From a virus (Duplodnaviria > Heunggongvirae > Uroviricota > Caudoviricetes), in the IMG/VR virus record IMGVR_UViG_3300025066_000017: a stretch of DNA of 64,000 nt. One strand, written 5' to 3'. Positions 1-64,000 of the stretch are shown one piece after another. Made by a program: the position numbers and the translations under genes. Within the stretch, counting starts at the first letter, position 1. The number at the start of each line of letters is the position of its first letter. The notes beneath the pieces are model-generated. The model was not told the DNA's origin, did no database searches, and saw only the letters and a program-made list of their open reading frames with translations.

Positions 1-121
1 CATTCTTCTAATTTAATAATTTTAGTCAAGACATACTGCAGATTTTACCACAATAAATCTTGTAAGGACTTGCCTACCAGGAAGGAAGAAAGACTATACT
101 GTCGAGATAAAGATATAAATA

Positions 122-676
122 TCAATCCCTTGAAATAGTCATACTAACCGTTCCTAATTCCTTATCTCCCCGATGTTTTTGGACATACTCTGCAAAGCAA
201 CCCTCTTTTGTTGCATCCCAAATCTCCTGATGCAACCTCTTCCTCCTTTCGCTCTCCATTGCCCAAGCAGTGAAAACCCAAAAAAACCAAAATACTGAGC
301 AAAATATATATCCTGCAGCGGCTATGATTGGCCCATAGGATACCGATATTTGTTTTGCCCCCCAGACCCTCGGTATATTCCCTAGCAATCTTTCTCTTCG
401 ATATTCCGCAAACGATTCCTCTTTCGCCTCATCCGACTCACATAGACGCCCTAGCCACAATATAAATGTCACGAGGCCAAAAAATACTGCGTTCAATACA
501 ATCAGGTTCCCTGCCCAATCCTGCTTAAACCAAGACAGTGATATCGCCAGTGCTAGAAACATCACATTTAGAAAATACGATAGAAAAAGCGCTCTCCTGC
601 CCCTCGGCGATAAAGAAACCTTAAATTTCCCTCGAGGCACCTCTTTGCGAAAAACTTCTTCGTTCTCAATGCTCAT
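122..676 (-). CDS. Integral membrane protein (about 4 predicted TM helices), translationally coupled downstream of the SPFH gene
   Basis: ORF overlaps the upstream SPFH ORF by 4 nt. Hydrophobic segments LFLSYFLNVMFLALAISL, LIVLNAVFFGLVTFILWLG and IIAAAGYIFCSVFWFFWVFTAWA are present. No recognisable catalytic motif. Confidence 0.5.
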   Translation of the reverse strand: MSIENEEVFRKEVPRGKFKVSLSPRGRRALFLSYFLNVMFLALAISLSWFKQDWAGNLIVLNAVFFGLVTFILWLGRLCESDEAKEESFAEYRRERLLGNIPRVWGAKQISVSYGPIIAAAGYIFCSVFWFFWVFTAWAMESERRKRLHQEIWDATKEGCFAEYVQKHRGDKELGTVSMTISRD

Positions 677-1644
677 CGTATTCTTTTCCCGCCCACACTT
701 GTTGCGGGGCTTTTCCGCAATCTCTTTTTCGACTTTCTGCGCTTTCGCCTCGTTGTCCGACTCAAATCAAAAGTAGGAAGTAATCCCCGACTATTTCCTC
801 CTGTAATAATTACCTTGTCCCCAGGAGCCACTCTCTTGTAGAGAATTTCATTATTATCTAGCTCACGCAGCCGTAAATATTTGTTCGTCAGGGCTGCCCC
901 GATAATCTTAATTCTCTCCGATTGTGCCTTTGCCTCCAAAGCAATAACCTGACGACGCAAAAGAGCAATTCGCTTTCTGTTCTGCATTTTCAATAATTCT
1001 ATCGCTTGTCGAGCTTTTTCCTCTTTGAGCTTGATCTCCTTCTCTCTCCGGCGCTCAACCGCTCTTGTAATCACATCAGGATAATCAAAATTAGAAGCTC
1101 TCACAAAAGGAACTTCCATAGGAGTCCCCTTCAAAGCAATTCTCAACTTGTTATGTATTGCTTTTTGTATCGCCGCACGAGATTCTCTGATCTGCACAGT
1201 TTGATAACTGGAGACAACCTCTCTCGCGATAGATTTCGCTGTTGGCTTTACATATGTATTGTATAATTCTTCAAACGTAAGAACATTCTTTTTGTTCGTA
1301 CCTTTTCTATTAAACACTGCCATGAGTTCTCTGCCACTCTTTGCTTTTAGACGCGCTCTGATTTTTAAAGAGAACTTGAAATTTAAATCATCTGCGCAAA
1401 GAATATTCAACTTAATTGCTCTCATTACCTCCTTGAATTCAACAAGAACAAGCTTGTCCCATTGATACATATTGTGCTTTCCGGGTTGCAAGATTTTACC
1501 CGTTAAACCCGACCGCGTCATCACCATGCCCAGATAACCCGGAGGTACCATTTGGCTACACTTGCACCCAGAGGCTGTAAAGCTCAAAAGGAACAAAAAA
1601 ACCAAGCTCCACTTCATGAATTTTATATTTTCTTTTCTCTTCAT
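673..1644 (-). CDS. SPFH/band-7 (prohibitin/HflKC/flotillin-like) domain lipoprotein
   Basis: N-terminal signal with lipobox-like FTASGC; true start is probably at MKWSLVFLFLL. The C-terminal half has the SPFH coiled-coil region (EKEIKLKEEKARQAIELL...ALEAKAQSERIKIIGAAL...LRLRELDNNEILYKRVAPGDKVIITGG), resembling the ...LRYLEtL...vilp end of band-7 proteins. Confidence 0.65.
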   Translation of the reverse strand: MKRKENIKFMKWSLVFLFLLSFTASGCKCSQMVPPGYLGMVMTRSGLTGKILQPGKHNMYQWDKLVLVEFKEVMRAIKLNILCADDLNFKFSLKIRARLKAKSGRELMAVFNRKGTNKKNVLTFEELYNTYVKPTAKSIAREVVSSYQTVQIRESRAAIQKAIHNKLRIALKGTPMEVPFVRASNFDYPDVITRAVERRREKEIKLKEEKARQAIELLKMQNRKRIALLRRQVIALEAKAQSERIKIIGAALTNKYLRLRELDNNEILYKRVAPGDKVIITGGNSRGLLPTFDLSRTTRRKRRKSKKRLRKSPATSVGGKRIR

Positions 1645-1673
1645 CTTGCCTATCTCCCTAAAGATTTTAAATC

Positions 1674-2102
1674 TTATTTTTGTTTTTTTCTGCGATTAGC
1701 TTCCTTTAAGATTCGTTTGACCTCCTTGTCCACTTCGCTTGTTGGCTTATCCATCTTTCTGAGTAGTGGATCCTTTCTCTTAACCGCATCCTTCTTTAGT
1801 TCCGGAAGAGGAATCTCTTGGGGAGCCGACTGATTCTGTTTGTAAGTCCCATCTTCTTCCACCGAAGGACCAGGATCAACAGGTCTTATCTGCAACATCC
1901 CTATCAAGGCAACACAACCAATAAAGATACCAACTCCCAACAGCCAAGCTCTATGCCTCGATCGTAGACGTGATACTTCATCCATCTCCGTATCAAATGC
2001 AATGAGTATGTTTTTTATGCCGTATGCAGACATAATAACCATAACAATCACCACCAACATTGTTATGAAACCTTCTATATTATTCATAAAACTATCAAGC
2101 AT
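1674..2102 (-). CDS. Small membrane protein with two TM segments and a Lys/Arg-rich C-terminal tail
   Basis: Hydrophobic stretches ITMLVVIVMVIMSAYGI and AWLLGVGIFIGCVALIGML, followed by a charged tail KRILKEANRRKKQK. Function unknown. Confidence 0.45.
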   Translation of the reverse strand: MLDSFMNNIEGFITMLVVIVMVIMSAYGIKNILIAFDTEMDEVSRLRSRHRAWLLGVGIFIGCVALIGMLQIRPVDPGPSVEEDGTYKQNQSAPQEIPLPELKKDAVKRKDPLLRKMDKPTSEVDKEVKRILKEANRRKKQK

Positions 2103-2170
2103 CTACCTTTCTCCTGTTTATCTAAAATCAACACCCATATAAACACAAAACTATAAATAATCAGAACTTT

Positions 2171-2524
2171 CTATTTTTCTGGGTGACCTTTTTTACACAC
2201 ATGGTCCAGAAACTGTTCAACCTCCTTATCCGTCTTTAAGAACGTACCCAATTTTTCTTTTTCTTCAGGCAAATCACATTCTTCTAAATCATCTGGTAAA
2301 ACACCAAACACCTGACGATCAAAAGCAACGCAATTGAATTCTCCTGACACAGAGACAAGAAAGGTGCCATCTTCCATATAACCTTCGATAGTAACTCGAC
2401 GGTTACTTGTTTTTAAGAGATAGAGAATATCTGGTGGATAATCTGCAATCATCTGGATGATCTTTTTTGGACGCGTTGAAACCCAAACCCAAAAAAGATC
2501 ATCCATTTCACGAACTTTAACCAT
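2171..2524 (-). CDS. Hypothetical protein
   Basis: 117-aa ORF colinear with neighbouring minus-strand genes. Composition is coding-like. No motif recognised. Confidence 0.4.
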   Translation of the reverse strand: MVKVREMDDLFWVWVSTRPKKIIQMIADYPPDILYLLKTSNRRVTIEGYMEDGTFLVSVSGEFNCVAFDRQVFGVLPDDLEECDLPEEKEKLGTFLKTDKEVEQFLDHVCKKGHPEK

Positions 2525-2541
2525 CTTTTAACATCCTTTTT

Positions 2542-3213
2542 TTACCAATACGCAAGTGGATTCTTATGGTCTGGATAATTTTCAGATAACCAAGTTTTCA
2601 ACTCTTTATCCTCTCTATTCCGCGCAACCCATATCTTCTCACCCGAATCAACAATCGTATTCTTCGATGTTTCAGGCATCCTATGTATCTCTACCCCTGC
2701 AGGTTCCCCCGGAATTCCTCTATCCATAACACGCAAAAAAGAACGATCCATCCGCAATTCTTCTTCTACACTTTCATCGTCATAGTCTGGATAACATCTT
2801 TCCGATCCATACCTCTGGCTGAGAGATATGTGCGCGGATCTATCGTAAAAAGCTGCTTTGTAGAATATCATGGCTCTCCTTCGTCCATGTTCATCTAATA
2901 AATACGACCAATAAGAATTACCTTCCATTGCTTCCTTTGACCAACCATCCGGAAATTCCACCTCAATAAATAAATCATCAGAACGATCACTGAAAACAAA
3001 CCCCAAACTCTCGAAATGTTTTCTCGAGCTACCATAGAGATGTTTCTTGGGCAATGTCTGCATTCTTGCCTGTTGTCTTTGTCCTCGTGACTCTTGTGCC
3101 TCTATTCCTCCCTCTGTTGTCACGGCTATAATGTTTTCCACATCCTCCCCGGTTCTAGCTCCTGCTAATAAAAAATGCAAAGCTTGCGGAGTTACTTCTT
3201 TTTTCATCTTCAT
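2542..3213 (-). CDS. Hypothetical protein
   Basis: 223-aa ORF with tight spacing to its neighbours. No motif recognised. Confidence 0.45.
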   Translation of the reverse strand: MKMKKEVTPQALHFLLAGARTGEDVENIIAVTTEGGIEAQESRGQRQQARMQTLPKKHLYGSSRKHFESLGFVFSDRSDDLFIEVEFPDGWSKEAMEGNSYWSYLLDEHGRRRAMIFYKAAFYDRSAHISLSQRYGSERCYPDYDDESVEEELRMDRSFLRVMDRGIPGEPAGVEIHRMPETSKNTIVDSGEKIWVARNREDKELKTWLSENYPDHKNPLAYW

Positions 3214-3264
3214 TTTTCTATATCCTTATGTTCACTATTGGAAAAGACCACATAGATTAATGGC

Positions 3265-3687
3265 TTACTTCTCACCTTCCTTAAACCATTCACCTTCTCT
3301 GTGCCATTCACCCCCAGCCCAACCACTAGCCCTACCACCATCCCAAATAGTGGAAACTCCATGACAGCGGCATGGCTTTGTCTTCTCTTTCAACATCCTC
3401 CCAACCCAACCACACTTTTTACACTTACCTGTAACGATATCTGATGGAGGTCTGTAACCTGGGGATGGCCCTATAGATAACATGCTAGGACCATATCCCC
3501 CCGCCCAATCTCCACGCATAACCCCCACTGCATCACCTGTCCCCAACAACTCTGCAACATCATGAGCCAACGCCAACTCCTGTTCAAAGGAACGATTGTG
3601 GTCTTCTTCCAGGAAATCCATCTCTTGCTCCATTGCTTGGCGCATGGTCTCTTCGGTTAGCGACTCTATCTCATCCAGTTTTCCCAT
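3265..3687 (-). CDS. Hypothetical protein with a C-terminal Zn-ribbon-like CxxC...CxC motif
   Basis: Acidic N-terminus, followed by GKCKKCGWVGRMLKEKTKPCRCHG. Confidence 0.45.
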   Translation of the reverse strand: MGKLDEIESLTEETMRQAMEQEMDFLEEDHNRSFEQELALAHDVAELLGTGDAVGVMRGDWAGGYGPSMLSIGPSPGYRPPSDIVTGKCKKCGWVGRMLKEKTKPCRCHGVSTIWDGGRASGWAGGEWHREGEWFKEGEK

Positions 3688-3689
3688 AA

Positions 3690-4541
3690 CTACCTCATAC
3701 TCCTCCTTCTACCAGGAGGGTCCGGAACCAAACCAGAAAAAATCGAATATTTATATTCTGGAAAATTTCTCTCCAACCAATCATTCACGTCTTGGTATCT
3801 AAACCACTCTCCATGAGACCGACAAAATGCAAGATCATCATGTACCTTCTTCTCCGACCAACCCCTGGCCATATGAGGAAACATGAACAATAAACTAAGC
3901 TTCGCAGGACTATTGGTGCGCAAACTCGATAATCGGGACTTCATGCCTCGAGACCTTCCTATTTTGATACGCCCTATACCCTCCGCAAGAACAAAATACA
4001 CCTGCGAACCATAGCACCGTCCCAAAACTCTTGTTTCTGAAGTAATATCAAGAGAACTACGATAAGATTGATCATAAAACCAACGCCCTCCAATATTCAC
4101 AACTGCTGGTTTGGGATGTCTATATTGGCTTCGCACTACATACTCAACCCCATAGCCACAACTGCTCCTCGGACAAGCAACACAGCACCATGTGTATATG
4201 TGTTGTTTGCTTGCAACCATCAATGTTGAATGTCCGTGCATATCCTTTCTTATTGGACAAGCACATCCACCACAAGCTCTGATTGTTGGAGATGTATGGA
4301 GACTCGGTATCTCTGGTACCCAAGTCTCATCGTTTCCTAAACTGTCCTTAACAGTGAAGCTTTCCCCGGGATTCAATAAAGGAGGAATATCTACATACTC
4401 CCCACGATGATTGATCTTGAAAAAACCCAAAGGATTTTCCTCGATTGATTCCGTTTTTATTTTTGGTTCAACCGGAACAATCTCTTCTACCTCAACCATA
4501 TCTATATTCTCAACCCAGACATCTTGGACATAACCGCACAT
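3690..4541 (-). CDS. T5orf172 (MUG113, GIY-YIG superfamily)-like domain protein with Cys-rich N-terminal domain; paralog A
   Basis: C-terminal ...VYFVLAEGIGRIKIGRSRGMKSRLSSLRTNSPAKLSLLFMFPHMARGWSEKKVHDDLAFCRSHGEWFRYQDVNDWLE matches the T5orf172 pattern (IKIG.T.N...R...L......L....F......E..LH..F...R..GEWF). The N-terminal half is Cys-rich (CGGCACP...CCVACPRSSCGYG). Likely start at the internal Met (MVEVEE, about 4499), which removes the 40-nt overlap with the upstream gene. Confidence 0.6.
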   Translation of the reverse strand: MCGYVQDVWVENIDMVEVEEIVPVEPKIKTESIEENPLGFFKINHRGEYVDIPPLLNPGESFTVKDSLGNDETWVPEIPSLHTSPTIRACGGCACPIRKDMHGHSTLMVASKQHIYTWCCVACPRSSCGYGVEYVVRSQYRHPKPAVVNIGGRWFYDQSYRSSLDITSETRVLGRCYGSQVYFVLAEGIGRIKIGRSRGMKSRLSSLRTNSPAKLSLLFMFPHMARGWSEKKVHDDLAFCRSHGEWFRYQDVNDWLERNFPEYKYSIFSGLVPDPPGRRRSMR

Positions 4542-5275
4542 TGAAACTCAGGAAATGTATCCAGTAACCATTCAAATGCAGCATTACTTTCAAACCACTC
4601 ACCATGACTACGATGAACAACCAACTCTTTGTGGATCTTCTTTTCTGTCCATCCCCGCATCCCCTCCATGAAAGAAAAAACGAGGAACAATGGTGTCGGT
4701 GAGTCACCTCGTAAAGAACCCAAGCGTTGATACAATCTAGAACTTCTGCCTATTTTCACTCTCTCGCACTCTTTCGATAAAATAAAGTAAACATGCTCCC
4801 CATGTAGGGATTTACAAAGGAGCCTTTCTCTATCCCTTAGAATCCCATCTCGAAACATACGAGAACTAAGCTTCTCTTCCTTTCCCCAAACATAAAAATT
4901 CTTTTCCTCTCCAGAACAAACATACGACCTACAAGCTGTACTGCAGCGCATCCAGTATTGGTTCCTATGCACAAACCACAGAACTCTGCTTTCTATGGCC
5001 TGCTCCCACAACAATGCTGTGCAACTAGGACATCTATCCGGAACAGGATCCCCGCTGTAAACAGGTGCGTCTGCAATAATCTCATGCTTTCCTATTTTGA
5101 TAACACCTCCCACAGGTATTATCTCTTCTGTCTGCGGAAAGCTAATAGTATCCACATGTGCGATGCTTTTATCTGAAGTTCCTCCCAAGTCTCTAGATAA
5201 ACGATGTGGTGCACAACCTATTCGCGACTCTCGAGAAAGATGGCGACGAACTATCCCATTGAATAAGTAACTCAA
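4502..5275 (-). CDS. T5orf172 (GIY-YIG superfamily)-like domain protein with Cys-rich N-terminal domain; paralog B
   Basis: C-terminus ...VYFILSKECERVKIGRSSRLYQRLGSLRGDSPTPLFLVFSFMEGMRGWTEKKIHKELVVHRSHGEWFESNAAFEWL is colinear with the downstream paralog. N-terminal Cys cluster CPSCTALLW...CSTACRSYVCSGEE. Confidence 0.6.
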   Translation of the reverse strand: MSYLFNGIVRRHLSRESRIGCAPHRLSRDLGGTSDKSIAHVDTISFPQTEEIIPVGGVIKIGKHEIIADAPVYSGDPVPDRCPSCTALLWEQAIESRVLWFVHRNQYWMRCSTACRSYVCSGEEKNFYVWGKEEKLSSRMFRDGILRDRERLLCKSLHGEHVYFILSKECERVKIGRSSRLYQRLGSLRGDSPTPLFLVFSFMEGMRGWTEKKIHKELVVHRSHGEWFESNAAFEWLLDTFPEFQCAVMSKMSGLRI

Positions 5276-5577
5276 GACCCCGATGCTTCTAAATTGGTAA
5301 ACGTCCTCTCCAAGATTTCAAAAGACCTCCAAATCTCCAACTCATCCTCAGTTAAAGGCTTTAGTTTTTCGGCAGGAAAAGATAGATCCATGATTCTCCG
5401 GTGTGCCCACACTAAAACTTCTCCCCCCTCCTCGCTAACACATACATCAAAGCCAGGATTTACTTCGTCTTTCCATGCCGACCTTAAAGCATGTATTACC
5501 TGCACCGGAGAAGTTGTAACATTCACAAACTCAGGAACTTTTTTAGCCGTAAGTCTAATCTCCATCTCTTTCTCCAC
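5272..5577 (-). CDS. Hypothetical protein
   Basis: 101-aa ORF. The palindromic motif lies 7 nt upstream of its start, at 5584-5602. Confidence 0.4.
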   Translation of the reverse strand: MEKEMEIRLTAKKVPEFVNVTTSPVQVIHALRSAWKDEVNPGFDVCVSEEGGEVLVWAHRRIMDLSFPAEKLKPLTEDELEIWRSFEILERTFTNLEASGS

Positions 5578-5583
5578 TTATAA

Positions 5584-5602
5584 ATCTTTAGAGTCTAAAG
5601 AT
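5584..5602. promoter_or_regulatory. Conserved palindrome ATCTTTAGA(G)TCTAAAGAT, copy 1
   Basis: Exact 9-1-9 palindrome. Lies 7 nt upstream of the start of gene 5272-5577 and downstream of gene 5604-6341. Confidence 0.7.
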
Positions 5603-5603
5603 T

Positions 5604-6341
5604 TTACAAATTCAGTTTCGAGTAAATATTCTCCAAGTCATCCGCAATGTACCCACTCGCTTCGTCATCTTCTTCGCGTAAATCTGTAACTCGGGAATCC
5701 AACAACTCACGTAACAAATCGCGCTCTCGTCCCGTTAGCAGATCAAACTGAAGTTCTTTGATAGAACCAATCATTAATCGAGAATAGGAAAACCACAGCT
5801 TTTTCTCTGATTGAGTTAGCTCCCTAAAGTGTCGAGTATCCTCTAACTCTTCCCCTAATGCTTCCTGATAAGCTTCCACCCAATTATTCTGCAGTAGACG
5901 AGCTATTCGATACTTCTGAGACTCAATAATGAAATCCAAACGATCGGGATTCTCCAATACAAATCTGTGATCCTTTGGAAAATTCTCTCGAGGAGGCATA
6001 TCCGACAAAGGATGATTGCCTCGCTCATCCACAAGCCCACAAACATCACATTCATGAACAGTGCTTGCATGAACAGTGCTTGCAGGTCTTAAATTTATAT
6101 CGTGTCTCGTGCAAAGCATTGCTCCACGAGGGCACTCTCTACAAGGATAGGGAGATTGGACCGAACTATACCTCTTCGGATCAGACGTCTCTCCGGTATT
6201 ACCATCATCCACATGCCGCAGAAGCTCAGATTTCCCACCCCCACCACAACTACTACACACCCCCGTCATAATAACGTTATCTGATGTCCGTTTCTCAAAG
6301 CCACACTCGCACTTGAAAATATTACTCACAGAAACCTCCAC
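5604..6341 (-). CDS. Hypothetical Cys-rich protein (Zn-ribbon-like N-terminus)
   Basis: FKCECGF...CSSCGGGG...CRECPRGAMLCTRHD...CDVCG. Contains an in-frame 15-nt tandem duplication (HASTVHASTVH). C-terminal half is acidic and helical. Confidence 0.45.
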   Translation of the reverse strand: MEVSVSNIFKCECGFEKRTSDNVIMTGVCSSCGGGGKSELLRHVDDGNTGETSDPKRYSSVQSPYPCRECPRGAMLCTRHDINLRPASTVHASTVHECDVCGLVDERGNHPLSDMPPRENFPKDHRFVLENPDRLDFIIESQKYRIARLLQNNWVEAYQEALGEELEDTRHFRELTQSEKKLWFSYSRLMIGSIKELQFDLLTGRERDLLRELLDSRVTDLREEDDEASGYIADDLENIYSKLNL

Positions 6342-6550
6342 TACTCACTTACTTGGCGTTCAATGGAATAAATCACACTGTCATCCCTTCTCTCTCCACT
6401 CGGAACACCACACTCCATTGAACAAGAATGACCACCCCCTCCCGTCGCCCAATCTCGTCGCAAACCTTCTCGAATTTTCTCCGCACGCTCTGCTGGAGTC
6501 AAGGCATACCAAGGCTCTAATAACTCTTCCATAATCATTCTTCTGCTCAT
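6341..6550 (-). CDS. Hypothetical small protein
   Basis: 69-aa ORF with a 1-nt start/stop overlap with the downstream gene. Confidence 0.35.
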   Translation of the reverse strand: MSRRMIMEELLEPWYALTPAERAEKIREGLRRDWATGGGGHSCSMECGVPSGERRDDSVIYSIERQVSE

Positions 6551-6558
6551 CTACTCAC

Positions 6559-7020
6559 CTATCCTGGCCAAAGTTCACTTACACGAACACTGAAGTTGTC
6601 CTTGTCCAATTCTACCGTCGTAAAATCATTTCCAAATGGATACCCTTCTCCACCTTCCTTTAAACCCCGCAACCATTCCATGAACTCAGCCTTCCCACCA
6701 GGATTCTCAAAGCGAAAAAAGACTGTATCTCCTTCTCTCACATGTTCTTCTGCTAAGCTCTCCTGAACATCCAAAAGAAGATCCGGATCACGAGATCCAA
6801 TTGCCAACAAAAGCTTTCGCCGATACTCCAATCGATGCACAACATTATCTAAATGAAAATATTCCCTCGTATCCATCGAAAGTTTTAAACAGTTAGTCAC
6901 ATCCTCAAGTGTGTCTATACCTTCTTGCAGTGCCTCTTCTACATCCTCGAGAACACTCTCACCCTCCAGTAATGAAGAAACTAATCTTTGCAACTCTTCA
7001 AAATTCTCCTTCACAACCAA
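6559..7020 (-). CDS. Hypothetical acidic protein
   Basis: 153-aa ORF with coding-like composition. No motif recognised. Confidence 0.45.
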   Translation of the reverse strand: MVVKENFEELQRLVSSLLEGESVLEDVEEALQEGIDTLEDVTNCLKLSMDTREYFHLDNVVHRLEYRRKLLLAIGSRDPDLLLDVQESLAEEHVREGDTVFFRFENPGGKAEFMEWLRGLKEGGEGYPFGNDFTTVELDKDNFSVRVSELWPG

Positions 7021-7066
7021 ACTCCTTTTAACTTATCCAGATCAATAATTAATATCAAAAAAACAA

Positions 7067-7441
7067 CTACTTCATAAAAGAAACTACTATCCAGAAAAGA
7101 ACCGCAATAATAGACCAAAACAATCTCAAAAGAAGAGAAACACCGGTTCCATCCAACCATCCGCCATAAGTTACGTACATTTTTGCTTTTGGCACATTTA
7201 GAGAATCTAACCACAAATACAAAACCCAACCCGAAAACACCAGATTTACAGTCACTAATGTTGTCTTAGCATTTACCCCTCCAAACTTTGCTAAGGAAAC
7301 AAGGCCCATGAGTGACAAAACAACACCACCACCCAATAATCCGAAAAAAGCTCTTATCGAAAGATTCCTCCCCGTCCAGCCCCAGTACACCATTCCAACA
7401 CCCAACACTAAAACAATACAAGACATCGTCTGATGTTCCAT
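7067..7441 (-). CDS. Small integral membrane protein (3-4 TM), holin-like by topology only
   Basis: Almost entirely hydrophobic: IVLVLGVGMVYWGW, FFGLLGGGVVLSLMGLVSLA, LVFSGWVLYLWL, LLLRLFWSIIAVLFWIVVSF. No adjacent lysin was recognised. Confidence 0.45.
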   Translation of the reverse strand: MEHQTMSCIVLVLGVGMVYWGWTGRNLSIRAFFGLLGGGVVLSLMGLVSLAKFGGVNAKTTLVTVNLVFSGWVLYLWLDSLNVPKAKMYVTYGGWLDGTGVSLLLRLFWSIIAVLFWIVVSFMK

Positions 7442-7443
7442 CC

Positions 7444-7665
7444 CTACTTACCCCTATCTTCTTTAAAGAAAGACATTTTTTTCCTTCTTGACCACACCAA
7501 CCATGGCTTCTTACTTAAAGCGTAGTTTGAAAAGTCATGATCATCCGTTATCTCGCAAACCAACTGCAATGGGCACTGTGGAAGAGTTGTTTCAATAGTC
7601 GGAAGCTCCACCTCCACTATGAAAAGACCTGTGTTTGCCCCCAAAAACTCATCCAACTCCCACAA
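7444..7665 (-). CDS. Hypothetical small protein
   Basis: 73-aa ORF with a 2-nt gap to the downstream gene. Confidence 0.3.
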   Translation of the reverse strand: MWELDEFLGANTGLFIVEVELPTIETTLPQCPLQLVCEITDDHDFSNYALSKKPWLVWSRRKKMSFFKEDRGK

Positions 7666-7745
7666 AAACTCTTCACCGTCTTCGTTGATGCTCCTAAAGC
7701 CGTAACGAACCTTCTCTCTATCTCAACACCCATATCCCACCACCC

Positions 7746-8066
7746 CTATCCGTAACGTTGTTCATCTAAAAGATCTTCAAAACAGTCAACCAAACTATCT
7801 AATCCAGCAGTCCACGCTTCTTTTACTTTTCTATGCCCACCCGAACCAAACATCGCAGTCAGTCCCATACTCTCTCTCAAGGACCCAAATAACTCCTGCA
7901 ACGCAATCATCTTCTCATCTACTACACGATCCCACTCCTCCCCAAAATTCTCTCGAATCTCTCCCCACAACACACCCACATGAAAAATGAATGCACCATC
8001 CTTATCTGGCTCACCCAATAAAGATAAAATTTGTTCAAGACTATTTTCCAAACTCACCGTATCCAT
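7746..8066 (-). CDS. Hypothetical protein (first gene of the minus-strand accessory operon)
   Basis: 106-aa ORF. The palindromic motif (variant) lies upstream at 8125-8143. Confidence 0.4.
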   Translation of the reverse strand: MDTVSLENSLEQILSLLGEPDKDGAFIFHVGVLWGEIRENFGEEWDRVVDEKMIALQELFGSLRESMGLTAMFGSGGHRKVKEAWTAGLDSLVDCFEDLLDEQRYG

Positions 8067-9912
8067 ACAAATTCTCCTTTTGTCTTTTTCAAATCAGTAA
8101 AAACACAACTCTTTCATTAACTTCTAAATAAAAAAACTTTAGAGTCTAAAGATTCAACCCAAAAACCAACAAGAGCAGGAACACTCCTCCCAAAAAACAA
8201 TAATCCCCACCGATCTCTAAAAGATCACATCACCCCAAACACTAAAACATCTACCCTCAAACACCACTGCCACAAACAACTAAAGCTAAAATAACCACCC
8301 ACTAAAGCCCCGTTTTATCAAACACCCCTAAAGACCCATGGTTTTATTAACTTGACGCTTCTCATATCCCCAATCTAGAGTCGTCCTCATTGTTGTTATG
8401 TTTGGTAGATGCTTCCCAAAAAAAATCAGCACCCCTCGGATAGGGCGACCCCGGCTTAAACGAAAAAAGCCACCCTAGAGTATGGCAGCTTCTTTCTAGT
8501 TGCTTGTACAAAACCTAACCGAGTAAAGAAAGGAAGCACAAACTACCCGAACAAGATTAGAGTAAGGAGATCGACAAGAAATGTCAAATGTTTTCTTCAA
8601 CTCTGCAAACTCCCTTGCAGAGCCACTTCTCTCTTGCAATGAGAAAGAAATGATGAAGAATACAAATCTCTACAACACTTCTCGCAAAAATCCTCTCCCG
8701 GATGAGAAGGACCCTACCGTTCGATTTGGACCGAATGTATTTCATTGCGACTCTAACCTTGAACAACAATACCACCTAATCCCCACTACCCCCCACCAAT
8801 CATGCAATGACAACGACTCCACCCGCGTGGCCAAAATTGGAGTCAACTATCCAATTGCACATTTCTCTACGATTCTCCAAAAGCAACACTTCATTGGCGA
8901 AGCGCTGCGGAAAATTATACGGCAATTGCATAATGGGCAACTGAGAGGCCCACCCCTCCGATTCTGCAGTACCTCCTACAAAATGACCCTTGCCCCCCGA
9001 GGTCCAGAGACAACAAACAGTTATTCTCCAACAGGCAACACCACACCGTCACCCACATCACATAAACTTTTGTCCTCCAGAAGAAAACCAAACCACGGTG
9101 CGAACAAAAGTAACACCAATACCTCTTCTAGAGCGTTATGTGATCGCATGACACCGAACAACCACCCTGCTTGTGGACGAACGTATCTGCAGACGCCCTC
9201 TGGTAAAAAAAACTGCACACTTATGGGGAAACCACAACTCTGCAAAGAGTTGCTACATAGATAAGGGAACAAGTAACAAAGTGGCTCTTTTTTCGATTAC
9301 ACACGAGAATGATAACGAACTAGACACAAAACAAGTTCGCCCTCATACCTCACCATCCCTAAAAAGACACCCACTCTGATTGTCAGTCTTTGAGTTTCTT
9401 TGGTCATTTCTTCTCCGATAGGTCGTGAAACTCCTCCGGGAGTTACCCCCCAAATCCTATCCTACAAGCTCCTGACAACACCTCTTCAAAACTTATCGAA
9501 CTATCCCGATAGCACAGCACCCGATCTGTACCTCTTTTTTTGCACTGCACCACGAACAGATCAACACCCCCTTTGGCCTTGTATTGGTTGTACCAATCAA
9601 CCCATACGCCTAGCTGAAATCAAGAAGAGAAAACACAACACTAAAACTAGTTTCTCACATAAGTCAGAATCACCTTAAGTCATCCTTAACTTAAATTATC
9701 CCTGCCTTATTTCTTAACTAGTTCTAATCTCCCCTCCCATCAATTCTCTTCTTCTGATTAATTATTCTAATTTAAAATTTAGTGTTTTTTATCAGTTCTG
9801 CTCGGCCTCTCGCTTCGCTCTCTCTATTTCACGCCAAAAAGGGGGGAGTGCGTCTTCTGGATTCCTTGCATTTCGACCTTTTTAGTATTTTTAGACCGGG
9901 CTCAATCAGACC
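8067..9912. other. About 1.8 kb non-coding, strongly A+C-skewed (G-poor) tract between the divergent minus-strand (122-8066) and plus-strand (9913-15291) gene blocks
   Basis: No convincing ORF. Track ORFs here (8581-9264 and others) have non-protein-like N/S/T/P/H composition. The plus strand is nearly devoid of G over long stretches, for example 8160-8340. Contains degenerate half-sites of the palindrome (tctagagtc at about 8376; tctaaaagatc at about 8216) and the AT-rich leader of the + operon. Confidence 0.5.
8125..8143. promoter_or_regulatory. Palindrome variant AACTTTAGAGTCTAAAGAT, copy 2
   Basis: Upstream of the first minus-strand gene (7746-8066), at the edge of the non-coding tract. 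Confidence 0.65.
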
Positions 9913-10479
9913 ATGATGATAAATCGAAAACAAAGAGACGATGATACTATCACCCACATCCTGGCTATTAGTTTCAAGAGAGACAGTGAAACAGAAAGAA
10001 ACTTAAACATGATCCTCCAAGATGGTCCGTACAAAGACTGGGGGGATATGTTTATGAATTTGGCAGAGCTTGCCTTTTTCATTATCGACCGTAGAAAAAA
10101 TGGATATAAATTCTACCTAAGAGAGATTGGTCCCAATCAACCCTTTGTGGAGATACGCCAGCTTCCTGGTCCAGATCCCGATATAGAAAATCTCTTTAGA
10201 CAAGAAGAAGAGACTGATATAAAATTGCTCGACTTTGTTTATAAAGATGATGTGGGTAGAGAGAAATCTCTTTTATCGTTATCCAAGGATGATGAAGACA
10301 ATCCTGTGAATGAGCCTATGCCGGATGGACTATCTCAAGACATAGGTTCACCCGAGAATCTTCTTCTTCAGATCGATCCAGAAACGTTGCTAGGTATGAA
10401 GATATCGTTAGATCTTTCCTGGTATGAAAGAATCTGGTTCAGTTTTCGGCTCATGGTAAAAATAATCTTTAGACTCTAA
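9913..10479 (+). CDS. Hypothetical protein
   Basis: 188-aa ORF, first gene of the plus-strand block. Its stop codon lies inside a palindromic motif copy (10465-10483). Confidence 0.45.
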   Translation: MMINRKQRDDDTITHILAISFKRDSETERNLNMILQDGPYKDWGDMFMNLAELAFFIIDRRKNGYKFYLREIGPNQPFVEIRQLPGPDPDIENLFRQEEETDIKLLDFVYKDDVGREKSLLSLSKDDEDNPVNEPMPDGLSQDIGSPENLLLQIDPETLLGMKISLDLSWYERIWFSFRLMVKIIFRL

Positions 10480-10483
10480 AGAT
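10465..10483. promoter_or_regulatory. Palindrome ATCTTTAGACTCTAAAGAT, copy 3
   Basis: Overlaps the stop of gene 9913-10479. Lies 28 nt upstream of the ATG at 10512. Confidence 0.7.
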
Positions 10484-10511
10484 TATAAAATTCAACATTG
10501 GAGTATGTTCT

Positions 10512-10889
10512 ATGAAACTGATAATGGGTAAAGATTCCATCCAGAAAATGGATGATTGCGTAAAGCTGACAACCCTCAAGAATCATGCGGACTTCATTGG
10601 CACTTCCTGTGCAGTAATGGAGTTCATTGTTCTTCGTCAAGAAGAAGGGTGTCGGCTATGCATTCAAACTCCTCGTGGAGACATCTTGCCTGTGGAGGGA
10701 CTTCCTAAAAATTTATCTTGGAAAAAATCTGGGAAGAGAGAAAGAACTCTTTCAGTTTTTGATAATGTTATCGAGGTTTCTTTTGGCGAAAGTTCTTGTC
10801 TTGAGGTTGAACCAGTTCCGACAAAAACAAGTTGGTGGGTTTATGTTACTAATTGGCTTAGGAAAATATTTAGCCTCAAGAGCAAATAA
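10512..10889 (+). CDS. Hypothetical protein
   Basis: 125-aa ORF. GGAG Shine-Dalgarno-like sequence 8 nt upstream. Preceded by the palindrome. Confidence 0.4.
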   Translation: MKLIMGKDSIQKMDDCVKLTTLKNHADFIGTSCAVMEFIVLRQEEGCRLCIQTPRGDILPVEGLPKNLSWKKSGKRERTLSVFDNVIEVSFGESSCLEVEPVPTKTSWWVYVTNWLRKIFSLKSK

Positions 10890-10904
10890 CAACAGAGTAC
10901 ACAC

Positions 10905-11552
10905 ATGGAACAGCGGCCCTTATTTGCAAACCTTCCTATAATCCCTGCAACAGAGGGCATAGCCTACTATCACAAACACGCCGTATTTAGCTCGTGCGGG
11001 GCATATAGGTGGGTTTTGTTGCGTCGATGGGATAGCGCTATCGGTCGCCTACCCAGAGTCCTCTGGATAGCTCTCAACCCGTCCACTGCTAGTGGCGAAG
11101 AAGATGATCCAACGCTCAGACAAATAGTGAGCTTTTCGAAGCGTGAAGGCTTTGGAAGTCTTATGCTTTGCAATCTATTTGCTTTTTGCTCAACAGACCC
11201 AAAGGCCCTCAATGAAGATGCCATTGATTGTATAGGCGATCTATGTGACGCCTATCTCTATTCATCTGCCGCTTTATGTGATGCTGTGATCGTGGCGTGG
11301 GGAACAAATGTGGAAGGTTATGAAGAAAGGGCAAAGGCTATTGTCTCGCGCTTAAGCAAAACACAGAAAGTGTATTGTCTTGGGAAAACAAAGGATGGAT
11401 TCCCAAAGCATCCACTCTATCTACCCAAAGATGCCCCGCTTAGAATCTTTGCGAGACCAAAAGCAAAATGCCTATCCGCTACTGTTGAATCGGTAGGTAG
11501 AAAATACATACAGAAAATTTCTAGAAGGATACGTTATTCCATACGCAAGTAG
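10905..11552 (+). CDS. DUF1643 family protein
   Basis: AVFSSCGAYRWVLLRRWD...VLWIALNPSTASGEEDDPTLRQIVSFSKREGFGSLMLCNLFAF...DPKAL...VIVAWG...YCLGKTKDGFPKHPLYLPKD matches the hallmark DUF1643 blocks (YRY.L.R.W, MLNPSTAD...DPT, NLFA.R.TDP, AWG, GLTK.G.P.HPLY). Confidence 0.7.
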   Translation: MEQRPLFANLPIIPATEGIAYYHKHAVFSSCGAYRWVLLRRWDSAIGRLPRVLWIALNPSTASGEEDDPTLRQIVSFSKREGFGSLMLCNLFAFCSTDPKALNEDAIDCIGDLCDAYLYSSAALCDAVIVAWGTNVEGYEERAKAIVSRLSKTQKVYCLGKTKDGFPKHPLYLPKDAPLRIFARPKAKCLSATVESVGRKYIQKISRRIRYSIRK

Positions 11553-11563
11553 GAGAAAAGAGA

Positions 11564-11779
11564 ATGAGTTGTTTTCGGTGTGGTTATCATACTTGCAGAT
11601 GCGACGGTCGAAAATCTGTTCCGCCTGAAAAGCACAAAGACTTCACCAAGAATAATCCAAAAAATGAACCAGTCGGAAACTTCACGGGTAGATGCTATCA
11701 TTGTGGGTCTTCTGATTTGTGGACCGACAACCTAGCCTATGGCTGCAACTTTTGTGGTAAATTTCTAGGTGGAAATTAA
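11564..11779 (+). CDS. Small Cys-rich (Zn-ribbon-like) protein
   Basis: CFRCGYHTCRCDG...CYHCGSSDLW...CNFCGKF. Confidence 0.4.
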   Translation: MSCFRCGYHTCRCDGRKSVPPEKHKDFTKNNPKNEPVGNFTGRCYHCGSSDLWTDNLAYGCNFCGKFLGGN

Positions 11780-11782
11780 ATA

Positions 11783-12283
11783 ATGTCTCATTTTCGTTAT
11801 TGGATACTTACTCCCGACAACAAAGTAATAGAAACAACTCGAAAAAAACATCGTGATTGGTGGGCAAAGAACTTCGATGTAGAAGAATCCATAGCTGATA
11901 CTGGTGGTCGCGCTGATAAATGCCCATCTATCATTAAAAAAACTTGTTTTCTCGACGGAATAGTTCGAGTTTCCTCAGTTTTTCTAATGATCGAACATTG
12001 TTCTTATATGGGTGACGTAGTTATCAATGGCGAAAAGAGAGGGGCTCTTTTTGAAACTATGATTTTTGTAGATGCGGACAGTCCTTTTTATGCCACTCTC
12101 AATGAACATCAATGGAGATCTCACACTGTTGGAGAGTCTCTTGGAAACCATAATAAAGCATGTGATTTCGTTATTGCATATATAGAGGCACATGAGATTA
12201 GTAACGGAAACTTGTTTCCCAAAATAGAGGGTAAAGATGTTGTCTACTTACCCAAAAAAGAAAACACGGAGATAGAGCAGTGA
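11783..12283 (+). CDS. Hypothetical protein
   Basis: 166-aa ORF tightly packed with its neighbours (4-nt gap upstream; overlaps the start of the next ORF). Confidence 0.45.
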   Translation: MSHFRYWILTPDNKVIETTRKKHRDWWAKNFDVEESIADTGGRADKCPSIIKKTCFLDGIVRVSSVFLMIEHCSYMGDVVINGEKRGALFETMIFVDADSPFYATLNEHQWRSHTVGESLGNHNKACDFVIAYIEAHEISNGNLFPKIEGKDVVYLPKKENTEIEQ

Positions 12284-12765
12284 GCACCCGGATGCGAAAT
12301 GTTTCTTTGGGCTTCACAGAAGATGGATATTCATTATCAGGCAAGATATTCAAGGATCATTTCCATAACATACTTTTAGGCTTACATGCTATTGCGCGAT
12401 CATTTAAAGATGAAGATTGTGAGAAGAGTCTTTTTGGTAAAAAAACTTATTGCTTGCCATGCCCAACAACAAAAGAACAATGGGAGAAAATATTAGAAGT
12501 ATCAGAAAATGTTGCAACAGAGTGCGCAGGGATTATTTTATTTGTATCTGGAATAAGTGGAATTGATTGCTATGTCTTCTTAGACAAAGACTCAATAAGA
12601 GAATGTTTAGATGCCTCGGTATTTGAATCTCTTCATCATAACAATACGGAAACTGTATTTTTAGATCATCATAGAATTATCCCCAACACCATGTGCCCGT
12701 CTTGTAAACATAAATTTCATAGTGATAATCCAATAGATTTTGTTTCTATTCTTTTATCTTCTTAA
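12280..12765 (+). CDS. Hypothetical protein
   Basis: 161-aa ORF with a 4-nt overlap with the upstream gene. Confidence 0.45.
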   Translation: MSTRMRNVSLGFTEDGYSLSGKIFKDHFHNILLGLHAIARSFKDEDCEKSLFGKKTYCLPCPTTKEQWEKILEVSENVATECAGIILFVSGISGIDCYVFLDKDSIRECLDASVFESLHHNNTETVFLDHHRIIPNTMCPSCKHKFHSDNPIDFVSILLSS

Positions 12766-13059
12766 TTATCGCCTCTCATCCATATCCATCTCGCTCTCCT
12801 CTTCAATCTCAATTATCCCCTCCTCACTCTCTTCTGTAGGTAAACAAAAAAAGGTCGCCAACATCCTCCCTTGTCTTAACCTTAGTGAAATCAAGTCTTC
12901 CTTCTCCAATCCCATCTCTTCTGCTCTTACCCAAATTCTAGAAACCGCGTTACGTCGGCTTTCTCGTTTTCTTTTCCTCTGTTGGCGTCTATATCTCTTT
13001 CTTTCTGCAGGGCTTTGGTTTTGCTGTATCCATTCCCAGGTTTCGTTTCTTTTGGCCAT
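12766..13059 (-). CDS. Possible small protein with basic N-terminus and acidic C-terminus (lone minus-strand ORF in plus block)
   Basis: 97-aa ORF: RKRYRRQQRKRKRESRRN ... EESEEGIIEIEEESEMDMDERR. It is more protein-like than the overlapping plus-strand low-complexity ORF 12740-13099, but neither is certain. Confidence 0.3.
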   Translation of the reverse strand: MAKRNETWEWIQQNQSPAERKRYRRQQRKRKRESRRNAVSRIWVRAEEMGLEKEDLISLRLRQGRMLATFFCLPTEESEEGIIEIEEESEMDMDERR

Positions 13060-13091
13060 TTCAAAACTCCGAAAAAAAAATGAAGACGTAA

Positions 13092-13110
13092 ATCTTTAGA
13101 CTCTAAAGAT
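13092..13110. promoter_or_regulatory. Palindrome copy 4
   Basis: Lies between gene 12280-12765 (and the minus ORF 12766-13059) and the gene at 13270. Confidence 0.7.
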
Positions 13111-13269
13111 TTTGACAAAAACATCTTCTAAAAACAAGAGGAAATCAAAGGAAGAATGATGAAAGAAGAGACACAGGCGAAACAATCCCAATTTGAATGG
13201 ATTCAATTATCTTTCTAGATTTCAATCGAGAACTAGCCTAATTTTTTCTACTTACAGAGGAACTATCTC

Positions 13270-13755
13270 ATGAGAAAAGCTTTACCAGATCGAATTAGAA
13301 ACATCCTAAACCACCCCACCATCAGATTTGTTATTGATGCAATGGATGAAAATTTTGACAACGATCGCATCGGGGACTTATATCGTGAACTAAGCTCCAT
13401 TGCCAATGATGTCGAAGAGGAACTGGGAAAAAGAAGTCGTCGAAGAAGTCGAGTCAAAGAGGCATCTACGGCGACTGTTGACGTAATCGAAGATAATGAT
13501 AAAATTCTATCATCCCACGGAGTAGCAAGACTTCTACAAGTTAGCCCCTCCGCAGTCATTTCTTGGATTGACTCGGAAAAGCTTGATGGTTTTCGCACAA
13601 GTGGTGGCCACCGTCGCGTAAAAACAAGCAATCTTATCCTATTTCTCAAAGAACAAAACATGCCCATCCCCGCCGCTCTCATTGATACTGATGTCGACAT
13701 TAGCGTTGATACTCGTATCGACCTTAATGAGGATAAAGCACCACGACAACAATAA
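13270..13755 (+). CDS. DNA-binding protein with excisionase/MerR-type helix-turn-helix domain
   Basis: LSSHGVARLLQVSPSAVISWIDSEKLDGFRTSGGHRRVKTSNLILFL resembles the excisionase-family HTH (...lgvs..ti.r....g.lpa.k.Gr.wri....l..fl). Confidence 0.55.
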   Translation: MRKALPDRIRNILNHPTIRFVIDAMDENFDNDRIGDLYRELSSIANDVEEELGKRSRRRSRVKEASTATVDVIEDNDKILSSHGVARLLQVSPSAVISWIDSEKLDGFRTSGGHRRVKTSNLILFLKEQNMPIPAALIDTDVDISVDTRIDLNEDKAPRQQ

Positions 13756-13799
13756 TAAATTGCGCCTTATCCATAACAAAGAAGGAACTATGCACAATC

Positions 13800-14189
13800 A
13801 TGGAATCTCGCAACAAACCACGCACATGGAAAGAAAGAAAAGCGGTCATCGACCGCTGGGGATGGGGACTCTTCTCCTTTTTGGTAACAAACGGTCTAAC
13901 CGACATCAAACAAATACGATATATTCTACAAGCCCAAAAGGCCCTGTTGCGTGGTAGAGTGCAAAAAGCATTGGAGCTTATAGATCTGTGCTTGGATCTT
14001 ATGGAGCGAACTGCAGAGATATACGAACCCGCGATAGAAAAGCGACTTCGAGAATTGATCTTCGGCACATCATTCAAGGACGAGACTGAAGAACCTACTA
14101 CACCAAATGCAAAAAAGAGTGCTACGGGAGAAAATAATAATGGGGACTACGGAAATTTTCCCACCGGAATCGGTCGATATAACATGTGA
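13800..14189 (+). CDS. Hypothetical protein
   Basis: 129-aa ORF. Overlaps the next ORF in another frame. Start is uncertain. Confidence 0.35.
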   Translation: MESRNKPRTWKERKAVIDRWGWGLFSFLVTNGLTDIKQIRYILQAQKALLRGRVQKALELIDLCLDLMERTAEIYEPAIEKRLRELIFGTSFKDETEEPTTPNAKKSATGENNNGDYGNFPTGIGRYNM

Positions 14190-15291
14190 AGACTGCAAAG
14201 ACCACTATTGGTTTTCTAATAATATTGTCAAAGTCATTGCAGACACCACGGGGAGAGAGTTTGATATCCCCACCCCTCCCTTATTCGCAGTTCATATCTA
14301 CATAAAGAAAACGAGCCATCATCCTGCCTGCCCCCGATATATGGAATGGGTTGAAAAACTTACAAGCGAATGCTCATGTAAGACAGATGTATGGTCCGGA
14401 GAAGAAGTCAGAGAACTCTGCTATCTTATGGGTTGGAGTTTTTACGGGTCGATAGATGTTATAATGATACCTCGACATCATATCTCTTGTCCTCATTTTG
14501 AAACGTGGAAGACTAGATATTTATACTATAAAGAGCTATTGGTCGGTGTTGATATAAAACCACAAGCATCAGATACTTCTTTTACAGAAACGAAAGAAGA
14601 TTCCAAGAGAAGTGTAATGGTTAAAGCGCTTGATAAACTTATAGGAATAAGCGGACTCAACGCTAGGTTCTCTCCATGCCATCAAGAGAGAACATCCAGA
14701 AACTGGCTTGATCTCATTGGGGATGAGTTGGCAGAAGTTAGAGACCATCTGGATACGGATGGATCCTTTCTTGGTGATAAGGTCGACAATGAAATAGGTG
14801 ACTTGCTTTGGAATGTTGTTTGCTTCTGCAGACATCTTGCCGATGAATACCCAAACACTATCGAAAATGCTGTTCGCGATATACAAACAAAACTCATGAG
14901 ACGCAAACCCAATATCTTCGAGGGACATTCTTTGCCATCGTCCGATGACGAGCAAAGAATATGGAATAGAGAAAAGGGTGCAGAAAAGAAAGAACGATTC
15001 TCTTATATTCTGTCAGATATAGATTTTGGAAAAGAAATAATAGGCCCGGATGAGTCAACCAGAGTCTTTCCCGTTATTCTTCGAGAAGACTTCCCCACAA
15101 ACTGTCTAGTCATTGGGGACGCTACATTCTTGGATCTTTACCTAAACGGACTCCTTACAAAAGAAGCCTGCCTAAAAGAAATACATCTGCACTACAATGT
15201 AGAGGGAGTAACTACTCTTCCCGATACTATGAGCGAAGAACACCAAGAGAGATGGCTAGCTCTACTGAATCAGCTAGCTCTACTGGATTAA
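14107..15291 (+). CDS. MazG-like nucleotide pyrophosphohydrolase domain protein
   Basis: WLDLIGDELAEVRDHLD...NEIGDLLWNVVCFCRHLADEYPNTIENAVRDIQTKLMRRKP matches the all-alpha MazG NTP-PPase pattern (E.gE..ea.......e...ElgDvL..l..la...gid.e.a....l.K...R). The true start may be MGTTEIF at about 14140. Confidence 0.55.
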   Translation: MQKRVLREKIIMGTTEIFPPESVDITCEDCKDHYWFSNNIVKVIADTTGREFDIPTPPLFAVHIYIKKTSHHPACPRYMEWVEKLTSECSCKTDVWSGEEVRELCYLMGWSFYGSIDVIMIPRHHISCPHFETWKTRYLYYKELLVGVDIKPQASDTSFTETKEDSKRSVMVKALDKLIGISGLNARFSPCHQERTSRNWLDLIGDELAEVRDHLDTDGSFLGDKVDNEIGDLLWNVVCFCRHLADEYPNTIENAVRDIQTKLMRRKPNIFEGHSLPSSDDEQRIWNREKGAEKKERFSYILSDIDFGKEIIGPDESTRVFPVILREDFPTNCLVIGDATFLDLYLNGLLTKEACLKEIHLHYNVEGVTTLPDTMSEEHQERWLALLNQLALLD

Positions 15292-15872
15292 AAAATAGAC
15301 CCAACCACAACACCCTGCTCATCACTGTTAGCAAGGATGTACTGCAGGGCATCATAATTTAGTCTAAGCAATCGAAAAGCAGAGTAATCGCTTGTTATAT
15401 GAATCGCCATAAATCGAGGAAGATTTGTTCTTCTCCCTGTTGGAAGCCCCAAACGACGTCGAACATTGTTTAGATCTTGACGTATAGCCGTTTGCGACTC
15501 TTCAAATGTCAGATTTTGACGTCTAAGATTCCTCTCTTCGGGACGCTTGAACATGATGAACATTTGCTTGAGAAGTGGAAGCCTGGAGAACAAAGTCCCC
15601 ACTCGTCTTGCGAGTTGTGAGATGCACTGATAGGGACATGAGCAGGAACCAGACTCCTGCAAACAAACCATCGCAGGAACGCTTGGATTATCACGACGCC
15701 ATAAAATATCTTCGGGTTGCATATATTTCAACCCAATAAACATTGTGTGACCCGCAAATAAAAAATAAGGAATACTCGTATTTTCTGCGACCTGTATGCT
15801 TTCGACGGACTTTATTATTCTGTCGCTAGGAGGAACTCGACTCCCATCGAGATTAATATCTCTACCTTCCAT
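15288..15872 (-). CDS. Hypothetical protein (last gene of structural module, convergent with MazG-like gene)
   Basis: 194-aa ORF starting 3 nt after the stop of the beta-helix tailspike gene. Confidence 0.4.
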   Translation of the reverse strand: MEGRDINLDGSRVPPSDRIIKSVESIQVAENTSIPYFLFAGHTMFIGLKYMQPEDILWRRDNPSVPAMVCLQESGSCSCPYQCISQLARRVGTLFSRLPLLKQMFIMFKRPEERNLRRQNLTFEESQTAIRQDLNNVRRRLGLPTGRRTNLPRFMAIHITSDYSAFRLLRLNYDALQYILANSDEQGVVVGSIF

Positions 15873-15874
15873 TC

Positions 15875-18709
15875 CTATGTCCTGTGAGTGTTGTAGATAT
15901 ATAATAGGTTTTCATTACTATCATCACCAAGCCATATTTGAAAACCGGGAGACACTGCCAACTGGCCATGGTTTATATGTCCACCCGTGTTTTTTGTTCC
16001 ATTTGTGACGTCGTATGGTGTGTGTGTAGGGCTTCCCTCCACATGATTTCCAGAAACTTGATTTTCATGACAATTATTGAGGTCGAATCCTATAAATAAT
16101 GGATTTTTAGCGACATTACCAGTGATTGTGCAGTTTTTTGCGCCCAGGCCATTTGGTGAATTAAGTGAGAATATGGGATTACCTGCAAAGCCACGATAAC
16201 AACTTGCGGCATAATTATTAGAAATAACACAATTCAAAACGTCCGCAAAAACAAATCCTGCATGACATCGCTCGACGTGGTTTCCTGAACAAATAATGCC
16301 AGATCCTTTATTTACAACAATTCCATGATTCCCTAACGGTGTCCCGAAAATTCCAAAATATCTATTACTAGTTATCATGCTTCGCCTGGGTCCACTTGAC
16401 GAAGAAGATAGAAACTGAAATCCAATTAAAGATTGTTCACCCTCATTACCTGTAAACTCTAACCCCACTAAATTAGAAACTAAGACACAGGCAGGTTGTG
16501 CATTCGCCGAAACAGATAATTGTGGGGATGATGTAAACGAACAGTTTTTTATACTTCCATCTCCAACCCCACTTATCCATAACCTTGCCTTTGATGAAGC
16601 ACCTCCTCCTAAAGAAACTTCCAAACGACTATTTTCAAGATGAGACCATCGCCATTCACTGGCCATTATCCCCGCAATGGTCACTTCTCCTCGTATTTCT
16701 AAATCAGAGAAGACTGTTTTTAAGATAGATGTTGCTTTCAGTATATAATTATTTTTCGCCGCATCATTCAAAGTTGTTGATAATTTGCAAGTTCTCCACG
16801 AACAATTTGTTTGAATCCCAGAATTTAAACCTTCTCCTGCAACGCGAAAAATACATTTTTCAAAAAGACAATCTGTAATATCACCCAAATCTAATGTTGA
16901 AGTCGTTAGACCAAGATTTTGTCCACTGGTATCATTCCAGTAAAGTCCATCGAATATACAATTGATGAATCGTATATTCGAACAACCAACCATTTTAAAG
17001 ATCTTGCCCTTACCCGTAAACGTCAGGTTCCGAAATTCAATATCAGAGCAATTACTTAGATCAAAGATTATGTGTTCGCCTTGAGTGTCGTCTTGTGTTC
17101 CATAAGAAAGTGTTGTTTGAATTGCACTTTCTCCTTCAAAGATAAGTCCATGAGCACTACTTAATGTAAACAAAGATGTCTTGGGGAGTTCTGCATCAAA
17201 ATTGTGAATTCCGCGACGAAAACGAACAGTTCCACCTTTTCGGGTATTAGCAACATAATCAAGGAAGTACTTTTGTTCTGCAAAGGGTCCAAAGGTATCT
17301 GCAGGAAGCTGTGTGGTTGGATTGCCTGTAGCAGCATCTTTTGTGTCATTGGGGGAAATCGTAAGAGCTACAGACTTGTTGCCATCTAAACGACTCCGCA
17401 GAGTAGAAAAGCTTTGAGTGTTGTGGGCGTCAACCATAGCCTCCCAAACATCTTTATCCAGCGCATTTAAGCCCCTTTTGCCCGACGAAGGCGTGGGGTG
17501 CGCCAACCAGTTTATATTTCGTTGCTGGATGATTGTGACAGACGGATTCCCTGCAGGGAGTTCTTCCCATTTGGGAATATTGCTCTTACTTTGGATATAG
17601 ACGCGAGTAACGCCCCCGCCATCCGTCGCATCGTTACCCATAATTCGAACATAAAAGCCCGACCACGCCCCGCTTGTTATTTGGAAGGTGCATCCCATGA
17701 AGTCGTCTTGTCTGGCGACGTGCGCTTGTGATTGGGGGCTATTATCAATCAAGTCTTGGATATCAATATACTGCCAGTCTGGATCCACAGCATTTATTTT
17801 TGCCCCCATTGTAGGACCCAAGTTTGATGCGCCAACACCATGCTTGATTTGGCTAATAGCAGTCGCCAAAAAGTCCACCAAGCTGGCTATGTCTCTCATC
17901 CAGTGATCTGAAGTCGCATCCCCGATGACTTCATTCAACTCACCAAAGAGCATCGGTGGGACGAGTGGCTCAAATAAACGTAGTCGTTGGTCTGTGGTTT
18001 TCAAGGCGCGGATAATATCGTAACCACCCACCTGTGTCTTCACTTCACCGTAGCCAATGGACTGCATAAAGCGATGCTGACCAGTTGGTGTTGTCACTGA
18101 GATAAGATCATTTTTATCTTTTTCGGTACTGGCCACACCCTGCATAATCCGACCCAGGTTATCTGTTCGGAAAACACTATGAGGGACAACAAGCGTATCA
18201 TTATCAGAGAACCTCGCGGGAGTGTATCCAGCGTCACCCCTGTTCCCGATAGCATTCTGCTGTATTGGCTGCAATACCCTCCAAAACAAGGTTTTTCTTG
18301 TAAAAGTTTGGGCAATCGCAACCTCCTGACCATCTGGGACAGGATCAGGGTTATCTACTTGTGTGTCCCAGAAGACTCTTTGGTCTGGATCAGAGTTCGC
18401 GAAGAAAAATTCAATCTCTAACCAAAACTCCTGATTTGTTCCACCCAGGGTAATTTGTTGTGAGTTAGTTCCGTCCGGAGAAGTAATAAACCCACCTGTC
18501 TGATCGTAGGCAAAGCCATTGTAAATCTCGATACGACCAGTGTCTGCACTCTGTTGAGGCAGAACTTTTGTCCTAAACCCACTCAAAACACCTATTCCAA
18601 GCGACGACTGCACGAATCTTCGCAAGACCTCTCTTGGGTATTCATCCACCGCAAACAAGAAATCTTGAAGATTTACACCTTCTGCCGGGTGAAAAAGCGG
18701 AGTTTTCAT
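15875..18709 (-). CDS. Tail fibre/tailspike protein with right-handed parallel beta-helix (pectate-lyase-like) domain; candidate depolymerase
   Basis: C-terminal half is rich in parallel beta-helix (PbH1-type) repeats: NCSFTSSPQLSVSANAQ, IICSGNHVERCHAGFVFADVLNCVISNNYAASCYRGFAGN, CTITGNVAKNPLFIGFDLNNCHENQVSGNHVEG. ATG start 26 nt downstream of a palindrome copy. Confidence 0.6.
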   Translation of the reverse strand: MKTPLFHPAEGVNLQDFLFAVDEYPREVLRRFVQSSLGIGVLSGFRTKVLPQQSADTGRIEIYNGFAYDQTGGFITSPDGTNSQQITLGGTNQEFWLEIEFFFANSDPDQRVFWDTQVDNPDPVPDGQEVAIAQTFTRKTLFWRVLQPIQQNAIGNRGDAGYTPARFSDNDTLVVPHSVFRTDNLGRIMQGVASTEKDKNDLISVTTPTGQHRFMQSIGYGEVKTQVGGYDIIRALKTTDQRLRLFEPLVPPMLFGELNEVIGDATSDHWMRDIASLVDFLATAISQIKHGVGASNLGPTMGAKINAVDPDWQYIDIQDLIDNSPQSQAHVARQDDFMGCTFQITSGAWSGFYVRIMGNDATDGGGVTRVYIQSKSNIPKWEELPAGNPSVTIIQQRNINWLAHPTPSSGKRGLNALDKDVWEAMVDAHNTQSFSTLRSRLDGNKSVALTISPNDTKDAATGNPTTQLPADTFGPFAEQKYFLDYVANTRKGGTVRFRRGIHNFDAELPKTSLFTLSSAHGLIFEGESAIQTTLSYGTQDDTQGEHIIFDLSNCSDIEFRNLTFTGKGKIFKMVGCSNIRFINCIFDGLYWNDTSGQNLGLTTSTLDLGDITDCLFEKCIFRVAGEGLNSGIQTNCSWRTCKLSTTLNDAAKNNYILKATSILKTVFSDLEIRGEVTIAGIMASEWRWSHLENSRLEVSLGGGASSKARLWISGVGDGSIKNCSFTSSPQLSVSANAQPACVLVSNLVGLEFTGNEGEQSLIGFQFLSSSSSGPRRSMITSNRYFGIFGTPLGNHGIVVNKGSGIICSGNHVERCHAGFVFADVLNCVISNNYAASCYRGFAGNPIFSLNSPNGLGAKNCTITGNVAKNPLFIGFDLNNCHENQVSGNHVEGSPTHTPYDVTNGTKNTGGHINHGQLAVSPGFQIWLGDDSNENLLYIYNTHRT

Positions 18710-18735
18710 GATTTATAGCCTTGTTATAAGTAAAA

Positions 18736-18754
18736 ATCTTTAGACTCTAAAGAT
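18736..18754. promoter_or_regulatory. Palindrome copy 5
   Basis: 26 nt upstream of the ATG (18709) of the beta-helix tailspike gene. Flanked by A5/T5 runs, giving a 27-bp extended palindrome. Confidence 0.7.
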
Positions 18755-18791
18755 TTTTGTTTTACTGAGTAGAGAACATCAAACAGACATT

Positions 18792-21428
18792 CTAATTATT
18801 GCGAAAAGGCAACGCAGGTAAAGATATTTTTCTATCCTTATCATCATACAGGTCTATCTTTATCCCCGCAGCAACCACTTGATCAAGTAACCATATCAAT
18901 CGCATAAGGACTGAATTTCCATCTAAGAAGAACGTAAAGCTAAACCCATCTGATCTAGCAAGAGCATTTGCGAGTATTCCTGTTCGAATAATATTGACCC
19001 CTGTAACAGTCGTGCCGTCTATGTTTGAGACTGCAAACGGATTGTGACTGCCTTGTGGAGAGAATCCTCTATCGAAGACCATAAGCGCTCGAGTCGGCGT
19101 CTCAAGTTTTAAACTATCGTAGATGATAAGCTCTTCGGATTCTCTCGTATGGTCAAATAAAACATATCCCTCTTTGAGAGGGAGTCCTTCATCCACACCC
19201 AAGACACCAGTTAAAGCTTCTATGGGTACTTCTGTTTGGTAGGAAAATATTTTAGTGCCTGCTTGATGAATCCTCTGAATACCCGAAACATAAATAGTGT
19301 CTTGCGCACCACCAGTACCTTTACCCCAATAATAGAGAGAGGTTTTACCAAACCCTCCTTCCCCTGCTATCTTCATTTGCATGGGAAATCCAGGATTTGG
19401 ATTCGAAGCACTCACTATCCAGGCATTGACTTGAGCCGTCGTAGGCAAACCCGAAGCATCATTTACGTAGACATCCATAGGAGTAAAGACTTGTATCGCT
19501 CCTCCTGGTGGAGAAACAATGATTTGATTGAATGTCTTTTTTGCTTTACTGGGATCAAACACCGAAAAGATCGTCATGCTTGTGTTATAGATCCGCAAAT
19601 CATTCGCATCGTTTCGAGCGACGTTGGCTAAAGCAAGAGGATTAGAAGTACTGCTCTTTCTTATATGAACAGGACCCTGTCTCGAGTTATCCCAAAGGAA
19701 CGGACTTGGCCACGTTCCATCAGGTGAGGCTGGTGGGGGCCATGTGAAACGAGGAAGGTGCGCTGCGTCTGTCGCAAGTGCCCCACTCACACCTCCAATC
19801 CTATAGAAACGACGAAGTTGCTCCCCCGCACCCCTTGTTGTAGCAAGAGGTCTCGATAAGGTAAGGGTAACCTCTCCAGAAACAAGATCCACCAATTCTA
19901 CATACGTCTTCTTGTTTTTTATGTCTGTCGAGAAAGCTACTGATGCAGCGAGTGTGAGGATTGGAGATATTTTCTTTGTATCTCCTCCAACATACCAAGA
20001 GACGTTATTGACGGTCGCATTCCCCAAATATCCCGTGTCGTCAAATACTCGAAAAGTTAGACTGACCGTTCCCTCCGGAACATTGTCTAGCGGACGATCT
20101 ATATGGAAAACAAGAGACGCATTTGTAATCTCTGATGTCAAAACTCGTCTTTGATATGTCGTCTTCGTTACAAAAACCAATTCCTCCGTCAAACCTATAG
20201 GGTCTATAATAATCCATGGTCCGATTACATTTTCTTCTCTACAAATCGCTTTTATGGTTTGAATAGTTGGCGATACCACAGGACTAGCGATTTGTGTTAA
20301 TCCTCCTGTGACCTGATCTGTCTGGTACCACTGTATCTCTGTGCCCCTAATAAACCGAAGCCCCGCAGGAAGAGGCGATGCTAAACTCAGTGTTCTCGTC
20401 GTTGTGTTTACAGAATTAACAGTGACCTCGAGAAGTTTTTTGAACCTTTGTGACGGATCGATAATGAGCTTAAAAGGAGTACTTGGGAAAACATCCAGAC
20501 TCTCGTCTGCATAAAGTAAACTGGTGTCCGCTCCGCGAGCAGTCGATCGAAGGGTCGCTTTTTTTACAGGATAAGGAGGAAGATAGGCCCTGCCAGGGAT
20601 CGATGCAGGATTCTTATTAGAGCACTTTATCTTTACTGCAATCCTTCTCATCTGGGCGGTATAGATATCCCAACACCCACCCTGTAAAAATACGGGTGTT
20701 TTAGAGGAGTGGGCCTTTGTCAACGGGCTTTTTAGACGGAAACGGCGAAGACGATAGTCAATTCCAACAAAATCGATCGTTTCCTCATTAGCTGTTCCAG
20801 GCTCAAAAACAAGAGTTCCATATAGGGGCATTCTGTGAGTAACGGGGATGGTAGTATCAGACACTTGCCTAAGATGAGCAGAGCTTAATGTCACCGTCGC
20901 ACCCGAGTCTGCACCCTGTAAGACCATTCCCGAGACAAGAGATCCTCTCTGTCTTTCTGCAAAATGTACCTTCAAATCTCCGGTGTCGAGATATCTGAAC
21001 TTTGCCTTTATCTTCCCACCAACGCTATCAATTATCCACTCATCATGAATGAAAGTTCCTGCGGTTGCACTGTAGGTAGCGTATTCCAACTCTGGGGCCA
21101 AAGTGATGTATGTATCTCCGACAGCCCGTGTGGCTTCTAGCTGGAAGACCAAATTATCATATGGGCCAAGCGCGATCTCTAGCAGTTGCCAGAGAGGTCT
21201 TGGTATATTCTTATCGCTTGCCATAATGACCTGCAGACAAGATCTAAAGAAATCATCGTCTGTAAAGCCCAATGGAGGACGAACAACCCCGTAATTTCCT
21301 GCGATGGCGTCCAAATACTCCCCGACCGACCATCGGAGTTGCATCATTCGCTTAACCATCTGCAGATCAGAACGAATCAAATCATCAGGGACTAAACTAC
21401 CCGGAACAGTTACAAGATCGAGAGCCAT
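18792..21428 (-). CDS. Large tail fibre / structural protein
   Basis: 878-aa ORF co-transcribed (10-nt gap) with the upstream 617-aa gene. Ser/Thr/Gly/Val-rich beta composition typical of fibre proteins. Confidence 0.45.
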   Translation of the reverse strand: MALDLVTVPGSLVPDDLIRSDLQMVKRMMQLRWSVGEYLDAIAGNYGVVRPPLGFTDDDFFRSCLQVIMASDKNIPRPLWQLLEIALGPYDNLVFQLEATRAVGDTYITLAPELEYATYSATAGTFIHDEWIIDSVGGKIKAKFRYLDTGDLKVHFAERQRGSLVSGMVLQGADSGATVTLSSAHLRQVSDTTIPVTHRMPLYGTLVFEPGTANEETIDFVGIDYRLRRFRLKSPLTKAHSSKTPVFLQGGCWDIYTAQMRRIAVKIKCSNKNPASIPGRAYLPPYPVKKATLRSTARGADTSLLYADESLDVFPSTPFKLIIDPSQRFKKLLEVTVNSVNTTTRTLSLASPLPAGLRFIRGTEIQWYQTDQVTGGLTQIASPVVSPTIQTIKAICREENVIGPWIIIDPIGLTEELVFVTKTTYQRRVLTSEITNASLVFHIDRPLDNVPEGTVSLTFRVFDDTGYLGNATVNNVSWYVGGDTKKISPILTLAASVAFSTDIKNKKTYVELVDLVSGEVTLTLSRPLATTRGAGEQLRRFYRIGGVSGALATDAAHLPRFTWPPPASPDGTWPSPFLWDNSRQGPVHIRKSSTSNPLALANVARNDANDLRIYNTSMTIFSVFDPSKAKKTFNQIIVSPPGGAIQVFTPMDVYVNDASGLPTTAQVNAWIVSASNPNPGFPMQMKIAGEGGFGKTSLYYWGKGTGGAQDTIYVSGIQRIHQAGTKIFSYQTEVPIEALTGVLGVDEGLPLKEGYVLFDHTRESEELIIYDSLKLETPTRALMVFDRGFSPQGSHNPFAVSNIDGTTVTGVNIIRTGILANALARSDGFSFTFFLDGNSVLMRLIWLLDQVVAAGIKIDLYDDKDRKISLPALPFRNN

Positions 21429-21437
21429 GATTTTCCT

Positions 21438-23291
21438 CTATAGTTTTTCCCAGTCATCTTGAAGAAAGACACCACCAATTCGTTCGTCTTGATGGGATAT
21501 AGCAGTGATGATTTGTCGTAAGTTTGTGTCTGTTCCCAATGCCTCAATATCCAACATGTTTTGCCTAACGATGTCTACTTTTGAGAACTTCGCCCGGTAT
21601 TGAATCCAATGGTCTGGGTCCACAAAAGTACAAAATGTGTTTCCGTATTCATCGCGAAGGTTCTGGGTGCGAACACGATAGACTCCCCACCCAATGTGCG
21701 GAGATGTTTCCAATATGACAAAGGTTGGAAGCCCGTCACCCAGACGACTTACGGGATTTTCTGGGTCTGTTGGCTCCGGAAACCTTTGGGGAACAACACC
21801 AGTAACTCGAATATCAATGGCATTATCTTGAACTGGCTCAACTATGTAGTTTTCGGGAACCCTCAAGGCACCGGAGTTCTCAACTGGGGCAGTAAATTCC
21901 ACATAGAGAAGATTCTCTGCCAAACACAGAGCCTTTTTTACCCGAACACAATCAACAACTCTAAACCCGCAGATATCTTCAACAGAATTTCCTGCTAAAT
22001 CATCTCCCAACACTCTGAAATACACGAGACCATCAGCAGGCCACAGCGGCGATGTCGTGGGGCGGAAAATTGTCACATCGAATCCCCCGGATCCATCCGC
22101 AATAACCAATCCCGTAAAGTTGTTTAGGAATGTTGCTCCATTTTGCAGTACTTGAGTCCAGGGTCCTCCAACTGCGGTACCATGATAGACCTGTATAGTC
22201 GTTTGATCGACACCACTGTCTACATCGCTGATCTTAAATGTGTAAGCCGTGTCCCTCTTGGCTCGGCTGGTGTCGCTTGCAGTTAGACCCGTCCCACATT
22301 TTGGCTTTTGATTTGTTACGGTTGGAATAGTTTGATCGATTGTCTCCATTGTAAAAGTACATGTGTGGGTTGTTTTATTCCCATCCAAGTCTTTGACTAC
22401 AGTGACAATTGTCACAACATCAGCAGATTTCAAATACCCTGCAGGTACTGTAATGGAGACATCCCTATCAAGAACTGGATCCACACCATTCGTTACAGCG
22501 CAGGTGATGGTGGGCGACCAAGGCTCAAGCACACCATCTCTTATAAGAAGAGCCGACCCACCTTGCTGGGAGACAACTGCAAGGGTTATTCGAATGCTTG
22601 AATCGTCAATACCTGATCCACCTGCAGGATAAGGTAAGTCTTGTAATGTATATGTGATGTTTGTAGTAGAAACTAAAACGCCCGTAGACCCACAAGCAGG
22701 ACTTTGGTTAGCCACAACCGGGGGAGAGTACTCTTGACTCTTTATATACCAATAACCACTGCCGAAGTTCCCTGCCGCGCTTCCCTCTGATATAGACATG
22801 CCCGTATGAGGGCTCCCATCAAAACCATTTGGGAAAACCTGCAGGTAATCAATAGTGTCTGCTACAACACCATCTTTTGTTTGTATCTCATGCACCCCAA
22901 GTCTGTCTGCGTTTCCCCATGTACCATTTGCAACAATAACCACGTTTCCATACAGAGAGAAAAGACCTGTCACTCCTCGGGTCTTAGCTCGGTAATGATA
23001 GTCTTGCACCGCGGGTGGCCTATCTATATGGAAAAATGAATCTCTAACGACACCAGAAATATCCGCCCACGTTTGTCCAAAATCATCAGACCTTTCAACA
23101 ATAAATCCATCATGTAATGGAGTCAGAGCCGATACGGTCGGAGCTGTCATCGAAATACACACCGCAGAGGGGATATTCAATAGTTTTGTGTATCGATCGT
23201 CTGGCGCAGAGCAGATATAAATCTTTGGAATTGTAAGATCCAGACTGAATGGGAGCGTGAGAGAGTAACCACCAAATGAAAAAGACATCAC
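21438..23291 (-). CDS. Tail/fibre-associated structural protein (beta-rich, possible Ig-like repeats)
   Basis: 617-aa ORF. The palindrome copy at 23329-23347 lies about 40 nt upstream of the start. Confidence 0.45.
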   Translation of the reverse strand: MMSFSFGGYSLTLPFSLDLTIPKIYICSAPDDRYTKLLNIPSAVCISMTAPTVSALTPLHDGFIVERSDDFGQTWADISGVVRDSFFHIDRPPAVQDYHYRAKTRGVTGLFSLYGNVVIVANGTWGNADRLGVHEIQTKDGVVADTIDYLQVFPNGFDGSPHTGMSISEGSAAGNFGSGYWYIKSQEYSPPVVANQSPACGSTGVLVSTTNITYTLQDLPYPAGGSGIDDSSIRITLAVVSQQGGSALLIRDGVLEPWSPTITCAVTNGVDPVLDRDVSITVPAGYLKSADVVTIVTVVKDLDGNKTTHTCTFTMETIDQTIPTVTNQKPKCGTGLTASDTSRAKRDTAYTFKISDVDSGVDQTTIQVYHGTAVGGPWTQVLQNGATFLNNFTGLVIADGSGGFDVTIFRPTTSPLWPADGLVYFRVLGDDLAGNSVEDICGFRVVDCVRVKKALCLAENLLYVEFTAPVENSGALRVPENYIVEPVQDNAIDIRVTGVVPQRFPEPTDPENPVSRLGDGLPTFVILETSPHIGWGVYRVRTQNLRDEYGNTFCTFVDPDHWIQYRAKFSKVDIVRQNMLDIEALGTDTNLRQIITAISHQDERIGGVFLQDDWEKL

Positions 23292-23328
23292 AAACTCTTT
23301 ATCAAATAGACGAGGTGAATTATTCCAA

Positions 23329-23347
23329 ATCTTTAGACTCTAAAGAT
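23329..23347. promoter_or_regulatory. Palindrome copy 6
   Basis: About 38 nt upstream of the start of gene 21438-23291. Confidence 0.7.
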
Positions 23348-23422
23348 TTAAACGAAAAGAGGACCAGCAACCATGTGTTGCGGTCCTCTAGAGTATCACG
23401 TCTTTAATAAGAGTTGGCTACT

Positions 23423-24046
23423 TTAGGAGCTTTCTCTTTGTCCCGCGTGTCTTCTTTGAATGTTGAATTGACACACAACTCGAACATTCATCGCGGTGTT
23501 ACTTGCGGGTGGAGTGATTTTCACTGCCATGGCTTTTCCTGGAGGAAGGATGAGGAAACACTCCAGATCATATCGAGAAGCATCCTTGATATACATGGAA
23601 AATCCGTCGTCGCCATCGGTGAGGGTGCTTCCCTCTGCCCCAACATATCCAACGAGTTCACTTGGAATTCCCGCTTTCGGATCCATGTTCAGAGCAGACT
23701 TCGTTTCGAGAACAGTCGCTCCTGAAATCAGAGTTCCTTGTGTTGGGTTGTGGATGATTTCTGCCAAAGCACCATCACCACCAGGACCCCCCGTGGAGAG
23801 TCCGCAATTCACAGACAGTCCTTTTCGAGGAATAACGAGATTTCTATCAGAGTAACTATTTTTGAGATAGAAAACATTACTCGCGTTCGCGGTAGTAAGC
23901 GAAACGTCTGCGGTGGCAAAACAAAAACCCTCCGCATGCTCCGTGGCAAAAGCGAGGTCATCTCGTACCACTGCATCAGAATGCGCTCTCCCTCTGACAT
24001 CAACCTCTTGAATTTGTCCGCTGGGACCTTCTTGCTTCAAACCCAT
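23423..24046 (-). CDS. Hypothetical structural protein
   Basis: 207-aa ORF in the fibre region. Confidence 0.4.
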   Translation of the reverse strand: MGLKQEGPSGQIQEVDVRGRAHSDAVVRDDLAFATEHAEGFCFATADVSLTTANASNVFYLKNSYSDRNLVIPRKGLSVNCGLSTGGPGGDGALAEIIHNPTQGTLISGATVLETKSALNMDPKAGIPSELVGYVGAEGSTLTDGDDGFSMYIKDASRYDLECFLILPPGKAMAVKITPPASNTAMNVRVVCQFNIQRRHAGQRESS

Positions 24047-24059
24047 TGTCTATATTCTC

Positions 24060-24209
24060 CTATGAACTTTCTGGTAAAGATGGGTGATCGCCACTTTCTA
24101 TTGGCTCTCCTCCCGTTAAACGCTTCAAAGCTTCTGTCAGAGTATCTAGCTCTTGGAAGATTTCCTCAAGTAAACGACCCTCTGCTTCATAGTATTCTTG
24201 ATCAGTCAT
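24060..24209 (-). CDS. Candidate unannotated small ORF (50 aa, MTDQEYYEAEGRLLEEIFQELDTLTEALKRLTGGEPIESGDHPSLPESS)
   Basis: Hand translation of the 170-nt gap between 24046 and 24216. The ATG sits at 24207-24209 and a TAG stop at 24060-24062. It is shorter than the ORF-track cutoff. Composition is helical and acidic. Confidence 0.25.
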   Translation of the reverse strand: MTDQEYYEAEGRLLEEIFQELDTLTEALKRLTGGEPIESGDHPSLPESS

Positions 24210-24215
24210 TGGATT

Positions 24216-24851
24216 CTACCAGTCCTCACCACCATGGTATTTGATGATGAAATTAATCTCACGGAGTCTTTTTACCATTTCTTCTAACAGGGAAAGGTTT
24301 ACCTCTCTTTGCCTTTCAATTATCGGATCCTTCGGTGCTACCAGAGTTGTGAATGTAACATCTAGTCGTATTAGCGATATGCTCTGGAGGTGGTTGTCGG
24401 CGACGTTTGTTCCTATTCGCTCTACACCCAAAAGAAGCTCTTGGCCAGACTTGAAATTCAGTGCGCTAATGCTCTGCTCAAGCGCAAACTCTTTTCCAAC
24501 CACACCAGGAACAGATATCGTTTCACCCACTGGTGTATTTGTGGAGACAACCGACAATGCCACATCGTCTCTGTTGTCTCCTTCATTAATAACCCTTTGA
24601 TAAAAGGTTAGCGATACTACACCCGTCCCACTTCCATTTTGGCGAAATAATGCCTTAAGCTTTATGGGAACTGATGTATCCAGATCCGCAGGAATCACAA
24701 ATCCATGGGCATTTGTTCGTCTAACGACACCCGAATGAAAGACCCGCTCCAGAAAAGCAAAATTACTGGCCGCAGTCGATCGTGGAGGTGCCCCATCGGC
24801 GTTTCGACCAAGCATTGACCCGGCAAGTATTGTAAATGTCTGCTGGCCCAT
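24216..24851 (-). CDS. Hypothetical structural protein
   Basis: 211-aa ORF. Confidence 0.4.
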   Translation of the reverse strand: MGQQTFTILAGSMLGRNADGAPPRSTAASNFAFLERVFHSGVVRRTNAHGFVIPADLDTSVPIKLKALFRQNGSGTGVVSLTFYQRVINEGDNRDDVALSVVSTNTPVGETISVPGVVGKEFALEQSISALNFKSGQELLLGVERIGTNVADNHLQSISLIRLDVTFTTLVAPKDPIIERQREVNLSLLEEMVKRLREINFIIKYHGGEDW

Positions 24852-24911
24852 ATTTCCACGCCTTCCTAAAAAAAGTATATTCTTCTATATAGAAGAAAAG
24901 ATAATAACAGG

Positions 24912-25514
24912 CTAGCTTGGTGCGATGATCCACGCAAATTCAAATGTTGGATCCTCGGCCATCTGCGCAAATTCTATATAGCCTGATTCTGCATGAGTAA
25001 AAGCAAAAGTGTGCAAGAGGTCCCATATGCCTGGAGAACTCTCATAATAGAGAGAGTATACATCCTTAACTCGTTTCAATCTAAGTTGGGAAGATGTCGC
25101 AGTATTATCCTGGGATAGATATCCCCGTACCACCTCACCATGAGTAAAGAGACGCTGCTGAAAAAATAAATTCCCATCTGCTTTAAGTAGAGCAATTACA
25201 TCTACACCATTCAATGGGACTGCTCCGGGAGATGTTTCGCGCAAACTTCTCCACCCCAAATACACCGCTAATGATGCCTCTACTAAAGGTGAGATCGGAC
25301 CATAGCTGATTTTTACATCAAAATCTAATCCTGCAGGAATGCTAACTTTTCCCTTAGAATCCACAAAGAAAGCATCGCCTTCATTTTCAACACCTGAGAC
25401 AAATAGACCCGGCGATGGAGTCCCAGAAACGTAAGAAGCATTTCCAGCGCTCGTCACATTCCACATGTCCGAATCAATCGAACTTGATACAAAATCATCA
25501 TTTACTACTGGCAT
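24912..25514 (-). CDS. Hypothetical tail-fibre-associated protein (position analogous to fibre assembly protein)
   Basis: 200-aa ORF immediately downstream of the 990-aa fibre gene. Palindrome variant at 25530-25548 upstream. Confidence 0.4.
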   Translation of the reverse strand: MPVVNDDFVSSSIDSDMWNVTSAGNASYVSGTPSPGLFVSGVENEGDAFFVDSKGKVSIPAGLDFDVKISYGPISPLVEASLAVYLGWRSLRETSPGAVPLNGVDVIALLKADGNLFFQQRLFTHGEVVRGYLSQDNTATSSQLRLKRVKDVYSLYYESSPGIWDLLHTFAFTHAESGYIEFAQMAEDPTFEFAWIIAPS

Positions 25515-25529
25515 AGGATTCCTCTTAAA

Positions 25530-25548
25530 TTCTTTAGACTCTAAAGAT
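25530..25548. promoter_or_regulatory. Palindrome variant TTCTTTAGACTCTAAAGAT, copy 7
   Basis: Between the stop of the 990-aa fibre gene and the start of gene 24912-25514. Confidence 0.65.
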
Positions 25549-28520
25549 TATGGGCGCGGCATTAATCCAGGGAATGCCCAACCATCTCCCAAAATAAAAT
25601 TATTGCTTGTAGCGGAAATTGGGAGTTCTCGCAATGAAATAGTTCCCGCAACACTTCCCAGGTTCGTCGAAGCTATTGATGGGTATAATATCGGATGAAA
25701 ATATGGATTTCCAATAGGGTCATCTGATGGAGCCAATCGTAGCGAGGTCCATTCGACGCTCACCGATGCAGGGTTCCCTGTATTGTCTCTTAGCTCACAA
25801 AATACACCACAAAGCAAAGGAACAACAGGACCAATAAAAGTCGAAACAACAATCCAACTCGAGAGTCCCTCATCGAAATACAAATACTCCCAAGTCTGTC
25901 CCGTTCTCTTGACGCGAAGGCGAATCATGGCTCCTGTCTTCAATGCAAATCCTGGATCAGGGCTATGGGAACCTGAGAAATTATTATGCCCACCAGACAC
26001 GAGATGTCCTAGTGAAGTGCGAATTGTTGCCCCACCCACTAAACCAAGATTCCCTTCCAGTCTCTTATAGAATTTACAAACAGTCGACTTCTCACCCAAT
26101 AAGACCATACCAAAGTCTATATTTTGTGTGACAGGCATATAATCCAAAGCGTTTGTTAGCAACGTCGAAGCAAATGGCATGTTTAGGTAGCCAAGTAACT
26201 CTAGAACAAAGTCGCCTTCGTTTATCCCCACGCTCCTTATGGCGGTGTGCTTGAAGCTCTCGCCCTGAATCCCATCCCATCTGCCATAAGAAATACAAAA
26301 TCCATCCGCAACGCCCGAATTAGAGTCCTGTCCCACAGCGCCACTGTATACGTTTCGACAACGATCCAGACTCGCATTTGTTGTTTCAGTTCTAAATGGA
26401 AACCATCGAGGAAAATCAGACGCCGGGTAGATAGCCTGCATTTCAGTCCCGGGATTTTCCGCTGTAGGAGCATGTCCAAAGCTGCGGACAACGGATGCTG
26501 CAGGGTCTAGCAAATCATAAAAAAGTATAGACACCCAGGATCCACCGTCCCATCCAGAGACCACCTGCACCACCTCATCATCAGCACCTGTCCCCTGGTC
26601 TTGGCAGTATAGATTGTATCCCTTCCCTCCAAAATAATCTGGTGAAGTCCACGTATTGTAGGGGAGGTATGGGGCAGTTGATGCGTTATACGAAGCATCG
26701 CCAGAAAAATCTCTGTGATTTAATGCCCCAAGCAATCTTCCATTTTCATCGGGATTATTAGCCTGGGTCCACCATATGATCTTGTTATAGGAAAGACCCA
26801 CCTGAACCCAGCCTTCACTCGATCTTTTCCAAGGCGAGTAGGACGCGGGGTCCATAGTGAATAGTCTTCGCTCTATGGAGTCCGGAGAATTACTATCCGA
26901 AAGACTCAAAACTCCTGCAAAATACTGACCTTCTCCATACTGAGTCGTTGGAGCTTCTTGTATCCCATATGCAATGTGGACGTTATTGTCATCGAGCCTT
27001 CGTATGTTCACCCCATACGTAATGGCGGGAACGACAGTCTCCGTTGCAATATTCTTCAAACTTCCGACATAGGGGGTCGCCGTATTTGGCAGGCGACGAT
27101 GATCGTAATTCCCGGCAGGGACATAGGTTTCTTTACCGCTAATCCAATGTCGACTTCCCCAGGTCCCTCCCTCCCTGATAATTCTACCCGTTGCCGCATC
27201 GTATGTTGTCGCTAGTTTTCCTATCTGATCTGTTGCAAAGACCATGACTCGATCCCAGCGGAGGGAGAAAAGCCAAATTTCCCCTCGCATGGTTGCCGCG
27301 GATCCACCTGTCTTCTGTCCCTGTGTGTTGCGGGTCAGAACAATGTGTCCCTCTGCGGCATCCATCCATCCAGGAGACCAGTGCGGGAAGTCTTCTCTAT
27401 CCCAATCCTTCCACGTTCCTATATTTTTCCAACGCCGCCAGAGCAAAGGATTATTCGTTGCGTCTGCGTTGATTAGCGCGAGATGACAATTACCAAGATG
27501 GTCTCTCTCCCAATTGACAATGATTTCACTTGGGGCCTCTGACAAAAGACCTGCATCATAGACATTCGCAGGGTCATATGTCTCCAACCACCATGTAGCC
27601 CTTGCTTGCCCAGACCAGCTGCCACCATTCACTTCTACTCGGATGTCAGATAAACGATGTTCTCCAGACGCAACATAAGCTGCGGGGAACTCCGCATGGA
27701 TTCGAGGGACCAAATCAAAAGGCCAGCTTGCTGGGAAAGAGATCGGGGCACTGACAGGAGTCCATGATGCGTTTGTGTAATCCGCATCATTTGGGTCTAA
27801 GGAGAAATATCCACGATATTGACCATTTGTAAAATCGGCTTCTATCGCCACTGTTACTTCGTTGAAGCCTGCTGGTATAGGCTGTGAGCTTCTTACCGTT
27901 GCAACGCCTGCTGTTACATCTCCATGAATAATAGCCATGGGATGTGTTGTGGTATTCACCAACCCGACAAAGATATACTCATTGTCATCTAACACATTTT
28001 GCATCCCCAAAAGAATGCTGTTCTCGATTCCTGTACCTGCAATCTCTCCGGGCAGGAGCATTCTTCCCGACAAAGCCGCTTTTCCGCCCCCAGGTTGGGT
28101 GAAGATCATACTACCCTTGCGGTCATAGGTTTCGGCTACCGGACCTGTGTAGGTTGTATATAGACGTCTTCCAAAGGGAGCATGTGCTACAACATCAATC
28201 CCCCCTTCTGAGAAATCTGCACCAAGCCCCACCCACCGATTTGGGTCGGTGACCTTGTCGGAGAAATCATCGATCATTTCTCGAGGACCCCAGGTTTTAC
28301 CTTTTACTCCCGCCTCATAAAACCAACCATCTGCGCCATATCCACTAAACTCTGCAACACCCAAAGGATTTGCAAAATGACTCGCGGATAAAGGTGCGTG
28401 ACTTCTTGCTATAGGCAAAGTCGATAATCTGTGTATTGTTGGTAGAACCTGTAGAATTCGACCGTCTGTATCGGGCTGGGAAGTGACCACAGTATGAGTG
28501 AGGGGCTTAATAAGGGACAT
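25548..28520 (-). CDS. Tail fibre protein (gpH-like position after baseplate J/I block)
   Basis: 990 aa, Gly/Trp/Tyr/Asn-rich beta composition. Gene order spike-W-J-(I)-fibre matches P2-like baseplate-fibre logic. Confidence 0.5.
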   Translation of the reverse strand: MSLIKPLTHTVVTSQPDTDGRILQVLPTIHRLSTLPIARSHAPLSASHFANPLGVAEFSGYGADGWFYEAGVKGKTWGPREMIDDFSDKVTDPNRWVGLGADFSEGGIDVVAHAPFGRRLYTTYTGPVAETYDRKGSMIFTQPGGGKAALSGRMLLPGEIAGTGIENSILLGMQNVLDDNEYIFVGLVNTTTHPMAIIHGDVTAGVATVRSSQPIPAGFNEVTVAIEADFTNGQYRGYFSLDPNDADYTNASWTPVSAPISFPASWPFDLVPRIHAEFPAAYVASGEHRLSDIRVEVNGGSWSGQARATWWLETYDPANVYDAGLLSEAPSEIIVNWERDHLGNCHLALINADATNNPLLWRRWKNIGTWKDWDREDFPHWSPGWMDAAEGHIVLTRNTQGQKTGGSAATMRGEIWLFSLRWDRVMVFATDQIGKLATTYDAATGRIIREGGTWGSRHWISGKETYVPAGNYDHRRLPNTATPYVGSLKNIATETVVPAITYGVNIRRLDDNNVHIAYGIQEAPTTQYGEGQYFAGVLSLSDSNSPDSIERRLFTMDPASYSPWKRSSEGWVQVGLSYNKIIWWTQANNPDENGRLLGALNHRDFSGDASYNASTAPYLPYNTWTSPDYFGGKGYNLYCQDQGTGADDEVVQVVSGWDGGSWVSILFYDLLDPAASVVRSFGHAPTAENPGTEMQAIYPASDFPRWFPFRTETTNASLDRCRNVYSGAVGQDSNSGVADGFCISYGRWDGIQGESFKHTAIRSVGINEGDFVLELLGYLNMPFASTLLTNALDYMPVTQNIDFGMVLLGEKSTVCKFYKRLEGNLGLVGGATIRTSLGHLVSGGHNNFSGSHSPDPGFALKTGAMIRLRVKRTGQTWEYLYFDEGLSSWIVVSTFIGPVVPLLCGVFCELRDNTGNPASVSVEWTSLRLAPSDDPIGNPYFHPILYPSIASTNLGSVAGTISLRELPISATSNNFILGDGWAFPGLMPRP

Positions 28521-28608
28521 AGTCTTTGGATCCTAAGTTTTGTGTCTTTTTGGCTTCGACAAAGAAAACTATAGTGGATCTGAAGACAATAGAAAAAGAG
28601 AAAAAACT

Positions 28609-29049
28609 TTAAGGTTTCGAGTTTTTCTTTTTTGGAAGGAGCTTGGCAGGAGTTTTTAAAGGGAGGCTTGTGGGGATCATTCTCTTGGATACTTTTCTTA
28701 TTCCTTTTTCACAATGCTTGAGTTTTTTTCTCATTCCTTTGAGGATTTTTTTGATTTGTTGGGACATTTTACTTTTTAGAGGAATCTTGAATCGCTTTCT
28801 AACAAGATGACGTTTCTTGCGAGATCGCTTTCTTTTTTTTATGCGATTGAGAAACTTCTGCATCATTTTTTGATGCACGTTGAGCTTTTTTTTGCCCTTT
28901 GCATCGGGTTTACTTTGGGGTACGAACAAAAGCAGGGCGAGGAGACCCACGAGAAACCCGATAAAGCATTGTTGCAACACGATCAATCGCGGTCTTGAGG
29001 TCTCTGAGAGATGTGACGATTCCATTGACTTGGCCCTCCACTTTGGCAA
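28609..29049 (-). CDS. Possible highly basic Lys/Arg-rich protein with N-terminal TM segment (uncertain)
   Basis: KKRKRSRKKRHLVRKRFKIPLKSK.... The plus strand is T-rich here, so this may instead be an A-rich non-coding leader. Overlaps ORF 28910-29296 in another frame. Confidence 0.25.
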   Translation of the reverse strand: MPKWRAKSMESSHLSETSRPRLIVLQQCFIGFLVGLLALLLFVPQSKPDAKGKKKLNVHQKMMQKFLNRIKKRKRSRKKRHLVRKRFKIPLKSKMSQQIKKILKGMRKKLKHCEKGIRKVSKRMIPTSLPLKTPAKLLPKKKNSKP

Positions 29050-29296
29050 TTTCTACCTTATTGTTTTGAACATCAGAGAACTTCTTCAGAATCGCAGAAG
29101 TGACTTGCTCAAGCCGGGTAATATCTTTGCGAAAAACTTCCACCTCGCGCTTTAGTTTATCACTACCCGTATTCTCTTTGGTTTTGAGAACACTTACATC
29201 GGTATACAACTTTGCAGCGAATATAATGGTGGGGATTACCAGAGCTTGTAACCCCCACTGAATCCACTTCCCCCAGTTTTCATTAAGGCCACTCAT
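28910..29296 (-). CDS. Small membrane-anchored coiled-coil protein
   Basis: N-terminal TM WIQWGLQALVIPTIIFAAKLY, followed by a helical charged region. A 10-nt gap separates it from the J-like gene. Confidence 0.4.
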   Translation of the reverse strand: MSGLNENWGKWIQWGLQALVIPTIIFAAKLYTDVSVLKTKENTGSDKLKREVEVFRKDITRLEQVTSAILKKFSDVQNNKVEIAKVEGQVNGIVTSLRDLKTAIDRVATMLYRVSRGSPRPAFVRTPK

Positions 29297-29306
29297 GCTT
29301 CGACTC

Positions 29307-30971
29307 CTAAGATACTAAAATTTGCAAATTCTCCAGATCCGGCATTTCATCTTCAAGCATTACAATATCAGTTGTCGGAGCAAGCGCTTGCAAGTTATAC
29401 ATTCCCTCTACTGCCATCCCTCTTTCTATAATTTCGGCTCGAATAATATCGCTTCCTATCTGAAGCTCCGTATAATATCGCTCCACCGCATTTGCGACGA
29501 GTGGTGCCAATGTTGTTTCTGAGTACCCAGGCTTTGCTTGGATTGCTATACGAATTGGGTCTATTTTTCGAGGTCGTGGCATAGTAACAAGAACCTTCAC
29601 TCCCTCTGCGGCTATGCCTGGAAATACAGTTGGATCTGTGACATATCCATTGATATGCTTTTGAACAAGCTCAATCATCCCCGTATAGTGGGTATAAGAA
29701 GTTGCTCTTATCTTGTCACCCTTTGATAGTCCTGGATCTGCAATCTGAATATCTCCATTCATCTCGTTGAGAAAATAATCAGTTCCTAGTGTTATGGGTA
29801 TATAGCCAGCGGCACCCACGGCTTGTTTTTCTAAAATAAGCGATCCGGGAACAATCGCTATCTTGCCCAGCCTGAAGAAGCGTTGCCCGTCTTCGGCGCT
29901 CGTTGTTATTTGCTCATTCGTAATCTTTGCAGATGTTACAAAGTCAAAACCACCGGGCCACATATACAAATAAACAAAATCTCTGAGGGTGTTAGGCGAA
30001 AAGAACATACGCGATTTAGCAGATTGAACACGAAACTTCTTTCCCGAAGACATTGTGTACTCAATACCTAATATCAATTGCTCAATCGCAAGCTTTGTGG
30101 ATTTCGCGAGAGTTCGATGATAGGTTCTGGCCCTCGAGAGAAATTGAGCATCTGACTCCACATCTCTTCCACCTGATATGGGAGCGTCATTTCTTATCTT
30201 TGCTCCATCAAAAGGAGCCGAACCAACGAACTCTGTGACCCCATCTATGCCAGATGTTATATTTCCAACAATCCCCGGCGTGCTCGAGACTACCGCTATA
30301 GGATCACTCTCGTAGTTGCCTGCAGAAATCTCCCAATCCTGTGCAAAGGTAACACTGCGGGAGGGGAGAGACCCAGATGCGGGAGACCGCGCCTGTTGCC
30401 CCGCCGTTCCAGAAAGAGACGCACCCTGCACTAATGAAATCCTCTCACCTCTAGCGTGAGAGTGCTGCAGCGCATCAATTGTAAAGTTTCCCGTTACAGA
30501 ATCATTCGCGCTCACAGTTCTGTCTTCAACTGTGGACAGGCCCTCCCCAATCCGAATTGTATAGGGTGCTTGTGAAGATGGTGGAAATGGAAGACTTGAG
30601 ACGCCTTGGATGACTGTATTTCCCTTCGAAGCCCCCGTGGAAACAAATGTTGTAACAAGGCGTGTATTCTCTAGAACTATGTGCCCTGCTGCGCTCAACG
30701 ATCCTAGACGCACTTGGTTGTATTCTACCAAGCGTTCATCCAGAAGAGTACCCTTCACATTTGATAAATTCCACAGACGCAGAAGATCTATCATTTGCTT
30801 ATATTGTTCATCATCCTCCCAGGCCGCGGCTTCCAAAATGGTTCTTATCAGTGAGCCGATATTGAAATCCGTGAGACGAGGAGCAACTGTTCTAACGAAG
30901 TTGATCATCTCCTGTAGAATTTGCTCAAAGGTCCGAGGAGTGAATTGGGGAAGAGGCATCATAAACTCCAA
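29307..30971 (-). CDS. Baseplate protein, J-like (gp6/gpJ-like by position and size)
   Basis: 554-aa ORF directly after the gp25/GPW-like gene. The palindrome lies about 14 nt upstream of the start. Call rests on synteny only. Confidence 0.45.
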   Translation of the reverse strand: MEFMMPLPQFTPRTFEQILQEMINFVRTVAPRLTDFNIGSLIRTILEAAAWEDDEQYKQMIDLLRLWNLSNVKGTLLDERLVEYNQVRLGSLSAAGHIVLENTRLVTTFVSTGASKGNTVIQGVSSLPFPPSSQAPYTIRIGEGLSTVEDRTVSANDSVTGNFTIDALQHSHARGERISLVQGASLSGTAGQQARSPASGSLPSRSVTFAQDWEISAGNYESDPIAVVSSTPGIVGNITSGIDGVTEFVGSAPFDGAKIRNDAPISGGRDVESDAQFLSRARTYHRTLAKSTKLAIEQLILGIEYTMSSGKKFRVQSAKSRMFFSPNTLRDFVYLYMWPGGFDFVTSAKITNEQITTSAEDGQRFFRLGKIAIVPGSLILEKQAVGAAGYIPITLGTDYFLNEMNGDIQIADPGLSKGDKIRATSYTHYTGMIELVQKHINGYVTDPTVFPGIAAEGVKVLVTMPRPRKIDPIRIAIQAKPGYSETTLAPLVANAVERYYTELQIGSDIIRAEIIERGMAVEGMYNLQALAPTTDIVMLEDEMPDLENLQILVS

Positions 30972-30984
30972 AATGAAATAAAAA

Positions 30985-31003
30985 AACTTTAGACTCTAAA
31001 GAT
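30985..31003. promoter_or_regulatory. Palindrome variant AACTTTAGACTCTAAAGAT, copy 8
   Basis: 14 nt upstream of the start (30971) of the J-like gene. Confidence 0.65.
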
Positions 31004-31006
31004 TCT

Positions 31007-32824
31007 TTATTTTTTTATGTCTAGTGAAACACTGTCGTCCAAGTATATAGGGATGATTTGTCCCTGTATTTCGAGAATATCCCCGTCAACGAGTACATGC
31101 AATTTCTCGATTTTGTCAACGCGGGGATCTTGAACAAACGTGTTGTAAACTTGCAGATGAGCCTTCGCAGCCGTGTCTATCTCCAAACCCTCTCCCGCAT
31201 CCAATGCCAGCCCGTACCATGGATGCGCAACCAAATCTCCTGGCTTTCTTCGAACCTTTAGAATAGCTGCTTGTCGCAGATTCTCTAACCCCTCCACCAC
31301 ATCGATATCACCATTACTTGAAGCAACATCTCCGTTAGCTTCATTCATTCGTAAGTCACGACCATATCGGTAGACATCTATTTGGCTTCCATCCGGAGAG
31401 AACACCTGATTCTCTAAATCAACATTAGGTTGCGATGGTATTTTTATCGGGTCTCCCGGACGAAGAACTGATACTCCGTCACCTTGTTGGTGGATATAAG
31501 GAGGCTGCAAACCATTCAATAAAACAATCTCTTTCCATCGAGAAGAACTTCCCAAATAATGTTTGGCGATATTGTAGATTGTTGTTCTCGCTCGAGGAAC
31601 ATTTCTGATAATAGAACCACTCGGAATTCGATGACCACCCACAGAATTCCCAGATCCATTATCCACTATGCCATTGGGATATTGCTCTCTCGGATCCACG
31701 TTTGGATTATTGTACGCAGAGGCAAAATCATCGGCTTGTTGGTTTATATCAGAACCAGACTGTGCAACGCTTAGTGAAACATATAACTCACTCGCCATTC
31801 TCGCCATATGTCTAAATTGTATCGCAACATCATTATAGACATTCCCCACACCCTTTATGCTCTTGACGTCATCCAAAACACCTATTGCATTCAAGCATGT
31901 TCTGTGAACATTTTGTGCAATCCTGGCCGGAAACTCTGCCACACTCTTTACAGATTGAAGCGCCCCACGAACAACATCTGTAATCGCATTAACAGGAGAA
32001 AGAACAGTCGTGACAATGTTTTGTCCTAAATCTAGTGCCGAATTTGTTATGCGAGAAATAGAGTCTGTTACTGCTCCCAAAAGCTGCTCGAACTGTTTCA
32101 TCTTCTGGAAGAAGTATTGCAACCCTTTTGGTGTATTTGGCTTTGGAAGAAAGTCCTTGATGTTGAATGTGGCATGTAGTGGTGAAATTAATCTCAGGGT
32201 CAGGGCATAGGATATACGAAACTTGTCCTTCGGTACTGTTCGGCTGCGTCTGAAACGAAGCGGTTGGCACATATATACTTCGCCCATTCTCCAATTGGCA
32301 TACACCATGATTGTATAAGCCGCATGAGTTCTTGTTTTTTTCCTATCCCAATAATATCGAAACAAATTTTGTAAATCGATAATACGATCAAGACCTGTCC
32401 GCTCTTTTCTCGGAATACCTCGACTGCTTTGCTGCCTACCTGTCAAAGCCGCGACCGCATTTCCGATCTGCTCCGCTGACTTCTTTATGCCCAAAATGTC
32501 ATTGTTTTGACCTGTCGTGTAACTTCTTGTCGGCCTAAAACCAAAATTCCCAGAAAGCTGAACCATCTTGAAATATTGTCCACGCTCATCCAAATAGACA
32601 CCACCCTCCTGCATTGCCATAGCTTCCGCTGCGGCAGTCTCATCTAACTCCATTTGCATAGGAGGAATATCGAAACCAAAATATCTACTTTCGTCTGGAG
32701 TTCGCAAATCTAAGACATAGAAAGCATAGAGAGCAACAGGTTTCTTCTTATTGCTCGGCTGCGCTTGAATGTTTTGCAAATTGCGAAGCGAATCCGAGAA
32801 AACTATTTCAGTACTGGTGCTCAT
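31007..32824 (-). CDS. Baseplate wedge protein with C-terminal gp25/GPW-like domain fused to a ~480-aa N-terminal extension
   Basis: C-terminal DVVEGLENLRQAAILKVRRKPGDLVAHPWYGLALDAGEGLEIDTAAKAHLQVYNTFVQDPRVDKIEKLHVLVDGDILEIQGQI matches the GPW/gp25 pattern (vsGlenlrQai..RL.T..GE...hP.YG..l......p.d..t...i...v..al...EPRi.v..v.v). Confidence 0.6.
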   Translation of the reverse strand: MSTSTEIVFSDSLRNLQNIQAQPSNKKKPVALYAFYVLDLRTPDESRYFGFDIPPMQMELDETAAAEAMAMQEGGVYLDERGQYFKMVQLSGNFGFRPTRSYTTGQNNDILGIKKSAEQIGNAVAALTGRQQSSRGIPRKERTGLDRIIDLQNLFRYYWDRKKTRTHAAYTIMVYANWRMGEVYMCQPLRFRRSRTVPKDKFRISYALTLRLISPLHATFNIKDFLPKPNTPKGLQYFFQKMKQFEQLLGAVTDSISRITNSALDLGQNIVTTVLSPVNAITDVVRGALQSVKSVAEFPARIAQNVHRTCLNAIGVLDDVKSIKGVGNVYNDVAIQFRHMARMASELYVSLSVAQSGSDINQQADDFASAYNNPNVDPREQYPNGIVDNGSGNSVGGHRIPSGSIIRNVPRARTTIYNIAKHYLGSSSRWKEIVLLNGLQPPYIHQQGDGVSVLRPGDPIKIPSQPNVDLENQVFSPDGSQIDVYRYGRDLRMNEANGDVASSNGDIDVVEGLENLRQAAILKVRRKPGDLVAHPWYGLALDAGEGLEIDTAAKAHLQVYNTFVQDPRVDKIEKLHVLVDGDILEIQGQIIPIYLDDSVSLDIKK

Positions 32825-32834
32825 CTTTTAATTC

Positions 32835-33140
32835 CTATGGAACCGGTGGTTTGGGTATTGGGGGCAAGGATGACTGTGGATCAGGTAGTGTTGGTAAAGG
32901 ACAATTACAAAGCGCATATCGCTTGAGCAATTCTACACGTTTCTCGACACGAAGTTTAGCTGCCGCTGCCTGATCTAGTAAACGTTGTTTCGCTTCCAAC
33001 CCTCGTAAAGTTGCTCTTACTGCAGGCAACTCCGCAACACGCTTCGCAGCATTTTTCACGACATTGCTCAAAAAACCAGACACATCTGGCATTTCTTTTG
33101 GTTCTGGAATCTCACAGGAGGGATTGGGTATTCTGCTCAT
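32835..33140 (-). CDS. Hypothetical baseplate-module protein
   Basis: 101-aa ORF with a 4-nt overlap with the upstream gene. Confidence 0.4.
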   Translation of the reverse strand: MSRIPNPSCEIPEPKEMPDVSGFLSNVVKNAAKRVAELPAVRATLRGLEAKQRLLDQAAAAKLRVEKRVELLKRYALCNCPLPTLPDPQSSLPPIPKPPVP

Positions 33141-33820
33141 TTATCCTTATCCTTTCTAGGGCTAAAGGTCTTTGTATCAAACGAAAAGTTGATAGAATAA
33201 TGCGTCGGTTCTGAATTTTCATCGAAACGATCATCATCGTTATAAGTGAGCTTTTCTTTGACTTCTATCCCAAAGAAACCCAGACGAGATGCCTCTTCCA
33301 TAAGAAGCCTTATTTTTAGTAGTTGGTTCACAAAGACATCGGATGCAGTAAGGTTGTCTTTGATCGGTTCTTGTAAGACTGTAGCCAGTCGATGGACCAA
33401 AAAATGACGTTGTTCGTCTGAAATACTTGGAAGGTTGTCGTTTGTATCAGGAAGAACTGCGGGGAGATCTTCGACTCCCTCCCGGATGACATCCAGAGGA
33501 CAGTTCTCTTCCTCCGTTGTTGCAATTTTTGCCTTCAGGGCGATAAGAACATCTGCATCGACCTCTATTTCCTCTGGCACAAAAGTGATAGAAGCTTCGT
33601 TTAGACTTTTATTATCTATCTGAAGATCTAAACGTTTAAGATGCTTTATCCTTTTTCCATCAATAGAAACAACAACATCTCTACCAACAAGACCACGACC
33701 TGTAAATTCCCGGTTGCTCTGTATGGTAAGCTTACTCATCTCTTTATTCTCCATATAAAACTTTTGTTGAATTGGCCTGCGATATAACCAATGCTTCCAA
33801 TGCAGTAACAATCCCTTCAA
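33137..33820 (-). CDS. Hypothetical baseplate-module protein
   Basis: 227-aa ORF. The true start is probably the internal Met (MSKLTIQ..., about 33739), which avoids overlap with the spike gene. Confidence 0.45.
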   Translation of the reverse strand: MKGLLLHWKHWLYRRPIQQKFYMENKEMSKLTIQSNREFTGRGLVGRDVVVSIDGKRIKHLKRLDLQIDNKSLNEASITFVPEEIEVDADVLIALKAKIATTEEENCPLDVIREGVEDLPAVLPDTNDNLPSISDEQRHFLVHRLATVLQEPIKDNLTASDVFVNQLLKIRLLMEEASRLGFFGIEVKEKLTYNDDDRFDENSEPTHYSINFSFDTKTFSPRKDKDK

Positions 33821-34802
33821 AAGAAAGCTTGCTTCCAGTGGCGGGATCTGTGGCTTTAGCAGCAGCTTTAAACATAGCCAATAATGCCGAGACGAACGAG
33901 TCCATCAAAAGGGGATTAGGATCCCCCCCAGCGGTAGCTGTTATCTGTTCTGCTAGAATATGGTTCTCTTTTGCCAGAATACTTGTCGCGCCCCCAGGTG
34001 AAGAGATGGTAATGCCACTCCCACTGATCTCAACAAAAGACTCTCCGTTGTTTGCCGTCACTCCATCTTTATCAATGGTAAGAGTGACCCCATCCTTGTT
34101 TTGAATGGAGATATCCCCCTTTTCATCAATCAATACCAGGGCACCTTTTGAGTGCTTTAGGGAAAACTCTTCTCCCCTAAGTTGAAGATAATGACCTGCT
34201 CGATGCGTGAGTGTGAACTCACCATTTTTATCGATCTTCTGTTCTGTCCCATTTCTTCTAAGAACCCAACGGACCCCATCCTCCGTGGTTGCTGCGTCTT
34301 GCAGGTTATACGGTGATGGGTACCAATCTTGTACAAAAGGTTGCTCCTGGAGACCCCCTATAAAATTCACCAAAACCCAATCACCCGATAATGCTTCTAT
34401 ACCAGAGAAGTCGTGTGGGTTTCTGAATCTCTCCACTTCATCTGGTGTACTTCCTCTTGGAACATCTTCTGTCCAATCTGCAAACGTATTCTCATCCACT
34501 CCTTTCGTGGAGCATCTTCCCTTTGGAATAATTAAGCAATTAGGCAATGTGATCCCCATTGCTTGGTCGCCATGGATAACAAAAACAGTAGCTTCCAGAT
34601 AAGGAGCCTTTGCTCCCGAACCAGACTTGGCTTGCATTGACTGATACCAATGGTTCCCACCATCATCCGCAGGATGCACTGACAATATGATTCCTATCCA
34701 CGGTCCACTAACATGATTTACGCCAGAATGTTCTTCATGAAATCCCAAAATACCATACTGAATAGGATCCCCATTTTCATCAAAAAACATAATCTTCTCC
34801 AA
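33744..34802 (-). CDS. Baseplate central spike protein (P2 gpV / T4 gp5-like)
   Basis: C-terminal beta-helical repeat region TLTHRAGHYLQLRGEEFSLKHSKGALVLIDEKGDISIQNKDGVTLTIDKDGVTANNGESFVEISGSGITISSPGG is typical of gpV/gp5 spike proteins. Probable ATG start at 34790. Palindrome at 34805-34823 immediately upstream. Confidence 0.55.
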   Translation of the reverse strand: MEKIMFFDENGDPIQYGILGFHEEHSGVNHVSGPWIGIILSVHPADDGGNHWYQSMQAKSGSGAKAPYLEATVFVIHGDQAMGITLPNCLIIPKGRCSTKGVDENTFADWTEDVPRGSTPDEVERFRNPHDFSGIEALSGDWVLVNFIGGLQEQPFVQDWYPSPYNLQDAATTEDGVRWVLRRNGTEQKIDKNGEFTLTHRAGHYLQLRGEEFSLKHSKGALVLIDEKGDISIQNKDGVTLTIDKDGVTANNGESFVEISGSGITISSPGGATSILAKENHILAEQITATAGGDPNPLLMDSFVSALLAMFKAAAKATDPATGSKLSFEGIVTALEALVISQANSTKVLYGE

Positions 34803-34804
34803 AA

Positions 34805-34823
34805 ATCTTTAGACTCTAAAGAT
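34805..34823. promoter_or_regulatory. Palindrome copy 9
   Basis: About 15 nt upstream of the spike gene ATG (34790). Confidence 0.7.
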
Positions 34824-34825
34824 TT

Positions 34826-37174
34826 TTATTTAATTTTATTGATTTCTTCTTGTAGCGCTATGCCAGGATTCGGCAGTATTGTTTCTGCCCTTCTATAGGG
34901 ATCCCACATAGAACCAACCGTGTCTTCTTGATCTATCCAGGGAGGCTTCCCTGCTTTTGCCCGATCTTCCATCACAGGAATTCTCGGTTCGGATGGAATA
35001 GTTTCACCAAAGATGGCTCTTGCCTTTACTGCCTCACCCCTTGTGATGTATTGCAAGAAGACAAGATGACCAAGAGGATCAACACCCTTACTTTGAGCTT
35101 CTTCTATCCCTTTTTCTATTGTGGGAAGCACCGTAGAAATACTTCTAAACACTGTTCCTCCAGATTGTTCTGCAAGTAGAAGAACCTGAACAATATCTCC
35201 CTTCTTTCTTGGATTCCATACTTTCCTATCTACAAGAGGTTGTTCTTTCTTTTTTGTTCTTGCTACTGGAGTCGAACCATCTGATTGAAAGACTTTTACC
35301 GAATCTGGTGGGGCATAATCAAAACGAAGTTTTGGATTCTCCCACCCTGAAGGCTGCCCTCTGGTAACAGTTAATGTTGTCACCATGATACCAGGATGAT
35401 GCCACTCATGAGCAACACCCTCGATATAAAATGTCTCATTGCGCGGAGACAATATGTCTAAAGCCATTCCCGGTCTTGCTTTTGGCATCCCCGGAATTAC
35501 TATTTGTCCCGCCAAATAGTAAGGCTGGTGTTGATACCAAAGGTCATGAGCCATTATGGTGCGAACAAGAAAATCAAATGCAGCATTTGAATCCATCTTG
35601 GCATCACCTGTGAACATAAACTTTGTAGCAAGTTCATTCACACGTAATCCGTGACGTCTTATTGATTCATGAGTAAAGAGTGGGATCAATCCATCCAGCA
35701 GCAGTACGTATTTTTCATGCTGCATTGGCATCGCTGATTGACTAATTGTCCAAAAGTTAAATGTGTCGTTATCTGAGGTGCCTAGAGATTCCGAGATAAT
35801 ATCAGATGGTCGTATTTCAACTCTGTCTATATAGCGAGATCCCGAGAACCCCCCATAGGCTGATGTAACCCCTGCCAGTCTTTCTCCTAAATTGGATAAT
35901 CCCTCTGCACTAAAATCATTCCCCTGCTCTTGTTTCAAAAAAGACGACACGTCTCTAAAAATCTCATCCCCAAGACCATGTATTTGCAACCGAGGAACAC
36001 TCGCTGGTTGCTCGGGTGATGAAAAGAATATATTGCCATACCGTATATTTCGAGAAGCACCCTTCTTTTTACTAGGTAACTGAAAAACATTATCAACCCA
36101 AGAAAAAGGCTTTTCTCTTATAAAAAGCGTCGGAGTGTATGCAGGACCCTGCCCCCACTCGTCTTTTGCGAATTGCAGCGCTGGTAGCCTGGAGCGTGCC
36201 AGAGAGACAAACATCTCATTCATTATAGGATTCACATTCGACATCATCATTCGCCATACGGAGCCTGTCAGGTCTGTTGTAGGCGAGTTTTGAACCATCC
36301 CATCGACATAGGGATCCTCAACTCTTGAAAAGAAGTCCATCACGGATGACAGAGAATTAGAGGGAACCTCTCCTTTATGCTTCCTCTGTATGCTCTGCAG
36401 AATACTCCCTCGTTGCGGACCCGGCTGTCCTAAACGAACATTGTGAATACCTGCCTGCTCTTCCAATTTTAGACCCAGCTCCAAGAAGTCTTGGAGCCTA
36501 GCATCCCTATCCCCTCGAGTATCCAAGCCTGTTGGGTAATTGTCGGGCATTACAAACTGACCCGCATATCCTAAATATGTAAGAGCAATAGCTCGAGCCA
36601 GTGTCGTCGGAGTTCCAGATAGAGGTACGTGCTTTGTAAGTGTCGACAAACCCGGCATCATCGCACCAAATAATGTCTTAGGCCCCAGCATCTCGTTATA
36701 ATAAACGCTGCTTCTTTGAAATGCTTTAATAAAACCAGAACACGCAATCTCACAACGAACACTCGTTTCACCAGAATCCTTATCCACCACTACTGTTTTG
36801 CGAACAGAGTCAATAAATCCAAACAAAACTCTATCATTATCTTCAGGTGAGTTTGGTTGTCCTACTACACCAAACCCAATAGGTGAATCGTTTCCTGTAG
36901 AGAAATAAACAGAAATCCAATCATTTGCGAAGAAAATCTCCCACCATGGCAAAGTTGGCAATAGAGTTATCTGCGCTTTGCCAGAACCAAAACCATCTTC
37001 GGTCCCACATTTTACAACTGCAGATCCTACCGTATATCTCCCTGTTCCCAAGTTTCCACGATACCGAGGATGTACAGAATGTGTTGCTATAAAGACATCA
37101 CAAGTTGAATGATAGTTATGTATCTGAGAAACATAACGTGAAACTGCATTTTGGAGACTGCTTTGGATTGCCAT
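34826..37174 (-). CDS. Tail/baseplate hub-region protein (position of gpU/gpD-like functions)
   Basis: 782-aa ORF, translationally coupled to the tape measure gene (2-nt gap). Confidence 0.45.
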   Translation of the reverse strand: MAIQSSLQNAVSRYVSQIHNYHSTCDVFIATHSVHPRYRGNLGTGRYTVGSAVVKCGTEDGFGSGKAQITLLPTLPWWEIFFANDWISVYFSTGNDSPIGFGVVGQPNSPEDNDRVLFGFIDSVRKTVVVDKDSGETSVRCEIACSGFIKAFQRSSVYYNEMLGPKTLFGAMMPGLSTLTKHVPLSGTPTTLARAIALTYLGYAGQFVMPDNYPTGLDTRGDRDARLQDFLELGLKLEEQAGIHNVRLGQPGPQRGSILQSIQRKHKGEVPSNSLSSVMDFFSRVEDPYVDGMVQNSPTTDLTGSVWRMMMSNVNPIMNEMFVSLARSRLPALQFAKDEWGQGPAYTPTLFIREKPFSWVDNVFQLPSKKKGASRNIRYGNIFFSSPEQPASVPRLQIHGLGDEIFRDVSSFLKQEQGNDFSAEGLSNLGERLAGVTSAYGGFSGSRYIDRVEIRPSDIISESLGTSDNDTFNFWTISQSAMPMQHEKYVLLLDGLIPLFTHESIRRHGLRVNELATKFMFTGDAKMDSNAAFDFLVRTIMAHDLWYQHQPYYLAGQIVIPGMPKARPGMALDILSPRNETFYIEGVAHEWHHPGIMVTTLTVTRGQPSGWENPKLRFDYAPPDSVKVFQSDGSTPVARTKKKEQPLVDRKVWNPRKKGDIVQVLLLAEQSGGTVFRSISTVLPTIEKGIEEAQSKGVDPLGHLVFLQYITRGEAVKARAIFGETIPSEPRIPVMEDRAKAGKPPWIDQEDTVGSMWDPYRRAETILPNPGIALQEEINKIK

Positions 37175-37176
37175 CG

Positions 37177-39288
37177 TTATTTTTCTGCACCACCCTTTCT
37201 CACAACACCCACACCCTTTCCATAAACCTTTACATCGACCTGTTTATTCTTTTTTAGAGTTCTATATATGCTCGTTAATAATCGAAGCATTTTTTCTAAA
37301 CCTGTAGCACTTCCTTTGTCTATAGGCATACTGCCTATAGTGCCATACTTAGCTACTATCTTATGTGTATTTTGAGTAGTGTAAGGAAGTTGACTATAGG
37401 CTTCGGTTACCATTTTCTTCGATTTCTCCAGACCAAAACGTTGAAGCATATCCATTGCCCCTCCTCTTGAAAGTCCTCTGCTTATATCTACTTCTGTTCC
37501 GGACTTCTCATTGTACACATTAAGGAACGCTCCCCACCCATTGCTCATACCAGAGAACATATTGCTAGAACCACTATACGCTTTTGCAAAAGCACCAATC
37601 CCTTGCAAAAGCTTTGTCACCGATCCAGAAATCGCCTGTATGCCTGTTCGCACAGGCCCTGCAATGGCTCTCATTCCATCTCTAATTAGAGGAACGAGGG
37701 TTTTTATATCTTCGAACATTGGTCCCACCATGTGAAGCATCGATTGCTGGATGCTATCAATCGAGAACAATGTATCCAGCTGATTAGAACCAAGATTGGC
37801 CATTCGATCAAAACGTTTTGCCAAAATAGCTGGGAATCCTCCAAACTTCTTCATCGCTGCCCACGCTTCCCTTTCTGCCCTGGGTCGGCTCTCTGCTTTT
37901 TCTTTCTCCTTTATGTCTTGAATCTTTTGTCTCGCTTCTTCAGGCGAAAGCTTTCCTTGCTTCTGCTGCAGATAAACCTTGCTAAACTCTTCTGCCATAT
38001 GGATTGAACCCATCCCCATCCCTTTGAATGCAAGCTTACCCGCATCCGACAAACCTCCTTGCTTGTTTGACCCATACTCACTGCGAAGCTGCTCCATGAT
38101 TGCCATCATGTTGCCACCACCCGCCCCTTGTTCCTGACGCTTCAACACGTCAATGAGACCGGCTCCCTTGCCAAACCCAAAGGCCCTCATCGCAAAGGCT
38201 TGTTGGACTCCTGTGGCTCCCTGGATAGCGGAATGCGCCTGAGCCAAAGCCCCACCCGCAAAACGTCCCCTCATTCCTCCCAGTTGTAGTCGCGCCAACT
38301 CTTCGGCAAATCCCTTGTAGCCATCTTTACCAGGAGTAATCCGTATCTGCTGTTCAGATAGTTGATTAGCCGCCGCGAGAAACTCTCCGATCCTTGCGCG
38401 TTCGAGTCCGGTCTCAACTCCTAAAGCCAAGGATTCAGATATTGTTCGCATCATGGCGTCAGAACCTGCACCCCCTCTCAGGTTCTGGCGAGACATAATG
38501 CCTCCACCAAAAGCTAAGGATTCTTGACCCAATCCTCGCATTAGCTTTAGAGCATTTCTTCCTCCTCTTCTCCCTCCAGTAATTCCCTGTCTAGCCGCAT
38601 TTGCTTGAATCTGCGCAGCTTCCGCAGAGTTATATGCATAGTCCGCTCCGTGAGCATACTTTGCTTTTGGGCCTAAAACCGCGCTTCCTTCCATTCTTGC
38701 CCTGGTTTGCTTCTCATAAGATCCTATCGCTTCTCGGAAAGCAGAAACAAGAAATCCTAAAATACTACCCGCACCAAAGACACCCGCTTTTATTGCATTC
38801 CGGCTAGTCCATCCACCCGCAGTTTTAGCACCTCGGGCCATCCGACCACCAATGCCAACCTTACCCACACCAGGACCACGACCACCACCACCACCTGATT
38901 GATGTCGACGCTTGGATGCAGCATATCTCTCGTCTGCCTTCCTTGCTTTATCAGCACTGTCCATCAATTTGTTAAATTGTTGTTCCGCAGTCCTCGCTTC
39001 TTTTCCCAGAGCCTGAACAGTCTGTTGCATACCACGCAGACCCTGCTGCGCCTGTTGGCCTTGACGACGTACATTTTGCTTCATTCCCTTCCTTGAAGGA
39101 AACATCACTTGACCAAGAACTCCAGAATTACCACCACTACGATCCATATAGCTCATTGTGGTCTGCACAGTTCTCCTGGCAGAACGTAGAAAATTTTGTC
39201 TCGCCATCCTTTCCGACGCTGCGTCTAGCGTCAATATAAGAGGTACTTCAATTCCTTCTTTCGTAGCCATAACAAATCCTCGAATCAA
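37177..39288 (-). CDS. Tail tape measure protein
   Basis: 703 aa, Gly/Ala/Met/Gln-rich with long helical segments. Position is after the tube and chaperone genes and before the baseplate genes. Confidence 0.6.
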   Translation of the reverse strand: MIRGFVMATKEGIEVPLILTLDAASERMARQNFLRSARRTVQTTMSYMDRSGGNSGVLGQVMFPSRKGMKQNVRRQGQQAQQGLRGMQQTVQALGKEARTAEQQFNKLMDSADKARKADERYAASKRRHQSGGGGGRGPGVGKVGIGGRMARGAKTAGGWTSRNAIKAGVFGAGSILGFLVSAFREAIGSYEKQTRARMEGSAVLGPKAKYAHGADYAYNSAEAAQIQANAARQGITGGRRGGRNALKLMRGLGQESLAFGGGIMSRQNLRGGAGSDAMMRTISESLALGVETGLERARIGEFLAAANQLSEQQIRITPGKDGYKGFAEELARLQLGGMRGRFAGGALAQAHSAIQGATGVQQAFAMRAFGFGKGAGLIDVLKRQEQGAGGGNMMAIMEQLRSEYGSNKQGGLSDAGKLAFKGMGMGSIHMAEEFSKVYLQQKQGKLSPEEARQKIQDIKEKEKAESRPRAEREAWAAMKKFGGFPAILAKRFDRMANLGSNQLDTLFSIDSIQQSMLHMVGPMFEDIKTLVPLIRDGMRAIAGPVRTGIQAISGSVTKLLQGIGAFAKAYSGSSNMFSGMSNGWGAFLNVYNEKSGTEVDISRGLSRGGAMDMLQRFGLEKSKKMVTEAYSQLPYTTQNTHKIVAKYGTIGSMPIDKGSATGLEKMLRLLTSIYRTLKKNKQVDVKVYGKGVGVVRKGGAEK

Positions 39289-39292
39289 TAAA

Positions 39293-39311
39293 AACTTTAG
39301 AGTCTAAAGAT
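39293..39311. promoter_or_regulatory. Palindrome variant copy 10 (plus degenerate second copy TTCTTTAGACCCCAAAGAT at 39351-39369)
   Basis: Upstream of the tape measure gene start (39288), downstream of the nuclease gene. Confidence 0.65.
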
Positions 39312-39373
39312 TCAATCCGGAAATATGGAAGAAAGACTAACCAGAATGAATTCTTTAGACCCCAAAGATATAT

Positions 39374-39799
39374 TTAAGCATATTCTACTGCATGACCTTG
39401 ACCGATCATCCAGTAATTAACGTACTTATAGCCTTCACCATCTTCTAGGAAAACATGGATGATATATCTCCCATATTTCCCCGCTTTATCTTTTTCAGAC
39501 CTGATAATGACTTCCTTGCCTTCGATCAAGTCTTGTAAAGCCTCCTTTGCCAGAAGTCCCTTCTCTCTTTCCTCGCCGCGAAGTTCCCATGCATCAATAC
39601 CCGCCAAACGCACGGTCTGATCTCGAAGCCAAACACCAAACCCCAATGAAATATCAAGTTTGACCGTATCTCCATCATATACAGATGTACAAAGCGCTCT
39701 GTATACATAGAAATCATTTTGATCCGGTGGCGATGTTTCGGCATCTCTTTCCCTCTGTGGAAAAATTGTTTGAGATGCGTTTGGCAACAATCCTGACAT
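39374..39799 (-). CDS. Staphylococcal nuclease (SNase/thermonuclease)-like protein
   Basis: VYDGDTVKLDI...VRLAGIDAWELRGEE...KYGRYIIHVF matches the SNase motifs (DGDT...RL.GID.PE plus catalytic Arg/Glu spacing). Confidence 0.7.
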   Translation of the reverse strand: MSGLLPNASQTIFPQRERDAETSPPDQNDFYVYRALCTSVYDGDTVKLDISLGFGVWLRDQTVRLAGIDAWELRGEEREKGLLAKEALQDLIEGKEVIIRSEKDKAGKYGRYIIHVFLEDGEGYKYVNYWMIGQGHAVEYA

Positions 39800-39810
39800 T
39801 TTGTCTACTC

Positions 39811-40395
39811 CTATTTCACAGCACCGATTGAATTCATAAACTCATCGAATTGCTCGGGGGGGATATTCCCTATAGCCGCATTATACCTGTCGGAAACTCT
39901 ATCCACTGGCATGTCTCTGAAGTCCATGTCTTCCTCTAATTTCCCATGAGATCTTTCCAGTTCATAAAGCTCTGCTGCTTCTCCCGTATATCGATCTCGG
40001 GCTTTTGGAATATAGATGGCTTCTCCGGTTTCTTCGTATTGTTTTTGAGCTAAGTGTCGAACTCTGGCGTCAAATCTTTTTGTTGACTCATCTTCACCTT
40101 CATCCAAGTCTGGCTCTATTCCCATAGCAAACTGACGTTCCCACTTGTCAAAGAGAGGATCTCCCGTAAGCGAAAGTTCGTATCCAAGGTGTCGGAGCCG
40201 TACCTTACGAGCCAACTCTTCATCGAACATATAGAGGTCTTCTAAATACTCAACTATCAAATCAGCCTGCTGGCTCATCCCCCATGACGGGTGTGTTATC
40301 GGAAGTTGGTATTTCTTCGTCCACCAAATCCTCAAGAGCGTTAGATGGTTCGGCTCTGTGATGTTCCTGATCGCTATGGCTTCCGCCATCTCCAT
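39811..40395 (-). CDS. ORF overlapping the 3' end of the upstream gene in the +1 frame; candidate second half of a tail-assembly-chaperone frameshift pair
   Basis: 134-nt overlap with ORF 40262-41038. Its frame is +1 relative to that ORF, as verified by hand translation of the overlap. It sits between the tube and tape measure genes, the position of the G/GT (E/E') pair. Confidence 0.35.
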   Translation of the reverse strand: MEMAEAIAIRNITEPNHLTLLRIWWTKKYQLPITHPSWGMSQQADLIVEYLEDLYMFDEELARKVRLRHLGYELSLTGDPLFDKWERQFAMGIEPDLDEGEDESTKRFDARVRHLAQKQYEETGEAIYIPKARDRYTGEAAELYELERSHGKLEEDMDFRDMPVDRVSDRYNAAIGNIPPEQFDEFMNSIGAVK

Positions 40396-41038
40396 GCTCT
40401 GGTTCTCTGGAATTAAGGATGCTTGCGCGAAAGGGGTCTACCAAGGCGGCTTTCTCGTAGATTAAATCTATGAGTTCCATATGGTAGACATTACCTCCTA
40501 TTATCTGGTTGTTATACCAAGGGGGACATTGCGTGATGGTGTATAAAAGAAAGCACATCCTGTCCGCAAGCTCATCCACACCATCTGGAATTCCCCACCC
40601 CGGATTAGTTGGATCGTAGTAATACCCATTCAGCATCGAGCCTTTGCGAGATTGTATGAGCAGTTGAGTGAAGACATTAGGGCGAACCACAGTGAAAGAC
40701 CCCACATAATGAATTCCTTCTATGGTGACATTAAGCTCAAACTGCCGCTCTAATTGAACCTTTGAAACAATGCTTCGCTTTGAATGGTCCAGGGGATGAG
40801 GGTTGGCTGGTGGTAGCCCCGTTTGGGGATGTCCGTAGGGAGACGGTTGCGTGTTTTGGGGCGGATGCCCACCCCATGCACCAGGAGGTTGTTGCCCTTG
40901 TGGAGGATATGGTTGTTGCCCTTGTGGAGGATATGGTTGTTGCCCTTGTGGAGGATATGGTTGTTGTTGGTATTGTCCCTGTTGAGGGGGATACCCTCCA
41001 GGATACTGTCCGGGTTTTCCACTTTGGCCATGGTTCAT
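40262..41038 (-). CDS. Pro/Gln-rich repeat protein; candidate tail assembly chaperone (upstream partner of overlapping pair)
   Basis: N-terminal (PYPPQGQQ)x3 repeats arising from 27-nt tandem repeats at about 40886-40975. Globular C-terminal half. Confidence 0.4.
   Translation of the reverse strand: MNHGQSGKPGQYPGGYPPQQGQYQQQPYPPQGQQPYPPQGQQPYPPQGQQPPGAWGGHPPQNTQPSPYGHPQTGLPPANPHPLDHSKRSIVSKVQLERQFELNVTIEGIHYVGSFTVVRPNVFTQLLIQSRKGSMLNGYYYDPTNPGWGIPDGVDELADRMCFLLYTITQCPPWYNNQIIGGNVYHMELIDLIYEKAALVDPFRASILNSREPEHGDGGSHSDQEHHRAEPSNALEDLVDEEIPTSDNTPVMGDEPAG
40886..40975. repeat. 3 x 27-nt tandem repeat (ggaggatatggttgttgcccttgtgga), coding for PYPPQGQQ repeats
   Basis: Direct reading of sequence at 40861-40980. 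Confidence 0.8.
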
Positions 41039-41082
41039 TTTGGGATCTCCTGATCGACGAAAGAAAGATCTTCTCTTTCTTC

Positions 41083-41496
41083 TTAAATTGTGGACTCGTC
41101 AATGCAACGAGTTGCAACAAAGGCGACGTTCTCGGTAACAATACCTCGAGCCGCCATATCAAAGTTCTTTGTAGTAGCTTTCACACCAATGAAGTGATAA
41201 GCCGTCCTTCCTGTCGCAGATTCTTCGACGGAAGCGGTTAAAGCACCATTTGTCAGAATGTTTGTGTGAATTGGGAAGATGCCGAGGTTTTTCAGAGATT
41301 TCGTGAGGACACGAAACACATTGGCGTTGAGCGATGTTCGATATCCCACCTCGACATACTCGAGAACCTCAACAAAGTCTAGAACATCGACAGGCTCCAT
41401 GTCGACGCTTTCTTCACCAGAAACACCACCCGCATAGGCGACCTTCTGACCATTGATCTTGAAACGACTGCGAACGCCTGCAAATACTTCTGCCAT
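41083..41496 (-). CDS. Tail tube-like / tail-associated small beta protein
   Basis: 137-aa ORF with a strong Shine-Dalgarno sequence (aaggagaaaacaagATG). Lies in the sheath-tube-chaperone segment. Assignment is by size and position only. Confidence 0.4.
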   Translation of the reverse strand: MAEVFAGVRSRFKINGQKVAYAGGVSGEESVDMEPVDVLDFVEVLEYVEVGYRTSLNANVFRVLTKSLKNLGIFPIHTNILTNGALTASVEESATGRTAYHFIGVKATTKNFDMAARGIVTENVAFVATRCIDESTI

Positions 41497-41701
41497 CTTG
41501 TTTTCTCCTTGAAGAAAAAAACATATTCATAACAACCCATAAGGACCTACAAAAAAAGGATTGGTATGAATACGTATGTGGAGATGTCGGGGATAGTTTA
41601 GAGATGAATGGGGAGTCGCGAGAGACTCATGGAACCCATTCTTTGGGGGGAGGCGCAACCGAGAGGGATTCGTGGGAGATGATGTGCCCTAGAGAAGCAG
41701 C
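41497..41701 (+). ncRNA. GGA-rich purine island (candidate CsrA-binding RNA element, strand-specific to the plus strand)
   Basis: At least 8 GGA/GGGA motifs in about 170 nt on the plus strand: aaggac, aaagga, tggaga, ggggat, atggaac, ggggggagg, gagggatt, tgggaga. The complementary strand (the mRNA strand of neighbouring genes) carries only one GGA, the tube gene's Shine-Dalgarno. Lies directly adjacent to the csrA homolog. Transcription was not tested. Confidence 0.25.
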
Positions 41702-41890
41702 CTACTGGGAGGGGTCGTTTGGGTCTGTTGTGCTTTCTTGCTTTTGGAGAAGTTCTTCTCTGTAGATACTGACATCCTTTGGGGCCTTAACCCCAAGCCT
41801 CACGGTCTTTCTCGTTATGGCTTTGACTTCGATGACAATATCTCCATTGATAATGATTCTTTCTCCAACCTTCCTTGTCAACGTGAGCAT
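41702..41890 (-). CDS. csrA: CsrA/RsmA family RNA-binding translational regulator
   Basis: MLTLTRKVGERIIINGDIVIEVKAITRKTVRLGVKAPKDVSIYREELLQKQ aligns along the full length with E. coli CsrA [52 protein letters not shown]. Size 62 aa; aaggaagg Shine-Dalgarno. Confidence 0.85.
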   Translation of the reverse strand: MLTLTRKVGERIIINGDIVIEVKAITRKTVRLGVKAPKDVSIYREELLQKQESTTDPNDPSQ

Positions 41891-41919
41891 TTGCCTTCCT
41901 TGGCACTGGAGGATGTTAT

Positions 41920-42486
41920 CTATCCGAAAACTTGGACTTTGTGTCGCTTGTCGTCGGCAAGGGCTCCAGGATGGATGGTGATGTAGTTGGCGTTGGTCTC
42001 CGCGATATTGTTGAGGCGAATCAACGAATTTTCAAAAGTCCAAGTGGGAGTGGCCCCAAGGACGCCTTTGATGCAGAAGTCTTTGATCGCCGCAAGACCC
42101 ATACCCCAAGCTTTGATATAAATCTCGCTAGTGGTTGTATCTTTTTCGATAAAGACGATAACCAGTTTGGGTTCAAAGCCGCAGTCGATTTCGAGCGTAT
42201 CGGTGTGTCGGAGATCTTTGGTCACATTCGGAGAAGCGGATGTGTCCAAGACTTTCGTTACATCCGTGTGCGTGTTCACACCTACCACTAGGTCGCAGAC
42301 GAGTTCGAACTCAATCTTTTGTTCATGTTTTCCCATAATACTCGCGAGGAAGCGAGCATCGACTTCGGGTGTTCCGCCAGGACCATCTCCGTGATCGCGG
42401 AGATTTGCGAGAAAACTACTGTGTTCGCCACCATGCGGGACAAGACGTGTGTTTGCCATGAGAGACTCCTTGATATCGTGCAACAA
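41920..42486 (-). CDS. Tail tube protein (putative)
   Basis: 188-aa ORF directly downstream of the sheath gene. The palindrome lies between sheath and this gene. Confidence 0.5.
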   Translation of the reverse strand: MLHDIKESLMANTRLVPHGGEHSSFLANLRDHGDGPGGTPEVDARFLASIMGKHEQKIEFELVCDLVVGVNTHTDVTKVLDTSASPNVTKDLRHTDTLEIDCGFEPKLVIVFIEKDTTTSEIYIKAWGMGLAAIKDFCIKGVLGATPTWTFENSLIRLNNIAETNANYITIHPGALADDKRHKVQVFG

Positions 42487-42608
42487 TCGCCCGCATCAAA
42501 ATAACAGGCGGATTTGATCAAAAATGACCAACTCGCGAAGATCATTTCTAGATCTTCAATTATGCATTCAAGCTATGGGAAAAAAAGAATCCCGTCAAGA
42601 AATAACGA

Positions 42609-42627
42609 AATCTTTAGACTCTAAAGT
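42609..42627. promoter_or_regulatory. Palindrome variant ATCTTTAGACTCTAAAGTT, copy 11
   Basis: Between the sheath stop (42743) and tube start (42486). Confidence 0.65.
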
Positions 42628-42742
42628 TTTATTTTCCGCACCTGCAATGAAAATAAACTTTAATAAGCAAAGCCCCTATTAAAGTTCTAAGGAGAAAAAC
42701 TTAATAAGGGCTTTGTGCGAACAGATTCTAATATTTTGTTGG

Positions 42743-45613
42743 CTATGCGGACAATCTCGGAATCTGGAAATCAAAGTCGATGAGGATGTAGTTAATCCCT
42801 GTCTTTGGAAAGACAAGAACCTTGATCCACACAGTATCTCCCGTCTGCTTTACGCTAAGAGCATACCATGCATGAGTCCACTCATTGTTCTCGTCCAAAG
42901 AATCGACGATGATTCCGTTTTCGCGATCTTCATCCAAAAGATCGCCCATATACTCACGTATAGACGCGATGCCACCCGGAGCCACGTATCGAACACCTGG
43001 GCGCTGATTTCCGGATCCAACACCACCGAATCGATCTTCCATCTTGGTTCGATAGCGGCGTCGGATATAGTTTCGAATTTCAAAAACATTCAAATCCGTC
43101 AATGCAAGATTCGCATCTTGGACATGTGTACTGAATCCCCTGACAAACCTCCACCCTTTTCCGTGGGGTTCGCCGTAGAGAAGGCGACCATCCAACGCAT
43201 CTTTTATATCCAGAGGTTCTTGTGGGTCCCAATCGCCATAACGCTGGACAAGCTCACTGCCTTTGACAAACTTGAGAGTAATGGGTTCACCTAAGTCAGT
43301 ACCCATCATCGTCCCTGCCGCGGCAGCGGCAAGTGCCCATTCGTCCAAGAGCTTGGTTTCACCACCGCTGTTGCTGCGTCGTAACTGCTGTCCTGTCAAA
43401 GCCAAACGCGGTTCATTTGCTTCTCTCACGATGTCCAAAAGACCTTTTGGGAAAACCTTGTTTGCAAAGGTTCCTGCGCGAAGAGGCAATGCCATCCCCA
43501 TAAACCCAATGCGTTCACCCTTATTGTCCTCACAATCCAGGAGATGAGTCTTGAATAGGTTGTGGAGAGTAAAGATGTCGTCTGTAGCCCAATTCGGCTT
43601 ATCTTGCGAAGCTGCGAGAACTTCAACTCGAATATCTCTGTTTTTCAAGAGAGTATCCATGCCGTGTTCCCAAGAAATGGGATACCCAGGAAGAGTTGCT
43701 ACCGATGGTTTTTGAACGATGGATGTTCCAACTTCACCACCCGAGAAACGCCGAAACAAATCTTTATTGTCTTCAGGTTGCGCAGAGCCTATCATCGTGT
43801 TCCAGGCTGCAGAAACGGCTGTGGTGCCTGTAGAGCCAGGACCAACTGCCCGATCTGCAGTGAAGTGACCTATTGAGTTTGCGATAAGATCAAGCATAGA
43901 CTTCAGATTATCGCGAACAGGGAACCCAAGACTGGTGTTTCCCGGCCCTTGTATAAGCTGCGATCCACGAACAAACTCAACAACACTGTCAATAGCGTGT
44001 GCTTTTACCAGGGGATCCACTGTAAGAGTGTCTGTGCCTGTGTCGTTACCAGTGACACGAACAGTCTCTTCATTAGCATCACCCGGCTCAATACGAATCA
44101 GATATGTTACTCCACCAGCCGTCGTGGGGAAGTCGTCGGAAACTTCCAAAGACAGTGTGGTGTCGCCAGTGACAACGGCTGTATCTATGGCAGAGCGACG
44201 ATCTTGCCCATAATGGTCGGATAAAATCCCAAAGTCTAAATCTTTGGTGAGATAGCCGGAACTCACACCATGGCCAATCGTCGAGAAAATTCCGGCTATC
44301 CCATCAAGTTTCTTCTCCAGATCCCCTAGCGTGGGGTATAAGGTCAAATCTAGCGAAATAATTGTGGTAACACCACCACCATCTCGTTTTTGAATCTTGA
44401 GCGATGTGGCCGCGCCATCGGTTCCGCCTATTTCCATATAGACATCAGTAATAGCAAAGACCTTCCACTTCAGTCCGGTGAGGTCTGTTCCCGATGGCAA
44501 TCCAAGTCCGGGACGCATCAAAGAAATAGTAGTAGCCGTGTTGGTGAGAATTTTAAAGCACTTACCCAGAACCGGGGCTTGGGCGGGAACAAGACTACTT
44601 ACTTCAGTAACAATGAGCCATCTGTTGGGCATCAGTGCGGCAGGCACTGTGGTCATCCCACTCCCACCATCCAGGGATGTATTGGTGGCCACCCCTGTTG
44701 CTGTTCCTTCTACTGCACCATTATCTACAGCCTGTGGTATCACCCAGTTTGCAGGGATATTCCATGTTCCTAGTGGGCCACCACCTGTTGGGTCAAATTT
44801 GACATGGAATGGTGTCTTTCTCAATCCACCATAAGGAGTCTTGGCAACCTGAACGCGCTTCGATTTTTTTGTCTGAAGCTCGTAGCTTTGGCTAAGGGGT
44901 TGTCGTCCGTGCTCAATCTCGTTGTCATTTCCATCTGTACCCCAAGGAATAGCCGTCAGTTTCGCTTGAGGAGTAAGAATACGAATAGTAGAAGTGCTAT
45001 CAGGCAGTACATCCCAATCTTGATCATCACGTAATTCCAGCTTCGCTCTACTTGTTGTGAGATCAGTGGAGGCTTGAATAAAACGCTGCTGTCCTTTGCC
45101 CGTCCCACCCAAAACCTCGGCAACAAGATTATTTAGCTCTCCCGTCGCGAAACTGAATGTGGGAGTACTGATGTTTACAAATGCTGGTGTAATCGGATCA
45201 GTTGTATCATCACGCTTTGCCGCATAAGCAGCGGATACTTGCACTGTCGGAAAAGTGAGAGCCTTTACTTGCGATTGCTCAGGATCTCGAACAACCCAGT
45301 ATTCTGCCTGCGTTGTTCTGTTCGGTTTGTAGATGTAAACAACATCAGCACCGCCTTCTACTCTTGTATCCTTTGAAGGATCCATGAGAATCTTGACAAG
45401 ATTCGATGCATCTGATTGACCAAACACGGAATGCGCCGTCTTTGACTCAACAAAGACATGCGTTACACCCGGTTGCCCCCCAGGAGCTTCTGCTATTCCT
45501 CCCGCCACTCGGGTTTCATCAACCCCCGGCTGCACCATACCAGATAAATCAACGTAGACTTCCGCGCCGGGATGTCGAATAACTTTGTTATGAAACAGAA
45601 CTCGATCTGACAT
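42743..45613 (-). CDS. Contractile tail sheath protein
   Basis: 956 aa. N-terminal RHPGAEVYVD / PGVTHVFVE resemble the conserved P-G-V-Y-V-E sheath N-terminal motif. Followed by tube-sized genes and the tape measure gene. Confidence 0.6.
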   Translation of the reverse strand: MSDRVLFHNKVIRHPGAEVYVDLSGMVQPGVDETRVAGGIAEAPGGQPGVTHVFVESKTAHSVFGQSDASNLVKILMDPSKDTRVEGGADVVYIYKPNRTTQAEYWVVRDPEQSQVKALTFPTVQVSAAYAAKRDDTTDPITPAFVNISTPTFSFATGELNNLVAEVLGGTGKGQQRFIQASTDLTTSRAKLELRDDQDWDVLPDSTSTIRILTPQAKLTAIPWGTDGNDNEIEHGRQPLSQSYELQTKKSKRVQVAKTPYGGLRKTPFHVKFDPTGGGPLGTWNIPANWVIPQAVDNGAVEGTATGVATNTSLDGGSGMTTVPAALMPNRWLIVTEVSSLVPAQAPVLGKCFKILTNTATTISLMRPGLGLPSGTDLTGLKWKVFAITDVYMEIGGTDGAATSLKIQKRDGGGVTTIISLDLTLYPTLGDLEKKLDGIAGIFSTIGHGVSSGYLTKDLDFGILSDHYGQDRRSAIDTAVVTGDTTLSLEVSDDFPTTAGGVTYLIRIEPGDANEETVRVTGNDTGTDTLTVDPLVKAHAIDSVVEFVRGSQLIQGPGNTSLGFPVRDNLKSMLDLIANSIGHFTADRAVGPGSTGTTAVSAAWNTMIGSAQPEDNKDLFRRFSGGEVGTSIVQKPSVATLPGYPISWEHGMDTLLKNRDIRVEVLAASQDKPNWATDDIFTLHNLFKTHLLDCEDNKGERIGFMGMALPLRAGTFANKVFPKGLLDIVREANEPRLALTGQQLRRSNSGGETKLLDEWALAAAAAGTMMGTDLGEPITLKFVKGSELVQRYGDWDPQEPLDIKDALDGRLLYGEPHGKGWRFVRGFSTHVQDANLALTDLNVFEIRNYIRRRYRTKMEDRFGGVGSGNQRPGVRYVAPGGIASIREYMGDLLDEDRENGIIVDSLDENNEWTHAWYALSVKQTGDTVWIKVLVFPKTGINYILIDFDFQIPRLSA

Positions 45614-45813
45614 TGCATTTCCCTATCTTATAGAACTTCTTCGCGAAAGCTGAGGGCACTCTTATAGTTGATGTGAGACTACACAAAAGCCACTTCGCTT
45701 TCAATTTATCAGATTCTTGTGCATAAAAGTAATTTACATAAAAAAATACACTCCCCCATAGAGACTTTCCTTCTCTCCCAATTTATTTGCAGCGTTTTGG
45801 GGGTTGTCGAAAA

Positions 45814-45832
45814 ATCTTTAGACTCTAAAGAT
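45814..45832. promoter_or_regulatory. Palindrome copy 12
   Basis: About 200 nt upstream of the sheath ATG (45613), downstream of gene 45905-46840. Confidence 0.7.
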
Positions 45833-45904
45833 TTTCTTTGAGAAAAAAGCAACTCTCTTTAGAGAAATGTACAAAATCGATCTTATCAAAATACAGAGAT
45901 AATG

Positions 45905-46840
45905 CTACTTCACAGTTGTATCTGGATCGATAGGGGCAGGCGCCTGGGCTTCTGCAGTAAAGTTTAGATCGTGGATTTCAATCGTCCCATCTGGTCTTCT
46001 CGTCGCCAAATCCATATCAAAAATAAATTTAGCAATTGTTGCCTCTACTTCTACATCAACATCAAAGTGGAGGAAATTTAAGACCATTTTTTGTTCATAC
46101 GCCGTTATGTTCCCTGTTGGCATTGTCACCATTCTTGGCTTTACACCAGAAGAAGACAAGTGAAGGTCTTGTACAGAGTTTCGCTCCAAAAGATTTCGAA
46201 ATCTGCGAAAGATACTTTTTAGAACAGAGTGGTAGATGAGAGTTTTTTCATAGTTTCCTGTAATGAATGATATCGTAATCGTGTGAGTGTCTCCCACCGC
46301 ACGACCCAAAAGCCTTTGCTTGTCGATATCCCAAATGGGTTGCGGGTCTTCAAAGGAAACAAACTGCTCATCACCCATAGATCCCGACTCGCGCTGCTGC
46401 CACAAGTTCTTTTCTCGCGGAGCAAATTGACGAACCTTGTCTCCGGCCTCTCCCATACCTTTTGTGTTTGGTCCTGGATTCCCCTCACTTACATATGTGA
46501 CTCCATAGAAATCATAAAAAGCATCGTCATAATCATCGTTCCCAGGCGAAGGGTAGGGCATACGTCGATTGTCTGTCGCAATATCATTGAGAGGGGATGC
46601 TTCCGAAGACTCATCCTCACCATCCACTTCAACAACAATAAAAGGTAGACTCGGAGCTTTCTGAGGCCACCCCATTACAACGCTAATGTTTTCATCCCCT
46701 TCTATCATACGTTTGTATCTTTCCTGACGTTCAGGAGGAAGTTGTCGAAGCTTATTATTGAGCATGACCGTTAGATTTTGCGCATAATACATCCACGCAT
46801 ATTCAACAAATTGCAAAATTGTAAACTGGGGCATACTCAT
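45905..46840 (-). CDS. Virion protein (head-tail joining region)
   Basis: 311-aa ORF with a 4-nt overlap with the upstream gene. Last gene before the sheath promoter region. Confidence 0.4.
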   Translation of the reverse strand: MSMPQFTILQFVEYAWMYYAQNLTVMLNNKLRQLPPERQERYKRMIEGDENISVVMGWPQKAPSLPFIVVEVDGEDESSEASPLNDIATDNRRMPYPSPGNDDYDDAFYDFYGVTYVSEGNPGPNTKGMGEAGDKVRQFAPREKNLWQQRESGSMGDEQFVSFEDPQPIWDIDKQRLLGRAVGDTHTITISFITGNYEKTLIYHSVLKSIFRRFRNLLERNSVQDLHLSSSGVKPRMVTMPTGNITAYEQKMVLNFLHFDVDVEVEATIAKFIFDMDLATRRPDGTIEIHDLNFTAEAQAPAPIDPDTTVK

Positions 46841-47289
46841 AGTTTTTCACCACCAATCTCAGGAATGTTCCCAGAACCAAAGTTTCCACTTTTGGTATAG
46901 GCGTATCTGCGAAGAGTCAAAAGAACAGCCTCTTTTGCTTGTTCCTCAGCCTCGCGTCGAATGTTATCATCTATTTGGTCTTCGTTGTCGAAGGAATCAT
47001 CGACAAATGTACCCAAACCCGTTAGATCGGAGATCTGCTGTTCTTGGGAATCAGGACCAGAAGTTAAACCCGTCAAGTTGTTCAAAATGCCTTCTGAAGG
47101 GTCTAAAAAGAAATTATCAACATCAAATGTTTCATTTGCCTGGACGAGGTCCTCTTGCTCTTCTCGTTCCTCTATTTCACTTATTTCACTTAAGGCTTCA
47201 GGTAGATTATCAAGAAATAAATTCCATTTCTCCAAAGCCGTGCGAAGAGCACGAGAGAGCATATTATTTCGATTTACAACATTGCTCAT
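46837..47289 (-). CDS. Acidic virion protein (head completion/connector region)
   Basis: 150-aa ORF. Confidence 0.4.
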   Translation of the reverse strand: MSNVVNRNNMLSRALRTALEKWNLFLDNLPEALSEISEIEEREEQEDLVQANETFDVDNFFLDPSEGILNNLTGLTSGPDSQEQQISDLTGLGTFVDDSFDNEDQIDDNIRREAEEQAKEAVLLTLRRYAYTKSGNFGSGNIPEIGGEKL

Positions 47290-47293
47290 CTTC

Positions 47294-48109
47294 TTATCTA
47301 CTCGGCTCTACAGAAGGAAGCGTCATAAAAGCATCCTTGTTGCTATGGTTGCCTCTTGTCGCATTGCTTACACGATCTTGCCAAGGTGGACGAATTTGTT
47401 TTTTCTTGGGATTTACTTGCAAGGCTATCTTTCTCATTAGCGCAGATGGTCCGATTAATTTCATTCCATCAAAATTTTGTGTTGGTGTCGCCCAACATAT
47501 GTATTCGGGGTACGCCTTGTATTTAATTGTGTATTTTTTACCCACTGCTGGACCCGCAACCCATTCAATATATCGTCCCTTTAGCACATAGCAGGCAGGC
47601 TCATAATAAACTCCGTCCTCATCCTCTACCCAAATAGCCTTTTCTTCCCCCGCCTCCCACTCTAAAACATCTGAATTGTCGGGTGTATCGTCGTATCGAA
47701 TAGAGTAAGTAGACTTTTTCCCCCGAACCAAAACCATAGGCTGAACAGGAACTGGTATTCTTATTGTAATACGATCAAAATCACTAATGTCTCTTGGGTG
47801 CGTTCCCATGGATAAGAACATGTCACCCTGTTGAACCCATCCAATATCTTGCAGGTCTTTTCTAAAGGAAACATTTGATATAATTCCTCGTAATTCAGCG
47901 GCCCCTCTCCAAAGATATCCAAAACCACTGCATCTATCGCATGTTGGATCTGAATGTCCTACCGCACCTTCTTTTGGACTCAACATCATACATGGACACG
48001 GCACTCCGATCTCATGAACAAAAGGTGTGCTTCTAGCACCATGAAATCCCTCCATTCCCTCGAAATCAAAATCAGTAGCAAATCCACCTGTATCCATCAC
48101 ATGTGTCAT
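47294..48109 (-). CDS. Virion protein with Cys cluster (CPCMM...CDRCSGFG)
   Basis: 271-aa ORF. Confidence 0.4.
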   Translation of the reverse strand: MTHVMDTGGFATDFDFEGMEGFHGARSTPFVHEIGVPCPCMMLSPKEGAVGHSDPTCDRCSGFGYLWRGAAELRGIISNVSFRKDLQDIGWVQQGDMFLSMGTHPRDISDFDRITIRIPVPVQPMVLVRGKKSTYSIRYDDTPDNSDVLEWEAGEEKAIWVEDEDGVYYEPACYVLKGRYIEWVAGPAVGKKYTIKYKAYPEYICWATPTQNFDGMKLIGPSALMRKIALQVNPKKKQIRPPWQDRVSNATRGNHSNKDAFMTLPSVEPSR

Positions 48110-48141
48110 TATGAAGTTTCCTCAAAACAATATAGATAAAG

Positions 48142-49476
48142 CTAAATGCTCTTTATCTGTAGACTGTTCTGATTCTGTCTTTGTTTCATCATATTTGTAA
48201 ACTTATAAAGATCTTGAGAATCCCAAGCAAAATCCATAGAAAGCATATTTTCAACCATATACTGAAGAGCATATGTCAATGTCAGTGCTAAAAATGGAGC
48301 AGAATTATTTAAGAACGCACTCTCACTGCCAACATCTTCTAACTTGTCGGGTATGTAGGGATTATCAATAGATTTAAAAGTAAAAATGCCTTGATCCAAC
48401 ATATCCTCTCTACCCAAATCGGGCACTACCTCTTTCAATAAAAAACTGTGAAGATATTCAATCATTTTCATATTGAGTCTGTCGCCCATTGACTCATGGG
48501 CAATTCGATAAATACCCCCATTTAAACAATATTTGTAAAATGTTGGCCCCACGACTGTCATCCAAAACGATCCTGCCAACCATGGCTCATAACCCTCATC
48601 ACTCCCTGGCTTTCTACCCAGTATCTCCACTCCCGCAAACCATGCTGCACTGTAGCTGCTTGGGGGTGTCATTGTGCTAAATGGCATATAAGCCCAAGTG
48701 TACTGAGCTAAATAAGCGGATCCTAAAGATACCTCTGCTGGTGTGATTTGAAGTGATTGTATTTTCTCGCTTGCCCAAATTGAGATCTGCTCTCCTGCTA
48801 TCCCAAGCTCTTTTGTATCTCGTTCTAGTGTCTCCAAAAATGCCAATGTCAGTATTTTTAAAGCACTCTTATGATTCTTTTTTTCAATATTTCCCATTTT
48901 TGGGATATGCAATAATAAGTTTTCTTGAATTATTTGGCGGAACCTTTCACTACCCAAATCCTCTGAGAAAGAAGAAGTAATCATACTCGATATCAAAGAA
49001 GGGTTTTGCACTAATAGATCTACGGGTTTCTCATCTTCTCCTTCATCTAATATTGATGAAGCAAATGGTGTACCTCTTCCAATACTCTCGGCACTTAGTC
49101 GGCTCGATTCGTACTCTGAAAACAACCGAAGAGCATCGTCTTCATCATATTGACTACCTAACGCCGACAACTCAGACCCATCCATCCCTGTATCACCCAG
49201 AGCCATTTGGCTACTGTCATCGTCTTCTTGTGGCCTTATCTGTAATGCTCCCTCTTCTTGTCCACCTGATTCATTATCCACCGGCACCCATTCGCCCGGA
49301 GCCACTTTCTTGAAATCCCCATCAGTCCAATGATGGACTTCTCCTATTGCAGCCTCGTCTTTTCCAAACGATCCTCCTACCGGAGAGAAGGGATTGCCTT
49401 GTCCTGTTGTAGAACTACTTCCACTTTCCTGTGATGTTTGAATGGTCGAATTTTGTTCCGGTTGCGGTGGTAGCAT
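48142..49476 (-). CDS. Candidate major capsid protein with acidic N-terminal (delta/scaffold-like) domain
   Basis: 444 aa. The first ~140 aa are acidic and low-complexity (QEDDDSSQ, YDEDDALRLF), followed by a ~300-aa globular domain. Order portal-(small protein)-this gene resembles the HK97-type portal-protease-capsid arrangement. Fold not verifiable by eye. Confidence 0.35.
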   Translation of the reverse strand: MLPPQPEQNSTIQTSQESGSSSTTGQGNPFSPVGGSFGKDEAAIGEVHHWTDGDFKKVAPGEWVPVDNESGGQEEGALQIRPQEDDDSSQMALGDTGMDGSELSALGSQYDEDDALRLFSEYESSRLSAESIGRGTPFASSILDEGEDEKPVDLLVQNPSLISSMITSSFSEDLGSERFRQIIQENLLLHIPKMGNIEKKNHKSALKILTLAFLETLERDTKELGIAGEQISIWASEKIQSLQITPAEVSLGSAYLAQYTWAYMPFSTMTPPSSYSAAWFAGVEILGRKPGSDEGYEPWLAGSFWMTVVGPTFYKYCLNGGIYRIAHESMGDRLNMKMIEYLHSFLLKEVVPDLGREDMLDQGIFTFKSIDNPYIPDKLEDVGSESAFLNNSAPFLALTLTYALQYMVENMLSMDFAWDSQDLYKFTNMMKQRQNQNSLQIKSI

Positions 49477-49558
49477 GGATGTCTCACTATATTTTTTTCA
49501 AAACAATGCCGAGAAACAAACCCATAATACCTACTGTTTTTTTCAATTAGCAAGCAAT

Positions 49559-50014
49559 TTAGATTTCTTTCACACAAAGAGATTTGGACGCACCAGGAAA
49601 AGCAAGGGGAAGCTCAAACTTCTGTGTCGCAAAATATCTTTCCCAAAGAAACTGAAAAACTTTCTCTTCAAACGAAGAAAGTGTCACTAACTTTGGAAGA
49701 ACCCCCTCGGGGCTTATTTCTATAATCGGCTTATTGTCATGCCTGTTGATTATCAACTTCGTTGTCTTTAATTTCTCGTCGCGAAATAATGCTTGGATCA
49801 ATAAGTTTGCAAATGTCCCCGGATGTATATCCGTATTCATCTTCCAATACGGTGCCTTCTCTCGAGGGTGAATTCGAAAGTAAACTTCTCCCTTGAAAAC
49901 AAAGTCAACACACCCCACCTCCTCCATAACCTCCTCAGTGCTTTCTAAGGATGACCAAATATCCGAAGGTTTACTAGGTAATATATAGAGGTCCCGTGAC
50001 TTTCGTTTAATCAT
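49559..50014 (-). CDS. Hypothetical head-module protein (position of prohead protease/scaffold)
   Basis: Track ORF 49559-50149. Trimmed here to the internal Met MIKRKSRD, which lies just downstream of the portal stop. Confidence 0.35.
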   Translation of the reverse strand: MIKRKSRDLYILPSKPSDIWSSLESTEEVMEEVGCVDFVFKGEVYFRIHPREKAPYWKMNTDIHPGTFANLLIQALFRDEKLKTTKLIINRHDNKPIIEISPEGVLPKLVTLSSFEEKVFQFLWERYFATQKFELPLAFPGASKSLCVKEI

Positions 50015-50021
50015 ATTTTTT

Positions 50022-53000
50022 TCACATTTGATTTGGATCGTTTGGATCTGGCACACCACCCAAAGGAGGAATTTTGTTTCTATCCGGATTAGTCTGCATA
50101 TAAAGCGGAACTGGCTTGGCTTGACCATACCCTGGAATTTCATTCTCACCCGCAGTCATATACGCCATTTGCTCCTCACTGGGATCGGGCAACATCTGCC
50201 CCTCTTCTTCCAATAAGGTTCTCGCCTGAATCCAAGCAGGGTTCAAAATCACATTGCCATCCGGACGAGGAGGAAGACCCTCAGATGCACGACCTTCATT
50301 AAGTGTCATAAACGCGCTCATCTTCATATTAAGAAGCTCCACGCGCTCTCTCTCAGACAACTCATCCAAACCAACAAAATCGAAATACAACCTCGAATCC
50401 AATGGGTCCACTATGTACTTCGTGATTTGTTTCGATATAAAACGAAGCAGAGGCCGAAGCCCTTTGTCTCGAGAGTGCTTTATTTTCCACTCGTGCTTAC
50501 TCTCAAACACAGGTGCCCCACCACTCCCACCACCACTTGTTAAATCAAAACCAACCTCAGATGGATCAATCAAGTAAGACGCGCAAACCTGACGAATCAA
50601 ATACTCCAGCCAGGACTGGAATTCCATCTCCCGATTCGTATGCTGCAGGTCGATGTATTCCATCTGTTCCGCCTGCAATATAGGGGTTCTGAACGAGTTT
50701 GAAATGACAATCCCGTTCGCGGCAAAAGCGTGTAGATCTGTGTTGATAGAAACATCAAACATGTCAACGAAATCAGTTGTTATCTCAATTTCTGAGATAG
50801 GAGAGAAGTGATACTCAAGAAGCCAGTTGGGTGGAGTAATATTTACTTTCTCAAGAAATCGAAGAATGCGGGGGAGACTACACCCATCATCGCCTCGAAT
50901 TATCGCATTAAGGTCCAACCTTTCTCGCAGGGTTAGTAATTCGTAATTAGCCTCTTTGTTCTTTTTTTGTATTTTTCTGGCGAAGAAATAAGTTGTTCGC
51001 GGAGAAACCCGGCTATGTTTATTCGCCTCGTTGGGGTTTACTAAATCATCGGGCTGCTTGTGGTCTTGAAGGAATCCAATGTTTTCATAAAAGTAGTCTT
51101 TGTCTTTTATGCGAAGAAGCGACTCTTTCTCTTCGTAATACCGAAGAGGGCCATCTATGACAATTTTTTGTTTTCCTTCCGACAGATTTGTTCGGATTCC
51201 AACTGAACTAAGAAGCCACTTCACTTCCTGACGCAAACTATCATTTGTGATCGTGATTGCGACAAAACGTCCATCTCCTATGTGACCATCGGCAGAGAAG
51301 AGTCCTCGGAGAAAAGCAAATTTCAATTCATTGGGAAGGGTATACACAAACGGAGGGACGTTTTTCCCTTCAGAGGAAAACTGGAATCCGACTTCTTTTA
51401 ACCATCTGGCAAAATTGACGTTATTTAAAACAATTTGAAGTCGCTCAGACGCAACACTCTTGAAACCATATCGTTCTTTGATCTTTTCCTGTTCTTCGGG
51501 AGTAATGTGGATATCTTTCAAACGTGCTGCAGGATCAAAGTCTTTGAGTATGGAAAGATGTCGTTCTCGTATCTCTCTTTCTTTTTCATGGTGATAGAAA
51601 CAAAGCATTCCTTTATCACTAAAGTACCCATCACCAACAGCCCATCCTAGGACTTCCATGAGATCGGGTGTGACTTGTTTTCCGTTGCAGTGTGGAATAT
51701 TGTCCGGGTTTTGTGGGGATTGTTTGTTTACAAGAACATAATCCCCTTCTTGAAGATCTTCGAGTCGTTTCCAAACAGGAAGACCATCTCCACCACCTAA
51801 AACTCTAAACTTATGATCTGGTGATGATTTGATCTCCAATCCACACGCCAGTTTTAGACGACAAAGTTGTTTTTGCTCCTTTGTGCGATAGACCAGACCA
51901 GAAGCCCATTCTTTTCCTGTCCAGATTGTCGCTTCTTTTTCTTCCGTGCCTTCAATATAGTTTTCAAGAGAAACCATCCCTTCTTCTCTTGTCCAGATTG
52001 TCGTATCTCCATGAAGACAGTTTTCCACACCTGCGATCATGGCATACCAAGCTCTTCTAAAGCTTTCCATTTGGGCCTCGGAAATCTCGTCGCCCTTAAT
52101 GTTGATCAATCCCTTCGGCGCGGAGTTGGAGAGAATCACTCCACCACAGGACCACTGGTGCGAGGAATCCTTGATTCTCACATCGTACATTGGGCGCATC
52201 TCTTCCATGTCTTCGATAGAAGAAACACGAATCCATTGGTAGGAGAGTTCCTCCAGGAAATCCCAACAATCCAGTTTCTGACAGATTTCAATTATTTCAT
52301 CTCTAGAACATAACTCTTGGCTAGAATCATCCGCAAAATTGGCAAGTTTTAGCAAAAGTGTTCTTTCCTCGAAGAATAAAGAACTTATATCGCAATGCTC
52401 CTCTAAATGCTTTGCCATTCTTTTTAATAGAGGCTTGGGTATATTTTTGTTTCTTATGTAGATCAGAGATTCGGGCAATTCTATGGGGGCTACTTCTAAG
52501 CTACGAGCAACAAAATCACCTTCTTGTATCTCCGCGATTGGCCTCATGAGTATCTCGCCGCTATCCGTCAGTGCGAGGAACTTATGGTCGGGTGATGTGT
52601 GTATCTCAAATCCATCATCAAGTGTTGTTCGAATGGTTTCTTTTTGCCCCGTAGAGACAACATCAAAAGGAACCCACCTCGATCCATTCCAAACATTTCC
52701 GATGGGTGAAAATTCGACATCTGGATTTACTGGGAGATCTTTGATGTAGAAAACACCTTCGTCAGTAAAAACTCTTGTGTCCTCTCCCACACAACCCTGC
52801 TTAAAGAAAGCTCGATTATAAATCTCGCCCCAAAGCATCCCCAGGACAGCGTTGAGGGCTTTCTCTAGTTCACTGGTTCCGTATCCATTGTTCCAGATAT
52901 TGGTTTCAGGGTTTCTCACACAGAATGCAAGATCATTGTATGAAAAGATATTTTCGATGCGGCCATGAAGGAGTTGTATAGAAAAGACCTGATCAGATGT

Positions 53001-53888
53001 CATGCCTCCAAACTCTTCTCCATATACTTTTTTCCATCTCTCCTGGAAGCCATCTGTAAATTGTTCACGCTGCAGTCTGTTGGGACCGCTTCCTCGGAAA
53101 CCTTCAAATGTGGCTGCGAGTCTAATTGTTGCGGCATCTACTGCTCTGAACTCATAGGGGCGACCATATGTGTCTGGAGTGATTTCGGCGCATGCCTGAT
53201 CTAGCGTAAGTGAGTCTGTGGTGAATTTTCTAAGAAAAGTCTCAAAGTCATCTCGTGGGTAGGGAGAGTATGGGTTGGGTCCAAATCCACACGCCATAAT
53301 CATTTGCTCGAGTCTTCGAATCTGTTCCTTTTCTTCATCAGATGGTTGATGTCCATCGTCCTTGAATCGGATTTGAAATCCGACCTGCTTGTTTTCTCTA
53401 TAGGGTTGGGCGAAGGCTGCGACTTGGTTGACTCGTGTCGTGATAATGGAAGCGATGATAGGCACCTGCTTCACAATGGCGCGTAGGGCGTCAAAGGACA
53501 CCGAGAAGCGACGTTCTCTATATCCGGCAGAGTACATGAGTGTCAGAGGGTCGAAGAATCGCGTGCGTGGCCCTCTCGCAGGAACCATTCCACTGGGAAG
53601 AGACTTGTATGCGTCCGGGCCTTGTCTATACATACTGGGAGACATTTGGGTTGATGGAGTGATAATACTGCTTTGTTGTTCTGCGGCATTGTGAGTAGCC
53701 AGAACATTCCCTGTTCCTACAGGGACTCCATTATTTTTTACCTCACTCCCTTTTGCTCCATGCACTCCACCATGATAATGATCTTGAAAAAAAGCATTCG
53801 GTGAAGAAGATACAGTTTGCTCCTGCATCATCAACATCGAATCTTCTTGACCCATAGCTCTGTTTTTCAACCAACTATTTATACTCAT
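50022..53888 (-). CDS. Portal-like protein precursor containing two inteins (extein about 624 aa)
   Basis: Two Cys-initiated Hint segments. Each has a ...SPDHKF(L/R)... block and ends in (G)I(V/L)(I/L)SN followed by Ser. No Walker A motif in the exteins, which argues against terminase. Position upstream of the head genes. Confidence 0.55.
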   Translation of the reverse strand: MSINSWLKNRAMGQEDSMLMMQEQTVSSSPNAFFQDHYHGGVHGAKGSEVKNNGVPVGTGNVLATHNAAEQQSSIITPSTQMSPSMYRQGPDAYKSLPSGMVPARGPRTRFFDPLTLMYSAGYRERRFSVSFDALRAIVKQVPIIASIITTRVNQVAAFAQPYRENKQVGFQIRFKDDGHQPSDEEKEQIRRLEQMIMACGFGPNPYSPYPRDDFETFLRKFTTDSLTLDQACAEITPDTYGRPYEFRAVDAATIRLAATFEGFRGSGPNRLQREQFTDGFQERWKKVYGEEFGGMTSDQVFSIQLLHGRIENIFSYNDLAFCVRNPETNIWNNGYGTSELEKALNAVLGMLWGEIYNRAFFKQGCVGEDTRVFTDEGVFYIKDLPVNPDVEFSPIGNVWNGSRWVPFDVVSTGQKETIRTTLDDGFEIHTSPDHKFLALTDSGEILMRPIAEIQEGDFVARSLEVAPIELPESLIYIRNKNIPKPLLKRMAKHLEEHCDISSLFFEERTLLLKLANFADDSSQELCSRDEIIEICQKLDCWDFLEELSYQWIRVSSIEDMEEMRPMYDVRIKDSSHQWSCGGVILSNSAPKGLINIKGDEISEAQMESFRRAWYAMIAGVENCLHGDTTIWTREEGMVSLENYIEGTEEKEATIWTGKEWASGLVYRTKEQKQLCRLKLACGLEIKSSPDHKFRVLGGGDGLPVWKRLEDLQEGDYVLVNKQSPQNPDNIPHCNGKQVTPDLMEVLGWAVGDGYFSDKGMLCFYHHEKEREIRERHLSILKDFDPAARLKDIHITPEEQEKIKERYGFKSVASERLQIVLNNVNFARWLKEVGFQFSSEGKNVPPFVYTLPNELKFAFLRGLFSADGHIGDGRFVAITITNDSLRQEVKWLLSSVGIRTNLSEGKQKIVIDGPLRYYEEKESLLRIKDKDYFYENIGFLQDHKQPDDLVNPNEANKHSRVSPRTTYFFARKIQKKNKEANYELLTLRERLDLNAIIRGDDGCSLPRILRFLEKVNITPPNWLLEYHFSPISEIEITTDFVDMFDVSINTDLHAFAANGIVISNSFRTPILQAEQMEYIDLQHTNREMEFQSWLEYLIRQVCASYLIDPSEVGFDLTSGGGSGGAPVFESKHEWKIKHSRDKGLRPLLRFISKQITKYIVDPLDSRLYFDFVGLDELSERERVELLNMKMSAFMTLNEGRASEGLPPRPDGNVILNPAWIQARTLLEEEGQMLPDPSEEQMAYMTAGENEIPGYGQAKPVPLYMQTNPDRNKIPPLGGVPDPNDPNQM
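50697..52019 (-). mobile_element. Intein 2 with LAGLIDADG homing endonuclease (about 441 aa: CLHGDTTIW ... ANGIVISN | S)
   Basis: aa 624-1064 of the same ORF. Two LAGLIDADG-type motifs (LGWAVGDGYF, LRGLFSADGHIGDG) lie between the Hint halves. Confidence 0.55.
52125..52793 (-). mobile_element. Intein 1 (mini-intein, about 223 aa: CVGEDTRVF ... MYDVRIKDSSHQWSCGGVILSN | S)
   Basis: Coordinates computed from aa 366-588 of ORF 50022-53888. N-terminal splicing block C-x-G-x-T, TSPDHKFLAL block and C-terminal block ending SN+S. Confidence 0.5.
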
Positions 53889-53938
53889 TATATAAAAACT
53901 CGCCTATAGGTTATGTAGAAGATAAACCATCTTTGAAA

Positions 53939-53957
53939 ATCTTTAGACTCTAAAGAT
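53939..53957. promoter_or_regulatory. Palindrome copy 13
   Basis: About 50 nt upstream of the portal ATG (53888). Confidence 0.7.
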
Positions 53958-54019
53958 TTTGTACAAACTTTATTGTTTTTTTAGCAGTGTTGTAAAGAAT
54001 AAGTTTTGGGAAGAGAGAA

Positions 54020-55528
54020 TTATTGGGCAGGATAAATGGGAGGATTTGTTTCGGATGGAAGCGGTTGACTGTCATCGCTTGGGGTGGGAGAGGCGTTGGC
54101 AACACCCGTTGCTTCTCTTGAAAAATCAAACTCTCTTTCAACCGCGGCTTCTTGCGGCGAAAGCCTGCGTTCCCCTCCGTCTCCCTGTCCCATGCCCTTG
54201 TCCATTTTGAATACGAGAGGAGGAAATTCGTTCTCTCCGTCTTTTTCTTTCTCTTCTTGTAACTGCGACTTGTGTACGATTGTGAGGGGTTGCATGGACA
54301 AATCCTTGTCTTCTTCGGGTTCTTCTAAAAGTTCCTCTGCCGTGTTTGATTTTAGCAGATCCGAATCAGGAAATCCTTTTGCTTGCCAAAGCCTTTGGTT
54401 AATGACGTCCCAATTTATTATTTGAAAAAAATCCTCCACATATGCTTCTTTGTCGGGTCCATACTCAGCGAGGTAGGCGTGCTCCCATAGATCTATTCCT
54501 ATGAGAGGGATATCACCAGGAATACTTGGGTTGTCTGGACCCACATCATACATAATTTGTGGATTGCCATGATTTCTCAAGGTATACATCGCCAACCTAT
54601 CCGTGGCCCCACGGTATACCAACCACAACCATCCCGATCCCACTAAACGATTCGCTTCTCGTTTAGCACTAGCAATCATTTCCTCCATGCTACCAAATAA
54701 ATCTTTTATCGCATTTCTTAAAAGATCGGAGATAGATGCTCTAGATGTGTTTTTCTCCTCTTCTTCTTCAGTTCTCTCTTGAGGTTGTATAGAAGCCCAA
54801 AGGAATGAATGATTAATATCTCCACCCAAATAGTGAATGAGTTTATCTACCAATCCCGGTGGCATCTGAGAAAGAGATATCATAATAGACAGAGGAGAAA
54901 GCCCCTCCCATGCAGTTCCTTTGAGAGTTTCCTCAAACATCTCTACATATTTTCTATGAAGTACTTCATAGTGATGTCGTAGACTGCTCTCCTTAAACAC
55001 AGGACCAAATGCATCATAGGCATAAGGAAAGGCAGGCATAGAGATTTCAGAATTATCCGATGACTTCCGAAGCAATTGGAAAGATTTCCCCATCTCTTCT
55101 TCTTCCATCATTTGCTCTTGCATCATCTCTTCTTCAGGATCAACACCAATACCGTGCGATGCCGCCACATCGTCTTCTAGTTGAGCGAGCCTTTGCTGCT
55201 TTGCTCCCTCAATAATAGCCTCGTGGGCTTCGTATTCCTCGTCTTGTCTTTGCCGAAAAGTATAGGCAACTTCTGCTATGTCATCTTGCGGCCACCCATC
55301 CATCTTCATCTGACGCAAAATCTCTACATGCTCTGGCCAAAGGCGATGGAAAATTCCACCCAAAGCTTCAAGCTTCTCTGTTAGAGGATGTATTCGATAT
55401 CTTGGAGCATCCCAAAGGTGCGCCTCAATAGGATGAATCCCCCATCCTGGTGGTGGTTCTCCTCCGAGAGCATTCACTAAACCTTCTTGCTGCTCTTCGT
55501 TTCCACCATTGGGTTTCATTGGACACAT
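54020..55528 (-). CDS. Fe/Mn superoxide dismutase domain protein with N- and C-terminal extensions
   Basis: Complete SOD signature set: PAFPYAYDAFGP...HHYEVLHRKYV (N-terminal helix with His ligand), LGGDINHSFLW (GG.xNHS.FW, His ligand), GSGWLWLV, and IDLWEHAYL...INWDVIN (D-x-W-E-H ligands). Flanked by an ~150-aa N-terminal and ~80-aa acidic C-terminal extension. Confidence 0.8.
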   Translation of the reverse strand: MCPMKPNGGNEEQQEGLVNALGGEPPPGWGIHPIEAHLWDAPRYRIHPLTEKLEALGGIFHRLWPEHVEILRQMKMDGWPQDDIAEVAYTFRQRQDEEYEAHEAIIEGAKQQRLAQLEDDVAASHGIGVDPEEEMMQEQMMEEEEMGKSFQLLRKSSDNSEISMPAFPYAYDAFGPVFKESSLRHHYEVLHRKYVEMFEETLKGTAWEGLSPLSIMISLSQMPPGLVDKLIHYLGGDINHSFLWASIQPQERTEEEEEKNTSRASISDLLRNAIKDLFGSMEEMIASAKREANRLVGSGWLWLVYRGATDRLAMYTLRNHGNPQIMYDVGPDNPSIPGDIPLIGIDLWEHAYLAEYGPDKEAYVEDFFQIINWDVINQRLWQAKGFPDSDLLKSNTAEELLEEPEEDKDLSMQPLTIVHKSQLQEEKEKDGENEFPPLVFKMDKGMGQGDGGERRLSPQEAAVEREFDFSREATGVANASPTPSDDSQPLPSETNPPIYPAQ

Positions 55529-55571
55529 CCTCTAACAAAAAATAGAAATTTATTTCTCTTTCGAGAAGTAA

Positions 55572-56120
55572 TTACTTGCTATCAACAGACTCCGGAACAG
55601 GAACCTCTGGCAATACAGGCACTGCCACCAGATCTAAAGCCTCCACAATGACCGAATCCGAAGCGCTACCATCTTCGGAAACCACCCGAATTTCTTGACT
55701 TATAGGAATTGTTTCGACCATTGGGTTATCAAACCCAGCGCCGAAGTCTTCTTCTGTGATGGGGCTCTGATTCGCAGTTCCATTCTCAACGACCGAAACC
55801 GCTCCATCATCTCCAACCTCAATCCTCCCCACCGGCTGTGTCTTCCCAAATGAATAAACAAGATTATCTTCGCCTTGCTTCTCAGGAAGAGCAAAGTCTC
55901 CCAAACGAGCCCTTTGTCTGCGTATTTCTCTGTTTTGTCTTCGCATCTGACGGGCTATCCGAGAATCCACTGGAGGACTATCTGGAGCCGCGTTCGGATC
56001 TATATTGGGAGCGTTCTCTTTTTTCTTCTGTTCCTCTTCAAAACTCTCCAGACGTGGCGGTCTAATCGCCATCGATCTTGGAACACTCATCGTCATGCTG
56101 TCACGCTCAGATCGTCGCAT
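55572..56120 (-). CDS. Hypothetical virion-module protein
   Basis: 182-aa ORF co-transcribed with the SOD gene (43-nt gap, no palindrome between them). Palindrome at 56152-56170 about 30 nt upstream. Confidence 0.4.
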   Translation of the reverse strand: MRRSERDSMTMSVPRSMAIRPPRLESFEEEQKKKENAPNIDPNAAPDSPPVDSRIARQMRRQNREIRRQRARLGDFALPEKQGEDNLVYSFGKTQPVGRIEVGDDGAVSVVENGTANQSPITEEDFGAGFDNPMVETIPISQEIRVVSEDGSASDSVIVEALDLVAVPVLPEVPVPESVDSK

Positions 56121-56151
56121 TTCTATAATCTCCTTCGATAGTTCTAATGAA

Positions 56152-56170
56152 ATCTTTAGAGTCTAAAGAT
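56152..56170. promoter_or_regulatory. Palindrome copy 14
   Basis: About 30 nt upstream of the start of gene 55572-56120. Confidence 0.7.
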
Positions 56171-56241
56171 TTTTCCTTTGCTTCTGTGTAAGTGTAAACG
56201 GTATTGCAAAAAAAGAAACATATTTCTTTGCAATAAAATAT

Positions 56242-57753
56242 CTATACCACACTCAAAGAAATACCATAGTAGTGTCGTTTCAACTGGTGCTCCAATAATT
56301 CAAGTCTTTCTTTATAGTCTTTAATCGTCGCAGAATACACACCATAACTAGCCGAAGATGTAAATGTAACTGACTGCGAGACACCACCCTTTGAAAAAGA
56401 TTGACCCGCAATACCACCACGAAAAGCTTGACCTAAAACAGGCAGCGCCTTTACAGCCGCTCTCATTCCAATGCAATCCAAGATGGGTGTCGGTGTTTCC
56501 CTGCTTTCTATTCCAGCCCAGTATCGAAGTCTCCAGAAAGAAGGAATCTCAACAGATCCTCGCAACGACCCTATATGAATGAGACCAAGATAAGAGAACG
56601 CGGTGCTGTGATTAAAGGGCATAATCTGCAAAAAATTGTGTGCATCAAAGTGAACCCAAGACAAGTTTATATCAATAACCCGTGTCCCCCCCACAGCGCC
56701 TATAAGATAGTCGAACTTGATAGGGTGACAATAGGGCAAGCGAAGGCGCAACCAGTGCGCCCCAGACGCGGGGAAATAAGATATAGGCTTGGACTTCAAG
56801 TCATAGTCGAAGTTCTGGGGTATTGCTGGAAGAGGTTGGGAGCCACTTGTGGTACTGGATTGTAATGTTGTCAGATCATCATCCGTAACAACCAAAGAAG
56901 GTTCAATGGGTGTCTTGAGAAGTTCCTTCTCCATCCAGTCACACTCTGCATCAATCCACTCTCGCAAAGTCTTTCTCTGGAACTTCTTTTTGTCAATAAT
57001 GAGATTCTCTGTGGCGTCTACTGCAGGCACAAGCCTTGGATTCACTCGAACAGTAATAAAGCTCTGCTGGTCTTGTGCTAATAGAACGTACTCCTTATTA
57101 AGTCCTCCCGGTAAGCTTGTATCAATTGGGATAGTTGTCCCACCCCAAGATAATGAAGGCATGGGAGGAGTTTGACCATCATAAACGAGATTTAAACGAT
57201 GCATCCCCATTGGATGATTTTTCGAAACCTCACTAACCACCACACCTGCAATTGCCGAAGGCTGCGTTCGACACATTCTATCATCATTGCTCTGTCTAGT
57301 CGCTCCCTCCAACCACCTCCTCTCAAAGGCTTCCGTTGTCATTAAACAAACGCGAAAAGTTTCGGAACCCTTCTCTAAGACAGACGTATCGTGCGTTACC
57401 TTTATAAAATAACTCCCCCTCCGCAGCATCGGAAACGGCTTTGTCGCAGAATAGACAATCTCCCGAATGTCCCACGTCAGTTGTTGTCCACCATTAGGCA
57501 CCTGACCCGCAAAAGTAAATGTTTTTCGGGACTGCACAATCTCCTCTAAATCTCCTCGACGCTTCTTCCAAAGAGATACCGTTATAGCTTCCCCAACATT
57601 TGTTGCGTCATTTGGAGTAGGTATAATATTGACTGTCAGTGTCTCGCGACCATCTTCATTTCGACAGAACTCATGCACTCCATCAAAAGGCAAGGTCGAA
57701 CCTGTGTCTATCGGGGGTGGTTCTATATATACTTGCAGATCTGTAAGGGCCAT
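56242..57753 (-). CDS. Hypothetical virion structural protein
   Basis: 503-aa ORF. Palindrome at 57777-57795 upstream. Confidence 0.45.
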   Translation of the reverse strand: MALTDLQVYIEPPPIDTGSTLPFDGVHEFCRNEDGRETLTVNIIPTPNDATNVGEAITVSLWKKRRGDLEEIVQSRKTFTFAGQVPNGGQQLTWDIREIVYSATKPFPMLRRGSYFIKVTHDTSVLEKGSETFRVCLMTTEAFERRWLEGATRQSNDDRMCRTQPSAIAGVVVSEVSKNHPMGMHRLNLVYDGQTPPMPSLSWGGTTIPIDTSLPGGLNKEYVLLAQDQQSFITVRVNPRLVPAVDATENLIIDKKKFQRKTLREWIDAECDWMEKELLKTPIEPSLVVTDDDLTTLQSSTTSGSQPLPAIPQNFDYDLKSKPISYFPASGAHWLRLRLPYCHPIKFDYLIGAVGGTRVIDINLSWVHFDAHNFLQIMPFNHSTAFSYLGLIHIGSLRGSVEIPSFWRLRYWAGIESRETPTPILDCIGMRAAVKALPVLGQAFRGGIAGQSFSKGGVSQSVTFTSSASYGVYSATIKDYKERLELLEHQLKRHYYGISLSVV

Positions 57754-57776
57754 TATCCTGCCACCTCTTTGAGGAA

Positions 57777-57795
57777 ATCTTTAGACTCTAAAGAT
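57777..57795. promoter_or_regulatory. Palindrome copy 15
   Basis: About 24 nt upstream of the ATG of gene 56242-57753, downstream of the giant ORF stop (57848). Confidence 0.7.
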
Positions 57796-57847
57796 TCTGT
57801 TTTTACAGATGACAGAATAACGGCTTATTCTCTTTGTGCAAAACTAT

Positions 57848-60800
57848 TTATTTATGTATCGGAACAAAACAAAGAGGACCAGTAGACTTTTCTATTGAAA
57901 CATTTTCTTGCTCAAAAGAAACACCAATGGATTTTAGAAATCCATCCATTCCACCATCTCCCCAACCGTTCGACTCTTCTCCGGAGTTTGAAATAAAATC
58001 TACCACTTCTTGTTCTGGTCCAGGATCTGATATCCCATGGTCATCAGGACTCCCCGGCTGATAATACTCGTCTCCTCGAGTAAACTGCCAAACACCCACA
58101 CCTTCTTCCGGCGTCTCTTGCTGCATAGGCGATGGTTGCGGAGGCTCTGGCTCTGCAGGGGCTGGTCCTTCTATAAAGACAGGCTGGCCTCCCATTTGTC
58201 GATAATGACCAATATCACCCTGCTCACCAACCTCTTGGCCTCCAGGCATAGGATCTCCCATAGCCTTCTCCATCGGTGTTATCACGAGAGGACCTTTAGC
58301 GCCCAATACAGAATCTGGATCTTTATCATCATTATCTATGGAAACACTTTTGTTAGAAAGATCATCTTCTTCAATGTTTTCTTCATTGCCAGATACATTC
58401 ACACCATACTCTGCCAAATCATCCACCATGTCCCCGCCTAGCCAGTTTGCAAAATCGGGCATTTCTGCTTGAGAGTCGGAAACTTCTGCTTGAGAGTCGG
58501 AAATTTCTTTGATTCTCTGAGTTTCTTGTTTGCGTGACTCCTCGAGACTGGCCGCTTGGTCTGGGGGCAACATATTGTGTTCAATTTGAGCATCCTGAAT
58601 CAGCTTGCCCAATTTTTGCCGTTTTTCTTCTGGATCGTCGATCTTTCCAAGAATTGTGTGCCATGCAAATGGCATAGTATCAGGCTCTCGAAGAAGATCT
58701 TCTGCCTTCCAACTTCCTTTTCCTAGATGTCTTAGTACTTTCTTTACACCATGCCTTGCCTTGGTTTGTGATAGTTCTTTTTGTGTTTCCTCTTCCTCCT
58801 TTTTCTCCCGTTCGACTCTTTCTCCATCTGCTATTGCAGTTTCTGTGTACTCTTCATCCCCAGTTCGATCAGTCAAGCCTAAGACTTTCTCAACTATGCC
58901 TTGTTTCTTTTTTTGTTTCTTTTCTTTTTCGACTCTTTCTCCATCTGCTATTGCAGTTTCTGTGTACTCTTCATCCCCAGTTCGATCAGTCAAGCCTAAG
59001 ACTCTCTCAACTATGCCTTGTTTCTTTTTTTGTTTCTTTTTTTGTTTCTTTTCTTTTTCGACTCTTTCTCCATCTGCTATTGCAGTTTCTGTGTACTCTT
59101 CATCCCCAGTTCGATCAGTCAAGCCTAAGGCTCTCTCACCCCAGCTCTGCTTCTTCTTCTTTTGAGTCGGAGCAACTTCTTCTTCTGCGGAAACATCTTC
59201 GTTTCTCATTCCTGTATCCTCTGCTTGTTCTTCGGGCAACTCTGGAAGATCTGGCAACTCTTCACCAGTAAATAATTCCGGGAAACGTTGTTGTAGTTCG
59301 CTCTGATAATGAGAAGCTGCCTTGTATTGTGGATCTATATCACGTCCAAACTGTTGTGCCTGTCGCACAAAATCTTGCGCAATTCCTTTTGGATGCCAAT
59401 TACCCATATCGTAATTATCATCCAAATATTCTTGCAGACGATGTCCCGAAGAACCTTCCTTATGCAAACCCTTTAGACGAGACTCTAGATTTCGAACCAT
59501 TGTTCCGTATGCAGATCTGTATGCGTCTTTTCCTAATGTCCTTTGTAATCTTTTACCATGATCCCTAAAAATCGATTTATTCTTATCTAAAAGATCAAAC
59601 GCCTCACTATGAGTTCCTTGAGCAGCCTCGAAGATTTCTGGATTCTCTCCCATTCCTGCCAATGCATTTTGTATTGGATGAGAATGGTCGTTTACAACGC
59701 GGAAAGATGGTGGCGTTTTTTCTTTGGGAGCCTCTCCCGCGTTCTCATCAAAAAGATTAGAATCCGGAGTCTGGTTAGAGTCGGGAGTCTGATTCTCTTG
59801 ATTCAGTTTTTCTCCTGTTCTTTGGCTTCGATAAGATCTGTTCCCAGTTATTAACTCAGATGCATCCGATATAAAGGCGGTTGCATCATCAAATAAACCA
59901 CCTTCTCCCGAAGCCTTTGCTTCTTTCATCCTTTTACGAGACTCTCTTCTTGAAGATTCTTTCAAGAGCTTTCGTATATTTGATGGGTAGTCACCGTGTA
60001 GAGCATCTTCACCAAATGCACTTATCAATGGACCAAAAAGCGACCTACCCAAACGCACAACTTCTTCCTCTTGATCTGGACCTATATCTTGTCCCAATAG
60101 ATGGGACAGGGCTTCTGCGTGCTCTTGGTTGTAAGCTTGATCAAAAGCTTTCATTGTAGAACCATGAAAAAGTCTATCAGACAATCTACGTAGCCATGGT
60201 GAGTCTTCTGATTGCTCTCTAAACTCGTCCATATACCCTTTTAGCTTTTGGCTATGTCGGAGGAACTTTCTGGCTCTATTAAGCGTTGCACTATTGTTTT
60301 TCTTTTTCTTTGCTTGTTTTGCCTGGGGTTGAATTTGAAGGGCACCCTTCGTTCCCGGAGCATTGCTTTCTGTGCTTTCTATGGGTTGGCTCGGAGAAGC
60401 ATCATCTTCTTGATAGTCTTCTTCTTGATAATCATCTTCTTGTTGATCATCTTCTTGATAATCATCTTCTTGTTGATCATCTTCTTGTTGATCATCTTCT
60501 TGATAATCTTCTTCTTGATAATCATCTTCTTGTTGATCATCTTCTTGATAATCATCTTCTTGTTGATCATCTTCTTGTTGATCATCTTCTTGATAATCTT
60601 CTTCTTGATAATCTTCTTCTTGATAATCTTCTGTATCTATATCCGAAGACTCTGCTCTAGGCTCACTCTTCGCAGAGTCAACTTGAACACCTTCATCAGT
60701 ATCCTCGCTCTGGGTTTCCTGCGTGTCTTTATCAAACTCCGCAGTCCCCTCTCTCTCCTCTCTCGAAGATAAGAACTCGTCATCTCTCTCTCGTCGAGAA

Positions 60801-63800
60801 CGACTTTGTTTACGATATTCACTCAAACGAGAGCGATTTTGCTCTAGATGGGCATCTAGAGCAAAATCGTCATCGCCCCCTACTCCAGGACCTTCTCCTA
60901 GTTGTTTGAATATTTCTTCTAGTTGAGAACGGTGCTCTTCATCACCAACGCCAGAGAGATGATCAAAGATTCGATCTTCTGTTTGTCTAAAGGCCGGATC
61001 ATGCTCGGCTCGTAAATTTTCTAATCGTGAGAGGTGATGCTTGAACTTTTCTCCTCTGCTCATGTATCGAGTTTCTTCAGGCTCGCTACCTAAGTCTGCA
61101 CTTCCCCCTAAACTCTCTCCAGTTAAGACAGAGAATATCGGGCTCTGCATATAGTTTTGTAGAATTTGACCGTGCTTTTCCAATTCCTCTCTAAGAGAAG
61201 CCGGTGCTGTGTTCGGAAGAAGCTGCTGCAATAGGTGTGTCGTATGTTCCTTTTCGCGAATATTCTTCACATGCTCGATAGCACTATCTACCAAGTGTTG
61301 TTCATTTGCCGCCGACAATTCTTGCATAACAGGATGATCGTCCGAGAGCCCTGGTGTGGACGCTTCATGCGAGAGCCCTGGTGTGGGCGCTTCATGTTTT
61401 TTAATATCCTCTATAGTTTGGGACAGATCCTTGAAAGCAAACTCTTGTTTTCCTGTGTCTTTGTTGTCCTCTTTTTGATCTAACTGGTCCTTAGCAGATG
61501 ATTCTTCACCTACTTCATTTTGTTGAGCATTATGTCCACGTTTATATGTTTCGGGATTTCTTCTTAATGTGCTTTTGAATTTACGAAGCTTTGTTCGAAG
61601 TTGCCCCATATCCGAATGATATTTCTCTAGTTCTTCGGGGCTAGGAGCTTCTTCTGATTCAGACCATTCGTTCGCACGATCCTCTAAATCAGAAAGACCA
61701 TCTCTTATATCTCTTGGAAAATGATCTGTTGCAATAGGACTTCCATCCGAATGACGTAACCCTTCCTTTAGAAACTTAAATTTCTCCAGGTTCATATCCC
61801 TTTGAATAGACCTATCTTCATCATTACCTATATGTCGTTCTGGTGAATCTATCTCAACATCTTCATATGACTTTGTTTCTGCTCCCTTTCTTCTAGGAAC
61901 TCTTGAAGCTTTTCCTCTAAGTTTAGATTCATTTCCATTATTGTCGCTTGCTTCATTGCCTATCAGTTTTTCGTCTTCAAAAACATCTTCTTCAATAGCA
62001 CCTTCGGAGGTATCTTCATCAAATCCTTCAGTATCCTCTTCTCCCGAATCTAGACCCAAGGCATCTTTTATAGCAAATTTGGTGTCTTGCCATTGCTTCC
62101 ATCTTGACTCCTTAGCCTCTGGGGAGTCTGTTGGCATGGATTGGACTTCTTCAAGTTGCTCCACTAGATCTTTATGCTCTGGGGCGTCTCCCAACGCCTC
62201 TGAGATGCTATTCGCCAGAGAAGTTATTGACTCGTGAGACTCGTCAGAGAGAACATCTTCAGTCTCTGGCTTCTCTGCGGGGAGAAGATTTTCCTTTATA
62301 TCCTCATCTGAAAGTTTCTCTGCAGATGCACCTGGATTGTAGAATCCTCTAAACTGTCTTGTTTCATTCTCGTTCCAATCTTTAGAGTCTAAAGATTCTT
62401 CACCATAAGAAGACGGTTGCTCTGCCGCTTGTAATATTTCTTTTATATCCTCCAAGTTTCTTGCTTCCATCGGATAAGAAGGTTCTTCTTCTTTCATCGA
62501 TGGAGACGATGCTTCCGTTTCTGGAGCAGATATTCTTTCTGTGGGGCTTGGAGTGTCTGTTGACGTCTCTTCGTCATCGCCCCAAGGATCCCCATCAAAA
62601 GGACTTTCGGATCCTGGACGACTAGAGACCTGTGTGTCTTCTTCGGGACGACTAGAGACCTGTGTGTCTTCTTCGGGACGTCTAGAGACCTGTGTGTCTT
62701 CTTCGGGACGTCTAGAGACCTGTGTATCTTCTTCTGGACGACTAGAGACCTGTGTGTCTTCTTCTGGACGACTAGAGACCTGTGTGTCTTCCTCTCTTGC
62801 TTTTATTTGAGGAGTTGGCGCGGTTCCTAGATTTGTTGGATTTGAAGATCCTGATAAACTATTCTGTGTTCTTATCATCAAGGCATTGTAATCTTTTTTT
62901 ATTTGATTAATTTCTTCTTGCGAAGCTCCTCTCTTCTCTGCTTCTTCTGTTTCTCTACGTAATGCTTGATGAAGGTCGCCCAAGATCTGAGTTTGATGAC
63001 TCACGTTATCCGAAGGAGCTTCATCTCGGTATAACCTATTATTCGATGGTTGCTCTCTTCTATCCTGTAATCTCTGTTTATTCCCATGCGCTTCTTTTAT
63101 TCTGCGCTTTAGCTCATTGCGCTGCTCAGTTGAAAAATCATCGGGATGCTCTAAATCTGTTTCTTCAAGAAGTCCATCTCTGAGATGTGACATCTCTTCA
63201 TGACTCATTTGTCCAGACTCGAGAAGAGATGCAATTTCTTTTGTTTCTGGAGCAGAAGCAAGAGCAGGATCCTTAGAATCTTCTCCTAATGGACTCTCCA
63301 TTACACCTGTATCCGCAAACGCAGAATTGTCCATCATATCCGTATCGGCAAACGCTCTAGGAGAAACGTCTTGTTCTTTTTGATCGACTAGGTTCCCTGG
63401 CATTCCATCATCAAAAAGCTTCGCATCATTCTCACTGAATCCTGCATTTTCTAAAACATCTGGATTTAGCTTCTTAAACTGATCCCATATTTTTTTATAT
63501 TCACCCATCTGTACCCGTTCAAATTGAGACAGACCTCCCTTCTCTTCCACAATCCTCTTGAATTCAGAAGCCACCCTTTCTACATTATCAAGGATTTCAC
63601 CTTGCTCCTCATCGAGACCCCCTTCACGAAGCCTCTCAAAATGAGAACTATCCATATCAAGAAAAGATTTCTCTTCTCCATCCAGCTTATCTACTGGATG
63701 GAAAAAATCATGCATTTGCGCTTCTTGTAAGTCTCTTTCGAGTTTAGCACCCGACGATCTTTTTGGTAGCGACCCATGATCAACAAAAGGCTGAAATTGT

Positions 63801-63988
63801 TGCGGCGTTGAGCTAGAGTCGAATGAAGGTTGTGCTTGATTTCCTCTTCCCACCGGAGCCAATTGACCAATCTGAGCATGCTCCCCGGTATTTGATAAAT
63901 CTTGTATACCAGAAACATCCGACATACGATCACTCAATCCAGGAATTTTACTTTGCGCGACGTTCCAAATTTGTTTCGCTTCATCCAA
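57848..63988 (-). CDS. Giant hyper-acidic repeat-containing protein (>2046 aa; N-terminus beyond window edge)
   Basis: Continuous ORF to the window end. Very high Glu/Asp/Gln content. Three internal tandem-repeat arrays encode EEDTQVSSRP x6, (E/D)DYQEED / DDQQEDD runs, and (LGLTDRTGDEEYTETAIADGERVEKEKKQKKKQ) x3. Confidence 0.55.
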   Translation of the reverse strand: MDEAKQIWNVAQSKIPGLSDRMSDVSGIQDLSNTGEHAQIGQLAPVGRGNQAQPSFDSSSTPQQFQPFVDHGSLPKRSSGAKLERDLQEAQMHDFFHPVDKLDGEEKSFLDMDSSHFERLREGGLDEEQGEILDNVERVASEFKRIVEEKGGLSQFERVQMGEYKKIWDQFKKLNPDVLENAGFSENDAKLFDDGMPGNLVDQKEQDVSPRAFADTDMMDNSAFADTGVMESPLGEDSKDPALASAPETKEIASLLESGQMSHEEMSHLRDGLLEETDLEHPDDFSTEQRNELKRRIKEAHGNKQRLQDRREQPSNNRLYRDEAPSDNVSHQTQILGDLHQALRRETEEAEKRGASQEEINQIKKDYNALMIRTQNSLSGSSNPTNLGTAPTPQIKAREEDTQVSSRPEEDTQVSSRPEEDTQVSRRPEEDTQVSRRPEEDTQVSSRPEEDTQVSSRPGSESPFDGDPWGDDEETSTDTPSPTERISAPETEASSPSMKEEEPSYPMEARNLEDIKEILQAAEQPSSYGEESLDSKDWNENETRQFRGFYNPGASAEKLSDEDIKENLLPAEKPETEDVLSDESHESITSLANSISEALGDAPEHKDLVEQLEEVQSMPTDSPEAKESRWKQWQDTKFAIKDALGLDSGEEDTEGFDEDTSEGAIEEDVFEDEKLIGNEASDNNGNESKLRGKASRVPRRKGAETKSYEDVEIDSPERHIGNDEDRSIQRDMNLEKFKFLKEGLRHSDGSPIATDHFPRDIRDGLSDLEDRANEWSESEEAPSPEELEKYHSDMGQLRTKLRKFKSTLRRNPETYKRGHNAQQNEVGEESSAKDQLDQKEDNKDTGKQEFAFKDLSQTIEDIKKHEAPTPGLSHEASTPGLSDDHPVMQELSAANEQHLVDSAIEHVKNIREKEHTTHLLQQLLPNTAPASLREELEKHGQILQNYMQSPIFSVLTGESLGGSADLGSEPEETRYMSRGEKFKHHLSRLENLRAEHDPAFRQTEDRIFDHLSGVGDEEHRSQLEEIFKQLGEGPGVGGDDDFALDAHLEQNRSRLSEYRKQSRSRRERDDEFLSSREEREGTAEFDKDTQETQSEDTDEGVQVDSAKSEPRAESSDIDTEDYQEEDYQEEDYQEDDQQEDDQQEDDYQEDDQQEDDYQEEDYQEDDQQEDDQQEDDYQEDDQQEDDYQEEDYQEDDASPSQPIESTESNAPGTKGALQIQPQAKQAKKKKNNSATLNRARKFLRHSQKLKGYMDEFREQSEDSPWLRRLSDRLFHGSTMKAFDQAYNQEHAEALSHLLGQDIGPDQEEEVVRLGRSLFGPLISAFGEDALHGDYPSNIRKLLKESSRRESRKRMKEAKASGEGGLFDDATAFISDASELITGNRSYRSQRTGEKLNQENQTPDSNQTPDSNLFDENAGEAPKEKTPPSFRVVNDHSHPIQNALAGMGENPEIFEAAQGTHSEAFDLLDKNKSIFRDHGKRLQRTLGKDAYRSAYGTMVRNLESRLKGLHKEGSSGHRLQEYLDDNYDMGNWHPKGIAQDFVRQAQQFGRDIDPQYKAASHYQSELQQRFPELFTGEELPDLPELPEEQAEDTGMRNEDVSAEEEVAPTQKKKKQSWGERALGLTDRTGDEEYTETAIADGERVEKEKKQKKKQKKKQGIVERVLGLTDRTGDEEYTETAIADGERVEKEKKQKKKQGIVEKVLGLTDRTGDEEYTETAIADGERVEREKKEEEETQKELSQTKARHGVKKVLRHLGKGSWKAEDLLREPDTMPFAWHTILGKIDDPEEKRQKLGKLIQDAQIEHNMLPPDQAASLEESRKQETQRIKEISDSQAEVSDSQAEMPDFANWLGGDMVDDLAEYGVNVSGNEENIEEDDLSNKSVSIDNDDKDPDSVLGAKGPLVITPMEKAMGDPMPGGQEVGEQGDIGHYRQMGGQPVFIEGPAPAEPEPPQPSPMQQETPEEGVGVWQFTRGDEYYQPGSPDDHGISDPGPEQEVVDFISNSGEESNGWGDGGMDGFLKSIGVSFEQENVSIEKSTGPLCFVPIHK
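58786..59165. repeat. 3 x ~117-129-nt tandem repeats within giant ORF
   Basis: Unit ttcgactctttctccatctgctattgcagtttctgtgtactcttcatccccagttcgatcagtcaagcctaag..., starting at about 58811, 58928 and 59057. Confidence 0.8.
60401..60650. repeat. Array of ~30-nt repeats (tcttcttgataatcatcttcttgttgatca), coding acidic DYQEED/DQQEDD runs
   Basis: Direct reading of 60400-60650. Confidence 0.75.
62378..62396. promoter_or_regulatory. Palindrome copy 16, located inside the giant acidic ORF
   Basis: The only copy embedded in a long reading frame (translates in frame as ...SLDSKDW...). The other 15 are intergenic or overlap a stop codon. Confidence 0.6.
62616..62795. repeat. 6 x 30-nt perfect/near-perfect tandem repeat (ggacg[a/t]ctagagacctgtgt[g/a]tcttcttc[g/t]), coding EEDTQVS(S/R)RP
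   Basis: Copies begin at 62616, 62646, 62676, 62706, 62736 and 62766. Confidence 0.85.
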
Positions 63989-64000
63989 CTGCTCTTGCTC

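Follow-up and report, generated by a model that had tools for sequence, protein, structure and literature searches.

Why would a phage carry the gene for an SPFH lipoprotein, and which of the membrane proteins encoded beside it might be its working partner? The question is raised by one end of the DNA analyzed here, a stretch of 64,000 nucleotides from IMG/VR virus record IMGVR_UViG_3300025066_000017 (referred to below as the window), where the ORF list has three co-directional genes on the minus strand, at 122..676 (184 aa), 673..1644 (323 aa) and 1674..2102 (142 aa). [quoted passage not shown] The lipoproteins of this type that occur in phages have been on record since 2006 with no function assigned (PMC1524935); they have been carried through genome papers for 20 years, and an account reaching to literature of 2026 still states their role in phages as unclear (PMC13239085).

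Read in the direction of transcription, the first of the three genes encodes the 142-aa protein with two transmembrane segments (TMs; 2102..1674), the second the 323-aa SPFH lipoprotein (1644..673) and the third the 184-aa membrane protein (676..122). An initial annotation, made from the sequence of the window, had the two-TM gene following the SPFH gene, but in this order it stands first. The same annotation set the three genes at the end of an operon, whereas contigs of the same phage carry further same-strand genes beyond window position 1 (encoding a 159-aa protein, a DUF1653 protein, a 315-aa protein and others). Its 4-nucleotide overlap between the SPFH gene and the next gene is borne out by the ATGA at 673-676. 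Genes for tail sheath, baseplate and portal identify the window as phage DNA. The three genes lie in a neighbourhood of small non-structural genes, and the long minus-strand block in which the tail, baseplate and portal genes were identified begins ~15 kb away, running from 15,288 onward. When the first 8 kb were compared as DNA with 50,697 phage records, no match emerged, and a scan for promoters and terminators gave a result no better than that for shuffled sequence. The features of the locus are as follows.

1674..2102, minus strand: gene of the 142-aa hairpin partner, first of the module, with a strong Shine-Dalgarno sequence (AGGAGA) upstream (ORF, ribosome-binding site, family HMM).
2010..2072, minus strand: TM1 of the partner, ~residues 11-31 (hydropathy; AF2 helix 2-38).
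1887..1946, minus strand: TM2 of the partner, ~residues 53-72, after the Arg-rich loop SRLRSRHR, which is predicted to be cytoplasmic (hydropathy, positive-inside).
1677..1886, minus strand: tail of the partner, residues 73-142, predicted to be periplasmic; a disordered linker with family motifs, then the C-terminal amphipathic helix EVDKEVKRILKEANRRKKQK (family alignment, HMM, AF2).
673..1644, minus strand: SPFH/Band-7 lipoprotein gene, 323 aa plus stop (Pfam, PHROG, homologues, predicted fold).
1564..1644, minus strand: signal peptide and lipobox, residues 1-27 (sequence, alignment, AF2).
1003..1551, minus strand: SPFH (Band_7) domain, residues 32-214 (Pfam, AF2).
832..1077, minus strand: long coiled-coil-type helices, residues 190-251 and 254-271 (AF2, Foldseek).
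676..756, minus strand: lineage-specific polybasic C-terminal extension, ~residues 297-323, RTTRRKRRKSKKRLRKSPATSVGGKRIR (alignment, AF2).
673..676, minus strand: ATGA overlap of the SPFH stop with the start of the 184-aa gene (sequence).
122..676, minus strand: lineage-specific ORFan membrane protein of 184 aa with three hydrophobic segments (ORF, hydropathy).

The central protein scores 62.4 bits with Pfam Band_7 (PF01145) over residues 32-214, well above the cut-off of 23.6 (E=7.4e-17), and its residues 7-310 align with profile positions 79-375 of the 379 in phrog_200, "lipoprotein" (E=6.6e-35). These matches, together with the lipobox and the phage structural genes, agree with the initial description of a phage-borne SPFH lipoprotein beside membrane proteins, and they supply the SPFH profile hit that had been named as its check. 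The lipobox, A-S-G-C, occupies residues 24-27 (window 1564-1575; ...FTASG-C27), with the signal read as MKRKENIKFMKWSLVFLFLLSFTASG-C27. By this motif the mature protein begins at Cys27, which is predicted to be lipid-modified and is followed after just ~5 residues by the first strand of the SPFH domain; the AF2 model has a helix at residues 4-26 and then a strand from residue 28. The lipobox Cys of the homologues forms an invariant column in an alignment of 27 sequences, where MAFFT puts Cys29 of the window protein, two residues past Cys27, as the result of a local offset in CKC. Asp at position +2 after the lipobox Cys occurs in 0 of 25 sequences.

The AF2 model of the protein (mean pLDDT 82) places the SPFH domain at residues 28-184, with strands at 28-99 and helices. 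Its top Foldseek matches are subunits of prohibitin, stomatin, HflK/C, erlin and QmcA, which along with flotillin have a probability of 1.00; the alignments to cage subunits are full-length (260-305 columns; E=5.7e-15 for PHB2), and a profile search of the PDB found prohibitin-2 at E=3.3e-7. As modeled, the protein has the complete architecture of the solved cage subunits: the SPFH domain is followed by a long coiled-coil helix and then by a second helix, and a conserved strand motif lies toward the C-terminus. In the solved SPFH complexes the equivalent long helices build the wall of the cage. The closest homologues form a metagenomic clade of 67 clusters at 37-52% identity, and those of isolated phages, for which tblastn found matches in 103-114 phage records, are 23-31% identical. 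The polybasic C-terminal extension is missing from all 26 aligned homologues and has a pLDDT of ~50 or below. An inverted repeat that could form an mRNA hairpin lies at 701-721, within the part of the gene that encodes this extension. Between the window and a sister strain the SPFH gene has 6 synonymous differences and 1 non-synonymous difference (T315I, in the extension).

The likeness to HflK and HflC brings up the idea that the phage protein mimics them, its periplasmic assembly capturing or regulating host FtsH or another inner-membrane protease and so altering membrane-protein turnover, the lysis-lysogeny decision or the takeover of the cell. The lipobox and topology would put its SPFH domain in the periplasm, the compartment of HflK/C, and the fold fits the subunits of HflK/C-FtsH as well as prohibitin, which is also a partner of an FtsH-type protease. 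We nevertheless regard such mimicry as unlikely. No NCBIfam model, any HflK/HflC model in the library included, was matched at E<=0.01; the window has one SPFH ORF and no paralogous pair, and the anchor is a lipobox Cys instead of an N-terminal TM, so that an identity as HflK or HflC was rejected. The protein also displays no sequence feature specific to FtsH. The lysis-lysogeny role (HflKC/cII) that had been suggested fits poorly: the isolated carriers belong to groups of large virulent phages, for which a cII-type decision would be irrelevant, and the scanned subset of window proteins includes no integrase or repressor family.

The choice of a membrane partner lies between the products of the two flanking genes. 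The initial annotation took the coupled 184-aa protein to be the functional partner and the two-TM protein to be accessory, a layout in keeping with the ATGA overlap and the weak Shine-Dalgarno-like stretch upstream of the 184-aa gene, which agree with translational coupling and indicate co-translation with the SPFH gene; the ORF is also long and shares the strand of the SPFH gene, and its product is hydrophobic. This 184-aa protein is, however, an ORFan: a search of 5.8 billion proteins recovered its own cluster alone, and tblastn found no homologue in ~100 other SPFH loci. Downstream genes at other loci are variable, and at 45 of 64 loci the downstream product has no predicted TM (at least three TMs are predicted at 3 of 64). 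Where four TMs had been counted, hydropathy gives three hydrophobic segments (~29-47, 58-76 and 110-139), the third a single stretch of 27-31 residues, and the protein has no NfeD domain. We therefore hold it improbable that the 184-aa protein is the functional partner. It is probably an addition of this lineage outside the conserved core of the module, and it may be a client of, or add-on to, the SPFH module. Four codons of its gene differ from those of the sister strain, 2 of them synonymously and 2 non-synonymously.

The upstream gene presents a different picture. Among 80 non-redundant SPFH loci, 68 have upstream DNA; those from IMG/VR were gathered by alignment-based scans, a single-protein locus search having retrieved none. 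At 55 of these 68, the SPFH gene is preceded by a gene for a 116-171-aa protein with exactly two N-terminal TMs, which ends ~-12 to +60 nt from the SPFH start, which has a binomial probability of 2e-37 against an inflated base rate of 12.6%. The pairwise distances of the SPFH proteins and of the partners are correlated (Mantel r=0.71; 0 of 2000 permutations gave a value as high). These sequence comparisons show that the hairpin gene is conserved in its adjacency to the SPFH gene and co-inherited with it. An upstream partner occurs in PAK_P3, RisingSun, PS119XW and Miami, and in PhiSH19 as an unannotated 72-aa ORF. In seven isolated phages of six lineages (ACP17, Vibrio PG07, Aeromonas AhSzw-1, XacN1, Vibrio D490, Pseudomonas SYP and Variovorax V45v66) a two-TM equivalent lies directly downstream of the SPFH gene; these proteins have the architecture of the window's family with little or no detectable sequence similarity to it, so that their common ancestry with the family is a candidate relation.

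Because the flanking genes are not conserved from locus to locus, the SPFH-hairpin pair moves as a cassette, a mobile unit that is common to jumbo, T4-like, T5-like, Vi01-like and PAK_P3-like phages. The isolated phages that carry it belong to large virulent groups, and their hosts are presumably all outer-membrane bacteria. The three metagenomic carrier contigs that were examined are also large-phage-like, with lengths of 181 kb, 90 kb and 22 kb (the last from a cluster whose longest contig is 207 kb). An SPFH protein of this kind can exist without the hairpin, since chromosomal homologues in Myxococcota (51% identity) stand alone. A link to a Myxococcota host was considered on the strength of these homologues and rejected, the GC content of their contigs being 55-58% as against 44% in the window.

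The 142-aa protein of the window falls within this pattern. When a family HMM was derived from 38 ORFs that lie upstream of SPFH genes, with the window sequence excluded, the 142-aa protein was matched from end to end (E=1e-17, 59.5 bits) and was the sole match among the window ORFs. Members of the family have ~115-170 aa, two TMs in the first ~80 residues, a basic loop between the TMs, a hydrophilic tail with a C-terminal helix and an adjacent SPFH lipoprotein gene, all of which hold for the 142-aa protein; the alignment has the motifs FGPG after TM2, PDEK.., LK(R/K) and EADxYIxxALKR. By these sequence features it belongs to an undescribed hairpin family, of which it is a divergent member, with RPVDPGP in place of FGPG and a net basic tail. 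The two TMs and the Lys-rich tail of the initial annotation are confirmed by two hydropathy segments and by 13 K in 70 residues (along with 6 R, 6 D and 7 E), which amounts to 19 K/R and 13 D/E compared with family means of 12.8 and 16.3. That annotation had regarded the protein as a holin- or spanin-like neighbour; adjacency, the family HMM and co-inheritance make it the conserved partner instead. No Pfam, PHROG, NCBIfam or PADLOC family was matched by it, and PADLOC and NCBIfam searches (the latter at E<=0.01) gave no matches for any of the three proteins. An alignment of the partner recovered 4 proteins from a set of 5.8 billion, and phmmer recovered 3 from 1.84 billion representatives; the family was recovered by its position beside SPFH genes because its sequence diverges too fast for searches of protein sets. 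We found no report in the literature of a conserved hairpin partner of the phage SPFH lipoproteins.

The distribution of basic residues suggests how the partner might lie in the membrane. Across the family the mean number of K+R is 5.2 in the loop between the TMs compared with 0.2 in the N-terminal flank and 1.35 after TM2, a pattern seen in 47 of 49 members. The predicted topology is N-out with a cytoplasmic basic loop and C-out, by which the ~70-residue tail would be periplasmic, on the same side as the lipoprotein. The AF2 model, made from a four-sequence alignment, has a pLDDT of 62 (below 50 for residues 72-111), a helix at 122-141 and no beta-barrel.

A small membrane protein encoded ahead of an SPFH gene invites comparison with NfeD. 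The order of the genes and a partner size of ~145 aa fit the short NfeD-SPFH operons, of which yuaF-floT, yqiJ-yqiK and PH1510-PH1511 are examples, and the locus might on this account be a canonical NfeD-SPFH operon taken from a host, one of its membrane proteins being a divergent NfeD. NfeD pairs with SPFH proteins that face the cytoplasm, whereas the SPFH protein encoded here is exported. SPFH genes are frequently found in operons with NfeD genes (PMC13086221). The domain search for NfeD that had been proposed gave no match for either membrane protein, however: PF01957 matched none of 39 partner-family sequences at E<=0.01 and neither the 142-aa nor the 184-aa protein at E<=1, and a profile search of the PDB returned no NfeD chain at E<=10. 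In the AF2 model, at low confidence, the partner tail is disordered apart from one helix and does not form an OB-fold barrel. NfeD identity was rejected for both proteins on the Pfam, PDB-profile and AF2 results; the operon explanation is largely refuted, and we give it hardly any weight.

Could the locus be a device for lysis? In such a device the two-TM or the 184-aa protein would be a holin or pinholin, or a membrane protein and the lipoprotein would together be a two-component spanin. A lipoprotein encoded together with an inner-membrane protein is superficially reminiscent of Rz/Rz1, the missing +2 Asp would permit sorting of the lipoprotein to the outer membrane, and Pfam Phage_holin_3_6 gives a weak match to the 184-aa protein, at 19.7 bits below its cut-off of 28.4 (E=9e-4). 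The i-spanins have one N-terminal TM and a coiled coil, the o-spanins are small Pro-rich lipoproteins, and spanins are late genes. A two-TM protein and a 323-aa SPFH lipoprotein do not resemble this make-up, and with no lysis cassette nearby (no endolysin family occurs among the scanned products flanking the three genes on either side) an identity as a spanin pair was rejected. Holin identity was likewise rejected, the 184-aa match being sub-threshold and the 142-aa protein matching no holin profile; the predicted N-out/C-out topology of the latter also differs from that of class II holins.

Expression data for a relative bear on the same question. Phage PAK_P3 encodes a 29%-identical SPFH homologue, gp041, with 25,101 mean normalised counts and a log2 late/early ratio of -0.51 that is not significant (PMC4933390 S5 Table), from which it follows that its mRNA is already abundant at 3.5 min (PMC4933390); the PAK_P3 homologues are transcribed to a like extent in the early and the late phase. 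The unconventional lysis role raised in the initial annotation thus loses ground, the PAK_P3 gene being high early instead of late-specific and a separate Rz-like spanin being annotated in that phage, and we consider it quite improbable. The gp041 mRNA is ~15-fold above that of the neighbours gp039, gp040 and gp042 (PMC4933390); with the partner mRNA this far under that of the SPFH gene, a 1:1 stoichiometry is not suggested. The transcriptome papers examined for PA5oct and other Pseudomonas phages make no mention of the SPFH gene, and a "prohibitin" match in the CRISPRi-ART paper turned out to be the word "prohibiting".

For phage GIB1 it has been hypothesized that such a lipoprotein functions in the virion or at entry (PMC13239085), riding with the particle and aiding adsorption or DNA entry. 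Virion mass spectrometry did find RisingSun gp131 (1 peptide, 95% confidence) and Sajous1 gp200 (listed with 3), but these very low peptide counts are compatible with membrane debris. A lipoprotein processed by Sec and Lsp would be made in the envelope along with its hairpin, whereas the cytoplasm is the site at which tailed virions are put together. The location of the module, among small non-structural genes and far from the structural block, also speaks against a virion component. We judge this very unlikely.

The reading to which we lean, by a modest degree, is that the SPFH and hairpin genes are a two-gene module for a periplasmic SPFH scaffold, expressed early in PAK_P3, that would organize or protect the host envelope. 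The product of gene 1 (2102..1674) would be an inner-membrane hairpin, N-out and C-out with a cytoplasmic basic loop and a tail ending in an amphipathic helix, and that of gene 2 (1644..673) a lipid-anchored SPFH protein facing the periplasm. If HflK/C, prohibitin, stomatin and QmcA-YbbJ are a guide, the lipoprotein would oligomerize, and the resulting ring or dome would rest flat against a membrane on its periplasmic side. We infer that this membrane is most likely the inner one; because +2 Asp is missing, the sorting rule of E. coli would also allow the lipoprotein to go to the outer membrane, apart from its inner-membrane partner. The hairpin might bind the lipoprotein via the periplasmic tail and supply the TM element that the lipoprotein lacks, in an adaptor role like that of NfeD for cytoplasmic SPFH proteins; both the formation of a cage and the physical interaction of the two proteins are steps that we infer. 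From early in infection the module could then fence off or stabilize a patch of the host envelope. The likeliest benefit to a large virulent phage would be envelope maintenance or superinfection exclusion, and both the latter and a general modulation of membrane or envelope are plausible.

More tentatively, and with doubt, we can imagine a wider generalization: that large virulent phages of outer-membrane bacteria share an unrecognized two-component envelope device, in which an exported SPFH lipoprotein and a hairpin that replaces NfeD build HflK/C- or prohibitin-like cages in the periplasm early in infection and so wall off or reinforce the envelope. If this were true, the device might serve superinfection exclusion, confer resistance to abortive-infection effectors that target membranes or prevent premature lysis. 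In the window phage both the SPFH protein and the hairpin have polybasic C-termini, which at the apex of a dome could touch an anionic surface, be it incoming DNA, peptidoglycan or the membrane on the other side; the assembly would then be a trans-periplasmic structure.

The gain from the comparison of loci is a concrete, testable unit, in that the SPFH lipoprotein genes are almost always accompanied by one specific hairpin protein, whose gene is unannotated or "hypothetical" in the records examined and is not called as a gene in PhiSH19. The pairs gp40-41 of PAK_P3 and gp156-157 of Klebsiella phage Miami offer tractable systems for genetics and cryo-EM. If the two proteins do form cages in the periplasm, they would represent a simple SPFH system without NfeD and would also reveal a phage strategy for remodeling the host envelope.

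Among known systems, the Rz/Rz1 spanins and the T4 Imm/Sp proteins are similar in that a phage inner-membrane protein is found with a periplasmic or lipoprotein component, and T4 Imm is a small two-TM early protein in superinfection exclusion. No sequence or domain relationship of these proteins to those of the window was found, and the PAK_P3 SPFH homologue is expressed early. Prohibitin PHB1/PHB2 is the best profile and fold match of the SPFH protein, spanning SPFH, CC1 and CC2, but the identity is 16-20%, and the prohibitin complex, a hetero-oligomer with TM anchors in the inner membrane of mitochondria, has neither a hairpin partner nor a lipid anchor. With HflK/HflC of E. coli, in which SPFH and coiled coil are periplasmic, the fold aligns over 270-300 columns; these are a paralogous pair with N-terminal TM anchors, whereas the window has one SPFH gene, a lipid anchor and a separate hairpin. 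The NfeD-SPFH operons (QmcA-YbbJ, FloA/FloT with NfeD, PH1510-PH1511) likewise join a co-inherited small polytopic protein of ~140-170 aa to an SPFH protein, and the window partner is plausibly an adaptor for oligomerization or anchoring; they differ in that QmcA and the flotillins face the cytoplasm, while the SPFH protein described here is predicted to be exported and lipidated and its partner is without the NfeD OB-fold. The cage of QmcA-YbbJ is composed of 26 heterodimers (cited in PMC13086221). Members of the same family, by profile, are the other phage SPFH lipoproteins of PHROG 200 (PAK_P3 gp41, RisingSun gp131, Klebsiella phage Miami gp157, ORFs of the T4-like phages RB43, Aeh1 and 44RR, and Vi01-like phages), which share the lipobox, the SPFH domain, the coiled coil and the adjacent two-TM gene; compared with these members from isolated phages, the window protein belongs to a distant metagenomic clade and is set apart by its unique polybasic C-terminus and the ORFan coupled to it.

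The window is that of a phage, encoding a tail sheath, baseplate proteins, a tail lysin and an intein-interrupted portal protein, and no nucleotide-level relative was detected for its first 8 kb among 50,697 phage records. Three co-directional ORFs occupy the interval 122-2102, where the initial annotation had placed a gene trio:

2102..1674, minus strand: ORF of the 142-aa protein, first in transcription order
1644..673, minus strand: ORF of the 323-aa SPFH protein, second, after a 29-nt spacer
676..122, minus strand: ORF of the 184-aa protein, third, with an ATGA overlap (673-676) with the SPFH gene

The 4-nt overlap by which the SPFH gene had been described as coupled is thus present, and translational coupling fits the weak Shine-Dalgarno sequence of the 184-aa gene; good Shine-Dalgarno sequences precede the 142-aa (AGGAGA) and 323-aa (GGGAG) genes. 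The 184-aa ORF is probably a real gene that is co-translated with the SPFH gene. The trio had also been thought to close an accessory operon, which it does not, since same-strand genes run on beyond window position 1 in near-identical contigs of the same phage from four metagenomic samples (L008-L011).

Other genes of this phage deserve a brief record. Beyond window position 1, contig L008 encodes a 315-aa VWA-like protein (8401-9348, plus strand; phrog_7371, E=4e-51) and, on the opposite strand, a 256-aa protein resembling dimethylarginine dimethylaminohydrolase or arginine deiminase (9379-10149, minus strand). Window positions 3690-4541 and 4502-5275 (minus strand) hold two tandem overlapping paralogues whose products are Cys-rich in the N-terminal half and carry T5orf172/MUG113 domains at the C-terminus. 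The portal protein (50022-53888, minus strand; 1288 aa) has its Phage_portal domain at residues 1064-1204, and its intein carries an Intein_splicing domain (411-576) and a LAGLIDADG homing endonuclease domain (855-914). Adjoining the portal gene, a 502-aa protein (54020-55528, minus strand) contains a complete Fe/Mn superoxide dismutase domain (Sod_Fe_N 163-247, Sod_Fe_C 270-379), preceded by an extension of ~160 residues without a match. A giant 2046-aa ORF without a Pfam match (57848-63988, minus strand) lies in a region strongly negative in AT skew.

The identification of the 323-aa protein as an SPFH protein, which the initial annotation had left to a profile search, is borne out by matches to Pfam Band_7 (E=7.4e-17, well over threshold) and to PHROG 200 ("lipoprotein"; E=6.6e-35). 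Its lipobox was also read correctly: the signal peptide ends A-S-G-C27, and the lipobox Cys is invariant across the homologues in a 27-sequence MAFFT alignment, where a local offset of two residues in C-K-C puts Cys29 of the window protein, not Cys27, in its column. The tether from the putatively lipidated Cys27 to the first SPFH strand is only ~5 residues long. An AlphaFold2 model (mean pLDDT 82) has a disordered C-terminus and the following elements:

residues 28-184: SPFH domain
residues 190-251: 62-residue helix
residues 254-271: second helix

In Foldseek comparisons nearly the full chain aligns with subunits from all solved SPFH cages, first human prohibitin-2 (E=5.7e-15) and then stomatin, HflK/C, erlin, QmcA and flotillin; prohibitin-2 was again first in a sequence-profile search. 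HflK/C thus appears among the structural matches, and the NCBIfam library, including any HflK or HflC model in it, yielded no match to the protein; we regard it as unlikely that the module is an HflK/C-like regulator of FtsH. The SPFH gene is single in the window and differs from that of a sister strain by 6 synonymous and 1 non-synonymous changes.

A C-terminal extension of ~27 residues, RTTRRKRRKSKKRLRKSPATSVGGKRIR, is particular to the window phage and missing from all aligned homologues. The SPFH tail RRKRRKSKKRLRK (window 676-756, minus strand) is unusually basic, as is the tail of the 142-aa protein (1677-1886, minus strand), with 19 K/R versus 13 D/E compared with a net acidic average in its family (12.8 versus 16.3). 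The basic C-termini of the two proteins possibly reflect co-adaptation. Within the sequence that encodes the polybasic tail, an inverted repeat with a 9-bp stem, GTTGCGGGGCTTTTCCGCAAT (window 701-721), precedes the 184-aa start by ~25 nt. With no T-run following in the direction of transcription, it does not serve the trio as a terminator, though it might influence translational coupling of the 184-aa gene.

The neighbours of SPFH genes were scored with our own ORF caller and a hydropathy scan in 108 loci collected from isolated phages, IMG/VR, metagenomes and genomes, of which 80 were non-redundant; 68 of these 80 had enough upstream DNA for judgement. In 55 of these 68 the gene upstream ends ~-12 to +60 nt relative to the SPFH start and encodes 116-171 aa (median 145), of which the first ~80 residues contain exactly two TM segments; the chance probability is 2e-37 even with a deliberately inflated base rate. 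Most of the remaining loci failed only through the strictness of the criteria or have a similar gene downstream. The conserved neighbour of the SPFH gene is therefore the upstream 142-aa hairpin protein, and not the 184-aa protein that had been named as its partner. The hairpin proteins can be aligned as one family: a basic loop joins TM1 to TM2, an FGPG-type motif closes TM2, and the hydrophilic tail bears PDEK.., LK(R/K) and, at its C-terminus, a helix of EADxYIxxALKR-like sequence. An HMM made from 38 members, with the window sequence left out, matched the 142-aa protein over its full length (E=1e-17) and no other ORF in the window. Pfam, NCBIfam and PADLOC contain no model of the family, and its PHROG matches are confined to two lineage-restricted PHROGs, each hit by a single family member. 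Pairwise distances of SPFH and partner proteins are strongly correlated (Mantel r=0.71; 0 of 2000 permutations as high), the partner evolving faster (mean p-distance 0.80 versus 0.56 for SPFH). Around the pair, the genes of one locus are unrelated to those of the next, so the two genes behave together as a mobile cassette.

By comparison, the sole relative of the 184-aa protein in 5.8 billion proteins is the same protein of the same phage, and tblastn found no match to it in other SPFH loci, which speaks against its being the partner, a reading that we consider quite unlikely. It has three hydrophobic segments instead of the four TM segments ascribed to it, the third being a single unbroken stretch of ~27-31 residues. 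Its sequence distribution marks it as a lineage-specific addition, not a conserved partner.

Hairpin genes lie immediately upstream of SPFH genes in PAK_P3 (gp40), Erwinia phage RisingSun (gp130), Pseudomonas phage PS119XW (gp316) and Klebsiella phage Miami (gp156), where an overlap of 4 nt is frequent. In the Vi01-like Salmonella phage PhiSH19 (L116, JN126049), an unannotated 72-aa ORF (1932-2150, minus strand) overlaps the SPFH lipoprotein gene start by 4 nt and encodes two TM segments and a K/R-rich loop; the "superinfection exclusion protein" gene of this phage encodes a different, soluble protein and lies one gene further upstream. A second SPFH subfamily has its hairpin gene immediately downstream, in Vibrio and Aeromonas Demerecviridae, Xanthomonas jumbo phage XacN1, Vibrio phage D490, Pseudomonas SYP, Variovorax V45v66 and Acidovorax ACP17; these partners are alike in architecture to the window's family, with little or no detectable sequence similarity. 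Three metagenomic carriers were checked, two on contigs of 181 kb and 90 kb and one on a 22-kb contig whose protein cluster has a longest contig of 207 kb. They look like large phage genomes, with long runs of small co-directional ORFs without Pfam match and genes for ThyX, NUDIX, Thg1 and CCA-adding enzymes. A related large-phage contig (L118) carries an IMPDH-like gene with an HNH_3 endonuclease domain (12710-14302, plus strand), near Thg1, NUDIX and RF-1-domain genes. The pair also occurs in a cellular setting, next to asd in a complete Lentisphaerae chromosome. The most similar cellular SPFH homologues (51% identity), on Myxococcota MAG chromosomes (L005/L006/L014 and L007/L012), stand alone without a hairpin; they have an atypical lipobox, TSPG-C, and adjoin mreBC/dsbD or topoisomerase/thiolase genes.

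In 49 hairpin family members the inter-TM loop has a mean of 5.2 Lys+Arg, compared with 0.2 in the N-terminal flank and 1.35 in the 15 residues after TM2, and it is the most basic region in 47 of them. The positive-inside rule then predicts a periplasmic N-terminus and a periplasmic ~74-residue tail, so that the tail and the exported SPFH lipoprotein would share a compartment. In a low-confidence AF2 model of the window hairpin, a disordered linker separates two long helices from a terminal one, and no OB-fold was seen. A canonical NfeD operon was tested as a candidate and rejected, and we consider it extremely improbable. We somewhat favour a structural model in which copies of the lipoprotein would assemble, on the periplasmic side of a membrane, as an SPFH ring or dome, with the hairpin protein acting through its periplasmic tail as transmembrane adaptor. 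Asp at +2 after the lipidated Cys was found in none of 25 homologues, so that sorting to the outer membrane may occur; given the very short tether between Cys and SPFH domain, we prefer the inner membrane.

Some indication of timing comes from RNA-seq of the isolated phage PAK_P3 (S5 Table, PMC4933390), whose SPFH lipoprotein gp041 (29% identity) reached a mean of 25,101 normalised counts, ~15-fold over gp039, gp040 and gp042. Its late/early log2 of -0.51 was not significant, from which we infer that it is abundant at 3.5 min after infection and onward; the hairpin gp040 is likewise flat (log2 ratio 0.07; PMC4933390). Such a pattern speaks for a function that starts early and against a purely late role in lysis, although the window phage may differ. 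With abundance already at 3.5 min, it is very unlikely that the trio is a lysis device; the 184-aa protein scored 19.7 bits against Pfam Phage_holin_3_6, under the 28.4 threshold, and no endolysin family was detected among the scanned gene products flanking the trio on both sides. Trace mass-spectrometry detections would suit a virion or entry role for the SPFH lipoprotein, which we hold to be highly improbable. For the ring or dome with its hairpin adaptor, the likeliest physiological output, quite tentatively and by inference only, would be envelope stabilisation or superinfection exclusion while large virulent phages go through their long infection cycle.

The SPFH/Band-7 genes of phages were tabulated in 2006 (PMC1524935) and are repeatedly annotated "lipoprotein" in database records, and the reason for their presence in phages was still described as unclear in 2026 (PMC13239085); the window gene is a new, divergent member of this known family. 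Full-text searches covering open-access papers found no report of a conserved hairpin partner, and database records list the partner as "hypothetical" or do not call it as a gene. What would be new in an operon of the SPFH-plus-adaptor kind is that the adaptor is not NfeD and the orientation is periplasmic: NfeD does the adaptor job for SPFH proteins that face the cytoplasm, whereas here that job is proposed for an unrelated hairpin protein and an SPFH protein that faces the periplasm.

Follow-up and report, generated by a model that had tools for sequence, protein, structure and literature searches.

A near-identical intergenic palindrome of a marine jumbo phage as candidate stem-loop punctuation of transcripts

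About 70 near-identical copies of a 23-bp palindrome occur in the genome of an uncultured marine jumbo myovirus. Judging from sequence and placement, their most likely role is to punctuate transcripts as stem-loops that work in either orientation, and not to act as promoters. The palindrome was found in a window of 64,000 nucleotides (the whole stretch of DNA analyzed), which is the structural module of a phage genome of at least 220 kb. Tentatively, and with somewhat less than even confidence, we assign it to a cassette resembling the promoter-early stem-loops (PeSLs) of T4-type phages (Arbiol et al. 2010, PMC2839356; Comeau et al. 2014, PMC4122927), which would serve as an attenuator, insulator or RNA-end element and additionally as a recombination joint.

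Results

The motif AAATCTTTAGA-S-TCTAAAGATTT is present in 16 copies plus one degenerate copy in the window, where 0 are expected by chance. A search for the 23-mer with up to two mismatches returned 16 matches (8 exact, 2 with one mismatch and 6 with two) and none in shuffled sequence, in agreement with the first-pass annotation, which had held that such recurrence could not be chance. Its counts of 12 exact and 4 one-mismatch copies, plus a degenerate one at 39351, were recovered with the 17-bp core, TCTTTAGA-S-TCTAAAGA (degenerate copy at 39352-39368). Within the 213 kb of genome examined there are 69 copies, a density of 1 per 3 kb, and 9 of the 69 lie inside ORFs of at least 100 aa, 6 of these at ORF edges (P = 3e-35; the ORF calls behind this and the gap counts below are heuristic), which extends to the larger genome the intergenic bias first noticed in the window. 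The palindrome is missing from 185,579 species genomes searched and from the GenBank phages, to which this phage has no detectable similarity. It occurs as an all-or-none unit in near-identical copies, and isolated half-sites are not enriched (10 observed, 9.1 expected). Some copies form doublets spaced 52–58 nt, in part with one partner decayed.

Alignment of the copies confined the sequence information to positions −12 to +12 around the center; beyond these limits we found no conserved element, no −35/−10 and no T-tract. The symmetric unit is an 11-1-11 perfect palindrome of 23 bp with an invariant 8-1-8 core, and not the 9-1-9 repeat originally described. In the sense orientation the center base is C in 22, G in 27, A in 2 and T in 3 copies, the flanks are symmetric, and neither motif nor flanks carry an orientation signal relative to gene direction. 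The motif is open in just one frame per strand, which accounts for the recurring SLDSKD/SLESKD peptides that had been seen in spurious ORFs and that are indeed the translated motif.

As RNA, the palindrome would fold into an AU-rich stem of 10–13 bp with a 3-nt loop. In the consensus stem 2 of 10 pairs are G-C, the dG is −6.7 kcal/mol, and the T-run that follows comprises only 3–4 T, themselves part of the stem. Given this weakness and the lack of a U-tract, an E. coli-like polymerase is predicted to undergo little intrinsic termination at the hairpin, and the earlier view that it is not a canonical GC-clamped terminator therefore holds. The outer arm positions covary (joint permutation p<5e-5), with a covariation score of 0.134 compared to 0.098 ± 0.010 in shuffles, 1 of 500 of which reached it. 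In the sense orientation G-U-type pairs outnumber A-C-type pairs (18 vs 9), a bias that is confounded by strand composition and alone is not significant (two-sided p about 0.12). Some copies are lengthened by GC clamps, and site-unique flanks prolong the stem; the copy at L006:2190 reads A8-GGG-[motif]-CCC-T9 (−24.6 kcal/mol), and that at L023:10048 has a 26-bp stem (−43 kcal/mol). Both L006:2190 and the window copy at 30983 form the apex of terminator-like structures. The outer covariation, the GC-clamped extensions and the 3–4 nt loops of relatives (see below) fit a hairpin-forming element better than a dimer operator. The invariance of the 17-bp core in about 70 copies goes beyond the need of a structural hairpin, which points to sequence-specific recognition or strong homogenization.

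Copies are found in tandem, convergent and divergent gaps at similar frequency; with 4 of 23 convergent junctions and 6 of 16 divergent gaps holding one, the pattern is not that of a dedicated terminator. A copy is present in 15 of the 33 window gaps of at least 28 nt and, genome-wide, in 30–55% of co-directional gaps of at least 25 nt, which makes 'nearly every operon boundary', as the first-pass annotation had it, an overstatement. No copy was found in the 25 gaps below 10 nt; the reported absence between translationally coupled genes is thus correct but trivial, because a 23-bp element cannot fit there. That the placement defines transcription units, as the first-pass annotation also held, is a conjecture. 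Many short gaps hold little beyond the motif and an SD. Stop codons often lie within an arm and the SD often follows immediately 3' of the motif, and in these cases the copy is transcribed within the mRNA.

For most window copies the motif edge is 13–48 nt from the next start, with longer distances of about 149 nt (gene 41920-42459) and about 199 nt (sheath gene). This placement before starts, described earlier, stands for the window, but genome-wide a stop is adjoined as often. The upstream stop is within 17 nt of the center at 21 of 49 tandem sites and the downstream start 24–45 nt from it at 19 of 49, while the nearer neighbor is the stop at 30 of 49 and the start at 19 of 49. At the convergent junction L016:1236 both ORFs terminate at TAG codons inside the arms, and another copy begins 2 nt behind an array of 10 tRNAs; these two placements would be explained only by a function at 3' ends or as an insulator. 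One mosaic junction coincides exactly with a copy.

The individual window copies, given here without strand, begin with an exact 23-mer at 5582-5604 (plus-strand center G) between the minus-strand genes 5604-6329 and 5272-5565, with the upstream stop 11 nt from its center and the SD GGAG, then an ATG, 16 nt past the motif edge. A two-mismatch copy (AAAAC..GATTC) at 8133-8155 lies in a divergent region of 514 nt that has no ORF (8067-8580); the ATG of minus-strand gene 7746-8066 is 67 nt downstream of this copy. The symmetric outer variant TAATC..GATTA at 10463-10485 overlaps the 3' end of plus-strand gene 9913-10479, with the ATG of 10512-10889 26 nt further on. At the exact copy 13090-13112 the left-arm TAG is the stop codon of plus-strand gene 12740-13099, and the HTH_17-like gene 13270-13755 starts 158 nt past the motif edge. 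Exact copies also lie between the minus-strand genes 18792-21428 and 15875-18709 (18734-18756; −9.3 kcal/mol folded with its flanks) and upstream of minus-strand gene 21438-23288 (23327-23349). The latter is directly preceded by a canonical GC-rich terminator hairpin with U-run, itself not a motif copy (23358-23389, minus strand), which ends about 5 nt before the palindrome and folds jointly with it at −31 kcal/mol (z = −6.4). Canonical terminators directly upstream of a copy, here (center 23338) and at L010:1254, would make a second terminator redundant and hint at a function linked to the beginning of the unit that follows.

A copy with two outer mismatches (25528-25550) contains in its arm the stop of minus-strand gene 25548-28520 and is followed by the ATG of 24912-25514 14 nt past its edge. 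Between the baseplate genes 31007-32824 and 29307-30959, the variant GAATC..AAAGTTTT (sense orientation; 30983-31005) sits in an extended A-run/T-run hairpin of −10.1 kcal/mol. The exact copy 34803-34825 nearly fills the gap between 34826-37174 and 33744-34790, with the SD GGAG beginning 2 nt past it. A variant copy (39291-39313), which precedes the ATG of the tape-measure-like gene 37177-39270 by 21 nt, is 58 nt center-to-center from the degenerate copy (39349-39371; two core mismatches), which is centered 14 nt after the stop of 39374-39799. The center of the one-mismatch copy 42608-42630 is 124 nt after the sheath stop codon, as read directly; another hairpin lies upstream of it and TTGACG-17-TAGCTT follows 9 nt later. 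Exact copies are located in the 291-nt gap upstream of sheath gene 42743-45613 (45812-45834), 48 nt upstream of the portal ATG (53937-53959; gene 50022-53888) and upstream of gene 55572-56120 (56150-56172), the last with center G versus C in a strain contig of 98.9% identity. The one-mismatch copy 57775-57797 separates the giant ORF from gene 56242-57753, and its outer mismatch, read in the sense orientation, gives a G-U pair. The only window copy inside a long ORF, as previously noted, is 62376-62398 in the giant ORF (3298 aa in L024), where it is translated in frame as ESLDSKD and is kept in all strain contigs.

Comparison of strains demonstrated a core change of 0.11% (1 of 944 positions) compared to 1.85% in the flanks, a difference of about 17-fold. 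The center base changed at 11.9%, and 7 of 8 center changes were complement flips. Among strains differing by 1–10%, no presence/absence polymorphism was found at orthologous sites. Distant relatives with sheath proteins 44–49% identical have intergenic palindromes of their own that differ in sequence, with a central spacing of 1, 3 or 4 nt and asymmetric loops; one of the gaps that hold them is the syntenic gap before the sheath gene.

The phage additionally contains a strand-oriented, promoter-like repeat, GTAAATGCTCTGCTTTTTTATA, with about 40 copies in the small-ORF region, 45–60 nt upstream of ATG codons. The two elements are combined modularly, the palindrome lying 5–18 nt upstream of 7 such repeats and 4 nt downstream of 2. 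Encoded recombination proteins include RecA, SbcCD and RusA, and no integrase or repressor was seen in this phage.

Discussion

If the palindrome serves as stem-loop punctuation, every copy would be transcribed within a polycistronic mRNA. Because a perfect DNA palindrome gives the same hairpin from either strand, one sequence could serve both strands and convergent pairs. For RNA polymerase the hairpin may form an attenuator or insulator of a weak or leaky kind; it may also, or instead, segment transcripts as an end-protecting or processing hairpin. Effects on termination or on the stability of the RNA are presumed, and a factor of the phage may recognize the hairpin. Its strength could be tuned locally by GC clamps, T-runs or an adjoining canonical terminator, and an oriented promoter module, distinct from the hairpin, would stand beside it wherever transcription has to begin anew. 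The copies are likely kept identical by recombination or gene conversion among themselves, a homogenizing mechanism that would explain the complement flips of the center base and would let copies serve as joints for the exchange of gene cassettes.

That the first-pass annotation saw a non-random, phage-specific intergenic palindrome is borne out, and its proposal of a dimeric protein's site is possible, although we consider it rather unlikely. Here a homodimeric DNA-binding protein encoded by the phage would use the palindrome as its operator and act at about 70–80 sites as a global regulator or roadblock. The motif would then correspond, in symmetric form, to the stoperators of Cluster A and be of one kind with the 17-bp dyad repeats of Cluster O phages, whose more than 30 copies are read likewise (PMC4351075). 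The 8-1-8 core has the dyad geometry typical of helix-turn-helix dimer sites with a free center base, it is strongly constrained and missing from host-type genomes, and a separate palindrome in each relative is expected under co-evolution of site and protein. Similar frequencies in all gap orientations fit a DNA-level role independent of transcription direction, and several HTH proteins, including the HTH_17-like protein of 13270-13755, as well as an HU/IHF-like protein are encoded. However, a homodimer does not require covarying arms or complementarity extended by unique flanks, nor does it sit well with the shifting central spacing and asymmetric loops of relatives or with half-sites at background level. 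Most copies occupy transcribed intercistronic space with an SD right after, where a bound protein would block downstream genes without their own promoter, and no cognate protein was identified. The proposed promoter fares worse and is very improbable, whether it is pictured as an N4-type hairpin or cruciform, as the recognition site of a sigma factor or RNA polymerase specified by the phage, or as a weak −10 from the AAAAT edge. In its favor, only the SD intervenes between most window copies and the start, divergent gaps hold copies, and copies directly preceded by a terminator would require a fresh transcription start close to the motif. TCTAAAGA agrees at 6 of 8 positions with the T4 late −10 element, the consensus of which is TATAAATA, and the giant ORF adjoining the portal gene is similar in size to the N4 virion RNA polymerase, which is packaged. 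Yet a perfectly symmetric promoter, its center base unbiased relative to gene direction, would fire equally into the upstream gene, and neither a −35 nor any other conserved element accompanies it. The copy with both stop codons in its arms, the copy after the tRNA array, the intragenic copies and the excess of nearer stops all speak against it, and a distinct oriented repeat is at hand. Pfam, PHROGs and PDB sequence searches with the giant protein detected neither an RNA polymerase nor a sigma signal, neither a phage RNA polymerase nor a clear sigma factor was found among the family matches listed for the 218 other ORFs, and sigma-70-like matches were not enriched over shuffles.

Doubtful as well is a selfish or neutral palindromic repeat (REP/MITE-like, or a nuclease or recombination target) tolerated only between genes. 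Its chief effect would be to favor recombination and the exchange of modules. Near-identical all-or-none units at all gap types, short gaps that look as though 23–27 bp had been inserted before an SD, doublets with a decayed partner and the mosaic junction at a copy are consistent with it. The center flips would indicate palindrome-mediated template switching or ectopic conversion, and GIY-YIG-like (T5orf172), HNH and LAGLIDADG nucleases are encoded. Against it stand the lack of presence/absence polymorphism, a core conserved far beyond its neutral flanks, the missing GTAG/CGTC head and the absence of a RAYT or IS200-type transposase among the Pfam matches listed. Moreover, relatives retain a palindrome at the same syntenic gap despite sequence turnover, which points to retained function.

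Among known systems, PeSLs are likewise repeated, conserved intergenic stem-loops in variable register with a conserved oriented promoter, relative to which their positions vary (PMC2839356). Like the palindrome, they often begin at or after the upstream stop in AT-rich context, are suggested to terminate or attenuate transcription between small genes, and are tied to mosaic or indel junctions. In contrast to their short G/C-run stems, the palindrome is a 23-bp perfect repeat with an invariant core, is spread over structural and replication modules, mostly lacks an adjacent promoter motif, and has only putative terminator activity. The Cluster O mycobacteriophage repeats (TGTTCGGNNNCCGAACA; PMC4351075) likewise number in the tens per genome with hardly any variation, are dyad-symmetric around free central bases, have many sites in short intergenic gaps with a minority in genes, and mostly lack linkage to predicted promoters; however, about one third of them lie within genes, compared to about 5–13% here. 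Their authors favor a dimeric DNA-binding protein, and no arm covariation or stem extension was reported (PMC4351075). Cluster A stoperators and Cluster K SAS/ESAS (PMC4351075, PMC3203893) are also short motifs with many copies in short intergenic spaces genome-wide, and SAS (start-associated sequences) stand just upstream of start codons, as do many window palindromes. Stoperators, however, are asymmetric, transcription-oriented and bound by the prophage repressor, whereas the palindrome is symmetric and unoriented; SAS are asymmetric and tied to translation starts, whereas the palindrome adjoins a stop as often as a start. REP/REPIN elements are high-copy extragenic palindromes as well, transcribed in operons, often right after stops and occasionally in doublets, with proposed roles in mRNA stabilization and termination (PMC3733652). 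The palindrome differs in belonging to a phage rather than a cellular genome, in being shorter and perfect, and in having neither their head sequence nor, among the Pfam matches listed, a RAYT partner. Lastly, Rho-independent bidirectional terminators share the symmetric arrangement of A-run, hairpin and T-run, but their stems vary by site, while the weak AU-rich stem described here is invariant.

Sequence, fold and copy number of the palindrome

A search of the window with the 23-mer AAATCTTTAGA-S-TCTAAAGATTT at two or fewer mismatches returned 16 copies, compared with none in 100 shuffles. The first-pass annotation had counted 12 exact and four one-mismatch copies plus a degenerate one near 39351, and the invariant 17-bp core gave the same numbers: 12 exact copies, four with one mismatch and one with two mismatches at 39352-39368. 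In 213 kb of this phage genome the motif occurs 69 times. Within this 69-copy set, sequence information is restricted to positions -12 to +12 about the motif centre, with positions ±1 to ±8 essentially invariant and, at positions ±9 to ±12, A predominating to the left and T to the right. Read in the sense of the flanking genes, the centre base is C in 22 cases, G in 27, A in two and T in three, so that any base is allowed; being unbiased relative to gene direction, it was rejected as an orientation marker. Positional base frequencies of the copies revealed no -35, -10 or T-tract conserved outside the motif, and a fixed downstream -10 or T-tract was rejected because none is present in the aligned flanks. 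Because the information is confined to -12 to +12, the centre is unbiased and the flanks are bare, the element appears to be self-contained and functionally symmetric.

As RNA, the 23-mer is predicted to fold into a hairpin with 10 base pairs and a triloop (-6.7 kcal/mol on its own and -8 to -10 kcal/mol with flanks). Covariation is seen at the outer arm positions (AGATC..GATCT, GAATC..GATTC, ATTTC..GAAAT and TAATC..GATTA; joint permutation p<5e-5), and the formal covariation score of 0.134, against 0.098±0.010, was equalled by one of 500 shuffles. Two copies are lengthened by unique complementary flanks, one reading A8-GGG-(motif)-CCC-T9 (contig position L006:2190; -24.6 kcal/mol) and the other forming a 26-bp stem (-43 kcal/mol). 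Isolated half-sites were not enriched (10 observed versus 9.1 expected), and Rfam held no match for the motif. On each strand, two of the motif's three frames are closed by TAG and TAA, which explains the SLDSKD/SLESKD peptides of spurious ORFs; frame analysis thus bears out the earlier suggestion that such peptides are translations of the motif.

The window and a 161-kb contig belong to one jumbo-phage genome

The window is a myovirus structural module encoding sheath, baseplate J, a portal protein with an intein and LAGLIDADG domain, tail genes, an Fe/Mn superoxide dismutase and a giant ORF. Searches of GenBank phages with the sheath protein, a 20-kb segment and the motif gave no useful match. 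The exact 19-mer was found in only two IMG/VR contigs: one of 25 kb that is 97-99% identical to the window, and one of 161 kb that carries genes for replication, nucleotide metabolism, the major head protein and the head protease. Apart from the motif, the 161-kb contig and the window have nothing in common at the DNA or protein level. That two unrelated phages share the motif was nevertheless rejected, because a 129-kb metagenome contig contains pieces matching the window and pieces matching the 161-kb contig, and the right end of the window is linked to the 161-kb contig by a further contig of 22.8 kb. These bridging contigs place the window and the 161-kb contig in a single jumbo-phage genome of at least about 220 kb.

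Scanning one genome from each of 185,579 species yielded only three single-copy matches, consistent with chance. The motif is phage-specific and not a host signal, and a host-genome motif was rejected. The identical 23-mer is also present in three high-GC soil contigs, L084 (1 kb), L087 and L097, of which the latter two each have a single copy and share one integrase-linked element; all three were treated as unrelated.

Additional products of the phage include translation initiation factor IF3 at full length, with its N and its C domain, along with an HU/IHF-like protein, RecA, RusA, an NYN-domain protein and the RNA-repair-type domains RlaP and HAD_SAK_2. Ten tRNA genes form an array. These loci are on the 161-kb contig and at L023:33-2489.

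Copies are concentrated between genes

Although ORFs of at least 100 aa make up 82% of the 213 kb, only nine of the 69 copies lie inside them (P=3e-35), and six of these nine are at ORF edges. The intergenic bias that the first-pass annotation proposed to examine beyond the window is therefore strong. In the window itself every copy but one falls outside long ORFs, the exception (62376-62398) being read in frame as ESLDSKD within the giant ORF.

We tabulated gene junctions using ORFs of at least 110 aa. None of 25 co-directional junctions with gaps below 10 nt has a copy; the motif is present at 9/29 with gaps of 25-60 nt, 11/20 with gaps of 60-150 nt and 11/22 with gaps of 150-400 nt. Divergent junctions carry a copy in 6 of 16 cases and convergent junctions in 4 of 23. 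The palindrome had been described as marking nearly every operon boundary, which is too strong, since 15 of the 33 window gaps of at least 28 nt contain one.

Of 49 tandem sites, 21 have the upstream stop codon no more than 17 nt from the motif centre, often as the TAG of the arm itself, and 19 have the downstream start codon 24-45 nt from the centre, with the Shine-Dalgarno sequence directly after the motif. At L016:1236, convergent ORFs of 406 and 392 aa have as their stop codons the TAGs of the left and right arms, 3 nt apart; no copy is present in the adjacent divergent gap. Another copy begins 2 nt past the last gene of the 10-tRNA array, and canonical GC-rich terminators are located a few nucleotides upstream of the copies at window position 23338 and at L010:1254.

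Between the minus- and plus-strand gene blocks, window positions 8067-8580 form a 514-nt divergent region without a credible ORF. One motif copy is found here together with several hairpins with T-runs, and the region may serve for control or specify a non-coding RNA.

The arms are conserved among strains and the centre is not

We compared orthologous motif sites among strain contigs that are 88-100% identical. Changes numbered 107/5782 in the flanks (1.85%), 3/354 in the outer arm (±9 to ±11; 0.85%), 1/944 in the core (±1 to ±8; 0.11%) and 7/59 at the centre (11.9%). By these counts the centre is neutral and the arms are constrained or homogenised. Of eight centre changes, seven are complement flips (C<->G in six cases and A<->T in one), a pattern typical of inversion of the palindrome, of template switching or of ectopic conversion, but not of ordinary mutation. 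Between strains, no copy was gained or lost at orthologous sites, and presence/absence polymorphism was not found. A clean mosaic joint falls exactly at the copy at L016:4499, where identity is 95% through the motif and 4 nt further and the sequences are unrelated beyond; other strain indels are located away from motifs.

An oriented repeat is separate from the palindrome

The small-ORF region of the 161-kb contig (segments L004 and L022) contains about 40 copies of a second, oriented repeat, GTAAATGCTCTGCTTTTTTATA..T.TGAA (GTAAATGCT...TATA). It is on the minus strand in 33 of 40 cases (for example L022:1231-1249 and L004:8072-8090, both minus) and mostly lies 45-60 nt upstream of an ATG preceded by the Shine-Dalgarno sequence AAGGAGCTA. 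From this arrangement, the repeat is probably the early promoter family of the phage. The palindrome stands beside nine of the roughly 40 oriented repeats, 5-18 nt upstream of seven and 4 nt downstream of two. Because its distance from the promoter-like repeat varies, the palindrome is best regarded as a separate module and not as the promoter itself. The stem-loops of T4-type phages termed PeSLs likewise have a variable register relative to promoters (PMC2839356, PMC4122927).

The same region also contains (AT)n runs and GGGGCTAGC-type tandem repeats. Oriented repeat and palindrome occur together in near-identical form twice, at L022:7804 and L022:8252, both on the plus strand (L022:7790-7860 and 8240-8340). 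This sequence can also be read as inverted around the ORF at 7877-8191; a repeat search returned no inverted pair of at least 25 nt.

Relatives carry different palindromes

The first-pass annotation had proposed a search for the same palindrome in related phages. Relatives with sheath proteins 44-49% identical lack it and have intergenic palindromes of their own, also in the syntenic gap that precedes the sheath gene. These are TGTTCAAC-G-GTTGAACA (three copies), TGTTAG-N4-CTAACA with variable loops (four to five copies), CCATTAGA-A-TCTAATGG and ATCTTCAG-CTT-CTGAAGAT. When the relatives' palindromes were used as queries on viral contigs, CATTAGANTCTAATG was too unspecific, TGTTAGNNNNCTAACA was too short and TGTTCAACNGTTGAACA gave one unrelated contig.

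Another 23-bp palindrome, GGGTGTTCAAC-W-GTTGAACACCC, occurs in IMGVR_UViG_3300012940_000092 (L131, L136; GC about 65%) as six exact copies with A or T at the centre. At least two of these are 15-16 nt upstream of an ATG with a Shine-Dalgarno sequence between, and the 17-bp core is identical to the palindrome of a 48%-GC relative, L105. This high-GC contig was rejected as a relative and taken as an independent analogue; the architecture therefore recurs independently.

Upstream of the tail-tube gene (window 41653-41701, minus strand) there is a non-coding stretch of about 50 nt, GCTGYTNCTCTGGGCCAG...CCCACGG..GCCCCTCGGTAACGC, which is kept among phages whose sheath is only 44-49% identical (L100:5060-5110, L104:7640-7690, L105:6130-6180 and L101:8355-8405). 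Its consensus fold has 17 pairs, eight with compensatory changes. It has no match in Rfam and is a candidate for a new structured 5'-UTR or small RNA.

Comparison with known elements and possible function

Several classes of element resemble the palindrome in part. REP/REPIN sequences have a GTAG or CGTC head and a RAYT (IS200-like) transposase, whereas the motif has neither tetranucleotide and no Y1 transposase family is among the matches listed for 218 ORFs. Stoperators of Cluster A mycobacteriophages are asymmetric and oriented with transcription, unlike this perfect palindrome with unbiased centre and flanks. N4-type promoters are oriented hairpins read by a giant virion RNA polymerase; the motif has no orientation signal, and such a polymerase in the giant ORF was rejected because Pfam, PHROGs and PDB sequence searches gave no polymerase signal for the 3298-aa protein. 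Nor is an RNA polymerase or clear sigma factor among the family matches listed for the 218 ORFs. PeSLs are closest, as the motif is a stem-loop (-6.7 to -10 kcal/mol) in intergenic DNA, at or just after the upstream stop codon (within 17 nt in 21/49). In PeSLs a sigma-70-like early promoter makes up a single unit with the stem-loop; the palindrome generally has no conserved flanking element, and nine of about 40 oriented repeats, themselves putative promoters, adjoin a copy. PeSLs also concentrate in hyperplastic regions and take part in indels and mosaic joints; copies of the motif are found throughout the genome, including the structural module, with one mosaic joint.

We infer every function ascribed to the motif from sequence. 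The first-pass annotation viewed the palindrome as an operator for a dimeric protein or as a promoter, and as an unlikely GC-clamped terminator. An intrinsic terminator needs a G+C-rich stem and a U-tract of at least 5-7 nt; with two G-C pairs in 10 and T at 52% (+12) and 35% (+13), the motif is excluded from the classical type by its composition, as had been anticipated. Most convergent junctions also lack a copy, and a terminator scan did not report the motif. Scans for sigma-70 promoters and canonical terminators did not rise above shuffles or coincide with motifs, and both were rejected as explanations of the sites. The phage-specific and intergenic character of the motif likewise stands. 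A promoter role, by comparison, is unlikely because the element is symmetric, copies occur at convergent junctions and in genes, a distinct oriented repeat exists and no phage polymerase is among the family matches listed.

The sites are best fitted by a model in which the palindrome is a transcribed stem-loop module independent of orientation, a more extreme and genome-wide version of the PeSL concept. Such a module could act as a weak attenuator or insulator, as a hairpin that protects or processes RNA ends, or as both. Local extensions or neighbouring terminators would tune hairpin strength, and promoter modules would be placed beside the hairpin where needed. Recombination could keep the copies uniform, the phage encoding RecA, SbcCD and RusA, and copies could double as recombination joints. 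The stem-loop model explains poorly both the invariant 17-bp core and the copies in divergent gaps, so a sequence-specific reader, either a dimeric DNA-binding protein or an RNA-hairpin-binding protein, remains a serious alternative. A dimeric DNA-binding protein has been proposed for the 17-bp repeats of Cluster O (PMC4351075), and the present motif has operator geometry, a dyad site with an 8-1-8 invariant core, an 11-1-11 consensus and a free centre. Operator half-sites would be expected to vary independently, without any need to pair within a strand, and here the arms covary significantly and some copies have GC-clamped extensions. Candidate readers in the phage are an HTH_17-like protein (window 13270-13755), other HTH proteins, an HU-like protein and the NYN-domain protein.

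A bolder proposal, which we consider improbable, is that the 70-80 or so identical hairpins constitute a private, genome-wide punctuation code with a phage-encoded, sequence-specific reader. Code and reader would co-evolve rapidly, giving each related jumbo-phage lineage its own palindrome, and would provide one switch for all transcription units while marking self versus non-self nucleic acid. Possible forms of this reader are an antiterminator, terminator or endonuclease that binds the RNA hairpin, or a protein that binds cruciforms or dsDNA.

Gene regulation in uncultured phages can be approached in few ways, and conserved intergenic repeats offer one of them. This case is unusually clean: a 23-bp perfect palindrome, about one per 3 kb in a genome of at least 220 kb, with constrained arms and a flipping centre, a separate oriented promoter-like module, and relatives with the same architecture but a replaced sequence. 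Should a phage factor read the copies, they would offer a compact, portable set of orthogonal punctuation and a model for the turnover of regulatory codes; if upheld mainly by recombination, they would be an example, outside the T4 group, of modular exchange driven by palindromes. In both cases the motif is a specific marker by which fragments of this lineage can be binned in marine metagenomes.

Additional features of the structural module

The intein with its LAGLIDADG domain is in the portal gene at 50022-53888 (minus strand). Strain contigs L008 and L078 lack 669 bp seen at window 52126-52794, so the mobile insert of the portal is polymorphic. The giant ORF, which adjoins portal and tail genes, occupies window 57848-64000 (minus strand), continues as L024:10-9906 and reaches 3298 aa in that 84-kb ENA contig. 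It has internal repeats and an in-frame motif copy, with no Pfam, PHROG or PDB sequence match. Its reading frame in the window closes at 63988, where the window sequence may differ from L024. Lastly, two minus-strand ORFs at 39811-40395 and 40262-41038, just upstream of the tape-measure-like gene, overlap by 134 nt and look like the usual tail-assembly-chaperone frameshift pair.

Follow-up and report, generated by a model that had tools for sequence, protein, structure and literature searches.

The systems described so far that most closely resemble the tract reported here are the divergent early control regions of large lytic phages of the T4-like and SPO1-like types, the GOLLD and ROOL RNAs (long, structured and non-coding, from phages or prophages), the HK022 put and lambda nut leader or antitermination RNAs, and R-loop origins such as T4 oriF/oriG and ColE1 RNA II. 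In T4, an origin combines a promoter with an unwinding element downstream of it, and the latter forms persistent R-loops (PMC3016281).

The tract occupies positions 8067-9912 of the window, i.e. the whole 64,000 nt stretch of Caudoviricetes DNA that was analysed. As in the T4-like and SPO1-like regions, it lies between divergent gene blocks, here composed of small orphan accessory genes, and it likewise holds a copy of a repeated motif, terminator-like hairpins and leaders. However, at 1.85 kb it greatly exceeds the usual length of phage intergenic regions, has no recognisable sigma-70 promoters, and its repeated motif is a strict 23-bp palindrome present in approximately 62 copies. To our knowledge, a strict palindrome of this length at about 62 copies per genome has no known counterpart. 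The resemblance to the GOLLD, ROOL, put and nut RNAs lies in the approximately kilobase size, the structure excess, a terminator-like 3' end and the lack of a credible coding signal, but the tract matches no Rfam family (4,227 families, E <= 1) and has no homologues, and its expression and strand are presumptive. With the R-loop origins it shares a G-rich, C-poor putative transcript beside an A+T-rich segment and near a recurrent regulatory site, whereas iterons and a change of skew polarity are absent, a promoter and an unwinding element are at most putative, and the G-rich zone is part of a gradient through several kb of coding sequence. Most probably, the gap is a spacer with a regulatory function, one that has an unusually strong tendency to fold and contains a single doubtful ORF.

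Setting and composition of the intergenic tract

The gap measures 1,846 nt and is the largest non-coding gap of the window, the runner-up being 881 nt. Coding density outside the tract is 91.7%, in line with the first-pass annotation of this DNA, which had described a genome packed at more than 90% coding and had placed the tract at the divergence point of two accessory blocks. The latter placement is exact, with the minus-strand gene 7746-8066 starting at 8066, the plus-strand gene 9913-10479 starting at 9913, and the tract filling the interval between the leftward and rightward gene blocks. The window belongs to an 84-kb contig. A separate 161-kb contig seems to hold the remainder of this genome, apparently that of an uncultured marine jumbo phage of 245 kb or larger, and is referred to below as the companion contig. 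Features placed within the tract are collected in Table 1.

Table 1. Features located in the tract between the divergent gene blocks, in window positions
Feature	Start	End	Strand	Description or basis
A+T-rich leader of leftward gene 7746-8066	8067	8136	-	Read from sequence
Copy of the genome-wide palindrome	8137	8151		15-nt core CTTTAGA[C/G]TCTAAAG; 23-bp consensus AAATCTTTAGASTCTAAAGATTT
A/C-rich stretch with almost no G on the plus strand, hence few C on the minus strand	8152	8340	-	Crest of the regional strand bias
Sigma-70-like hexamer pair	8352	8381	+	TTGACG-18-TAGAGT; motif scan, without statistical weight
Two tandem terminator-like hairpins	8419	8496	-	Stems 8496-8462 and 8447-8430; U8 tail after the second, to 8419
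Structured domain 1	8550	8763	-	12-bp closing helix around a 13-bp helix and a three-way junction; shuffles
ORF of 227 aa, coding status doubtful	8581	9264	+	ATG; AAGGAG at 8564-8569, 11 nt upstream
Structured domain 2, long hairpin	8850	8930	-	Minus strand z -3.85 (0/200 shuffles); plus strand z -1.04 (29/200)
Structured domain 3, rod-like hairpin	9045	9155	-	Stacked helices of 6, 9, 12 and 6 bp; shuffles
Small ORF of 36 codons	9297	9407	-	ATG start, GGAG 5 nt upstream
Two copies of AACTAGTT (8-bp palindrome) closing a hairpin or inverted repeat	9645	9723		Copies at 9645-9652 and 9716-9723
Upstream region of first rightward gene 9913-10479	9724	9912	+	T-rich, then mixed; sequence, composition and fold

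At the left edge, gene 7746-8066 has a Shine-Dalgarno sequence AAGGAG at 8079-8074 on the minus strand, 7 nt before its ATG at 8066, and other genes of the window carry GGAG or GAGG 6-8 nt upstream of their starts. At the right edge, the upstream region of gene 9913-10479 contains no palindrome copy, no significant fold (z +0.74) and no Shine-Dalgarno sequence before the ATG at 9913. No promoter was identified on either strand of the tract; sigma-70-like matches over 20 kb were at chance level (37 compared with 38.1 expected), and the promoter-like motif GTAAATGC, which is abundant on the companion contig, does not occur in the tract. The 36-codon ORF on the minus strand encodes a partly hydrophobic peptide, MTKETQRLTIRVGVFLGMVRYEGELVLCLVRYHSRV, for which the evidence is weak because Shine-Dalgarno-like words are common on the G-rich minus strand.

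The tract had been characterised as G-depleted and, on its plus strand, as almost purely A/C/T for hundreds of bases. The depletion is only in part specific to the tract, which contains 14.4% G compared with 14.2% in the coding block 1-8066, and the stronger description applies only to positions 8067-8340 (6.2% G) and not to 8341-9912 (15.8% G). The nearly G-free stretch has 4-7% G per 100 nt, and the G-poor crest of 8067-8340 runs on into the coding sequence of 7700-8066 (8.2% G). Sense GC skew in gene 7746-8066 is 0.59 overall and 0.80 at third codon positions, and third-position sense skew is 0.24-0.64 in the genes further along the left block. This strand bias runs through the whole window, with maxima at the 5' ends of operons; on the companion contig, a leftward operon has at its 5' end an even sharper G-free island (1.5-5% G over 1.2 kb). 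The tract's lack of G is a reflection of this genome-wide strand bias.

A strict palindrome and other short repeats

The palindrome noted earlier in the tract was recovered as a single exact copy of CTTTAGAGTCTAAAG. The window contains 16 exact copies of this sequence, compared with 0.09 expected, and 46 further copies on the companion contig bring the family to 62, with no conservation beyond 23 bp. Nearly all members are intergenic and near gene starts; within the window 15 of the 16 copies are intergenic, and the distance to the next leftward gene start is mostly 5-71 nt, the copy in the tract being 71 nt upstream of the leftward gene start. The palindrome is probably an element recognised by a protein, with a punctuating or regulatory function.

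The shorter repeat words that had also been reported are present, namely CTAAAG at 8280, 8302 and 8328 (all three in one orientation), TCTAAAAGATC at 8216 and tctagagtc at 8374, but little weight attaches to them, as the count of CTAAAG/CTTTAG in the tract is not significant against shuffles (p about 0.1). The 8-bp palindrome AACTAGTT occurs only twice in the window and is absent from the companion contig. The hairpin closed by its two copies has a fold z of -5.25, with none of 200 shuffles as stable; the pair itself is only marginal (p about 0.1) once any 8-mer palindrome is allowed for. Lying about 190 nt upstream of gene 9913, the pair could represent an operator pair or an RNA hairpin.

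Coding potential of ORF 8581-9264

The earlier statement that the tract has no credible ORF proved too strong, as ORF 8581-9264 is longer than chance and is usually called by gene callers. A possible explanation of the tract is that this ORF is an ordinary orphan protein gene and the first of the rightward block, with the remainder of the tract made up of its promoter and 5' UTR together with a long spacer before gene 9913, and with its odd composition resulting from its position on the C-rich strand. Consistent with this, the stop-free run of 232 codons was reached in only 0-4 of 5,000 dinucleotide shuffles across four designs (p about 1e-3 or less), stops in the region number 0, 6 and 12 across the three frames, and the first ATG, 5 codons past the upstream stop, is preceded by AAGGAG. 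Of the six assemblies shown, five annotate the ORF, at a length of 204 or 227 aa, and one leaves it uncalled. The neighbouring gene 9913-10479 is also an orphan, so that missing homologues prove little, and a Pfam-matched ComM/Mg-chelatase-like gene on the companion contig likewise has a C-rich sense strand (skew -0.48) and a codon score of -0.585.

Against these points, the 3-base periodicity expected of a gene is absent from the ORF (chi2 2.1 per 100 codons, p 0.56). Its periodicity is that of the non-ORF flanks, and all three codon positions share the composition of the non-coding flanks, whereas the 13 putative genes tested gave values of 5.3-33.9 with their strand bias concentrated at third positions, and even the wrong-strand ComM-like gene, Pfam-confirmed and encoded on the C-rich strand, remained periodic (chi2 26.3). 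The codon score of the ORF (-0.184) falls below those of all 47 window genes (0.134 +/- 0.086, minimum -0.128), and its amino acids match a random translation of this DNA, with G-initial codons (Gly, Ala, Val, Asp, Glu) making up only 17%. The 11-nt Shine-Dalgarno spacing is atypical compared with the 6-8 nt seen elsewhere, and the plus-strand fold buries the Shine-Dalgarno sequence in a helix. Shadow ORFs of up to 218 aa exist on the same C-rich strand, opposite ORFs taken as genes. Homology searches returned only the self-match in 5.8 billion proteins (word-indexed) and in 1.84 billion representative proteins (exhaustive). AlphaFold did not discriminate, with a pLDDT of 37.7 for the ORF and only 42.3 for a credible orphan-gene control. 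An ordinary orphan gene is considered somewhat less probable than the regulatory spacer and more probable than the other alternatives; under the regulatory-spacer reading, the 227-codon ORF is either fortuitous or very young and unselected.

Reassignment of stop codons (TAG, TGA or TAA) opened no long frame on the minus strand, the best result being 195 codons with TAG readthrough, in a region where the CTAAAG words supply the TAGs.

Folding potential and a candidate leftward RNA

Folding of 8400-9340 gave z scores of -6.9 (minus strand) and -4.3 (plus strand), compared with -2.4 to +0.1 for ten coding control segments in the same run, and the excess held under composition-preserving shuffles in 50- and 100-nt blocks (z -3.4 to -5.5, 0/40 as stable). 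In a 120-nt scan of the minus strand across 8561-9320, four of approximately 10 windows fell below z -3, against a background of 3.9%. Three domains could be delimited, all of which fold better and more significantly on the minus strand. Domain 1 reaches -75.4 kcal/mol there (z -5.59, 0/200 shuffles as stable; plus strand z -3.92) and on the plus strand overlaps the Shine-Dalgarno sequence and ATG of ORF 8581, while domain 3 reaches -37.9 kcal/mol (z -4.07, 0/200; plus strand z -2.84) with helix probabilities of 0.86-0.96. The structure excess is present on both strands, and the strand assignment is drawn only from this consistent difference in z. Structure does not exclude coding, because the strongest structure signal among the control segments (z -8.2) lies inside a long presumed gene at 60.2-61.1 kb.

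The tandem terminator-like hairpins have a combined energy of -26.2 kcal/mol and helix probabilities of 0.87, and G-U pairs in their stems on the minus strand become A-C mismatches on the plus strand. They satisfy a loose terminator definition (hairpin plus U tract) and were missed by a stricter scan; terminator-like sites are modestly enriched over the first 20 kb (23 compared with 16.2 +/- 4.1). The pair would stop leftward transcription arriving from the core of the tract. The suggestion in the first-pass annotation of a regulatory or switch region, possibly with non-coding RNA, is compatible with the palindrome, the two minus-strand hairpins and approximately 1.5 kb of structure excess. 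The covariance-model search that it had proposed gave no Rfam 15 match at gathering score across the whole window and, among 4,227 families at E <= 1 within 7-11 kb, only a spurious snoRNA match; no tRNAs were found.

A more specific proposal is that 8341-9912 encodes a new leftward structured RNA of approximately 1 kb, peculiar to this phage, and that 8067-8340 and the much more extreme G-free island of the companion contig mark operon 5' ends with near-cytosine-free transcripts. Such transcripts could prime replication through R-loops, or could evade cytidine-directed defence (ddhCTP chain termination, C-specific nucleases). Taken as a whole, this combination is unlikely.

Assessment of the tract as a replication origin

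Location, skew and repeats had also led to the tract being considered as a replication origin, which the present analysis does not bear out. Repeats within it are limited to short two-copy families (11-26 nt, 73-100% identity), with no iterons or long repeats, and no TTATCCACA match at <=1 mismatch, i.e. no DnaA box, was found in 8067-9912, the only one within 7-11 kb being at 7033. No skew sign change occurs in the tract. Cumulative GC skew falls on both sides, where the first-pass annotation had proposed to look for an inflection, and only its slope changes, following gene orientation; plus-strand third-position skew is negative in the left, right and late blocks alike. That annotation had named a skew minimum located elsewhere, together with a conserved protein encoded in the tract, as evidence against its reading: no such protein was found, and in the incomplete genome available the skew extremum appears to lie elsewhere. 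A+T-rich stretches are present at 9701-9800 (70% A+T) and 8067-8136, but such stretches are not origin-specific. The companion contig carries replication genes (a DnaB-like helicase and a family A polymerase) as well as an array of direct and inverted repeats with 32-69-nt units at 132.6-132.93 kb, at which skew polarity flips regardless of gene strand. On sequence features, this array would be a much better origin candidate than the tract.

An R-loop-type origin of the T4 oriF/oriG or ColE1 kind was considered specifically for the nearly G-free 8067-8340. Here a G-rich, almost C-free leftward transcript would stay hybridised to its C-rich template and prime DNA synthesis. The extreme local skew favours this possibility, as 4-7% G on the plus strand corresponds to 4-7% C in the putative leftward transcript, as do the location of the A+T-rich 8067-8136, which leftward transcription would reach after the G-free stretch, the architecture of the T4 origins described above, and the more extreme island of the same type on the companion contig, which adjoins the repeat array with the skew-polarity flip. 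However, the lack of iterons, long repeats and DnaA-like boxes, the location of the replication genes on the other contig and the failure to identify a promoter all count against it. Enrichment of G-clusters (C-runs on the plus strand) is not significant (9 compared with 6.8, p 0.09), and the skew keeps its sign while grading through about 8 kb of coding sequence, a pattern suggestive of a gradient arising from mutation or linked to transcription. An R-loop origin in the tract is, on these grounds, improbable.

Relatives and conservation

Searches for diverged copies of the tract in the phage, viral-contig and protein collections returned none. There was no match by megablast and blastn against 50,697 phage records, and when the companion contig and the remainder of the window were searched with blastn, tblastx and nhmmer, the palindrome was all that was recovered. 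When five window proteins (ORF 8581, the neighbour 9913-10479, the DUF1643 protein, the MazG protein and a 944-aa protein) were used to look for relatives among viral contigs, the only contig recovered was an unrelated one of 60% GC, and the nearest DUF1643 homologue, at 48% identity, is in an unrelated phage. The available strains are 100% identical across 7921-11898, and every assembly with the flanking genes carries an identical tract, within an accessory region that is mosaic between strains.

That the tract consists of decayed leftward genes (pseudogenes), which have kept the composition of the left block and are without current function, has little probability: its minus strand (A.25, C.14, G.29, T.32) is similar to left-block third positions (A.27, C.11, G.29, T.34) and the mosaic surroundings would suit such decay, but minus-strand ORFs are not beyond chance (longest 91 codons between stops), recoded stops rescue none of them, tblastx similarity is absent within the window and the companion contig, the tract is identical in all assemblies recovered, and a structure excess with organised hairpins is unexpected from decay.

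A proposed composite control region

The reading preferred here, to which a probability of roughly 0.4 is assigned, is that the tract separates two divergent accessory-gene operons as an intergenic control region of composite make-up, and that it includes a candidate structured RNA transcribed leftward. Under this reading, 8067-8340 would form the upstream and leader region of the leftward operon, holding one copy of the 23-bp palindrome and the crest of a regional strand bias (G-rich sense, C-rich template) that is strongest at the 5' end of the operon and decays along it. The remaining 8341-9912 is a spacer of approximately 1.5 kb, unusually rich in secondary structure. We infer that this spacer is transcribed leftward, its product being a non-coding RNA of the leader or antisense type, about 0.9-1.4 kb in length. 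This RNA would contain at least three stable domains and end at the tandem hairpins (8496-8419), which lie a short way upstream of the control region belonging to the leftward operon; such an arrangement could function as an insulator or attenuator. The anatomy, the composition, the structure excess and the missing periodicity and homologues are direct observations; transcription, its direction and any regulatory role are inferred.

Viewed purely as a control region between genes, the tract is unremarkable; of more interest are the findings to which it led. One is a marine jumbo phage, apparently of at least 245 kb, in which a single strict 23-bp palindrome recurs about 62 times. The others are operon 5' ends with almost no cytosine in their sense strands, and a stretch of kilobase scale that combines strong folding potential with the absence of a coding signature. 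Should the leftward RNA prove real, it would add a new large non-coding RNA to those known from phages; should the cytosine-free leaders prove adaptive, they would point to a novel means by which a phage protects or exploits the first transcripts that it makes.

Position of the tract and its strand asymmetry

The window derives from an uncultured marine phage and recurs in several assemblies of marine metagenomes, of which an 84,017-bp ENA contig is the longest. The portal protein shared only ~36% identity with Herelleviridae portals, and no nucleotide relatives of the 7-12 kb segment were found in INPHARED, nor any diverged relatives in the collections searched. The non-coding gap reported at the divergence of the two accessory gene blocks (the tract, 8067-9912) was recovered: it separates the starts of gene 7746-8066 on the minus strand and gene 9913-10479 on the plus strand. 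No other uncovered stretch of the window is as long as its 1,846 nt (the runner-up is 881 nt), and coding density outside it is 91.7%. The strains are mosaic around the tract: positions 7921-11898, which include all of it, were 100% identical in all recovered assemblies from different samples, and just left of 7921 the strains were ~9% diverged or the sequence was replaced (compared over 7442-7920 and from 11899), with the left boundary of the identical block falling within gene 7746-8066.

Depletion of G had been attributed to the tract as a whole. This did not hold as a tract property (14.4% G, against 14.2% in the coding block 1-8066) and stood only for 8067-8340 (zone A, 6.2% G), the remainder at 8341-9912 (zone B) having 15.8% G, while the low-G crest extended leftward into coding sequence (8.2% G at 7700-8066). 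In each of the three gene blocks, G is scarce at third codon positions on the plus strand of the window, and per-gene sense-strand GC skew climbs toward the tract, from third-position values of 0.24-0.64 further along the left block to 0.80 (0.59 overall) in gene 7746-8066, the first of the leftward operon, so the tract sits on a regional crest of a window-wide strand asymmetry. The sign of the skew was constant across the tract, and other palindrome-bearing intergenic regions also precede step-ups in skew, such as that at gene 37177-39288.

Several observations were made on other genes of the window. The first rightward gene (start 9913) has no Shine-Dalgarno-like sequence ahead of its ATG, unlike most window genes, and the annotation may not reflect its real start or the way its translation is initiated. 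The 1,288-aa product of the portal gene (50022-53888, minus strand) showed portal homology limited to residues ~120-270 and ~1060-1230, and the insert of ~790 aa between them may represent an intein or a fused domain. Both Fe/Mn superoxide dismutase domains (Pfam E 1.4e-24 and 8.8e-9) are present in a 502-aa protein of the structural module (54020-55528, minus strand).

Features of the window and the tract
Feature	Position	Strand	Details
Small orphan accessory genes, in blocks	0-15 kb		
Structural genes (portal protein, tail sheath, baseplate J-like protein, tail proteins)	~15-64 kb	minus, all	
Two U-tailed hairpins	8496-8462, 8447-8419	minus	left end of structured core
Structured domain	8550-8763		z -5.59 (minus), -3.92 (plus)
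Structured domain	8850-8930		z -3.85 (minus), -1.04 (plus)
Structured domain	9045-9155		z -4.07 (minus), -2.84 (plus)
Separate hairpin	9645-9723		closed by the window's only two AACTAGTT words
Palindrome copies	5586, 8137, 10467, 13094, 18738, 23331, 25532, 30987, 34807, 39295, 42612, 45816, 53941, 56154, 57779, 62380		

Secondary structure of zone B

Folding of 8400-9340 gave -322 kcal/mol (z -6.9) for the minus strand and -217 kcal/mol (z -4.3) for the plus strand, compared with z of -2.4 to +0.1 in ten equally long control segments. The excess held under shuffles preserving 50- or 100-nt block composition (z -3.4 to -5.5) and reached 8960-9900. In a 120-nt scan of the whole window, z fell below -3 in 3-4% of windows and in four of the ~10 minus-strand windows at 8561-9320. 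The minus-strand fold was consistently better in all three domains, with helices of high pairing probability, and the two U-tailed hairpins, weak under strict criteria, contain G-U pairs that are impossible on the plus strand. The most likely reading of zone B is a non-coding spacer that is structured and transcribed.

Eleven further segments were tested, in which genes on the C-rich strand scored near 0 and a similar or stronger signal was seen at 39.0-39.9 kb and 60.2-61.1 kb. The first includes the intergenic stretch 39281-39560, which holds two palindrome copies and where z reaches -8.7 over 120 nt; the second, at 60200-61140, lies inside a giant gene (>2,046 aa) and exceeds the tract, with z -8.2 over 941 nt.

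Alternative explanations

Contrary to the first-pass annotation, which saw no credible ORF in the tract, 8581-9264 is an ATG-initiated open frame of 227 codons. Of the six assemblies shown, five have it as a gene-caller annotation of 204 or 227 aa, and one identical assembly leaves it uncalled. That it is a conventional gene has, in our estimate, about one chance in three. The frame is preceded by AAGGAG, and four shuffle designs, block shuffles included, matched its 232-codon stop-free run only 4, 1, 0 and 4 times in 5,000, the three frames of the span having 0, 6 and 12 stop triplets. However, its codon positions are alike in composition (G.17/.16/.16; C.29/.30/.32), and its periodicity (chi2 2.1 per 100 codons, p 0.56) is that of the tract's non-ORF flanks (2.1 and 2.8), against 5.3-33.9 in 13 putative genes, among which a Pfam-confirmed ComM/Mg-chelatase-like gene, also on the C-rich strand, still had G1.23 above G3.06, with C3.57. 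The codon score (-0.184) was below that of every window gene (47 genes; minimum -0.128, mean 0.134, sd 0.086), the Shine-Dalgarno spacing is 11 nt rather than the 6-8 nt found elsewhere, and the same strand has shadow ORFs, up to 218 aa long, opposite ORFs taken as genes. The translated frame matched itself alone, both among 5.8 billion proteins and when 1.84 billion representatives were searched exhaustively, a weaker argument since the credible neighbour 9913-10479 is also an orphan. AlphaFold did not discriminate, with pLDDT of 37.7 against 42.3 for a control.

A minority alternative concerns zone A, which would be an R-loop-type origin of the kind described for T4 oriF/oriG (PMC3016281). 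The organised structure, together with the lack of residual similarity anywhere tested, makes decay of former genes unlikely. The replication origin initially proposed for the tract is not supported, with no iterons, no DnaA boxes and no change of skew sign found there.

The palindrome and the companion contig

The palindrome variant noted in the tract is present at 8137-8151 as CTTTAGAGTCTAAAG, with 16 exact copies in the window against 0.09 expected, and the CTAAAG words and degenerate half-sites were likewise found in place. In its strict 23-bp form, AAATCTTTAGASTCTAAAGATTT, the palindrome occupies the 16 window positions listed above; sequence conservation ends at its 23 bp, and all but one of the 16 lie between genes, mostly at 5-71 nt from the following gene start, a spacing often too short to fit a separate promoter. 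The element looks like protein-recognised punctuation, acting on DNA or as an RNA hairpin, rather than a classical promoter.

Searching viral contigs with the palindrome plus one flanking AT per side recovered the 161,002-bp contig IMGVR_UViG_3300025133_000029, with 46 copies. It has no nucleotide or protein similarity to the window and no genes in common with it, yet its first 128 kb show the same strong skew and the window's tetranucleotide signature (r 0.96-0.97, equal to that of one window half against the other). Replication genes missing from the window are found on it, namely those for a family A DNA polymerase, an intein-bearing DnaB-like helicase and other helicases. Most simply, contig and window are probably complementary portions of a single jumbo-phage genome of ~245 kb or more; no sequence joining them was recovered.

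The low-G crest of this companion contig is more extreme than that of the tract, with plus-strand G of 1.5-5% and C of 44-49% over ~1.2 kb at 131.2-132.6 kb. This stretch lies at the 5' end of a leftward operon, with a palindrome adjacent. Its coding strand is the minus strand (ORFs 130576-131397 and 131666-132328), with sense skew of up to 0.82, C as low as 1% at sense-strand third positions, and proteins rich in Gly, Val, Leu, Glu and Arg. Coding sequence so nearly devoid of cytosine is very unusual. Direct and inverted repeats form a dense array adjoining it and the palindrome (132.6-132.93 kb; units of 32-69 nt, arms of up to 48 nt, 92-100% complementarity), at which skew polarity flips with gene strand unchanged and the tetranucleotide signature also shifts. 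The array could serve as a replication origin, a packaging site or a domain junction, and would be the most origin-like place in this genome, if there is any.

Beyond it, 133-161 kb forms a 28-kb domain of higher G+C (50-55%) and differing tetranucleotide signature (r 0.54). Most of the ~50 copies of the motif GTAAATGCTYTGCTTTTTTATAC on the companion contig lie there, each a few tens of nt 5' of a Shine-Dalgarno sequence and start codon; the motif, with no copies in the window, looks like a phage-specific promoter class.

Proposed role of the tract

Zone A is read as the upstream and leader sequence of the leftward operon, whose palindrome it contains. For zone B, folding statistics and anatomy lead us to favour a leftward structured RNA, which would end at the tandem hairpins and could insulate or attenuate transcription into the leftward operon.
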